Below, in pieces: positions 1 to 64,000 of a stretch of DNA of 64,000 bases. Position 1 is the stretch's first letter. Each line of letters opens with the position of its first letter. The stretch spans positions 186,001-250,000 of the forward strand of contig CM068758.1 in assembly GCA_035084275.1 (NCBI GenBank), read 5' to 3'. Source of the DNA: Hydrolagus colliei (taxonomy: Eukaryota). The translations under genes were made by a program, and so were the position numbers. The notes under the pieces are model-generated. The model had not been told where the DNA came from and did not search any database. It saw only the letters and a program-made list of their open reading frames with translations.

Positions 1-313
1 ATGTAGATTACAAACAGCAATGGTCCCAAAACTGATCCCTGTGGCACACCACTGCTCACTTCCCTCCAATCTGAAAAACAGCCGCTCACTACAACTCTCT
101 GCTTCCTGTCTCGCAGCCAGTTGTGGATCCACGCTGCCACTGTCCCTTTTACTCCATGGGCCTTTAATTTCATAATAAGTCTCTCATGTGGCACTTTGTC
201 AAATGCCTTTTGAAAGTCCATGTAAACTACATCAACTGCGCTACCATTATCCACCCATTCCGTTACCTCATCAAAAAATTCTATCAGATTTGTAAGGCAA
301 GATTTGCCTTTAA
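1..313 (-). mobile_element. CR1-clade LINE fragment (reverse transcriptase region), 5'-truncated, continues beyond window start
   Basis: Minus strand reads ...VDVVYMDFQKAFDKVPHERL...WLRDRKQRVVV...SSGVPQGSVLGPLLFVIY, typical CR1 ORF2 RT motifs. Confidence 0.9.
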
Positions 314-351
314 CAAATCTTGCCTTACAAATCTGATAGAATTTTTTGATG
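269..351. repeat. Perfect 38-bp inverted repeat with 7-nt spacer at the CR1 5' junction
   Basis: 269-306 catcaaaaaattctatcagatttgtaaggcaagatttg is the exact reverse complement of 314-351. Confidence 0.9.
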
Positions 352-390
352 TCAGGTAGTTTTGCAGGTGTCTCCTGTTTTTCTTTTATC

Positions 391-585
391 TATTAAGGTC
401 TAACTTAACAAGGTCTAACTTAACAAGGTCTAACTTAAAAAGGTCTAACTTATTAAGGTCTAACTTATTAGGGTCTAACTTATTAAGGTCTAACTTATTA
501 AGGTCTAACTTATTAGGGTCTAACTTATTAGGGTCTAACTTATTAAGGTCTAACTTATTAAGGTCTAACTTATTAGGATCTAACT
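391..585. repeat. 15-bp minisatellite, 13 copies (consensus TATTAAGGTCTAACT)
   Basis: Head-to-tail 15-mers with variants TAACAAGG/TAAAAAGG/TATTAGGG; no spacers. Confidence 0.95.
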
Positions 586-2315
586 TTCAAATGCAAACGT
601 CCAACTGAGACTAGCTTTAACCTTAAACTAGTAATGTCACAAATGGCTTTCTTATCTGATTGTGAAGCATAACACTCGTCACACCGTTCAGCTATTGTGT
701 TGTCGGGTGGCTTCTCTGATTTGTGTTTTTTCAACTGGTTCTAATGCACGTCTTTTGAAATAATTCTCAAGATGATTTGTGAGATCAAGAAATGTTGAAA
801 GGGTGAGAGATGGGAATTTTGATCTCTCTCTACCCTACCCTGCCCTACACAGTGCAGCATCAAGTGGATTCTTAAATGACTACAATGTCCAGGCTTCAGT
901 CACCCTTCCTGTTAACTCCATTTCACTGCAACCACTACTACTAATAACAATCCTTACATTTGATATAGCACTTGTCACGTCTTCTAGACTGTATCTCAAA
1001 GAGCTTCACAGAATGTCCTGTGATTAACCCAGCTCATGACATGTGTCACCCTAGCCTAGTTACCCTCTCACCTCACCTCTCAGTCAGTTGGCTGTGGGTT
1101 CCATTCCCTCACGTTAGATGTTTGAGCTGATATTGTCTAGACAGACACCGCGCTGCGGAGAGATTCACACGAGGAAACATTGAAACCAAGTTAGCATCTT
1201 TGTCTGTTCAGGTGGAAGCAAAACATCACTGTTAGTCCACAGTGTCTCGGACATCCTCCCGACGAGGAAGGGGCTCTGTAAAATATAATTTTGTGGCTGT
1301 TTGTTGCTGTAAAGAGAAGTGAGTTTCTGCCGATGTCCAAGCCTATGAAACCCAGTAATAATAGAATTGGTTATTGTCTGTGGCTTTGCACAAACTGGTT
1401 GTGGACCTCACGTTACTGTGTAGGTCTGATCTTTTCATCTTGTAGCATGAGGGAGTGGGGAAGGGAAAGTGGGTGAGGAGAAAGAGCAAAGGTTCAGTTA
1501 GTTTGTTTAGTGAGGAGCAGATCCACACACACACACACACACACACACTGAATATCCTAGAGTAGATTCCTGGTTGATCTCAGGGAAGGCAAAACTCAAA
1601 GGCTAAATCTCTCAAATTTCTTGTTTTTTTGTCATTTTTGTGCAGAAAGATGTGGTTACGTAGATATTAGGTGAGTCAGGATGGAGTTCAGTTGCGCCGT
1701 CTCTCTCCCACCTCTTATCAAAATAGTCTTTCCACACTCACCACCAAAGATATGCACATGAATAATAGGCTAATGGGGGTGTGGAAGGAGTTGGGACATG
1801 AATTAAACAGCCACCCGTGACCGATAGTCATTTTTTTCTTTTAAAAAAAAGGAAGTCAAAGTCCCTTCAAGGGAAAATGAAAGATTGGTGCCGAGAATTG
1901 GCAAAACTGAATTAAAAAAATAAATTAAACTGAAGCTTTGGAACAAGCTTAAAAATTAACAAGTGGGTGAAACGTCACAAAGAATAATAATAATAATAAT
2001 TATTAATATAATAATAATAATTATTATTATTATATTAATAATAATAATCCTTGCATTTAATACTTTACCCTACTTACATGCCAGACTCGCACAAGTCTCA
2101 AAACGCTGCACAGAATATAAATGTAAAGTGAATTGACTGTTGTTCAGTGATTTAATTGTTTATTGAAATGATAAGTGCTGTATCTGGCTGAAGGTATTTG
2201 GCATAGCCTCAGGGCATGAACCTTCTCTCTGTGCTAGTGTCAGAACTGCTGCTGGGTGTGCGCTGGAAAGGCACTTTACATTGGAACAGACGCACCAACC
2301 ACACCTTTAGCTTCC

Positions 2316-2434
2316 TATAAAGTGATATCTGTGAGTGAGGAATGTAGCCACATCCACTCACACAGAAGAGCTCTCTCCTCTCCTCTCCTCGCCAATACAG
2401 AGTGCTCTGTTGGCTCGCACAAGTCACAAAGCAG
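2316..2434 (+). promoter_or_regulatory. Putative TATA box and non-coding first exon of mesothelin-like gene A
   Basis: TATAAA at 2316-2321; consensus donor CAG|GTAAGC at 2434/2435; the same arrangement precedes paralogue B. Confidence 0.5.
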
Positions 2435-3919
2435 GTAAGCAAGAATAATCATTTATGGTCAATTAACAGCATTTTACATTCAGTAAGTCAAAAAGCCATT
2501 GCTGGGTTCAGAGGAAGAAAACGTGTTTGGCTGAGACGTGATTGTCTTCATTGGCTGGTAAAGAAACTTTGGATCTGCAGGTTTGTTTTGCATTAGGCTA
2601 GTAAACTTTGTAAAGTTCCAATTATTTAAGATGCCCAGAGATGTGGGGATGTTGCTGGTGTCCAGAGTAACTGTACCGTTCCAAAATATAATCATATTAA
2701 TAGTAATCCTTGCATTTTGATATTTGAGCCGTATCATGTCATCGAGACATCTCACAAAGCGTTTCACTGGCTATCGTGTAAAGTGAATTAATGTATGTTT
2801 TGTGGCTGGAAGAATTCCAGCTTCTGAAATCTATTACATTGACTTCTCTAACCTGTGTTTAATGACTGGCTCTCAGTCAATTACAGTTACTGTGATTCCA
2901 GCTCGATCTTGTGATATTACTGATTTTAATTGAAACAAACGCTGCGAGAGCGCGCACTCAGTGAAACCAAACGTTAAGCAAACTGCAGTTACCGGTTAAG
3001 GATCTTCCCGTTGTCCTTTCTTCAGCTCTTGTCATTGTTTTGAATGAAAAGTATAAACCATTGACGCCTGTGCCTCGAATTCATTCTCATGAAAGACGAG
3101 CTGGAATACAGTCGTATCAAATTTATCCGACTTATTAAGGACTAAATCCCCGGAGGGTTGACTTGGGAGTTTGAATACTTGTATTACCTTTGTGACACTA
3201 TCCCTATGTAACTCAACCGTGAAGGATAGATGTTCTGCTTTACTGAAAAATCAGTCATTTCAGCTCAGATCTGAGCTGGATGATTTGTGTTGGGAGCTCA
3301 GCAATCACATTGACCTGAATAATTCTCAACCACTATTGATAATGATGCAACGAGCGGTAACTAGCCTCTCTTAAAGAGAGTGTACAATGTTGGGGTCATC
3401 ACTCACCGAATGTAGGAACAATAAGATGAGGAAAAGGTTCTGACGCCTGCCAGGGTTAGAGTTCCCCCCCCACCAATATCCACTGAGAACCTCCCCAGCT
3501 CTTGTGGTTCAGTTGGCATCTGTACAGCCAGTCACTGGCACCAGCAGAGGATGGGAGAAAGTAGAACCAGTTTTCCAATTTTACCGTTTGAGGCCATTTT
3601 ATTATTATTATTATTTGGTGTAACCGGAAGCCTGAGAGGCCCAGGAAAATAAAGAGGCTAAATAAACACCCAGGACCTGGCAGACCTGTTTATATCACAC
3701 ACAAACACACGCTTTAATAACCTGGCATGTGTTGGCACGGTCTTCGGATTGAGAAACTAGGCCTAGAGGCTCTCAGGCCTCTCACATAAGGAGTAAAGAC
3801 AGGATGGGCTTTAACATGGAAGCTGGAGCTGTTTGTTGCTATGATGATTGTGACCCTGGATTTTCTGTTCCAGCAAATTTACAGTTTTGGAACTACCCGG
3901 TCCCCACCCACAGATTACC

Positions 3920-6900
3920 ATGTACAAGGCAGTGTCTCCCGATCGCTCACTGTGGCTAAAGATTGTGACAGTTACTGTCACCATTGGTAAGTCTCTCTCT
4001 GTACTCTGGCTGCACCCCAATTGTTCTCTCACTTCTCTGAAGAGTGAGTTAAGTGAATGGTTCTAACCTAAGGTTTCAGCTGTACACTACAATTTACATT
4101 TTACTGCGCCTTTCAGGTCAGGAGAACATCTCAAAGTTGCTTGTCAACTCTGGCTGGGCTGAGGGGTGGCAGACACACGCAGTGAGGAGGGGAATGATGA
4201 TGGAACGCTCAGTCAAAGTCAAGCAATTACATATTTTTTATATCAATATATTTTTGTGACCCTAAATCTAAATATTATCATTGTCTCAACTTCACTCTTG
4301 TAGTTAATATATGGGACGTGGATATTTCTCCAGAACCCAAATTGTTGGTTGCAAATTGCATGGTATTGGGAAACTGCACAGACCAGTAAAAGGGAAACAC
4401 AATAGTCTAGTAAAATCTCCCAAATTCTTCTACGAGAAACTGTTAAAGCATTGGTTTGATGAGGAGCCAGCGCTGACACAAGCATATGGCATGCGAGGTT
4501 TTGATATTATCTAGATCCGAGGGAAAACTCCCACAAAAACATCTCCTTCAGAGGGTAGAGCAAGGCCTGTGTCATGTCTGGCCAACACACATTTGTGCTA
4601 TCGTCAGGAGAGCTGATTAGAAGAACGGTTGAATGCCAACATTCCATTGAGCGGGTTGCCATTGATGTTCTCAGCCAAAGACACATTCACACCCTAGCAA
4701 ACACATACTCGCTCAGGAACAAACTCCCACCAAGGCTTTTCTGCTCTCCCTTGACCTCTACTAATGTAATACTAATGTAACAACAACAAAATGACATTTG
4801 TAAGCGCCTTTCTGATTGGTGATTCTCACCAATAGACTTGACGACATTGTTCTGTGGTTTGTGTTAATTATTGACATTATTATTATTGTGTGTGTGTGCG
4901 TTTGGTTTAACACATCATCCTAATTTTGTTTTTTTCAGGTTTCTTCCTTGTGCTGACTTGCAGTGCTCAGCCGGTAAGAGTGATTCTAGACCTTCCCTTG
5001 TCCAGCAGAGAGAAGCGCGATTTAAATCTTCCGTGGCTCTGTGTGCTAATGTGGGTGACGTGTTTGAACAGATGGGAGATACGGCCATTCTCTGCCTTAG
5101 CGGCCTGTTTGTTAATGATCCCTTTATACAATAAAAACACCACCCGGTAAACAACAGCAACACCAAATTTCATTTGTGTCAATTCTCATGTTTCTGTTAA
5201 AATCAGGCGTTCGCACTCTCTCTCTATGAGAAACCAGCTTTAGCTCAATGTACTAATATAGTAATGGCTTGCTGGGTTAGCAATATCAATAATAATGCCT
5301 TCTACGTTGAGAGGACGTCTCAAAAATGACTCACAGGGTACGCTGTACATTTGAACGGCCTCAAATAAAACGTGATTTAACAGTTGCGATTGTTTCCCCC
5401 CCCCCCCCCTGCTCTGTTAGGCTTTGTTGAGGAAAGAATCCCAAAGTGCACTCAAAATGCTGGTGAACAGAAGAGAGAAGCGAGCTGGTATGTGTTCAGT
5501 AGCAGTGACCTGGGGTGTGGTCGGACGCTTGTTTGAACGGCAGGGCTGTGGCCTGTTTACCATGACTCTTACAACTTTATCAATCACTCAACCCATGACT
5601 GTTTGTGGTGGGGATGTGCAATTGGCTGCTGCATTCCACCCACAAAATATACAGTTGGGTTCACTTGACAGTACGTCTCCTGAGACGTGTCAACGACGTG
5701 ATAAAACTCCGTATCAAATACTATTATTATTATTATTATTATTATTATTGCCTTTTGAAAATCCAGTCAGGTCTATCCCGCCTGCCACACTCGGTATAGG
5801 CCTCGTCCACTGATCGAGTTTGTTCCACAAGAGACATTGTCCACTCCCTTCAGAAGAGGGCGTTGATGGCATCTGTCTAATGGTCTGAGCCCAGAAACCT
5901 CCAACCAACTCGCTGACCAACACCCAGCCTGATTATCACTTCTGTGCTGTGTGAAGAAACGAACCTCACAGGCACTTTTGGTCTTTCACTTTGGTTTCTC
6001 AGTGAAGGAAACGTTCCAGGAATAGATGTGGTGAAATTGATCCGTCCTCACTCAAACATTTTCTGTGACATTTGAAGTCAGAATGTAAAAGTGATCCTAA
6101 TACTATGCAAAACCTCACTGGGATGACAAACCAACTTCCCGTCTGAGAGTTAGTAATCAGTGAACACTAAGATCCCCAACCTTTTATGCATTTGCTGGTC
6201 TTGCCAGATGCCAGTGATATACTCAACATTCACTTTAGGCCATTTTTGCTGCCTGGCTCCGTTTCCCCACGTCAGAGGTGTGAAGCTCTAACTGAGCCTC
6301 AGGCTAGTTACAATGCAACTCAACTGGTCTTGTTGTGAGGGCCCATTAAAATAATTCGCACCTTTCCTTTGCACAAATATTTTTTAAGAGTTTGTTTTGA
6401 TCCCCATTATACCTTGTGCGGACATGACATGAAAGGTGTTCTATGAAATCGCAGGATCATTATTATGTGGTTATTGTTATTTCATCATGATGAGATTAGC
6501 CCTAATTATACTACAGCAACAAGCACCCACTCTTAAATACTGCGTAAATACCGATTGCATGGACACAGATTGAAAGTGTTGATCAGTAACTTGTGAGGGT
6601 TCCAGAGCTCTGTGAACATGACAGTGAGATACATCACTTCTGCGAAGAGATTATTGTTGGTGCCCCATTAATCGTGTAAAATGAATGTTCTCTTGTGTTC
6701 ACAGTTTGCCAAAGGGGCGTCATAACTCCCCAGATGACCGGCAACTTATTGCTGCCCATCGATTACCCCGTTGCCGATTTAGACCCATGTTTGAGTGATG
6801 AAGTCCTGGTGAACAACCTCACCCAACTTGGAAATTTGGCCTTTAACGTAGACCAACTTCAGGTTCTGAAGAGGAGGTTAACTCAGGTAAACACAGCCTC

Positions 6901-9900
6901 AAAACTACTATGGACCTCAGCGTGGAACGTGATTGTCCGCCCGCAAATACACGGTCAATAAAATGGACTTGGTTGTCCATCGTGTCTGCATCACTGCTGT
7001 CTACACCATCGGCAGACAACAGATCCCAACGTACATCAGTCATGGTCTAGGAAGTGCTTTAGGGGGAACTCATTGACATGTAGAAAGTCTTACATGTAAT
7101 TAGAAGAGTTCAAGTTAAAGCTTAATACATATTTCTTTATAGAATCATAGAATATTGCAGCACAGAAGGAGGCTGTTCAGGCCGGCTCTTTGAAAGACCT
7201 GCCCAATGAGTCCCATTGTCCTGTTCTTTCCCGATAGCCTTGGAAACGTTTCCTTTTCAAGTAAATAACCAATTCCCTTTCGAAAAAGTTAGTATCCATC
7301 CTCGTTCAGGCAAGGCACAGGTTCAGTTACAACTGTGAGTTCTTGCTACACATTCTTGTTTGTGAGTGCGGCTGGAATATTAATCCTTGTGTCTTCCTGG
7401 AACAGTTATATCCCAGTGGGCTGCCACAGGAACAGCTCAATGAGTTGGGTTATATAATCACTGTGTACGGCCCGGAGGATGTCAGCAAGTGGAATATAAC
7501 AGATCCGGACATTCTGGCCTCCGTCCTGCAGAACACCCCCACTCCCGAAATGGTAAGTCTGACACGTGTCTGACGCACTGCGTTTGAAGATTTCATTCAC
7601 AGAGGATCATTGTCGTCTATCTCGCTGGAAATGGGTTTTAATGCAAAATATTCACGTAATATTCACATATAACCGGCAGTCCAGCACAGTGAAGTTACCT
7701 AAATAATAGATCGTTTGTAAGTGAACTGTGTTCACTTAATGTAGGTTTACAGCTACATTATTATCTATATTACTGAAACTTGTTAGTTCAGTGGAGGGAG
7801 AACCGAACATTAATAACGAGAAAAATAACAGTTACTATAAAAGTGAATCCCATTATCTGAATTGAATAGAAAATATACTCGGGTTTTGCTGTTGGTGGGT
7901 GAAAAGGGTAATAAATTAATTGCTCTTTCATCGTATTTTTATTTCAGACGAATATAATTGTTTCAAACTATTTTCGAGGGTCTGGGCTGCTGAACGCGGC
8001 CTCACTGAACGCAATCGGTGGCGATCTGCTGTGCACGACCAGCGAACAGAGACTCAGAACCATCCTTCCCTCCGAACTCAAGTAAGAGTTAAACCATCAA
8101 CATTGTGGTTGTGTTAGAGATTGTCGCTGTGTTTACTGAACACAGCCCCACCTCTCAGCACAGAAATGCAAGGATTATTATATTATTATTATTAGCATCA
8201 TTAATTCCAATAAATTACAACTCTCATAATCATTGTGTTATAGAGATGCCAACCCACTCAATATCACGCTGTGCACCCAGCCCAAGAAAGACATTGTTTA
8301 CGACATCGCAAAGAATGCTTTTCAGGACAGAACGGGCAAACTGAGCGCCAACTACAATCGGATCCGTTCGTATTTGGGTGAGTTTCACTCCAGGCCCTGG
8401 CTTGATGGCGCAATGCAGTGTCGTGGAAGGGAAATTGCTTCAGGAATTACACGATTCGCTGCCGCCGTGAAGCAGTAGTAGTGAGAGACAAGATCTCTCG
8501 GTGGGGAGGGAGCCCGTGCCTCTCTCCACATTTGCTAACCAATCGCTCGCTCAATCGTGTCCGGGTGTCACACGGTAAATTTAAACTTATGGCGTTGGTT
8601 GTGTAACCTTATCGCAGTGTCGTAACTCGGCAGGGTTTGCTGTTTTCCTTCCCCCCCTGTAGGTGGAGCGCCAGCAAGTGATCTGCAGGGTTTAGCCAGA
8701 GACAACGTCAACATGACCGTTGAGACATTTTTGAAACTCAACCCAGCAGAAGTGATTGTACGTACCAAGGGATATAAATGGTGTTTATTAACTTGCGCTC
8801 ACTTTGCGAACCCCCGAGCGGCTTAACTTGCTCCAGGGCCCGTCCAACAAGGCACGAGACATTTTTAAACTACCGGTATATATTCCGTTACTGTTTGTGG
8901 GACACGACTGTGCGAAACTGGCTGCCGTGTCCTGCCCGCGAAAATACAGCCTCAATTGACTTGATGGTGTATTTATTCTATGAAGTATTTTGTGACGTCT
9001 CAATTACTGAATAAGGCGCCGCATCCAATGCAAGGATTGTTATTGTTATTATTATTATGATGATTATTTGATAAATTTTCACGATGATATTCGATGAGAG
9101 GATGTCTCAGACCATGATAGAGGATGTTGCTGATGTTATGTATCGTTGGCCTGGTTTCGCTTTCAGAAACTCTCTGCTCGGGATGTGAGGGACTTGCTCG
9201 GAGTGAACCTTCCCCAACTGAAAGACTACGAATTCGACCCGTTGGTGCAGGTCTGGGTTAGAACCCACAGCCGTGCCGAGGTGCAGAGCCTGGGAATCGG
9301 GCTGAGTGGAGGACAGCCGTCAGCGGAAGATTTTGAACTTGGCCATCACAGTTTTGAAGAAGGTGCGTAGCGCTCGCTCCGTCCATCTTCCTGTGGCTCG
9401 GTGGGTTAGAGCACTTGTCTTGCAAGCTGGGCAGACCAAGCCGGGGAGACCTGTGTTCGAATCCAGGCAGGTCAGGGCGAAACCTTGGGGAAGTTTCCTT
9501 ACTCCACACACACACACACACGTCTAATAATAATCCGTCCAAAAATATATTTTTTTGTGGGCGAATCCACAAATTCGCCCACATACACACAGTCAATTCA
9601 CTTTACAGTATATTCTGTGTGAAGCGCTTTGGGACGTCGATAAGATGTGAAAAGCCGCGATATCAAAAGCCAGGATTATTATTATTATTATTTTCTCTGC
9701 TTTGCGCTGCCACAGAGAGTGGGTGGCAACCACAGCTTTTACACGATGCCCACACAACAAACATACAAACGCGCACACAGTGTATTTGTGTACCAATACA
9801 CAGTCACTACACTCCACGGTAAAGTCCTGTTTGAGTGCTTTCAGAGGCCATTCAGGCCAACATCATCACACACTACACTTAAACGCAAGGATCGTTTCGA

Positions 9901-10258
9901 TGTTGTAACACAGACAGCCAAAAGTATTTAATTTCTAAGCATTTTCAGTCTTAGTGTATAGGTGCCTAACAAATGGTCTCAAAGCCAAACTTGCACATAC
10001 ACACATCACATAATCTTCCATTTACACCTATACACACACGTACACACACCCACACATATGAAATGCACAGCTGTGAATCTTTTCTCAGCATTAGCAAAGC
10101 TGAACAAGTCTCAAAGGCAATTGACAGCGTGTGATTTGGGTTATTTTTATTTTTCAGGCCTCAATTCAGGGCAGAATTCAGCTTCCAGCGAACGTGTGAG
10201 TCTCCAGTCCTCGTTCCTGGTTGGAGTGATAATCGTTGGATTACAGAGAATACTGTAA
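3920..10258 (+). CDS. MSLN: Mesothelin-like GPI-anchored protein, paralogue A (385 aa; signal peptide + short propeptide + furin site + mature mesothelin domain + GPI signal). Coding exons: 3920-3986, 4939-4973, 5421-5487, 6705-6886, 7406-7552, 7948-8081, 8244-8377, 8663-8757, 9167-9362, 10158-10258
   Basis: All junctions are GT-AG with consistent phases (1158 nt). Translation: MYKAVSPDRSLWLKIVTVTVTIGFFLVLTCSAQP ALLRKESQSALKMLVNRREKR AVCQRG...DPCLSDEVL...QLQVLKRRLTQ LYPSGLPQEQLNELGY...PEDVSKWNIT...SYLGGAPASDLQGLARDNVNMTVETFLKLNP...QSLGIGLSGG...FLVGVIIVGLQRIL*. This matches recalled mature human mesothelin motifs (LYPQGYPESVIQHLGY, PEDIRKWNVT, FLGGAPTEDL, NVSMDLATFMKL, LGLGLQGG). Exact orthology (MSLN vs MSLNL) is not resolved. 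Confidence 0.88.
7141..7310 (-). mobile_element. CR1-like LINE 3' end remnant (intron of gene A)
   Basis: agaatcatagaatattgcagcacagaaggaggc...: reverse complement of an ATTCTAT-type CR1 3' tail. Confidence 0.6.
9391..9690 (+). mobile_element. tRNA-derived SINE with L2-like 3' tail
   Basis: A box (tggctcggtgggttagagc), B box (gttcgaatcc), body gcgaaaccttgg...gtttccttactcc, 3' gtgaagcgctttgggacgtc...ggattattatt tail; many homologous copies in the window. Confidence 0.85.
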
Positions 10259-10645
10259 AGGGGAACACAGACAGACAGACAGACACGGCCAGATCTGACC
10301 TCCTGGCTATCAAAACTTAGTGTTGAATGTTAATGTTTGAAATGAAAGTGAAAGTTGAATTAATGAATATAATTGTTAGCAGCATTAACTGAATCCCGTT
10401 TATAGCAATGTTATTTAGACGAGCGAGGACAAGTGAGATTCCTTCACTAGCGGTTGCTAATCAATGTTAGATTATTTTGTTTTATTGCGAGTTTGTACTT
10501 TTCAGGTGGTTGTTAAAGATCCCAATTAATACACAACGAGGGAAAAGGAAAAGAGAGATTTGGTCATTCACTTCACGGCTGTTCGTGGTTCGCTTTGCTT
10601 TGCGCAAAATGGCATTTGTCCACAAAAAACTTCACTACTCAACAG

Positions 10646-11573
10646 CAGGGTCCGTCGATATGGAAATTTTCCGATTAAATATATCGATGGGCTCATATCG
10701 AGATATACCGAAATATCGATATGTTCGGGTTTTTCGTACTGCGCATGCGCGTTCGGCACGCACATTCGGGGCCTATCTTCTCAGGAGTTAAATATCTTTC
10801 TCTCTCTGTCTCTCACTCTCTCCATCTCTGTGTTTTTCTGTCTGTGTCTCTATGTCTCTCTCCCTCTCTCCTCTCTCACATCCCCCTCCATCTCTATCTA
10901 TCTGTATATTATCACATCCACCCCGTCTCTCCCCCCACCCCGTCTCTCCCCCCACCCCGTCTCTCCCCCCACTCCCCCGCTGTCCCTCTCTCGCACCCCC
11001 CCACCCCCGTCGTCTCTCTCCCCCACCACCCCCCCAGCCGTCTCTTTCTCCCACACCCCCCAGCCGTCTCTCTCCCCCCCACAGCCGTCTTTCTTCCCAC
11101 AGCTGTCTCTCTCCCCCTCTCCTCCCCCCCAGCCGTCTCTCTCCCCCTCCCCCCAGCTGTCTCTCTCCCCCTCTCCTCCCCCCCCCCAGCCGTCTCTCTC
11201 CCCCTCTCCCCCCCCCCACAGCTGTCTCTCTCCCCCTCCCCCCAGATCTCTCGCTCCCCCTCACCCCTCCCCAGCAGTCTCTCTCCCCCTCACCACCCAC
11301 CCCCAGCCGTCTCTCTCTCCCCCCCACCCCTTGCATACCTGTATATTGTATTCGAGGACTATGAATACAATATGGCGGCTTTGCACCTCGGTCTGTGCAT
11401 TGTGTATAGAGATGAGCATTCTGGGTCTTGTAGTTCAGTGTGTGGCATCCCGATTATTTACCTCGATATATCGACTTTTCGGTATATCGATATGTTTGAA
11501 ATGCCTATATCGGCGTATCGATATGAAAATTATATCGGGTTTTAGCGATATATCGATATATCGCCGGACCCTA
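10646..11573. mobile_element. Non-autonomous hAT-superfamily DNA transposon with internal C-rich minisatellite
   Basis: 16-bp TIRs CAGGGTCCGTCGATAT / ATATCGCCGGACCCTA (2 mismatches); perfect 8-bp TSD CTCAACAG at 10638-10645 and 11574-11581; subterminal ATATCG/CGATAT repeats. Confidence 0.88.
10795..11330. repeat. CT-rich low-complexity tract and C-rich minisatellite (ccccagccgtctctctcccc-like units)
   Basis: Seen directly; explains the Pro/Ser-rich and Gly-rich spurious ORFs. Confidence 0.9.
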
Positions 11574-11989
11574 CTCAACAGTAATTAGCTAAAAGGCACT
11601 TTGAGACATCTAGACATTGTAGATGCAAAAGCATTTATTACTATTATATTATTGTTGTTATTATTATCTATTTAGGTAATCTACAGGACAACTTTCTCCT
11701 GATAGTCTTGAAGTCAAACCGTTTCCATTTTATGTGTGTTTTTGTTTTGAGGAGTGAAATTGTATTTAAAGCTGCGTTTATAGGTGAGAGGATTGTTGTT
11801 CGTGCAGTTCGGAATGTAGACTAGAATGTGCATCAGAAAAAAATATGAAATTTTGACATTGTTATTTAAGTTAGACTTTTACCTTCAGTCACTGCCTTGC
11901 AGGTGACTTGTGAATAAAAAATAAATGTGTTAATGTGTTATTGAGGCAACGGATGGGACAATTGTTCTTACAGTAAAATTGCCAATTGC

Positions 11990-12570
11990 CAGGCTCCCTG
12001 TCCCGACGAGGATCGACTTCAAGATCCTCACCCTTGTTTTCAAATCCCTCCACTCCTCTGCCCCACCACCCCACCCACCCCCCCACCCACCCCACCTCTC
12101 TGATCTCCTCTCTCCCCAAACCAGCTCCCACTGCCTTCCCTCCTCTGGGTCTGGCCTCCTCCACGTCCCCTCGAATCCTCCGCTCCACCCTCGGCGGCCG
12201 AGCCTTCAGCCACTACCCCCCCGAGGCTCTGGAACTCTCTTCCTCACTCCCTTCCGCTCGCCCCCTCTCTTCCCAGTTTCAGGTCACAGCTGAAGACCTT
12301 TCTCTTCGACCGCGCCTTGGGTCACCTTTCTACCCCTGCCCCTGGCTCCCCCCTCCCTCCCTCTCTCCCCCTGCCCCTGGCTCCCCCCTCCCTCCCTCTC
12401 TCCCCCTGCCCCTGGCTCCCCCCTCCCTCCCTCTCTCCCCCTGCCCCTGGCTCCCCCCTCCCTATCTCTCTGCCCCTGCCCCTGGCTCGGTCCCGGGATC
12501 CGTTATTGTGAAGCGCTCTGAGACGCTGTCTGGCATGGAGGGCGCTATCTAAATTGTTGTTGTTGTTGAT
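11990..12570 (+). mobile_element. L2-clade LINE 3' fragment with internal ~33-bp minisatellite (about 12333-12485)
   Basis: Encodes RLPVPTRIDFKILTLVFKSLH, homologous to the L2 ORF2 C-terminus at 22.9-23.0 kb; ends gtgaagcgctctgagacg...gcgctatctaaa(ttg)n. Confidence 0.85.
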
Positions 12571-12878
12571 GCCAAAGGCGTTATACAAAGGATTGGAGTT
12601 TCGAAGTTTGTAATATCTAGTTGCCAATGGTGGTTGGGTTTCCCAGTTGTCTGTTCATTATTGTAATGATATTTATTTTATTTATTGTGTCACGTTTGTT
12701 TCCCTTTGCCAGCTGAACTATAACAAATCATATATATGTGTGTATATATATATATATATATTTACAATAAAATGATGTATTTTACTGCACAATTCCATTT
12801 GTTTTCACTTGGTTGCTACTTCGTGAGCTTGTTGTGATGAGTCTCAGACAGAGATAAAGCAAACGTACTTTCTCACAG

Positions 12879-13224
12879 AATAATAATAATCCTGGCATTT
12901 GATATCGCGGCTTTTCACATCTTATCGACGTCTCAAAGCGCTTCACAGGACAGACTGTAAAGTGAATTGACTGTATATATATTTGTGGGCGAACCGCGGC
13001 AGCCAATTTCGCACAGCAGCGTTCCCCCCCCCCCCACAAACAATCATGGACTGAAATAACCAATTTTATTATTGTGTGTTTTTTTTTGAGGGATTATTAT
13101 TATTAGGCGTGTGGAGTAAGGAAACTTGCCCAAGGTTTTGCCCTGACCTGACCTGCTTGGATTCGAAAACAGGTCTCCCCAGCTTGCAAGACAAGCGCTC
13201 TAACCACCGAGCCACCGGAGCCCC
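12879..13224 (-). mobile_element. Full-length tRNA-derived SINE
   Basis: Reverse complement of the same family as 9391-9690, with tRNA head and (ATT)n tail. Confidence 0.85.
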
Positions 13225-13299
13225 AATCTATAGAATGCTATGGTACAAAGGTGTTGGCCAAGTCCAGAACTACGCACAGGGTTGGTCAGTATCACTGTC

Positions 13300-13710
13300 A
13301 CTCCTCCTGTGGTGAAGTTGTGCAAACATTCATTCAACACCTTGAAAATACTTAAAAAATTGTGGTTAGAGAATTCTTTAGAGGACTTGGGTTTGATTCC
13401 CAAGTGGAAGAAAACCTTAGGCAAGTTTCCTTACTCAACGCGCCTCTGTTTACCCAGCAGTAGGTAGGAACCCGCTTGTTAGTCAATTGACGGGAGTAAT
13501 AAAAACCTCAATAAAAATAATCTGCAATCATTCAATCTACAATCACTGAATCTACAATCACTCAATCTATGACTGTGTGGGGGATATAGCTGCGCGCAAT
13601 CGGCTGCCAGGTTTCACCCACGAAATACATAGTCATTCCACTATACGGTACATCCTGTGAAGCGCTTTGAGACGTCTCAACAGCATAATACGACGCTATA
13701 TCAAAGGCCA
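13300..13710 (+). mobile_element. Degenerate older SINE copy
   Basis: aaaccttaggcaagtttccttactc and gtgaagcgctttgagacgtc motifs. Confidence 0.55.
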
Positions 13711-14479
13711 CAAAACTCTGCGCCCTCAGCTACACATTCCCAACCAGAGCCGCTGCGCTTTCCCGGCTCCAACGGGAACTATTTCCTTGTGCCGTTCTGT
13801 AGGAATGAAGTTCAATAGATACTAGGACAAGGTTCTGGTGTAGAGACCAGCAGGAGAATGGGGATAGACCTAGAGGGCAACAGCACAGACTTAACAAAAA
13901 CACAAAATATCACGGGCTGGGAATTGGAAACAAACACAGGAAATGGCTGGGAGCATTCAGCGATGGTGCATGCTAAAGAAAATGGGGGTGGGTGAGGAGG
14001 GAAGGGAGGGAGGGAAGGGAGGGAGGGAGGGGACGTCCTCCTGACGTGGAAGGCTCTCTCTCTGTAAGTTTAATTTTGTTGTTGTGTTGTTATCTCACAA
14101 ATTGTCAGCGTCAAATGCTCTTCTCGATTCCACCCCTCGGAAACATTTGAATAGAAAACACAATGAAGGTCAAAAAGAAGGAGTGTCGGAAAGGCAGATT
14201 GATTCATGTCAGATGTGATTCTGTAGAATTCAACAAAGGGTAGTCAGTATAAAGGCAGTGATGACTGAGATTTTGTCGTCATATGGATGCATTTTAAATG
14301 CCACGGTTGGTTCCAAGAATATGCAGTGTAGCCTTTGTGACGTCTCGACGATGTAAATCAGCGTTACATTAAATAAAAGGATTCTTGTTGTTATTATTTC
14401 TGATGGTGGCATTTTCATTGTGAACGTTTCAGGGAATGTGACCCTTTGAATCCAGGGTCAGAGTTTAGAGCTGGAAAAT

Positions 14480-15202
14480 NNNNNNNNNNNNNNNNNNNNN
14501 NNNNNNNNNNNNNNNNNNNNNNNNNNNNNNNNNNNNNNNNNNNNNNNNNNNNNNNNNNNNNNNNNNNNNNNNNNNNNNNNNNNNNNNNNNNNNNNNNNNN
14601 NNNNNNNNNNNNNNNNNNNNNNNNNNNNNNNNNNNNNNNNNNNNNNNNNNNNNNNNNNNNNNNNNNNNNNNNNNNNNNNNNNNNNNNNNNNNNNNNNNNN
14701 NNNNNNNNNNNNNNNNNNNNNNNNNNNNNNNNNNNNNNNNNNNNNNNNNNNNNNNNNNNNNNNNNNNNNNNNNNNNNNNNNNNNNNNNNNNNNNNNNNNN
14801 NNNNNNNNNNNNNNNNNNNNNNNNNNNNNNNNNNNNNNNNNNNNNNNNNNNNNNNNNNNNNNNNNNNNNNNNNNNNNNNNNNNNNNNNNNNNNNNNNNNN
14901 NNNNNNNNNNNNNNNNNNNNNNNNNNNNNNNNNNNNNNNNNNNNNNNNNNNNNNNNNNNNNNNNNNNNNNNNNNNNNNNNNNNNNNNNNNNNNNNNNNNN
15001 NNNNNNNNNNNNNNNNNNNNNNNNNNNNNNNNNNNNNNNNNNNNNNNNNNNNNNNNNNNNNNNNNNNNNNNNNNNNNNNNNNNNNNNNNNNNNNNNNNNN
15101 NNNNNNNNNNNNNNNNNNNNNNNNNNNNNNNNNNNNNNNNNNNNNNNNNNNNNNNNNNNNNNNNNNNNNNNNNNNNNNNNNNNNNNNNNNNNNNNNNNNN
15201 NN
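14480..15202. other. Assembly gap (N run)
   Basis: 723 Ns. Confidence 1.
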
Positions 15203-15505
15203 AGGACTGTGTTCAAATCCAGGAAGGTCAGGTCAGGGTGAAACCTTGGGCAAGTTTCCTTACGCCCCCCACACACAAACGCACACACGCATACGCCCAA
15301 TAATAAGCCCTCCCACTCAAAAAAAACACAATAATAAAAATTTATCATTTCAACCCACGACTGTGGGGGGAGACGCTGCTGTGTGCAATTGGCTGCCGTG
15401 TTTCGCCCACAAATATATACAGTCAATTCACTTCACAGTGTATGCTGTGAAGCGCTTTGAGACGTCGATATCAAATGTAAGGATTATTCTTATTCTTATT
15501 ATTAT
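15203..15505 (+). mobile_element. tRNA-SINE copy (5' end falls in the gap)
   Basis: B-box region, gtgaaaccttgggcaagtttcctt body, tail. Confidence 0.8.
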
Positions 15506-17179
15506 AAATGATACACATTGATCGCAAGATCAATCTGGATGAAGAAGTCCCTTTGGCCGATCTGATACCATCCATCCAAACACCCCCCACCACACCCCCA
15601 ATCACTGCATCGACTGCTTTGTGGACGATTCCCAGTGTCCTGGCCTTGAGGACCTTTCCTGGCACCTGTTCCGGGCGTTGAGAAGCCTCCGTGTAAAGAA
15701 AGGCTTCCTGGTGTCTGTCCTGAAATTGGCCTTTACACTAAACTCTAAACCCATCTGCTCTTGTTCCACTGCTTTCCACACATCCTAAAGTATCGATCTG
15801 CGTTTCAATCCCATTTACAATTTTGTTTTACATAAAAACATAATAATTTGTGGAGCGATAGGGGACTAAGGCTCTCTGAGGGCCCCTCGTTTGATGTGAC
15901 AATCAGAATCTGTTTTATTTTTCACCCCCACTTTTTGTGTTGCTACGGTTACAAGAGGGTCAATTCACAAATTGATCCGTAACTGAAGGATTGGCGCAGG
16001 GACGTGTGGGCTCCTCTCCTCTCCTCCCCCCGGCTCATCTCCAGCCAAAGGCCAGGGCATACACTCTCTCTGGCTTCCAACGGCTTCCAGAGCTGAGAGA
16101 GGTACGCGGGATCAGCCTCAAACAAAACCTTCAGGATTCTCCAGCTACTCGTCAATATATGCAGATCATGTAATAGATTGCTGAGAGCAAAGGGCATTCA
16201 TTCCAGAAACTACTGTCCGTTCCTGGTGAGTTCAGAGAGGGATATCTCATGACTAATACAATAGGGTTTACCTGGCTCCTCACACCTGGAAATCACACAA
16301 TGAAATGCCTATATTGTAATATAATACAATACTTCTAAATCATAACTTCATGCCGGGCAAAGTCTCAAGAATGTCTCAATTCTGAATAGTTTCAGTGTTT
16401 TGAGAAAAATGTATGGAATGATAACTGGGTAATAAATTTAATTATACTCAATCTGCGAGGAAAAATGTCATCTGGGTCTAGATTATTTTAATGACTACTC
16501 CCACAGTAATAAAAAATAATTGTCTTCGCATTTGATATACACGTCTTCAAGACGTCTCAAAGCGCTTCACAGAATATACTGTAAAGTGAATTGACTGTAC
16601 ATTTGTGGATGCACTGGGGGTTGAAAACATAGTCAAAGGTAGCTGTTGACTTCTAGTTCTTCAAAGAACTTACTGAAAAATGGCTTGAGAATGAAGGTCC
16701 CGCTTAACAAAGCCAAGAAAATAATAATAATCCTTGCAAAATAATATACCAGTAATGCCTCATTGTATCACTGACATGTCTTAAAGTGGAATATACTGCA
16801 TTCTCCAATGGAAATTCCAAACTGTTTCTCCGTTCCAGATGTTGACAGGACCCTGTGGATACCCAGATGTGCATTTCCAGACGAGGCTTTGGGTTTCCAT
16901 GGTGTCCACTTCTGCCCATTGTCCACCTTCCATTTCCCTGACTCAAGCATCTGGATGGCATTCACATTGTCCTTCTGTTGTCAGTTGTGACTCCACCCAA
17001 ATTGTCTATCATCTTCATTTAGCTGCTCTTTATTCTGAGTTTATTATCCCGCCGGTTGACAAAAATAGCCCGAGGCTTGGCACACAACCATAATGCCTTT
17101 CTAAGGCTAAGAGAGAACAAGTTTAATTTGAGTTTGAATCAATCTATTGCGTCACTTTGAGCCACACCTGTGTTTGAGG

Positions 17180-17273
17180 TATAAAATCTCAGCCCGATTA
17201 AGCGCAACAGTAATTCACACATTGGGACTTATCCTCCTCTCATCTCCAACTGCTCAACACAAACCATCAACAA
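17180..17273 (+). promoter_or_regulatory. Putative TATA box and non-coding first exon of mesothelin-like gene B
   Basis: TATAAAA at 17180-17186; candidate donor GTAGGT at 17274; acceptor ttttcacag at 18169 precedes the ATG exon. Confidence 0.45.
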
Positions 17274-18246
17274 GTAGGTGCAGCTTTTTGCTTTGCTCTT
17301 TGGTTGCTTCACTGTCTCTGCTTCTTGTTTGAACGGCCCGCGTGCAGCCGGTGCGGGATTCGCTTCCGACAAAAAAAGTTGGAGGAAACACTGCAGTGCG
17401 GGAATCGGGAGAGAATCTGAACAGAAAAAACCCCGCGATGGCTCCTCCGCAGGTGCAGAGGACAATCGGGAAATAGGCTTTGGTGTCCATATCGATGTTC
17501 TGTGGTACCACAAGGCGGTTGGGAACTGAGTGGTTCAGACGTCTGTGCGATGTGTTCGCCGCACTGATCTGATGTTGAATGAACACGCTGTGGGTTTTGC
17601 TTTTGCGTGGAGTTTCGTGTTGTCTCTGGTGTGGTCCCTTGTGAAAGCCAAGCTTGCTCTGTGGTATTTTGGGCATCGCGCTGAAATTGCTGTTGTTTCC
17701 GTATTCCGCGACGTGCTGTTTCCAATTACAACAACAACTTGGATTTATGTATAGCGCCCCCCCCCCCCCCCACCCCCCCACGTTTGAATGGCGCCTCAGA
17801 GCGCTTCCAATTAGTGTGGATATCAGGAGAGAAGAGGGGCGGGGAGGTGGGGGAGAGAGGGGAGGGGTGGGCGGGGAGGGAGGGGGGATGTTACCTCACA
17901 CACCCCGAAGCTGACATTCCAGAGCGGGGCTGGGGGAGACGGCGGCTGAAACATTCACGACCAAACTTTAAAACTTCAGACGGGATTAAACAGCCTTTAG
18001 AAAGAACCCTGCAATAAACGGAATGCAAAACCCCCTCGTTCCTTTAGACATGTCCTTGACAGTGTGTTGGGCCGCCCTTACCTTTGTTTACTCAGCTCCC
18101 CTCCCACCAGCTCAGGCTCCCCTCCCACCAGCTCCCCTCATGACAGAAGATATTGCTTTATTTTCACAGCATAACTCACTCTGTGGATTGGAACAGAAAC
18201 CGCAGCAGTGAACCAGAAATCAGCCTCACTCATTTGGACCTCTAGG

Positions 18247-21200
18247 ATGATGATCTTAACACTTACTCTGGCCTTTGGTAAGTCCCCCTCTCCAGTGAAC
18301 AGTAATAACTGCAGCCGAACGCAGATAACAGGAAATGGGAAGGGGCTTAACCACCCCCTCCCCACTCCCAACCCCATGAATATTATGACAATTAACTTCC
18401 CCCACAACCAACCTGATCCAATTTAAACTTCAATGTAAAATGGAAATGGTTGTTAGATCTATCAAAGTTCTCAGATCCGCACGATTGCCTGAGATTTTGA
18501 AGATGTCCCTGATGTGAGATTAGTAATTTTTTTTGGTGGGGGAAAGGGGAGATGGCAGGAGGAACAGAGAGACGGCGACATGGACTTTCAGAAGACACCA
18601 GTATAAAGTTTGGCGGACATTAACTATACAGACTGTATCTGACAGGATCGAGTCCAGCACTGTTGCTCAACGCCACCCTCCACAGAGAAGTGACTAAAAT
18701 TCCAATTATCTATAGGAATCTCACGGCTATATTGACTTATTTTCTTTAATCTAATGCATTCTTCTGTTGTGTTGTTGCAGGTTTGTGCTTGTTTGCCACA
18801 TGCAAAGCTCAGACGGTAAGAGTTGGCTCGGTTACAGTAAATTTAACCCAACAAATAAACCAGACAGATCTTGATGCTCTCTATATAACATAAGAAGAAG
18901 GAGCAGGACTAGGCCATTCAGCCCCTCGAGCCTGCCCCGGCACTTAATAGGATTGTGGCTGATCTGCTAATCTAACTCCATTTACCTGCCCTTTCCCCAT
19001 ATCCGTTAATCCCTTTAGTTTTTAAAAATCTGTTGATCTGAGTCTTGAATATATATAACCTCACTGAATCTGAAGGGAACTCAAGGTGTTAGCATCTGGG
19101 AGGGGACGGGAGGTTTGGTTCTGTGAAATTAATGAATACAATGTTTGTATAAACACCNNNNNNNNNNNNNNNNNNNNNNNNNNNNNNNNNNNNNNNNNNN
19201 NNNNNNNNNNNNNNNNNNNNNNNNNNNNNNNNNNNNNNNNNNNNNNNNNNNNNNNNNNNNNNNNNNNNNNNNNNNNNNNNNNNNNNNNNGACTGGGTTTG
19301 GCAGAAGGCAGGCAGCAAGCACAGCACTGATGTCCGCTGCTGCTGCCGCTGCCCGGGCGGCCGAGGCCGAAGCCCCATCACCCGCTCCCCCCAACCCCCG
19401 CCGGACACTGTCCCACTGACAGCGCGCCGGTCGCCCCCCCTGTTTACTGTATTTCCGAGGCTCAGAATTCCTTGTACCTGCGTATAGGGCGCACCCCCAA
19501 CTTTCGAGATCTTCCCACGTGCAAAAAAGTGCGCCTTATACGCGGGTATTTACGGTACCCGGTGTGGTGTCTATAAGTGCACATTTTACCTGAAATACAT
19601 TTACTGTTATTTACATGGGCTACATATGAAATGCAAGGATTATTATTATTATATTATTCACGTTTACTCCGCAGGTCCGTTTGTTAAGGGACGGAGATTT
19701 GTCCCGGCAGGAGAGAGCGGCGGGAAACATCAATGTGACATCAAGTAAGTTCTGTAACTGTGTCTTATTGCTGCCGAGCTGGATGACTGTGCATTCTGTT
19801 GAGTAATGCAGCTCAGGAACAATAGATCCCTCATTAGGGCCAACACATAATATCACAAGAAAAGCGGTGAGTGAATAAGCCTCTCATCCTTCCAGAGTGC
19901 CCACTCCTCCCGTCCGTTCTACGCCCAGATCATTGGGTTTATTTATCTCTGCAACTGTTCCGAGCGTAGGAAGTCGCAAAGGAATGAGAACCACAACAAA
20001 ATGACATTGTTAGAGCGCCTCTCAGAGTCGGGAGGACGTCCCAAAGCGCTGAGAGAGAACTTAGACACAACTCCTCACGGCCAAAATGGTGGAAAATTGT
20101 TTCCGTTTCCTGAGCATATTGATCTGGTCAATGAGCTGGTCACTCAGTCAGTGTTTTATTGTGTTCGCAGATTGTTCAACCACAGTGATAACACCTGAAA
20201 TGACGGGGATCATCTTGTTGCCAATCGAATATACTGCGGCGGAGTTGGACGCGTGTGTGAGTGACGAGGTGCTGAGGAACAACCTTACGGAACTCGGAAA
20301 TCTAGCCTTTAGCACGAGTCAACTACTCGTTCTGAAAAACAGGTTGGATAAGGTAAATAAACGTGCTTTTTCTGTCAGAAATGAGAATCTGGTATCTCTG
20401 GGCGATTCTCCCGGGGACAGTAACTAACCGTTATAGTCTCCTTTACTGGGAGAAACATCAGCAGCAGGTCAAATCCTGGGGAACTATCAACGTGTTAAAT
20501 TCTGATTGCAATTTGGTTTCTCAAACAAACCTCTCCAAACATCTTCTTGCCAGCTGACAAAGCTTGGGGGGGATAACAACAATCCTGCCATTCAGTTCAG
20601 CGTTTGGTCACCTCTAAACATCTCAAAGCTGACCGTATCCTAACCCAGGACACAACTGATCTGAAAAGCAAGGTGTGCGGAATATAGTGTAGAAATACGA
20701 CACTCAATTAAAAGTGGATGTGGCGTTTGCCTTCATAATAATACTGTAGCATTTGTTTCATTTCAAATTAATTATATCTTAGTAAAGACCTCCGAGAAGT
20801 TTAATTTGGGTTAAAAAAAACGTGTGTGTTTCTCTCACACAGCTGTACCCGAGTGGGATAGACGAATCCGTGATTAGTAGACTGGGGTTTATAATCACAG
20901 CATACTCACCTGAAGACATAACCAAGTGGAAAATCACCAACCCCAACACGCTGGCTGCTGTCATCCGAAACTTGCCGACTTCTGACCTGGTAAAGAGACT
21001 CGCAGAAAAAAACACCTACATCTGGTCTCACCCTTTTCTTTGTCTCAGCCTTGATAGGAGAACACGGCCAGAGTGAGATACCACCCATTGGCTTTGGGGG
21101 TCTCAGCCTGAATTATTGGGGGGCTGTGGGTTCGCCACTATATATCCTATTTAACGCAGCCCTAGATAGATTTATTTTGTTTAGAATAATTATAATAATC

Positions 21201-24200
21201 CTTGCATTTGATACGCCTTGTCACCTCATCGAGACGTCTCAAATTGCTTCACAGAATGTACATTTGATGGGTGGAACGCAGAACCGAATTGTACACGGCA
21301 GTTCCAACAAACGCTCATGGACTGAGTAATTTTTTATTAGTATTATTATTATTGAAAGCGATTCAATCTACTTCCTGCTCGGTAAACAGAGCAGCGTGGA
21401 ATTAGGAAATTTGCCCAAGGTTTCGCCCTGCCCGTGAATCGAACCCACTGGCTTGGGAGAGGAGCTCGCTAACCGATATCCTACTGGACTCCCATCACAT
21501 TATAGACTGTCAACTTCTCACGTTCTCCTCATCCCCCCAGCTTTTCTGACCCCACGGTTAGTGTTCCAATACTAACACAGCGTTTGTTATGTGTAGACTG
21601 GCATCGTCGTCTCAAATTATTATCAGGGACCTGGGGAGTTGAATGTGACTGCACTAAACGCGATCGGTGGTCCATTGCTCTGCACTGCCACGGAAGCCAA
21701 GCTCAGAACCATTCCGGCCTATGATCTGAGGTGAGTGTTTGTACATTTATTTGAAGAACAAGACCAAACTACCTTACTCCAGTTGTACAAAGATCATCTT
21801 AGCCCTGGGGGGGGGGGGGGGGGGGTGGCAGCAGTGAGGGACAAGTGGATAGCTTTCCCTGCCCGAGGCTGACCTGCCTGAGGTTGGGGGGGTGTCCTGG
21901 TCCACGTTGCCTTTGACAATTTGGGGCTGAGAGAGTTTTGGGGAAAAGGGCTTATCTGAGGTGGGGAGAGAGCCCTGGTTCCCAAATGATTGGGCCTAAT
22001 GGGTGGGGTAAGCAACCTGACCTCACTCACGGCTCTGAGGGTGCCTCAGGGTTGTCTGACCATCTGTCCGCACATTATTATCCAGAGTGAGGATGAGTTG
22101 GGGGGAGATCTTGTTCAGCGGAGCACGGGGCAAAGCAGCTGTGAAAGGATGAATGTGAACCATACTGTTAACAACAGAAAACCATGGTATTAAAGTCAAC
22201 GGTAAATCCTTACAGGAACGCGGAGCCACTGGACCTCTCCACCTGCACTCAGGCAAAGAAAAACATTCTCTACAACACTGTAAAGGACCAGGACCGCATC
22301 GGGAACCTGCAAAACTCTTACGCACAGAGCAAGCCGTACCTGGGTAAGCTTCACTACGCCAATGGCTGGCTGTGCAGCTAGCTGACTGGCTGGCTGGCTG
22401 TGCGGCTAGCTGTGTGGCTGTGTATGTGGTTGGTTGTGTGGTTAGCTGGCTGGCTGGGTGGCTCCCAATTTGTGACAGAGTATTGTAGAAATGCATTGTG
22501 TTTTTTTTAAAGACGTTTGACTGACACAACTTAAGGATCTTTGCTTCTGACACGAAGTTAACAACAACAACAACAACGACAATTTACATTTATAGAGCAC
22601 CTTTCACGTCGGGAGGACGTCCCAAGGCGCTGAACAAGAGGCGTGTGACCCGAGCTGGGAGGGGAGTGTTTGGGAAGGGGTGAAACACGAAGGGGAGGTA
22701 AAAGAGTTCGGGGTGGAACAAAAGGCACGATCGAAGAGGAAAGTCTTCAAATCGGCCTTGAAAGAGGAAAGTGAAGAGGCAAAACGGAGGGATTGAGGGA
22801 TGGCATTCCATAAGGTGGAAGCGGAGAAACTGAAGGCCCGGCCTCCGATGGTGGGGCGGTTTGGGCGGGGGGCTTGGAGCAGGCCAAGTCCTGTTGAACG
22901 GAGGGTCCGGGTGGGCGTGTAGGGGGAGAGTAGATCGGTTAGGTAGGATGGGGCAAGGCCGTGTAAGGCCTTGTAGGTGAGGACGAGGATCTTAAACTCG
23001 ATCCTCTGGAGGATGGGGAGCCAGTGGAGACGGGCGAGGGTGGGGGTTATGTGGTTGCGGAGGCGGGTGCGGGATAGTACACGGGCTGCAGAGTTTTGGA
23101 TGGCCTGCAGCCTATGAATGGAGGAACTGGGGAGGCCGACTAGGAGAGAATTTCTGTAATCCAGCCGTGAGGTGATGTACGCGTGCACGAGTGTTTCGGC
23201 AGAGCGGGGGGTAAGATAGTTGCGGAGCCTGGCAATGTTGCGCAGATGGAAATAGGCTGTGCCGGTCAAGGCGCGGATGTGGGGGAGGAAGGAAAGTTTT
23301 TGATCGAACATGATGCCGAGGTTCCTGATTGGCTTTGTGAGGTGGAGAGTGCAGCCTTGGATGTTGAGGCTGGCAGCGCCCGATGTGCGGAGGCGCTGGC
23401 TTGAGCCAATCAGGAGGGCCTCGGTCTTACTCACGTTCAATTGCAAAAAGTTGTCCCTCGTCCACGATTCGATGTCGGACAGACATGCTGTCAGAACATC
23501 GATCGTCTGGGGGTTGAGGGATGACGCAGAAAGGTACAACTGGGTGTCATCCGCATACATGTGGAAATTTACCCCATGTCTGCGGATGACGTCGCCCAGA
23601 GGGAGCGTGTAAAGGGTGAAAAGGAGGGGGCCGAGGACAGAGCCCTGAGGGACGCCGTGGGAAACTGTGCGGGGGTTTGAAGAAAAGCCATTGGAAGAAA
23701 CAAAATGTAAACGGTGGGTCAGATAGGAATGGAACCATTCAAGGACTGTGCCTTGAAGGTTGAGGTGGGAGGAAAGACGTTGGAGGAGGATGGTGTGATC
23801 GACTGTGTCGAACGCAGCAGACAGGAGGACGAGGAGGCAGAGGGAGCCCTAGTCACAGGCGGTTAGGATGTCGTTTGTGACCTTAACCAGGGCAGTTTCT
23901 GTGCTGTGGATAGGGCGGAAACCTGATTGCAGGGGTTCAAGAAGTGAGTGATTTGAAAGGAAAGAGCGGAGCTGGGAGGCAACCACTCTTTCAAGGACCT
24001 TGGATAGAAACGGGAGGTTGGAGATGGGTCGATAACTTGATGGTTGCGACGCATCAAGGGAGGGTTTCTTCAGGATAGGGGTGATGGTGGCTGTTTTAAG
24101 GGAGGTAGGGACGGTTCCTGAGGAGAGGGAAAGGTTAATGGTGTCAGAAATGAGCGGGGCTAACAAATGGAGCTGGGTGCGGAGGAGGGGGGTGGGGATG

Positions 24201-25850
24201 GGGTCCAATGAGCACGTGGTGGGTTTCATGGAGGTGATTGTTTTTGTGACTGAAAGCGGGGTGGTGGGGTTGAAAGTGTGAAATGGGGGGTGAGTAGGGG
24301 TTGAGGTAACTGATGAGGGCGTGGAGGTGGAGGAGTGGTGAGGGGAGGAAACCGCAGAGCAGATTTTCTCAATTTTGGACTCGAGGAAATCCAGCATCTC
24401 CTTGCAACGAACGTTTGAGGAGAGGATCTGTGAGGTGAGGCGGTGGGGGGGGGGGGCGGAGGAGCTGGTTGGTGGTGGCGAAGAGGAGGCGGTGGTTAAT
24501 AATATATATTTTTAAAAATTGTATTCAGGTTACACACAGTTAATTTAAAAACCGATGGCGTTGTGTATACCCTAGCATAGTGTAAATAACATTATTTCCC
24601 CCAAAGGTGGTGCGCAAGCAGCCGATTTGAAGATTTTAGCTGGAGATAACGTCAACATGGATTTCGAGACCTTCAAGAAACTCAACCCAGAAGAACTGGT
24701 TGTACGTATCAATGGAAGAATGTGGTGTTTATAAATTTAATTAGCGCTGCCTTTGTGACTTGAGCAGCTTCTCTCGCAGCCACACACACACACACACACA
24801 CACAGACAGACACACACAAGCTGTACATCACACAAAACAGCTGTTCAGGTACGGTCAACGCTTAAGTTCAGTTGCCACCTGTTAATATTATATATTCCGT
24901 AACTGTTTTTAGGAGACCACTGTGTGGAACTGGCTGCCTCATTTTGCCTACAAAATACGACGTCAATTCACTTGTCAGTGTTTTCCACGAAGGGTTTTGT
25001 GACATCTCAATTACTGAATAAGGATTAGTATTATTACTATTATTATTATCGTGAAGATTATTATCATTTGATCAATTTTCATGACGATATGCGAGGTATG
25101 AGAAGTAATATCTCAGACCATGAAAGAGGATGCTGCTGATGTAATGTATCGTTGGCCTGGTTTGTCTTTCAGAAACTCTCTGCTCAGGAACTGAAGAACT
25201 TGCTCGGGGTCAACCTTCCCCAACTGAAAGCCAACGAAGCCGACCCTGTGGTGCAGGCCTGGGTCAGAACCCACAGCGCAGCCGAGGTGCAGAGCCTGGG
25301 CGTGGGACTCTCTGGGGGGAAGCCACCAGCGCAGAGCTTTGAATCCGGCCATCATGATTTTAAAGAAGGTGCGTAGCGCTCGCTCATGTCCGTTTGGTTT
25401 GTTGCTTTACACAACTTTACACGAGACACGCACTCGGACACCTCGGGTCTGATATCTGCTCGAATGCATCAAACGCACTTGATCACACGCAGCAGCAACA
25501 ACAACAACAACAACAACTTAGACAACTTGTACTACGGTCTAAAATACCGTAGAACAAGTTGCTGGAGACTCTGAGAGACTATTTATCAAAAACTAAGCTT
25601 CTAAACTGTGACAATTATTGCATCGTAAATCAAGCTAGACTTGTCTGTGCATTGGTTTGTTATCTGAAGCGCTTTGGGACACTTCTCCCGACTTAATATT
25701 GAAATGCCGCTGAAGGGAAAACGGTTCAATGAATGGTGTGTTTGTTTTGTTCCAGTTTCAGGAACAAGTTCAGCTTCGAGCAACTACTTTGGTCTCCTGC
25801 TCTGTGTCCTCGTCAGTGTGACAACTATCGCCACACAACGTTTGCTGTAA
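18247..25850 (+). CDS. MSLN: Mesothelin-like GPI-anchored protein, paralogue B (370 aa). Coding exons: 18247-18277, 18781-18815, 19675-19744, 20171-20352, 20843-20989, 21597-21730, 22216-22343, 24607-24701, 25173-25368, 25756-25850
   Basis: GT-AG junctions with the same phases as A and identical lengths for six exons (35, 182, 147, 134, 95, 196 nt); 1113 nt in frame. Translation: MMILTLTLAFGLCLFATCKAQT VRLLRDGDLSRQERAAGNINVTS NCSTTVITPEMT...LYPSGIDESVISRLGF...PEDITKWKIT...YLGGAQAADL...NVNMDFETFKKLNP...QSLGVGLSGG...SASSNYFGLLLCVLVSVTTIATQRLL*. Confidence 0.88.
18888..19100 (-). mobile_element. CR1-like LINE 3' end remnant
   Basis: aacataagaa...ggagcagga...ggccattcagcccctcgagcctgc...gctgatct, resembling a recalled chondrichthyan CR1/HER1-type 3' UTR in reverse. 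Confidence 0.6.
19158..19289. other. Assembly gap (N run)
   Basis: 132 Ns. Confidence 1.
19290..19557. mobile_element. Probable right end of a TA-target (Tc1/mariner/pogo-like) non-autonomous DNA transposon
   Basis: CpG-rich segment ending gcgtatagggcgcacc...gtgcgccttatacgcgggtatttacgg-TA; the matching left TIR is not visible (may lie in the gap). Confidence 0.4.
22561..24497 (-). mobile_element. L2-clade LINE, 5'-truncated (~1.9 kb), in the intron between coding exons 7 and 8 of gene B
   Basis: ORFs 23849-24397 and 22604-23560 are in one frame, split by a single TAG. Motifs: YRPISNLPFLSKVLERVV, LQSGFR, STETAL, GVPQGSVLGP, YADDTQLYLS, SRLDY, LHWLP. (TTG)n 3' tail at 22561. Confidence 0.95.
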
Positions 25851-25949
25851 ACTGGGACACAGCCAACCCAATGATTTTGTCTCTGTGTCTCTGCTTAAAT
25901 CTAAAGGCCCGTATCTAACCTTTGCATCAAGAAGCTTGTGCTGTATATT

Positions 25950-25955
25950 AATAAA
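25950..25955 (+). terminator. Candidate polyadenylation signal of gene B
   Basis: AATAAA 100 nt after the stop codon. Confidence 0.55.
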
Positions 25956-27269
25956 TGTATTTTAAAACAAAAGAGACAATCGCATCCCTAGAGTTAAATC
26001 AGTTTAATCTACACTCACTTCTTCTGATAAGATTCCTAGAAAATATGACTTATAAATAAATGTCAATCGTTAAACTGTATTTAGCAATAACCTGGGACTG
26101 GTATAATGAGTGATAGCTTTGCAGATAATGTACAGAACAAGTTTCACCTTCTTTGTTAAGAGCTAAACTGAAACTGCTGGAGGGGAAGAAATTTGCAGCC
26201 ACGGCCGACAATTGATGGAATTATTGATAGCAGATTTTTTGCTCAGAGCATCCGAAAAAAACAAATGGATTGGTATCACACAGGAAGGGAACACCAAATA
26301 TATTATTGTGCAAAATGGAATATTTACGTAGTTGGAAACTAGCGGATGATTTGTGAGAAATAAAATAAACATACTGTATTATGACTGTACAGTTCCTCGG
26401 TGCAAAGCAGAGATTTACTGATTATTTTGTAGACAGTTGAAGTGACTGGTATCCGCCATTCTCAATGGCCTGCTATTTATATTATTTATTGTGTGAATTT
26501 CAAGATATTTTTTCGCCTTTCCTCGACATATTGTAAAAAAATTATAATAATCTCTAAATCCTATTTTTCAATAAAACATCTTGAGTAATCCTGCATTGGT
26601 TTTCACAAAATCGTTGTCTCCTGAGCCTAACAATTGCTGTTTGACCAGGAATCTGGTTTGTCTCCTCTCACATCTCCTCTGCTGAAACGTTGGGATTTCT
26701 TCCTCCTGAAGGAGATATGTTTGAGCCAGGCTGAGGTCCATAGTATATCCATGTCTCTCTCTCTCTCTCTCACTCTCTCTCTCTCGGTGCTGATGACAGA
26801 ACAGCCCCAGCTCTGGCTTGTCACCAGGGTCTGGAAGGGCAGACCAGTCACTGGGTGGAGGTGGTGGGTGGGGGGGGGGGGGGCGGGCAGGGAATCCTTT
26901 CACTACAGCTCCTGTTAACCTGCCATGAACCAAAGCCCTCAACTGTAGAACGATCCTAGCCGGTGGAATTCCTTCCTGTTCTCCACAATCATTCACTTCC
27001 CAGTGGAGATGACGGGAGCCACAAGGAGAGAGACTGTACATTAAGCGGTAGATCCTCGGGAGAGCTACTTGCAAGCTGTGCCCTCTTTCTCCGTACCCAT
27101 GCTCACCTCCCCAGGCCTGGCTTTAACCCCCCAAAGTATTATCTGGGACCTTACCCCGTGTGAAGGCTGCGGAATAAACAGAGTTGTTATTGAACTGAAA
27201 CCAACTGTTGTCTCCCACACGATGCTGCAGATGAACTTCAGACCTCAGTGAAGGCTACAGTAATAATAT

Positions 27270-27597
27270 TAATAAAACTGCCATTTGATAATTGCGCTTT
27301 TCACGTCTTCTAGACTGTGTCTCAAAGCGCTTCACAGAGTATACCGTAAAGTGAATTGACTGTATATATATTTGTGGGTGAAACACGGCGGCCAATTGCG
27401 CAGAGCGGCGTTCCCCCCACACACAGTCGCGGATTGAAAATGACCAATTTCAATATTATTATTGTTTTGTTTTGAGGGATTATTATTATGTGTGTGGAGT
27501 AAGGAAACTTGCCCAAAGTTTCGCCCCCCCCCGCCTGGCATCGAACCCAAGTCTCTCGCTTTTAAGGCGAGTGCTCTAACCACAGACCTACAGGACT
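27270..27597 (-). mobile_element. tRNA-SINE copy
   Basis: Same family, near full length. Confidence 0.8.
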
Positions 27598-28084
27598 GTA
27601 GGCGCTATATCAAATGCAAGTTTTATGATTAAACATAAAAGGAAAAAAATTCAGATTTTACCCAGAGAACACATCAGTTACCTCCCTGGTGTCCACATCC
27701 ATTTAATGGAGATGAACGTACAGTAAGTTCCTGGGTGTATTTGATCCCAGATAAAGATGCAGCAATCGTATGCAGTTTCTTTGACTGTCAGACAGTTTAC
27801 AATCTTATCTTAATGATTTATTTCCAACCGTCTTGGCTGAATTACGGATAAACATCAGTGCGTTACTCCCATCGCAGAACGAATGCACTGCCATTCAGAC
27901 TAGCCGGAGGGCAGGTAAGATTTAGAAGGAATCATTCCGAGTTCCAGGTTGACTGAGCAAAGTCCCAATAGAATGCGTCTTTATTTTCTAACCCATGCCA
28001 AAGGGGGTCAAATTACCTCCACAGGGAACTGTAGAAGCATCTAAATTTACTCATCAATCCCAATTGTAAATAGACTGATGCTTT

Positions 28085-28331
28085 TAATAATAATACTGTA
28101 ATAATCCTTCCATTTGATATAGTTCATTATCATAATGTTGAGACGTCTCAAAGCGCTTTACAGAATATACTGTAAAGAGAATTGACGGTATGTTTGTGAG
28201 CGAAACGCGGCAGCCAATTGCTCACAGCAGCGTCTCCCCCTCCCCCTCCCACCCCCCACAAAGATTTGTGGATTGAGTGAACAAATTATGGTTGTGTTTT
28301 TTTGAGGGATTATTATTAGGCGTGTGGAGTT
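28085..28331 (-). mobile_element. tRNA-SINE, 5'-truncated
   Basis: Family 3' half with (ATT)n tail. Confidence 0.75.
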
Positions 28332-29244
28332 AAATTACTGAGTCCAAAGCCTTATCGTGTTATTTATGTTCAGGCACTTAATATGTGAATTTGAGCACAG
28401 AGAGATTCTCAACAACTAATTACTCAATTTCTTGTGGACTGAAGGTCTTAGCCTTAAGACCTTGCTATAGACCCTGCATTAAAAAAGACTAAAATCTTAA
28501 ATCGGTCTTAGATCTGCGGGTTTCTGTTTTGTGGAAGCTGCGGCCTCCGAATTCAAGAATTTTACAGAAGTTCAGCATTTTGAAGAAAAGAATAGTTTGT
28601 TTACGTAAACAACACCAACAAAATTACATTTATAGAGCGCCTTTCACCTCGAGAGGACATCGCAAGGCGCTGGAAACATGGAAACATTCAGAAGCCAAGT
28701 GGAGTGATTTAAAAAATGATTGAATACAAATAAATATAAAAGACAAGTCAAGTCACTCACCCACCCAGCCACCCAGCTACCCCCCCACCCACCCAGCCAC
28801 CCCCCCACCCACCCAGCCACCCCCCCCACCCACCCAGCTACCCCCCCACCAAGGGAACCTGCTCCACCAGGTTAGACAATCCCTGGCAGGGAGTTTAATC
28901 CATTGTCACTAGTGTGTCTCTGTGGAACAGGAACATCCAAAAGTGGAGAGAGGAGAACTCGGGTATAAAGAAGTCATGTTTTCTAACCCAAAACACAATG
29001 TCCTTTCATTCCAACTGTACAATTCAACCTCTATCGTAGACCTGCGAGTCAGAGTCAGTCACTCTTCCTGGAACCCGATTTGTCCTTGCGTCACCCACAT
29101 TGAATTGCTGCCTACGTCCTTTAAAGCAAACGTGTAACACACAGGAGAAGGCTGGCAATTCCTACCCAAGTGACACCTGGAAACAGGAGACATGTGGTGG
29201 TGATCATTTAAAGTCTCATCGGATAAACGCATCTCCTAATCTGT

Positions 29245-29362
29245 TCTGACGCAGGGTCAGAACTCTTTTTCCTCTCTCCATGGACGCTGCCTGACCTGCT
29301 GAGTTTCCCCAGCAGCTTCTCTTTTTGTTTCAGATTCCCAGCATCTGTAGCGTTTTGTGTTT
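29245..29362 (+). mobile_element. Penelope-like element remnant
   Basis: gacgctgcctgacctgctgagtttccccagca...tttcagattcccagcatctgtag resembles the recalled Penelope terminal-repeat motif common in shark genomes. Confidence 0.5.
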
Positions 29363-30102
29363 TGCGTCTTCTAATCTTCCCGTCTCTCGCACACATTGGT
29401 CAGCGCCTTGGGACGTGGAAAGACTCTGTGCAAGTGTAATTTAGTTGTTGTTGTTGCTCGTTTGCCCACATCTCTGTGAAGCACTCGGGACATGAAAGGC
29501 AAGGAAGGGTGCTTACAATTGGTTGTTGCTAAGTGTTGAATTATTCAGGTGAGTCTGTTCAGGCATCTCGAAAGGCAATTAGGAATTATTCGCTTATTTT
29601 TTCCCCCCCATTAAAACGCACACGTAATTGTATCAGGAATTTCCGAAGATAGCACTGGGACAAACGTTCCATTGAGAACCAGACTGATAAGTTTGAAGAC
29701 CCCCCCCCCCCCACCCCGTGGTTCGCACACAGACATGATTCATGTGAGAACCATTTGCCAAGCTCTAAGCAACTTCTCTGGTCTTCTATCCCAGCTCGTC
29801 TGTGTGTTTGTGACGGGGTCTGGGAGTCTGGAGCAAATTCTAAGACTCATTAATCTTCATTGCACCACTTTCCAAAACTGCTCCCGACATTAACCTGCTC
29901 CCGTCTGAATTCCCTTTTGAACTTTGTGGCAGGTAGTCGTGGCAATGACTGGAGACAGAAAATACAAATCTAAACAAATAGGGAATGTTCCACAAAACAG
30001 CTTTGTTTTCACTCTCTACATTGCTGCTTCCCTGTGAAACAGCGTTGTGATAGTAACCTGTAGAAGGTACTTACTATCCCTGACTTCGTACATCCAAGTA
30101 TG

Positions 30103-30450
30103 GAGTCATGTGTAGCTCATTGGTCAGAGCTTTTGCCTCACACTGAGAGAGCCAGGTTTGATCCTCGGGCCAAGTTTCCTCACTCCACACACCCAACAAC
30201 TCGTAGGAACCTGGTCAGTAGCCAATTGGTGAATCTCTTTCCTCGGGTAACAAGCCCTCCAAATAAACGTGTCTCACTCAATCCACGACTGTTTGTGGGG
30301 GGCACTGCTGAGGTCAATGGGTCAATGCCACCTTTCCCACACAAAATACTGTACAGTCAATTCACTTTACAGTATATTCTGTGAAGCGCTTTAAGACATC
30401 ATGAAGACGCGATAAGGCTCAGTATATCAAGTACGAGGATATTGTTATTG
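30103..30450 (+). mobile_element. Diverged tRNA-SINE copy
   Basis: tgtagctcattggtcagagc head, caagtttcct body, gtgaagcgct tail. Confidence 0.7.
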
Positions 30451-30837
30451 CTTCAGATGTCCAAGTGGGTGGATAGTGCATTGGACAAGGAGGTCCCCAT
30501 GGTAGAAGCTCCAGAATAATATCTATGAATCCACGAGAGTTTAGACAGTGCTACAGGTTAGCGACGACACTCAAATCTACCTCTCTGCCGCCACCCCCAA
30601 TTCCAGGAGCTAAATGTCAGAGTTGACTACCCGTTAAAGACCGAGACACTCCTAATGGTCTCGTGCCAATGCCTCCGCACCTCATGCACCGGTGACATCA
30701 ACATCCACAGCTGCGCATTCCAATCTCGCCAAACCAGTCAGGATCTGGGCATTTTGTTTGACTCTCAATGGTCCCTTTCTCCCCCATGTATGTGCTATGA
30801 CCCGCTCTGCCTTCTACCACCTCCATTAACGTTGCCC

Positions 30838-31003
30838 TCCAATCCACAGCTGTTTGTGGGGGGCGCTGCTGTGAGAAATTGGCTGCTGCGTTTCGCCCAC
30901 AAATGTACAGTCAATTCACCTTATAGTATATTCTGTGAAACGCTTTGAAACGTCAAGAATACGTGAAAAGCACTATATCAAAAATGCCAGGATTATTATT
31001 ATT
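30838..31003 (+). mobile_element. SINE 3' fragment
   Basis: Family 3' half and tail. Confidence 0.7.
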
Positions 31004-31813
31004 CTTATATTATGATGTCATGAAATCTCCACCATTTTTCTGAACCGGTTTAACCTGATAATTCAGCTCCGAGCCCTGACCTGCCCCGGAGACTTAAATC
31101 AAAGTCAAAATTGTGTTGGAATTCAGAATTGTTGGACTTTGACATAGAGCTGAAAGAATGCTCCTGTCACACACACACACACTCACAACAACAATAAAAT
31201 CATACGTACACCATCAACCTCTCTTTTTTTTAAGCGAAGGAAGGAATGACGCAGTGCTTTGAAGTATAAATAAGTATTTTTGGGGGAGGGCTTTCATACA
31301 TCAAGTGTTTGACGCACGTGTGGTTCTGTTTTAGACATTTGCTGAGGTGATTGTACATTTCATGCATATCACATTGTACTCTTGTCGTTACACCTCAATT
31401 ATTTTCTATTAATAACTTCTTTTTTAAAAAAATAAATCATATTTATCTGCTGTCAGGGGAGAGCAGTGCTGCAGTCCAGCAGAGAAAGGTTTCCGCAATC
31501 TCAGTGATATCATTCCTCAGAGCCTTTCACGTAACGTAAGAATCGCTGGACGCGAGAACGCCCAAACAATGGCTCACTCACATTGTGAATTAAATCCTCC
31601 CGACACGAAAGGCGCTCGATAAATGTGATTTGTTGTTGTTGTTGTTGTTGTTTGTTTGTTTGATCAGGAATCGATTCAACCGTCTCGTTGTTCAAGACGT
31701 TCTCCTCGAATCAGGAATGAAAAATTGTGTGCAAAAAAAAATAACATTCAAGACTTTGAGATGTCATTGAGAGGACATTGAAGTGATCAGCGAGGGAGGG
31801 AGAGAGGGAGGAT

Positions 31814-32144
31814 ATAATAATATAATCCTTGCATTTGATATGACGCTTTTCATATCTTATTGACGTCTCAAAGCGCTTCACAGAATATACTGTAAAGTGA
31901 ATCGACTGTATATATTTTGTGGGCGAAACGTGGCAGCCGATTGCGCACAGCAGCGTCCCCCCCACAAACAGTCGTGGGTTGAAATTACCAATTTTTATTA
32001 TTGTGGTATTTTTGAGGGATTATTATTAGGTGTGTGTGTAGAGTAAGGAAACTTGCCCAAGGTTTCACCCTGACCTGCCTGGATTCGAACCCAGGTTTCA
32101 TCTTGCTTGTAAGGGTAGTGCTCTAACCCCTGAGCCACAGGAGC
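31814..32144 (-). mobile_element. Full-length tRNA-SINE copy
   Basis: A/B boxes and tail on the minus strand. Confidence 0.85.
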
Positions 32145-35100
32145 TGCACATCTTAGAGGATGGATGGAAGAGTTGGGAACAGAGGCGATGATGGCAATTT
32201 TATACACGGAGACAACAAACTTGTGAGGAAAAGGTCTTTGGAAACCTTTCTGAGAATCTGGACTCTGCCCTCTAAGCTGTGAGTATGTATTCCAAATTAA
32301 ACCGACAAGCTAATCAAATGAAAATAATTTTAAAAATAATGCAATTGTCCTAAAAGTAACAAAAGTACTGACAGAGGCTTTCAGATTGTGAGGAACAGAG
32401 AGAGAGAGAGAGTGAGGTAGAGAGGGTGAGAATGGGAGAGTGAGAGGCAGATTAAAAGAAAGATTGGGAACGATTGCAGATTCATAATTTAACTAATTTG
32501 AAAGAGGCTTAATTTCATCAAAGCCTGAAATGGTAAAAAATAAAACATGTTGTATATTTGTATTGTGTTCAATTGTCTTAATAAATCCTGATTTGGAGGC
32601 TATTCTAAACAAAAACACAACAAAGAAGAAATCTTGTTTCTGCTTTTTTCCCCCCAAAAGGCCTTCAGACATTTACAAGAATTTTAAAGCGAAGTTCTGA
32701 ATGTTATATTGAACTTTCAGTAAGATGTTGTCACATACTTAATGTTTATCAGAGGCCGGGATTGAAATGACAGAATTTAACCCTCTTTCACTTAATTCAC
32801 GCAGATCTCTTAAACCGCCCAAACAATAAGTCATTCATTTCACTTTTAAATTTTAATGCTACTTTACATATTAATGGGAAACTGTACATCATTCTAAAAG
32901 GCAGCCTGGGCACTGGTCATTAAAAGCTAATTTGGTATTTAATGCACTAAATAGTGAGAAACAGTGATTTCTTTGATGTTTTAGTATTAGACCCAACACA
33001 GAATAGTTCAGCCTTTGCCAGCGTGAATGGTATGAGACGGATCATATCATATTAAGGTGATTTTATTGTTTGGTCTTTTAAGGAAAGATTATTGTTGGAC
33101 CCTTAAAACATTACCATGAACTATCGACTTGTTATATCATCACTGAAAACGCAGATTCCGAAATCAATTTGTCGAAACACTGATATTCTGTCTAAACTTC
33201 CTCCTATTATCCTCACAACCTTCTATGTGGAGCTAGTTATCATTGTTATAACTTGTCAACTAGCCGGTTACTTACTGCAGCGCAAATTACATTATTTTCT
33301 TGTCGTGTGAGTCTGAATCAAATCGTTAGAATCACAGAAAAACTGGGAAATGCAAATTACAAATGTATGTATTATTTTGCACAAAATAATCTATATATAT
33401 ATATGCTCACATTGTCTGGCTTGATAATATATATATATACACACAAAAATCAGATATAACAAAGTTAGTTATATAATAAACAGAAAGACTATATATTACG
33501 GTATATTTATAAATTACACAAACAAGGAGGAATCTGGTTATTTTACATGATGAAGGAATAACTTGCCTCAGTTACTATCAGGGTAGTATATAATATAAAA
33601 TATATATACAGTATATATACACACAAATATAATTATGGCTTCACTTTACAGTGAGTGCAAGTAACACTGGGACTGCAACACTGGACAAATAAATATAAAC
33701 TCTAATGAAAGACCCACCAAAGATCTATAGGTTTCATAATCACACACTCTCACTCACATTCTCTCTCCCCCCCCCCCCACCCCACACACACTCCCCCACC
33801 ACACACATCCATTCACACACACATCCACACTCACAGCACCCCCCCCACACACACAGCCCCCACCCCCCCACACACAGACTCACAGCCCCTCCCCACATAC
33901 AGACTCACACTCATCATGAAAAGTACATCTCACAGATTCACTCCATTCATCCCCCCCTCTCCCCACCCCCCACCTCCTCGCCCTATTAATAGACAGTGAA
34001 ATACCATCTGTGGCTGTTGAGCTGACGATGAGATAGATGTCTCCAGTCTTTAGGGGGAGATGGTTGGAGAAGGAGGTAAGTCACATCTCTCTACCTATGG
34101 TTAAACTTCACCTTGTACCATATACAGATTATAATATAATAGAATAACACACAGACAGACAGGGTTCCCAATCCATGGGCAGAGAGAGGTTATTGGGGCT
34201 AGAGAAGGGGGAGAGAGACCACAAATCTCCAGCCTTTGATGTGCTTCAGACATAGCGACTGTGTGGAGAACAGATCTCCAAGGATGTGTGTGTGTGTTTG
34301 TGTGGGCTGTGTGTGTTTTGGGGAGGGGTGGTGCTGTGTGTGTGTTTGTTCCTCCAGTAATTACACTTCTGTCTGGTTTACAGAGCCTTTTTGTGTGTTT
34401 TTTCTGCTTGTTTGTGCCTGTGATTGGCCACTGATCTCCTGCCCTCGGCTTCCTTCCCTCAGGGTTTATGGATGTTCCTGTCGACACTGTTTTGGAGACA
34501 GTTCCTGGAAATTGGATTTTTGAGGGATTTTTAAATGCGTTGAAGTCGCCGAGGGGAGTTCAGCATCACATGCCATAGCAACTCCCCCCAACTGTCCAAC
34601 TCAACCCAACATCTACCATCAACTTATTGCTCCATTAATTGGGAGAGTTTGTTCAGCTACAACCTGGGGGGAGTTACAGTAAATATAGCACAGCGTGTGT
34701 GTGTATATATATATATATATATACAGTATATTATATGATCACTGTGTGTGGTAGGGACCCATTGGCCTGTGGTTCCTACAGTAAAACATACATTTCATAT
34801 CTTTTCCATATTAAGTCGTCTTGAAGGAGAGAGAAAAAACCCAACATCTGATGTGGAATTTAAAACATTGAGAAGAACAGAATAGTTCAGTGAAACCCTC
34901 ATCGCTTTGGCTGGACTCCCTTCACTTCATTGTGTGAATTGGTTAAATGTGAGCTCTTTTAACAATGTTTTTTCAATGCACTCAACAGTAACATTTTGCA
35001 GGTTGGTTTGGATCAAAAGGACTTTGGGACGCTGGAATCTTACAGTGTAGAAAGAGGCCATTCGGCCCATCCTGTTGGTACCAGTCACACAGCCAGTCCC

Positions 35101-35199
35101 GTCCCCCCCGTCCGTCCGTCCCCCTGTGCCCCCACCCCCGGCTCCCACCCCAACAATTATTTTCTTAAACCTGCAATTGCATTCTTGAAGACTTGAAGT

Positions 35200-36354
35200 A
35201 TGGAAACAATTGGGATAACCAGACGTCCATTGTCACATGGCAACTCATCCTCAACTGTAAACTCCTCCTCCTCCTCCTCGGCCAACGAGCTAGTGATGAC
35301 TTCGCTGCTGGGGACCATTCTGACCTCGATGGGCCTCTTGGGAATCGTGGGCAACGTCTACGTCCTGATGGTGATGAACTTGTCCAGGAAGTTCACTGGC
35401 TCCATGTACCTGTACATCATGAACCTGGCTTTGTCCGATCTCATTTATCTGTCCACCATCCCCTTTGTGCTCTGCACCTATTTCCTGAAGGACTGGTACT
35501 TTGGCCACGTGGGCTGCAGGATCATTTTCAGCTTGGACTTTCTCACCATGCACGCCAGCATCTTCATCCTGACCGTCATGAGCACTGAGAGATACCTGGC
35601 CGTGGTCAAACCCTTGGACACCTTGGGAAGAAACCGGAACTACAGGAAGACCATTATGTGCCTGGTCTGGCTCGTCTCCTTCCTCTTGGCCCTTCCTACC
35701 ATGATAATGATCGACCGCAGACAAATAGTCAACAACGGAGCCACCAAATACATCTGCCACCCTACCTGGCCTCCGAACGTCTACAAGGTCTACTTTACCG
35801 TGCTCTTCAATACCAGTGTCCTGGCCCCAGGACTGGTCATTGGATTCATGTACACGAGGTTAGCTCAGACCTATTGGGTGTCCCAGTTCAAAGAAGTCAG
35901 GCAGTCTCCAAAACAGAAGATCCTCTATATGATCTTCGGTATTGTCCTGGCCTACTGTGTCTGCTTCTTGCCGTTTTGGTTGTGGCAACTCTTCACCCTG
36001 TACTGGCAGGAGTCCATCAAGCTCTCTCCCAAAACCGTCGCCTACGTGAACCTTTTGGTGACCTGCTTCGCCTACAGCAACAGTTGCGTCAACCCTTTTC
36101 TCTACACTCTGCTGTCCAAAAATTACAAAGACTACTCGAGAAACCGGCAGAAGAGAATGGTGGAGTTCACCAGGAGGCACCGGGGGCCTCCGTCACAACC
36201 ATCAGCCTCGTCTGGGACCAATCATTACATCGATAACCCAACAGTCACCAAGTTAGAGAGACCAGGCGAGTGTGGGCCTGAAAATGTGAGTACAAAAATG
36301 TATATATATATATATATATATATAGATAATTATTTTGATCAACCGGGTGTGTGA
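35200..36354 (+). CDS. UTS2R: Urotensin II receptor-family class A GPCR (384 aa as a single ORF; extreme C-terminus uncertain)
   Basis: Seven hydrophobic segments; GN in TM1, LALSD in TM2, W-F-G-C loop, LDFLTMHASIFILTVMSTERYLAVVKPLDT (UTS2R-type TM3/ERY), CFLPFWLWQL in TM6, NSCVNPFLY in TM7; N-terminal NSS sequons. Subtype not resolved. Confidence 0.9.
   Translation: METIGITRRPLSHGNSSSTVNSSSSSSANELVMTSLLGTILTSMGLLGIVGNVYVLMVMNLSRKFTGSMYLYIMNLALSDLIYLSTIPFVLCTYFLKDWYFGHVGCRIIFSLDFLTMHASIFILTVMSTERYLAVVKPLDTLGRNRNYRKTIMCLVWLVSFLLALPTMIMIDRRQIVNNGATKYICHPTWPPNVYKVYFTVLFNTSVLAPGLVIGFMYTRLAQTYWVSQFKEVRQSPKQKILYMIFGIVLAYCVCFLPFWLWQLFTLYWQESIKLSPKTVAYVNLLVTCFAYSNSCVNPFLYTLLSKNYKDYSRNRQKRMVEFTRRHRGPPSQPSASSGTNHYIDNPTVTKLERPGECGPENVSTKMYIYIYIYIDNYFDQPGV
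36301..36324. repeat. (TA)12 microsatellite within the predicted GPCR ORF
   Basis: Seen directly. Confidence 0.95.
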
Positions 36355-39300
36355 CACACGCATTGGAAACCCATCACAGTTGCTTAAGAGCATCCAAACC
36401 AAGCCGAAAATTCCACATGGAAATCCCAGAGATAGATGGTTGGAATGGAATGTGCCCTCCCTCTCTCTCTCTCTCTCCCCCCGGAGGGGCCCACCCTGCT
36501 TCCCCAAAATCCCGGAAAATATTAAGTCCAGGCTGGCAACAGCCACCCTGGGGACTGCAGAGCATGTGTTGGGAGTCAAACCAGACAAACCCACACAACT
36601 TGCCATTGCTATTGCCGTCTGGCAAGGCTTTCCCGCTGATTGTCCATCTCGGATCATCCTCAGCAGGGCTTGGGTTGGAGTGTATAGATCTATTCCATCG
36701 TATGGATTAATTTCCCCAAATACATCTTTGTTATTTTAAGTGTGTGTTTTTAAACGTTTTATTATAAAATATTAATAATCCTTGCATTTGACATATAAAA
36801 GTATTGTACTTTTCACGTCTTCTAGCTTAGACGACTCAAAGCGCTTCACAGAATATACTGTAAATATATTGACTCTATATTTTGTGGGTGCGTCCCCACA
36901 AACAGTAGTGGATTGAGTAACCAAATTGAATTTTGGTACAGATAAGCGTAGAGGACGATAACATGAATCCTTCCATTTGGTACTTTCATGTGAAGAGAAT
37001 GACAACAACAACAACAACAAACTACACTTATAGAGTTGGGAGGACGTCCCAAAACAACAAAACATCCCAAAGCTGCTTCGCAGAAATTTACTGTGGAGTT
37101 GTTTGCGGGGTTTCCAAGTAAACAAAGCAACATCTGTACAGAACTGTAATGTGTAGTGATAACCTTTGTACCACAGACAAGATAAATCCCAGATAACGGA
37201 GACAGGCATTAAAGCCTAGACATGAAATGATGAAACCACTGAGATACCAGACGTATAAAAAGAATCCTTTATGTTTTCATGTAGAAACCTTTCATACTTC
37301 TCTCTCTTTCTCTCTCTGATTAATTGCAGTCTGGAAACCGAACCACGGATCCGAAAGTGCCGCATAACATTCAGGTTTATATAACAATTCAAATTCATGT
37401 TACCAATCAAAATGCTAATACAGTCGTGCGTTTTTTACAATCTTATGTTCCCATTAAAATCACATTATTCCACACGGCAACCTCAGTTTAATTAAATCTT
37501 GATCGGAAAGTTGTCGTTTGAGTGCCTTCTGTTTGGGGCTGAGTGAAAGGTGTTTGTTGAGCCTGGGGTAAGAGTGTTCAATACAATGTATTATTACAGG
37601 ACGATATTATAGTTAGTTATTCCGTTGAGTTTGAAATTGGTTCTTGTTACGAGGGAGTGAACAGTTCTCCCTTTTGTCTTATTTCATGAAATACTTTCAT
37701 CAGATTTCACTATATGTACTGTCTCAGGATAGAGAAGGCTTTGGACCTCAATGCTTTACAATATTAAATAACAACAAACAAAATTACACTTGTATTAATG
37801 GCCTTCGCGTCAGGAGAACGTCCCAAGGCACTGCAGAATCTAAAAATGACCAGAAAACGTTTAATTATTTTTTTAACCCCCAAAAAACAATGTATGGTTT
37901 CTGTTATTGAAAAGGGGGGAGGGTAAAAAAAACCCCCAGCTGAACTGACATTTATAATAAATTTCCTGTGTTAGGATTTAAAAATAAGGCAAGGGGTGAT
38001 AGCGCTTAATATTGCTGGCAAACCAAAGACTATTATGTTGCTGTTATTTAACGCTAGGACCTAAGGTTAATTAACTTAAGACATTGCAAATCCATCCCAG
38101 ACCCACAATGGGGTGAATATCCTGTCTCTGTTGTCTCTCTTGTCTCTAAGAGGCTGAAGGGAAATGAATTTTGTGCTGGAACAGCCTGGCTCAGTATTTA
38201 GCACAAACCATCCTCAATTCAGTACAAACTGGTAACTTCACTCAAGGGCAGCAAACTTTGCTGGGAGAAGAAATGACACAAACACAAAAGTTGGTGTTCA
38301 ATGAGAAAAGCCACTGGTGAAGTGGCACTGTCTGTAAATAAATAAACCACAATTGTTTCTTGTGTTGCAGATCCCAAGAACCTGATCCCAAGTGTTGTTT
38401 GGTAGCTCAGCATCCTTCACGTCAATGAGAAACGCCCAGATATAGAAACCAGACCTACAGCTGGGGTCAGGAGACCTTTCTTCATTTCAAACAGAATTTT
38501 ACTCTTTAATAAGAGAAGCTCACGCACCAGAAACTCAACTGGAAACTTCATCAAATAGCCTTTTGTGTGTGTGTGTGGTACTGAGCATCAGAATAACATC
38601 CTTGCAGTTTCCAAAACTGTAATGTCAAGCAAACGTATGAAACAGTCTCAATATCAACACGGATTCCAGTAAACACCAACTGATCAGGGTGAATTAAGTT
38701 TCATGTTGGGCAACACCATTTACAATATGAATCTTTAAAGGGAATTGCCAGATTTTGCAGTATTAGCAGCATTGCGTTACTGGCTATTTTGCAGAAGGAA
38801 AAGCATTTGAGAACCTTTACTGTTCTATGTTCTAATATCATCACTTACTATTTGCCTGTATGATGTTTTGTTGGAATAAAATTATTCTAAACTCCTGGTA
38901 TGTATCTACAGTGTTGTGCTGTGGTGAATGTTCAGTGTATTGCAAACACCACCAGACTGTAATGTACTTTCCCTTTAGTAGGTGGTTCTGTAGACTAGTC
39001 TAAGGTTTCCTTCATGTCGTTACAAACAGCAAAATAAATAGACATCATCGTCACATGCAAAAATTTTCACTTTTTCCACAAAGTTCCACAAAATAGATAT
39101 GAAACCTGCGGCCGATTTGGAATGACTGTCGGCTCGGATACTAACACAGAAACTCCCGTCACTTTTGAAATAGTTTTTATCAAAGTTTTTAACACCACCT
39201 GAACAAGACTTTCAAGGTTTTCTCTCGTGTGTGAAGAATGGCATTTCCAACAATACAGCAACGCACCGAAGTGTCTTCCACGAGACCACAAACGAGCTCC

Positions 39301-41242
39301 AGAGCAGAGAAGGAGCCTCTGGAATTCAAAATATCTCAAAACCCCGAAGGCTTGGATCACTACCAACTGAACAACAACATCAACTTTGACTTATATTGCG
39401 CCCTCCACGCAGGACGGCGTCTCAGAGCGCTTCACAGTAACCGGGATCCCGGGACCGAGCCAGGGGCAGGGGGTAGAGAGAGAGAGTGGGGGACCAAATA
39501 CTAAGGACTAATTGAAGGAGCAAATACCGGGAAGAAAACTACTCAAATAGCAGAACCTACTTTAGGAACACTGCAGTTTTATGACCAGTTTCCATCTGAA
39601 ATGCACCGTGATTAAAGTCTAGTAATCCTCTCTCAACAACTGCTTTTGAGTTGGCTGGACTTACTCAGTATTGGCAGAATTTTAATTAATATTATTGTAA
39701 TCCTACATTCCCCCCCCCAAAAAAAATAGCAGTGAAAATGATATTATTCTTTAACATCAATTAAAACACAAAACAACTTTAGGGAATAGTAAGTCAGGAA
39801 CCCCCCCCCCCCCTGTGAAGGTACTTTGGGTGCATTAATGAAGTCAACACGCAATGTCAACACACGCAAGCAAATGTCAAAAGAAACTTCAAAAATCCGA
39901 CTGATTGCTTCTCTTGTGTGGCGAATGACGCCCTCAATCAGCCCTCCTGTCCTCAGGCAAAGCATGCAGTTCACGCCGAGGGAGAACAACAAACATTGGC
40001 CGCAGCAGCAGCTCCTGCGTCAATGACAGATTCCATCGGCTACTTATCCACCCGACCGGTTTACTAACAACGCAAAAACTATACAAAAAAAACGATGCAA
40101 ATCGCGCTTTACCTGGTTCTGACTTGCCACCAACTTGCACTTGGCAACCCTCCAACACAGGGTAAGGTCTCAAGAGCGTTTTTAGCGAAGGGATCTCTTG
40201 AATCCAATGGTTCCAGTTCCAATGGAAGAGTGTACCACCCGGGGCGGTGGGGAAACATTCATCTCAGTTCAGAGGTTCGACAACACATTTTCAGCGTTTT
40301 TTTTAAAAACAAAAACCTCCCAAAAAACCTACTTAGTTTGATTTATTATTCAACTATTGTTACCCAACTCCCACCCCAGGATACTGATTGCTAGGGATGA
40401 CATACAGCAATCACCAATTCATTAAAAGCGCAGCTGTTCATTCTCAAAACAGGTGCCACGTATTATCAGTCAATTATTCGCTTTACAGTATATTGTGTGA
40501 AGCTCTTCGAGACGTTGATCAGATGTGAAAAGCCGCTATATCAAATGCAACGATTATTATTATTATTTCATTACGTTTTCTCTCGTCAAAAACTCTCAAA
40601 CCTGCTGTTGCTATGATAGAGACGGTGAACCAGGCAGATTGTTTCCAGTCGACTAATAAATGGGGAGACTGGATCTCAGTGAAATTAAGACGGTAGAGAG
40701 AAAAAAAACATCTAGGTCAACAGAGAATGTTGACCAGAGTTAAATCTTCCGAGTATTTTTATTTGAAAACACAAAAACGAGTAGTCGAGCGGGTTTGCAA
40801 AAGGCTTTCAACACCTCTATCTTGTGCATGTGTCAGTGGATGACGCAATGAATACACCTTTAATAGAGGTAATCATGTTGATACGAATTGATTGTCTCTC
40901 GGCTTCATTGGCCTCTGGTTTGATAATGCAAATTATCAAGCCTTTCTAGTTTGATAATGGAAATTAATTTTTAAATGAGAGAGAAGCCAATCGCTAGCTG
41001 AGAGTTGGTGCAATCTGTATCCTTCTTTTGAATTCACAATGCAATGTGTGCCAGGGTGGTCCAACCTATTAGGGGTGGGGGGTCGAGGGACAGATGCCAT
41101 GTTTGAGAAACACACCAGACTGTAAAAGCAATATTTTTATCTTTCCCTTCCAGAAACATAAAATAATCACAGAAATCCTACATTTTAAATTGTTTTGGAC
41201 TATATTACTTGATAAGTGATCATTTCAAATGGAAATCGATGC

Positions 41243-41281
<39 letters not shown>

Positions 41282-42314
41282 GGTATACTGTAGTGAAGTC
41301 CAACCCCAAGATATGGACTGTATATGGAGACCCTTTGAGAGATTGCTCAACAACACCATTAATCCATCATCTCAAAACCAACTCTAAACTTTTAACAGAT
41401 ATATGACTTGCAAACAAACAAGGCTCTGGCGTAACCCACCTCCTGCTCCCACTGTAATCCTCCAGCTTCCAGATCGACCTTGATCCCTACCGAGAGTTAT
41501 AGCTCTGGAGTTTGGGATTCACATGGCTGCCTGTGGCTTGGGATGTGTGACAGGATGGGGAGATAGCCTCCTGTCAGTCTCCACGCTGCCTGAGGGAGGC
41601 TGGCCCATAAGGCATGTGTTGGGCCTGGCTGCAGTATGTAGATTGTTGAAGGTGTATGGTACTTTAACACTGTACACTTATTCCTCGCTTAACCTTGTAC
41701 AATGCAAATCTTAATTATAGGTTATACTCTAAACCAGTTTACAATAACAACAAAAAAATTACACTTGTACAGTACAGAGCCTTTTACATCAGGAGGGTGT
41801 CCCATGGCGCTGCTTTAGGACAGGTAATAATAACAAATAAATCTTGCATTTTGATATAGCACTTTTCACATCTTCTAGGAATCTCAAAATGCTTCACAGA
41901 ATGTAAAGTGCATTGATTGTATATTTGTGGGCGAAACGCGGCAGCCGATTGTACACAGGTAACATTATATGAACGGATAGGTCATTTGACTCGTCAAATC
42001 CACTTTTGTTTTTCCCCAAACAGTATTACATTCTATACATTCTTCACTGGACTAATCTTATTTCACTTCTAGAGGTGGGAATCTGCCAATAGTCCTTTAC
42101 CTATTGCCACATTTCACCCACAAAATACCCAATCAATCCACTTTACAATATATTCTGCGAAGCACTTTGAGATGTCTTTAACAATGTCGTAAAGTATTAT
42201 GTCAAATGCAATGATAATTATTATAAGTACCTGTAATTGGTTCAGTAATCAAAAGATTTGTTTTGAGAATAAAATCCATTAATTGGAAACAGTGCAGATA
42301 TTTAAAGTTTGAAT

Positions 42315-45300
42315 TTTATTGCATATATAACAAAAATGAATCAGACCTCTTGTGGCCAACATTCTGCTCAATCATCACCAACCATCCAATTCAGTCCATA
42401 CCTCATTCAATTCCATCAATAATTAAAAATACCTCGATTCACAGTTAACACAAAGATTTTGTACATGGTTAACAAAATTGGTGCTAAAATGGGTAAAAAG
42501 ACTTTAGCAGCAACATTGAAAAAGGCAAAAAAAGCATAAAAATTTTCCTAAAAATTATGTTACTAGTTAATAAATATGTGTTTAAATCAATTTAATTTGC
42601 AAAAAAAATAGACGTTCATTTCAGGGGTGCGGGTGGTGGGGAGGGAGGGGGAGAAAGGACAAGTCTCTTATGTATAGAAGTCAAGAGTGCGTGTCAAGGC
42701 TGGACAGGAACTTTGAACATTTTCACCTCAGAGGTTAATGATGAACACAGTAAATTTTAAAAGTTTTAAAAGCTCACAAGATGGTCAGAAAAGAACATTG
42801 TATTCAAACGGGAAAAGTTCTACAGATGCACAGTAGACGATAAAGATCATTACAGTATATACACGACAGGGGAAGCACAATGAGAGTTTGCACAAACAGT
42901 ACAAAAGTGAAATGGGGACAGATGTTGATAAATGACGCACCTTCTAGGACTGTTTTATTGCAGCACAACAGATTGCTGTCACAATAGATTGAGGGTCAGG
43001 TCCTATTACAAAACTCCGGGGTAATGGGTTAGGTGTGAAAAATGTAGCTACTGTATATATATATATTTTCCCCAAAAAAAGTTTTCTGTACACATTCTAT
43101 ACCTAATAGCCCCAGAATTTTACAGTCAAGAGTTCCCAATCCCACACCAGTAAAGTGACACACTGATTTTGCAATATCACCATGTTTTTTTTAAACTGGG
43201 TTATAGCTACCTTTAAATCACCGATCAATCACCATCGATGCTTGCAATCAGTGGCTATCAGCTCAAATACCCAATAATTAAACCACCAGTCGCATTTGCA
43301 GCCTGTTTGGTCTGTTCTTGGCTGAGATGCTGGGCAGTTTGGAATGGCAAAGGAGTTATTGTTTTTCCCCCTAAATATAGACTGTTGTAATGCACCAACT
43401 TTAATGTGTGTAAGTAAATATCTGTAGGTTGCAGCATTATAATTTGCATTTCTTGAAATCCGAATTAAATTTGTTGAGTTATTTTTCCCTCTCCTCTACT
43501 TTTACTCACTCAAAATGTGGCATACGTTTCTGGAAGAAACAGTAACCGCATCCATGAAGCCCTGCACCCTTCTCAAACGGAGAAAAATCCACTAAACCTT
43601 TCCGATTGTTACAATCATTTACAAATTCAGATTTTAATCTCTACGCTTAACACTCCCGATTATAAACTGACACGAGATCCCACACCGGGCGGGTAGTGAA
43701 CGGGACAAATGGGACCTTATTGTTACTGTCCCCCAAGACAGTATTGATAACAACAATTTGTAGAGCAACCATTTCAAATGTGAGTCATTATTTGTAGCAT
43801 AAATAGGCGCAGTCCTGATCACTGGCAGGAACCTTTGCTGTTCAGGAGAGGAAAGATCGTGGTAAATGTGACAGCTTCCACATTGTGGCTGAAAATCATT
43901 CTCGAAGCTCACACGTAAATAATGTCAGTTCAGCGAAACATCAGACAGAGGACAAATCAAACCGATGAACTGGATGGACCCCAGCAGAACAGTAGGAGAG
44001 AGGAGAACTTCAGTTAAAACTGCTTGCATCTGAGTTAAGAGCTACCAACGAGTATTTGCAAAACTGGGTCAGAATCTTAAAACTGTTGAAAATGGTACAG
44101 AAGTGTATTACAAAAATAAATACAATTGGACAGCCTACAGCCCTGCCCTGTTTTCTTTGACTATTTTTTTTTGCTTTAAATAGGTTATTATGTATGTACT
44201 AATTCTGCTGAAAACTAAGCACAATGGTACTGTAGTACAGTCCACCCCCCACCCTCTTTCCCTGGGAACAATGGAAACAGTAGTTATTTGGTAAAGCTTG
44301 TAAAATAGGACGTCATAAACGAGTGTTATTCCCAACAGCACTGAGGTGAGGGAACATGTGTGAGCAGGCGACAGCAATCAATGTCAAGTAAACCTTCTGC
44401 AAACTTATAGCAGATTAATTGTAGACAAAATGCCCCTTGCCATTCTCAAACAATGCTCTCGTACAAATAGCCCACCATCACAGCAAATACCTCTCTCGGA
44501 ATAAATACAATTGAGTTGTGAAAATTTAACAAATTCACTCTGCAAGGCTTTTTTAAAAAAAAAAATATTGCAACAGAGGAAAATCTAGTAGCTAGCACCG
44601 CAGATCAGGTAATGCTGGATCTCTTGCAATTCACTTCCTAAAGAGTTAAATTGTTTTAACGTGCATTCACAGGTTATGCTTTTCTATTGGGAGTTTGATT
44701 TTAAGAAATTGTTAATTCCCTTCAGCGATGCCTTGCAAACTTTTTTTTAATATATCTTGCCAGTTTTGTTTGATTTGCATCTGTAAGTGAACAGAATTGA
44801 GCATTCTGACTTGTCCCTCAAAAACTATTATGCACCAAATGACCCAACAAATTAACTAAATGCCTCCTTACTACACTCCTAAATCAGTACGTCTATCCTG
44901 TAGAGGACAATTAACTTTTGTTCCACCCACAAGGGGAAAAAAAACACATAAGTCCAAAATGCCCCTATCTCGTTTTATATTTCTATGGACTGGAATTTTG
45001 TCCCAGATGCAGCAAACACCATCATTGAGCCCAAGGAAAAGACTTAACAAGAAAAGTGTTTGCCCATCGCCCCTCTTCACCCGCAACTGATTTCTTTAAA
45101 CTTAAAAAAAACGTTGTGGAAATTGAAAATACTGGCCCTCTACCATAACCGTATTGTGCAAATGCAAACATAGATACAAAATAAAACGGATCTGACTGTT
45201 AAGTTGAGGTACTGCAGTTATAATTCACATTTGTGTACTTAGGAGCCCAAGGGTAACTAAGTTAGTTTTCAGCTTTAAAGTGCCACGAGGCCAGACACAT

Positions 45301-48300
45301 GTTCAAGTTTTTACACCCATCACCAATGACTTGCTCCAAGATAATGATGAGTTAAAATCAGGGATTACACTCTCTTGTATTCCTTTTTTTTTAAAACCCT
45401 GCAAGGCCACACTTGTGAGGAAAGTTGCTAATATTAGATGTGTTATGGTGCAGTCAAAAAAGTTCAAACGTCTAATTACTCCTGCAATGCTTGAAAAAGG
45501 TATATTCTTTTAAGACAAAATGGATTTGTTATACTTAAAATACATTTTATGCTAAATCTTTAAACATATTTGCTCTGCCAGGGGACGGGAAGAGAAACCA
45601 TACAAGTACAGGGTTTATAAAACACAATAGATCCATTTAGAGGGACAAGACAGCTTCCCTATTTGAAAGGCACAGATTGTATGTAGTGGTTTGCAAGACC
45701 CCTCCCTGTCCCCAAGAAAATAAAGGAACACATTTATGTGGCCTAAATAAATAAAAGCTATGGTGCCACTAGTTAGAATGTTTAGTACTGTATGTGCAAC
45801 TAATCTTTTCTGTAAACAGTGTGCGTCATTTCACTTCTGCACAGCACACGTAACATTAGACTTGATGAGGGGAGGCTCAAGGAAAATGCCAGACCCTTTG
45901 ACCAGCCTGAACCATAGATTTGCAAATGAGGGTGTTGCTGAATCAGAAAGGAGGACTAACTATGTAGACATGACATATGTTTCCAAGATTTGTAACACAC
46001 AACACAGTAATGTGTCCTGTAACTCCACAGTACTGCCTTTGAATCACTCGCAAATTCACAACACTCATAAGAAACGTCTTGTCAAGACGTGTTTTGAATC
46101 TTGAGTTTTTGAGGAACTGATGATATATATTTTTTTAAATTTAACAGCAAGTTTACATCTATTACTGTATGGGCATTTTATTTCAACCAACTTAGTAACT
46201 TTAACAGCTTTCAAATTTGAGACCCTTTGTTTTTTAACAGATAACCAGACCAATTTCTGTAGCCAAAAATAATTAAAAACCTTCATGCGATTCAATAGCT
46301 CAATCAAACTACGCATTGTTTTCAAACTTGAAACCTGTTAACGGTTTACCAGTCTTGTTTGAGTTGATTATTCAGATTAACGCAAGAGGAAGAACACAAT
46401 TTAAAAGGTATGAACTTTAGAATAAGCACAGTATCTTTAGTTTTCTGCACCAACTGCAGCCAATCTGAGGTTATTAAAACCCTTCTACCAACTATTTGCA
46501 GCGTTTTGATGGTAAACACTTTCAACAGCTGACATGAGCATTACCCGAGACTGCCGTTTCCAGTTATGCTTTACAACGTGTAGACCTGACGTTTAGATCT
46601 ACGGAAGCAAATCGATATATGCAGCTTGATTTTAAATTGTAAAAGGTGAACTCTGCATCTGTGAATGAGTCGCTGGACAATTCATTCTTTCTGAATTTAC
46701 ACAAATTTCTCCCGTTGAAATTCAGTGAGACCGTTCTAAGATTAATATTTTGGACAACAATCAAGAGATTCAGTTTGCTCCAGAAATTATATTAGAAAAA
46801 CTGTGACCCTATGTATACAAAACTGCATTTTTAAAAACACATTTGAATTAAAAAAAACACAACATTTCAGAGAACATTAGTCTTTAAAAAAAAGCACTAA
46901 CTTCAGATTTAACTTTTCCATGATTATGATCCTTGCATTTCAAAGCCAAACAGTGGTCAAGTGAACCCAAACTTGTGAGAGGTCCACAGGTCAGGTAGCT
47001 GCAAAACATCTGGAAACAAGTACCTACCATAACCACATAAATCAGTTGTCATCAACCTGGCTTGATTTCGTACTCGGGTCAATTTTTGGAACACTTTAGA
47101 TATTTTCCAATGAAAGGGATTCTGTTTGTTTTTAATTAGGAAAAGTACAAATTCACTGAAACGTGGATGGTTTCTCCCTGCCCCTACTCCCCCCTCCTCT
47201 CACCAACCCCATCAGCTTCAGAAATGTTTCTGTTTAAAGATCATAATTTCAGGGGGGAAAAAAAAATACCTCCTGAATATAATCTTTGTCTAAATACCCC
47301 TGTTTATACTAGAAAACAAAGAAAACAGGACAAAATTTGTAGCATTTGTAAAAGATGCAGCCATTTGTTCAAAACATTCCTATAGGTGTTCCGGGATGTA
47401 AAGATTTTAGGTTTAAGATCATCAGGTTAAATGCCTAATCCATTAATACCAGCGTCAATCACCCCACTAACTAAGTCAAGTTTACAGACCTAATCTTGGT
47501 ATCCTTCTTGATTTTGGAGTAGCTCAATAGAGCTGCCGCTGTTCACCTCCCTCTTTTGTACCTTAACATGAAATCAGGCTGTCAGGTGTAAAGACAGAAC
47601 ACCTGAACTTTGTTCTTCACGAACAATGCACAGATTTGGCTAGAAAACAGTACCCATTAGATTTTTCTTACTTTAACTCCTCTGAGAAAACATCTCTTTA
47701 TTCACCCTTTGAGTATTGAAAGATGCTTTCAGCCTTCAATATAAATCGCTCTTTACTTTCATACAAGATCTGCAAAACTGATAATCTGATGAGGATTATG
47801 ATGAAATGGAATTCCAAGAATACACAGAACTAGAAGATTCCTTAGTTTAACATGTTCTTTGAATAATCTAACATTTTTAATGCAATACATTTTGGATTTT
47901 AGAGCCAAAAAGCTACTGTAGTCCTGAAAAGATTCCTCTCCTTCGAGAAAAAAATGTTTAGTACTTTTTAAATAGTTGTGATTTTTTCAAAACAGTTTGT
48001 TAGCACATTGATGAGAAATATAATTCTTTTAACAAAATAGATTAAAAATTATAATTTGACTTGGTTAAAACACTCTAGCAAGATTATTGACTGCTTGTGC
48101 TAAAAAAAAAGGATACTGTAGCTACAAACAGAGCAAATGTTTTCTTCAGCACCTGGTAATTTCTAAATGACAGTTTCCACTTTTGTGAGAATGAAAAAGT
48201 CTTAATGGGACCCACTTATTCAAGAGGAGGGGATAGAATACAGGAAACAGGAGAGGAGAAAATGTGCAAGGATCGGTCAAGTTTCACTGTGCAAAGTAAG

Positions 48301-48620
48301 TCTTTGAAATAAAGTTTTAAGCACGCAACTTAAAATATATAATACAACTAAAACAGGTCCATTTGTTCTGTCTTACAGACTCGGTATCTGCTTGGGACTG
48401 CGAGCTTCCTGGTCTGCTGCAGGGTCTCCTTTCAATCCCAACCATCTTCTGCCTTTTGACTCCATCATCGTTGCATCACTTGTGAGTCACCAAACCCCTG
48501 TAGATCAGCACATCGTGAGAGTTCTGCTGGGTCACACAGTTTGCTGCCCGACAAGAAACCCAAAGGACTTTCCCCCAGTAGTGTTCTTCTCAACAGTTTC
48601 AAAGCAATAATCCATTTGCT
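42315..48620 (-). other. SMURF1: Probable long SMURF1 3' UTR ending near an AATAAA (42315-42320 on the minus strand; alternative signal at 42954-42959)
   Basis: AT-rich and nearly free of the SINEs that are dense elsewhere; SINE remnants resume just below 42.3 kb. Confidence 0.55.
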
Positions 48621-60561
<11,941 letters not shown>

Positions 60562-60629
60562 CTGCAAGAGAAAACATTTAAAATTAATTTAACAATTGCG
60601 TTCCTTCCAATTACCCTCTGTCCCCAACA

Positions 60630-60980
60630 GGAACAACAAAACCACATTTATAGAGTGCCCTTCACTTCGGGAGGACGTCTCAAGGCGCTGAACAGTCAGG
60701 GGTCGTAACCCCAGCATGGAGATGGGGCAGGGGAGTGGGGATGGGAGGGAGAGAAATGGGAGGGTAGCAGAAGGCACCATTGAAAAGGAGGGTCTTGAGA
60801 CTGGCTTTGAAGGAGGCAAGGGAGGAAGCGAGGCAAAGGGTCTGTGGGATGGAGTGTGGGGGCAGAGAGGCTGAGGGTGGGAGACATGGAGCTGAATGGA
60901 AAGGGCGGGCAGATTGGTAGGGAGTCAGCAGATCAGAGAGATAGGAAGGGGCAAGGCCGTGGATGGCCTTGAAACTGGAA
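60630..60980 (-). mobile_element. L2 LINE 3' fragment in SMURF1 intron 1
   Basis: acatttatagagtgcccttcac...gggaggacgtctcaaggcgctgaaca matches the 3' end of the L2 at 22561; ggggcaaggccgtggatggccttgaa matches its ORF2 end. Confidence 0.75.
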
Positions 60981-63900
60981 GGTCTGATTCTGGGGTATGG
61001 CTCTATTGATAGCTCATAAGTGACATTTTAAGACAGCAAGCATTTAACAGATCTCTTCATATGTAAAACTGAATGAAGAAAATGCACTCTAACAATTTCT
61101 ATCTGCACAATGAAATTAATTTAAAACAGTTCTGCACTAAACCACTAGATGTCACTAAATAGCTATATTTATAATAATCCCTAACTAAAGAAAACTCAGT
61201 TTAACAGTAAAGAGGGAGCCCAGAAAACAGTTTTAAAAGCTAAGTCCCGCCAATTGTTCTCCGCTACAAAGAAATTTGATTATTTTTCACCCCACTTAGC
61301 TATTAAAGTGGGTGTAATACTACAAGTATGCCTTCTTTCAAAAAAAAGCTCACAGAAGGAGTTTGTAACTCATTAATCTCAAAATTTAGTTGCTGTGGTG
61401 AGCCATAGGGTCTTTTGAGTAGATAGAGGAATCCACTGGCATCTCTGAACACGAAAACTCTGTTTTGAAGCTGTTTAAAACAGTGTATATCTAAATATTT
61501 GGATGTTATTGAGATGACAAGAGTCAAAGGACTGGTCTATGACAAATGACTCAACCATCACATCAATATTTAAAGGACACACAAAAAAGAATGATTTAAT
61601 TGATGAATAAATTACCAAGACATAGGTTACCCCCATTTGTAGAACTCCTTTCGTTATAAGGTAGCAGAAATAAGTGTGTTCATAGAATAATCACATACTA
61701 CTTTTAAAAACAAAAAATGTTCTCCTGATTCCAAGAGTTTATGAAATGTAAAAAAGATAATTTTTTTATATCTCCAAGGAATAGTCTCCCTTGCATTGGC
61801 CATATCATTCCATGGGAAAATATGTAAAACCAACTTCCACTGCCACCTTTGTGGAGATGTATTGTATATTTTTCTACAATTCTAGAACAGCTGCAGCCAG
61901 TCATTAACAGACATTCCACAAATTCCTTTCAGTGTTTCCATCTATTGTAATACTTCTTTTGGAAACATGTACAACAGCTTCACTGTTAGGAGTACCTTGA
62001 AGCTACTGTTTGAAAGACAGAAGGAACGTCATGTCATCCTAGCTGTTCACTTGTATTGGTATTTGAGGGTTGTGGTGAACACTAACTTTTGCTGGGATGA
62101 TATCCCCCAGGACTGGGCTAAGAAATTACATATGTACACACAACAGAAAGGTTGCCCCCTCCACCTCCCACCCAAAAAAGCCCGACATTGAGGTATTCTG
62201 ACAAAGCATCCTTGCAATTATTTCAACACATGCAAATGCATTACAATATTAATTACATTGCTGTACTACCAAATATTAATCCCTGTCCCTGAGGCATTAA
62301 TACCTTTTGAATGAGTAAAAAGTTCTACAACTTTAGTACAAAATAAAATAAAGCTTTTATGCAAGTCAGGAAATACTCCATACAACTCCACTTTGGATCC
62401 AGGTTAAATCTACACAAGACATTAAGAGTTGAAGTATTCGATTTACAATTCTCTGGCGATCTGAGGATTCTCAAAACAACTCTAAATTTATCTTTGAGCT
62501 AGCCAGATTTCAATATTTAGAAACAGAGAGCCAAATTCTGCAGAGCAACACAGCTCCACTTCCAGAATGGATAAACAATCTCACAAAAAGCATGTTCAAA
62601 GAGAAACTCCCTCTTTGCCTAATAGAGCATCATCTCCTTGTTTCAACATAGGTGATTTTCTTTATACTAAAACATTTAAATAGTGGAGAAAATATTTTTC
62701 TTTCAACAGGGAAGCTTATTTTGATTTTAAGCAAAGTTTCCTTCAGTGTGTGTTCAACTGGAACGATGGTGATTACTATACAGTACTTGGCCATCAACAC
62801 ATATTAGATGTGAATTGTCAATTCATGAGACATCAACCTAAACCTCATCTAACCTGCTTTCATAGTAAAACAAACTATCTTCCTGAAATAATAGGACTAT
62901 TCTTGAGTTTCCAAGATGGGCCAACCCCAACTTCTCCCTACAAACTGAATTCAAAAATGTTAAATTAAACAATTTATTTGCCACTGAAATAAAGGAGCAA
63001 CTGGGTAATAGTTCTGTATAAGGAATGCACGATAACTGCTCTGCCACAACAGAAACCCAGACATCAAAATGCTATTCACAACTGTTACAGACCATCACAG
63101 ATACTACATTATGTTCTTTATATAGATATAAAGCAGTGAAACTGCATTCATCAGAGGAAGACACAAACACAAATGTTACACTGAGCGTCCCATCAATGGT
63201 GTATTGCTGAATTACACTAGTCTTTGACAATGACTCACAATGTAAACCCTTAAATAAAAGTTTAACAAAATAAAGTTTTGTGTTCGCTATCAATGGAAAT
63301 ATCTATATTAAAATTACTTTCATAGCTTTCTTACAAAAGAAACAAAACCACCCTTTATAACCATTGGCTGCACTAAATTACTTTGCAGTAATGGCAAAAT
63401 ATTGTTAAGAAAAAGCCCTAGAAGCAATAATAATAATAATTCTTGCAATTGATGTAGCGACTTATCACGTCTTCGAAACGTCTCAAAATACTTCACAAAC
63501 TATACTGTAAAGTGACTTGACTATATTCATGGGTGAAAAGTAACAGAATAATCAGACTAATCAGATTAATGGCACTGAACCTTCAAGATCTCATCTGCGA
63601 CTACTGTACAAGGAAATTGTTTAGTACCAATAAGGCCGTATTACACATGCTTAAGGATAAATGACATTATTTCAGATAGCAAGCTGATATAAAAAGACAA
63701 CCTTCATCATACTTTCCTGTAAACCACGTAACATTTACCAACCATATACACTAGGTTCCATAATTACATTCTACAATTATTACTGAATTGTTTTCAATTG
63801 CTGTTAACAGTCCTCTGAGCAACAGAAGTCTACATTTTGCAATTTAAAATAATTAGCAAGTACAGTACTCTATAAAACAGGCTGCAAAGGAAGCTTTGGA

Positions 63901-64000
63901 GGAATTTAAGGGCTATAATTCAATCTCAGGCTTCATGTCAACACACTGATTAAATTACAGTCTGCAACTCAATCCAGAGTACACATACACATAGCACTCA

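What the first reader, a model, noticed from the sequence alone, without database searches (positions are those of the whole stretch)
3920..25850. Tandem pair of 'mini-mesothelins' lacking the MPF domain but keeping a furin-cleaved propeptide
Seen: both genes splice cleanly as signal peptide (2 exons), one 67-70-nt exon carrying a basic motif (A: NRREKR; B: SRQER), the mature mesothelin domain with its four Cys, and a GPI signal. The intron between the signal-peptide and furin exons is only 447 nt in A. In B it is 859 nt, mostly repeats plus a 132-nt gap. Neither leaves room for the multi-exon MPF region. Established: mammalian MSLN is a ~620-aa precursor cleaved by furin into secreted MPF and GPI-anchored mesothelin, and its relatives (MSLNL, otoancorin, stereocilin) are longer still. 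Inference: these genes are a compact ~370-385-aa architecture in which MPF is replaced by a ~20-aa propeptide. It is either an ancestral minimal form or a lineage-specific deletion followed by duplication. Furin processing appears to be retained without any MPF cargo.
Basis: partly seen in the sequence, partly recalled or inferred. Interest (0 to 1): 0.85.

Follow-up and report, generated by a model that had tools for sequence, protein, structure and literature searches.

The report
Short mesothelin genes of cartilaginous fishes
This chimaera-like fish has two neighbouring genes for a shortened form of the cell-surface protein mesothelin that lacks the large front half known from humans; the same short form is already annotated across sharks, rays and chimaeras, likely arose by loss from a longer gene, and only one of the two copies keeps a proper protease cutting site.

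Summary
The gene models are right. A (385 aa) and B (370 aa) each have ten coding exons, GT-AG introns and no stops. They match only the mature half of the Mesothelin family, and the MPF-like exons of a giant paralogue on the same contig hit nothing in their introns or 40 kb upstream.

The form is not unusual. A and B are orthologues of an annotated Callorhinchus milii pair, and 374-382-aa 'mesothelin-like' models exist in 15 named cartilaginous fishes. Three short unnamed contigs encode the whole form.

The short genes form one clade (100/98) and are probably derived, not ancestral. An R-X-K/R-R site is kept in A and in 22 of 24 relatives. B lacks it and carries N-glycosylation sequons there instead. 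A lungfish model looks like an independent MPF loss (AU p=0.009).

My paper searches found no description of the short form. Function is inferred, and no RNA run holding this window was listed.

The parts
2316..2434 (+). Gene A: TATA-like box (2316) and putative non-coding first exon ending at a GT donor (2435); inferred
   Evidence: a CACACCT..TATAAA layout is shared with gene B; no transcript data
3920..3986 (+). Gene A coding exon 1, signal peptide part 1 (acceptor at 3874)
4939..4973 (+). Gene A exon 2, signal peptide part 2; cleavage after Ala32 inferred
   Evidence: hydropathy; conserved in relatives
5421..5487 (+). Gene A exon 3, about 23-aa propeptide with consensus R52-E-K-R55 (5472-5483)
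6705..9362 (+). Gene A exons 4-9 (6705-6886, 7406-7552, 7948-8081, 8244-8377, 8663-8757, 9167-9362), mature mesothelin solenoid with Cys 58/85/195/221 and Tyr77 (human Y318)
10158..10258 (+). Gene A exon 10, Ser-rich spacer and hydrophobic tail (GPI signal inferred), stop codon
17180..17273 (+). Gene B: TATA-like box (17180) and putative non-coding first exon ending at a GT donor (17274); inferred
18247..18277 (+). Gene B coding exon 1 (acceptor at 18170). The codon matching the C. milii start is GTG at 18208, so the first ATG lies 13 codons later
18781..18815 (+). Gene B exon 2, signal peptide part 2; cleavage after Ala20 inferred
19675..19744 (+). Gene B exon 3, short pro-segment with non-consensus R33-Q-E-R36 (19705-19716), followed by sequons at N42 and N46
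20171..25368 (+). Gene B exons 4-9 (20171-20352, 20843-20989, 21597-21730, 22216-22343, 24607-24701, 25173-25368), mature mesothelin solenoid with Cys 47/74/184/210
25756..25850 (+). Gene B exon 10, GPI-type tail (inferred) and stop; AATAAA at 25950

Best explanation
A and B are intact, tandemly duplicated members of a chondrichthyan-wide subfamily of short mesothelin genes that encode only a signal peptide, a pro-segment of about 20 residues, the mature mesothelin solenoid and a predicted GPI signal, and that likely arose by loss of the MPF region from a long ancestor. Inferred mechanism: the protein enters the ER, loses its signal peptide, forms the two mesothelin disulfides and is GPI-anchored. 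In A a furin-type convertase likely trims the pro-segment in the Golgi to give a mature N-terminus like human E296. The surface protein likely tethers a mucin or matrix glycoprotein through its N-terminal subdomain, as human mesothelin binds MUC16. B likely escapes canonical furin cleavage, because its site is degenerate and glycosylation sequons sit next to the first Cys.
For: Shown: clean ten-exon ORFs and purifying selection. Pfam hits fall only in the mature half. The 1428-aa unit of the giant paralogue hits the window only with residues 1162-1424 at E<=0.12; the other hits there have E>=0.84 and lie outside both genes. Orthologues: A is 74% identical to XP_007904321.2 and B 64.5% to XP_007904320.1. 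Three unnamed Logan contigs of 1450-1706 nt each carry a complete 375-aa ORF, which implies spliced transcripts in a skate-like relative. All 10 short sequences form one clade at 100/98, inside a chondrichthyan group at 99/98. The C. milii orthologue of A folds at mean pLDDT 79 and all 9 Foldseek hits at E<=0.001 are human mesothelin. The four Cys are present in 49 of 49 domains and the Y318-equivalent Tyr in 47 of 49. Literature: disulfides and the N-terminal 64-residue CA125 site (PMC10035497, passages); Y318 (PMC11646052, passages).
Against: No RNA or protein data exist for these two genes. Cleavage, GPI anchoring and ligand binding are untested. The conserved Tyr may be structural, and no shark MUC16-like partner was looked for. 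Furin is not essential even for human mesothelin processing (PMC13383088, letter read). The tree is unrooted and lacks otoancorin, stereocilin, teleosts and agnathans; gene conversion could pull chondrichthyan paralogues together. I could not show that the pro-segment descends from the last MPF exon: 1 of 14 comparisons reached p<0.05, about what chance gives. The N-terminal profile did not match long-form N-termini (E>=0.42).
Confidence: 0.68

Rival explanations
1. The pro-segment is a working minimal MPF: it caps or chaperones the N-terminal ligand-binding subdomain until a convertase removes it, so the basic site is kept for activation rather than for cargo release.
For: The consensus site is kept in 22 of 24 short sequences and in A, across sharks, rays and chimaeras. 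The human ligand site is the first 64 mature residues (PMC10035497). Engineered MPF-less human mesothelin reached the surface but failed to rescue tumour growth, which the authors ascribed to improper processing (PMC11646052, passages). The lungfish MPF-less model also keeps a consensus site.
Against: The pro-segment is poorly conserved apart from the basic motif and is modelled at pLDDT<50 (residues 26-55). The B lineage and one Heptranchias copy have lost the consensus. Many of the 24 sequences are near-copies, so they are not independent.
Confidence: 0.2
2. The short form is the ancestral minimal mesothelin, and MPF was added later in long-form lineages.
For: Short forms occur in chondrichthyans and, as a tandem two-domain model, in a lungfish. 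The tree is unrooted.
Against: Otoancorin and stereocilin align with human precursor residues 68-502, MPF included (PMC2628672, supplement legend). MPF-bearing forms occur in this genome, sharks, rays, amphibians, reptiles and birds. A single clade of shark short forms plus lungfish is rejected (AU p=0.009).
Confidence: 0.08
3. The N-terminal hydrophobic stretch is an uncleaved signal anchor, so the precursor is held at both ends and convertase cleavage frees its N-terminal end.
For: A and its relatives have a long N-terminal segment of about 30 residues, and the model shows one helix at residues 9-36 (low confidence). It would explain a conserved site with no cargo.
Against: A small-residue-then-Gln signal-peptidase context is conserved in most aligned relatives. 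B has a short, ordinary 20-residue signal and no consensus site.
Confidence: 0.03
4. The gene models are incomplete or non-functional: MPF exons are hidden, or the pair are 3' fragments of the giant gene.
For: Two N runs (14480-15202, 19158-19289) cannot be read, and there are no transcript data for these two genes.
Against: The MPF-like exons of the giant unit span at least 1.9 kb, more than either N run. A has no N in its introns. The same architecture appears in 15 species and on transcript-sized contigs, and dN/dS is about 0.26.
Confidence: 0.01

Closest known systems
Callorhinchus milii 'mesothelin-like protein' pair, XP_007904321.2 (381 aa) and XP_007904320.1 (382 aa)
   Same: One-to-one orthologues of A and B (tree support 99/98 and 100/98; 74% and 64.5% identity). 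Same architecture; both are listed on a 16.8-Mb contig; consensus site only in the A-type copy.
   Different: B here has lost the upstream ATG (GTG at 18208) and has a second sequon before the first Cys. The C. milii pair are far more alike in the 3' part (93 of 98 residues against 67 of 97 here).
Elasmobranch 374-379-aa 'mesothelin-like proteins' (e.g. Rhincodon XP_020368115.2, Heterodontus XP_067912917.1, Carcharodon XP_041061836.1)
   Same: Signal, short pro-segment, R-X-K/R-R site, mature domain and hydrophobic tail; one clade with A and B.
   Different: Separate duplications in each lineage; about 45-51% identical (whale shark) to the window proteins. They are database annotations only; no functional description was found.
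Human mesothelin (MSLN; Pfam PF06060; PDB 7UED, 8FSL, 8CXC)
   Same: Mature solenoid (phmmer E 3e-43 for the C. milii orthologue of A; Foldseek E 2e-15), Cys pairs equivalent to C302/C326 and C442/C468, Y318 equivalent, N388-equivalent sequon in A, basic site before the mature domain, hydrophobic tail.
   Different: No MPF of about 250 aa. B lacks the consensus site and the N388-equivalent sequon. One-to-one orthology with MSLN as against MSLNL is not resolved.
Giant multi-module mesothelin-like proteins of chondrichthyans (Rhincodon XP_048465576.1, 4700 aa; Stegostoma XP_059510198.1, 7881 aa; G000:C25 about 406-506 kb)
   Same: Same exon phases and near-identical exon sizes over the mature domain, including a phase 0-to-1 exon before the first Cys exon. 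Some modules carry a sequon in place of the cut site, as B does.
   Different: They keep MPF-like and further N-terminal regions in modules of about 1430 aa.
Lungfish XP_043945664.1 (Protopterus annectens, 675 aa)
   Same: Signal, short pro-segment, consensus basic site, no MPF, hydrophobic tail.
   Different: Two mature domains in tandem; not in the shark short clade (AU p=0.009), so likely convergent. It is a single predicted model on long branches.

Membership tests
Mesothelin family (PF06060) | Profile match over the curated cut-off | tested here: met
   Single exons reach 32.2 (A), 35.3 and 27.0 (B) bits against a cut-off of 25.8; the orthologue of B scores 156.9 bits over profile 318-586
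Mesothelin family (PF06060) | ARM/HEAT-like helical solenoid matching solved mesothelin | tested here: met
   Model of the C. milii orthologue of A, not of A itself; 9 of 9 hits at E<=0.001 are mesothelin
Mesothelin family (PF06060) | Two Cys pairs (human C302/C326, C442/C468) | tested here: met
   Positions align; disulfide bonding itself is inferred
Canonical MSLN precursor | N-terminal MPF region | tested here: not met
   No hit to PF06060 1-295 or to MPF-like exons of the paralogue in either gene or 40 kb upstream
Canonical MSLN precursor | R-X-K/R-R site before the mature domain, gene A | tested here: met
   R52-E-K-R55; cleavage itself untested
Canonical MSLN precursor | R-X-K/R-R site before the mature domain, gene B | tested here: not met
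   Only R33-Q-E-R36, ten residues before the first Cys; the C. milii orthologue has no consensus either
Canonical MSLN precursor | GPI anchor | tested here: inconclusive
   Ser-rich spacer and hydrophobic tail by hydropathy; no predictor or assay
Canonical MSLN precursor | MUC16/CA125 binding | not testable with these tools
   Y318 equivalent present in A, B and 47 of 49 domains; binding needs an assay
Canonical MSLN precursor | One-to-one orthology with mammalian MSLN | tested here: inconclusive
   Chondrichthyan genes group together (99/98); their place relative to MSLN and MSLNL is unstarred and unrooted
Chondrichthyan short mesothelin-like subfamily | About 370-385 aa, signal + short pro-segment + one mature domain + tail, inside the short clade | tested here: met
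Otoancorin / stereocilin | Long N-terminal regions and PF21058/PF28491 matches | tested here: not met
   Exons and the orthologue of B hit PF06060 only; length 370-385 aa

The most novel reading that the evidence does not exclude
Vertebrates have shrunk the MPF half of mesothelin to a roughly 20-residue cleavable cap at least twice (cartilaginous fishes, lungfish). The cap and its convertase site are the part of MPF that matters: they gate or chaperone the ligand-binding N-terminus. Gene B would be the natural uncut, glycan-capped counterpart, so A and B form a ready-made pair for testing what MPF and precursor cleavage are for.
Probability: 0.2. Interest if true: 0.65.

Novelty: new variant of a known kind. 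Interest (0 to 1): 0.35.

Why it matters
The normal function of mesothelin, a major cancer target, and of its MPF half is unclear, and engineered MPF-less human constructs behave poorly (PMC11646052). A naturally MPF-less subfamily kept across sharks, rays and chimaeras suggests the mature domain can work without MPF. It also suggests the cleavage site is under selection for a reason other than releasing MPF. It supplies a natural short leader to test on human mesothelin. The value is moderate: the proteins are already in RefSeq under automatic names, the fold and family are known, and nothing functional is shown here.

Tried and rejected
RNA evidence: no RNA holder was listed for window:3800-10500; the one row is of unknown kind and may be the source assembly. 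It is not used as evidence either way, and no reads were laid.

A word-based search with exon 9 against longer proteins found nothing at E<=0.001 among 170 candidates, a sensitivity failure.

The profile search for bony-fish short forms (27 hits, lengths 153-669) returned 13 chondrichthyan and 14 bird or reptile records and no teleost at all, so it says nothing about teleosts.

Descent of the pro-segment from the last MPF exon was not shown (1 of 14 at p<0.05). Shared signal exons with long forms were not shown. The 5' end of the giant paralogue was not found in C25:370001-406152 and is probably in the N run at 406153-406352.

Candidate AG..GT exons in introns 1-3 of A (15 weak ones; none in B) have no family similarity and were rejected.

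each held a mis-set exon boundary, corrected. The careful mixture-model tree did not finish (one search is the quick tree). Nine of 58 domain rows were dropped there as partial or redundant, and one search used 29 of the remaining 49.

The ESM Atlas look-up only repeated the family name. Literature: ten searches found no paper describing the short form; the library lacks most subscription journals. One catshark semen proteome lists a 'mesothelin-like protein' A0A401PMK1 in a table (PMC11083954, one passage; supplement searched, no hit). Whether it is the short or the long form is unknown, so it is a lead only.
Full report
Observation. Reading the window and splicing by coordinates gives two intact ten-exon genes on the + strand: A, 3920-10258, 385 aa, and B, 18247-25850, 370 aa. 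All 18 introns are GT-AG and intron phases match between the genes. They share 202 of 386 aligned columns. Each has a hydrophobic N-terminus spread over two exons, a 67- or 70-nt third exon, six exons of mature domain with four Cys, and a Ser-rich spacer with a hydrophobic tail. Eight of 12 exons scanned hit Pfam Mesothelin PF06060, all within profile positions 319-586 of 624. Exon 5 of A hits human mesothelin structures. dN/dS between A and B over 278 mature codons is about 0.26, with dS 1.1, so partly saturated. Each gene has a TATA-like box and a plausible non-coding first exon just upstream (inferred).

Is MPF really absent? The genome holds nine matches to exon 4, all on this contig. Two are A and B. 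Seven belong to one giant gene at C25 about 406-506 kb, whose 32-exon unit reads as 1428 aa without a stop and contains MPF-like sequence. This gave a same-genome probe for MPF. Against C25:146001-250000 it hits only the mature exons of A and B; three other hits at E>=0.84 lie outside both genes. The two N runs (723 and 132 nt) are too short for MPF-like exons that span at least 1.9 kb in the paralogue. The architecture is therefore real.

Is it unusual? No, not among cartilaginous fishes. The exon search of representatives returned a 382-aa protein, Callorhinchus milii XP_007904320.1. Searching with it and with a wider profile gave 374-382-aa 'mesothelin-like' models in 15 named species: C. 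milii, ten sharks (Rhincodon, Heterodontus, Cetorhinus, Carcharodon, Pristiophorus, Stegostoma, Hemiscyllium, two Chiloscyllium, Heptranchias) and four batoids (Hemitrygon, Narcine, Pristis, Amblyraja). A is 74% identical to XP_007904321.2 and B 64.5% to XP_007904320.1, so the window comes from a holocephalan other than C. milii (inference). Three unnamed Logan contigs of 1450, 1665 and 1706 nt each encode a complete 375-aa short form and cluster with a Leucoraja protein. An unbroken ORF of a ten-exon gene on such a contig implies a spliced transcript (inference). No teleost record surfaced at all, so bony fishes are untested apart from one lungfish model of 675 aa with signal, short pro-segment, consensus site and two mature domains.

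Origin. In a careful LG+G4 tree of 29 mature domains (29 of the 49 rows of the quick tree, where 9 of 58 partial or redundant rows were dropped), the 10 short sequences form one clade at 100/98. That clade sits in a chondrichthyan group (99/98) with the modules of the giant genes. A pairs with one C. milii copy (99/98) and B with the other (100/98), and the four holocephalan genes group apart from elasmobranch ones (100/99). The A/B duplication thus falls within holocephalans, before the split from Callorhinchus, unless conversion distorts it. Conversion is likely at the 3' end: intron 8 plus exon 9 are 77% alike over 515 nt, dS drops from 1.8 to 0.5, and the C. milii pair share 93 of 98 residues there. 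Holding lungfish and shark short forms together is rejected (AU p=0.009; long branches are a caveat). The tree is unrooted. The direction of change rests on the published alignment of otoancorin and stereocilin to human precursor residues 68-502, MPF included (PMC2628672; abstract, first part and passages read), and on MPF-bearing genes in sharks, amphibians, reptiles and birds. Loss is therefore the more parsimonious reading. I could not show how it happened: exon 3 has the same phases (0 to 1) as the last MPF exon of long forms, but sequence similarity outside the basic motif was at chance level, and the N-terminal profile did not match long forms.

The cut site. R-X-K/R-R occurs in the first 75 residues of 22 of 24 full-length short sequences examined (truncated models and alternative isoforms were left out, and many rows are close relatives), and in A (R52-R55, two residues before the first Cys). 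It fails for B: R33-Q-E-R36 has Glu at P2 and lies ten residues from the Cys, with sequons at N42 and N46 between them. The C. milii orthologue also lacks the consensus and keeps a sequon at the Cys. Several modules of the giant genes show the same swap of cut site for sequon; an earlier scan note (e1-9271608) pointed me to this parallel. Human processing persists without furin (PMC13383088, letter read), so B could still be trimmed by another protease.

Likely working. The C. milii orthologue of A, folded with 14 relatives, gives a helical solenoid at mean pLDDT 79 with an unresolved pro-segment; all 9 Foldseek hits at E<=0.001 are human mesothelin. By alignment to 7UED the Cys match C302/C326 and C442/C468, the disulfides of the crystal structures (PMC10035497, passages). 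Tyr77 matches Y318, needed for MUC16 binding (PMC11646052, passages), and is present in 47 of 49 domains. I therefore commit to a GPI-anchored surface tether for mucin or matrix glycoproteins, trimmed by a convertase in A and probably not in B. The anatomy and conservation are shown; secretion, anchoring, cleavage and binding are inferred. The bolder rival is that the pro-segment is a working cap or chaperone. It draws on the retained site and on the failure of engineered MPF-less human mesothelin to rescue tumour growth (PMC11646052), but the segment is poorly conserved and the site is lost in the B lineage.

Novelty. The family, fold and orthologues are known and annotated. Ten literature searches found no description of the MPF-less subfamily, within a library that lacks most subscription journals. 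A 2026 review (PMC13080647, passages) gave the human precursor layout.

Noticed in passing
G000:C25:406353-506070 (loci L010-L020): Giant mesothelin-family gene: 11,901-bp units 99.94-100% identical including introns, each a 32-exon, 1428-aa stop-free module with MPF-like and mature parts, followed by two diverged modules and a GPI-type tail. The 5' end runs into an N run at 406153-406352. Already noted by the scan.
   Followed up: partly
window 8877-9379 and 24889-25385: Intron 8 and exon 9 are 77% alike between A and B over 515 nt while other introns are not alignable apart from dispersed repeats; likely gene conversion, stronger in the C. milii pair.
   Followed up: partly
window 18208-18249: The start codon used by the C. 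milii orthologue is GTG here; the in-frame ATG lies 13 codons downstream, shortening the signal's n-region.
   Followed up: yes
window 35197-36354 (+): Single-exon rhodopsin-family GPCR (PF00001 E 2e-51); it resembles urotensin-II receptors (name recalled, not tested).
   Followed up: no
window about 49569-57300 (-): Exons of a HECT ubiquitin ligase (PF00632); resembles SMURF1 (name recalled, not tested).
   Followed up: no
window about 22900-24420 (-): LINE-like reverse-transcriptase remnant inside intron 7 of B, accounting for its 2263-nt length (read from the sequence; not searched).
   Followed up: no
G000:C25 about 388600-389000 (locus L023): Exon with a RING-between-RING-type Cys/His pattern upstream of the giant gene; resembles RNF216 (name recalled, not tested).
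   Followed up: no
protein P0003 (XP_043945664.1, lungfish): Predicted MPF-less protein with two tandem mature mesothelin domains behind one consensus basic site; likely an independent MPF loss.
   Followed up: partly
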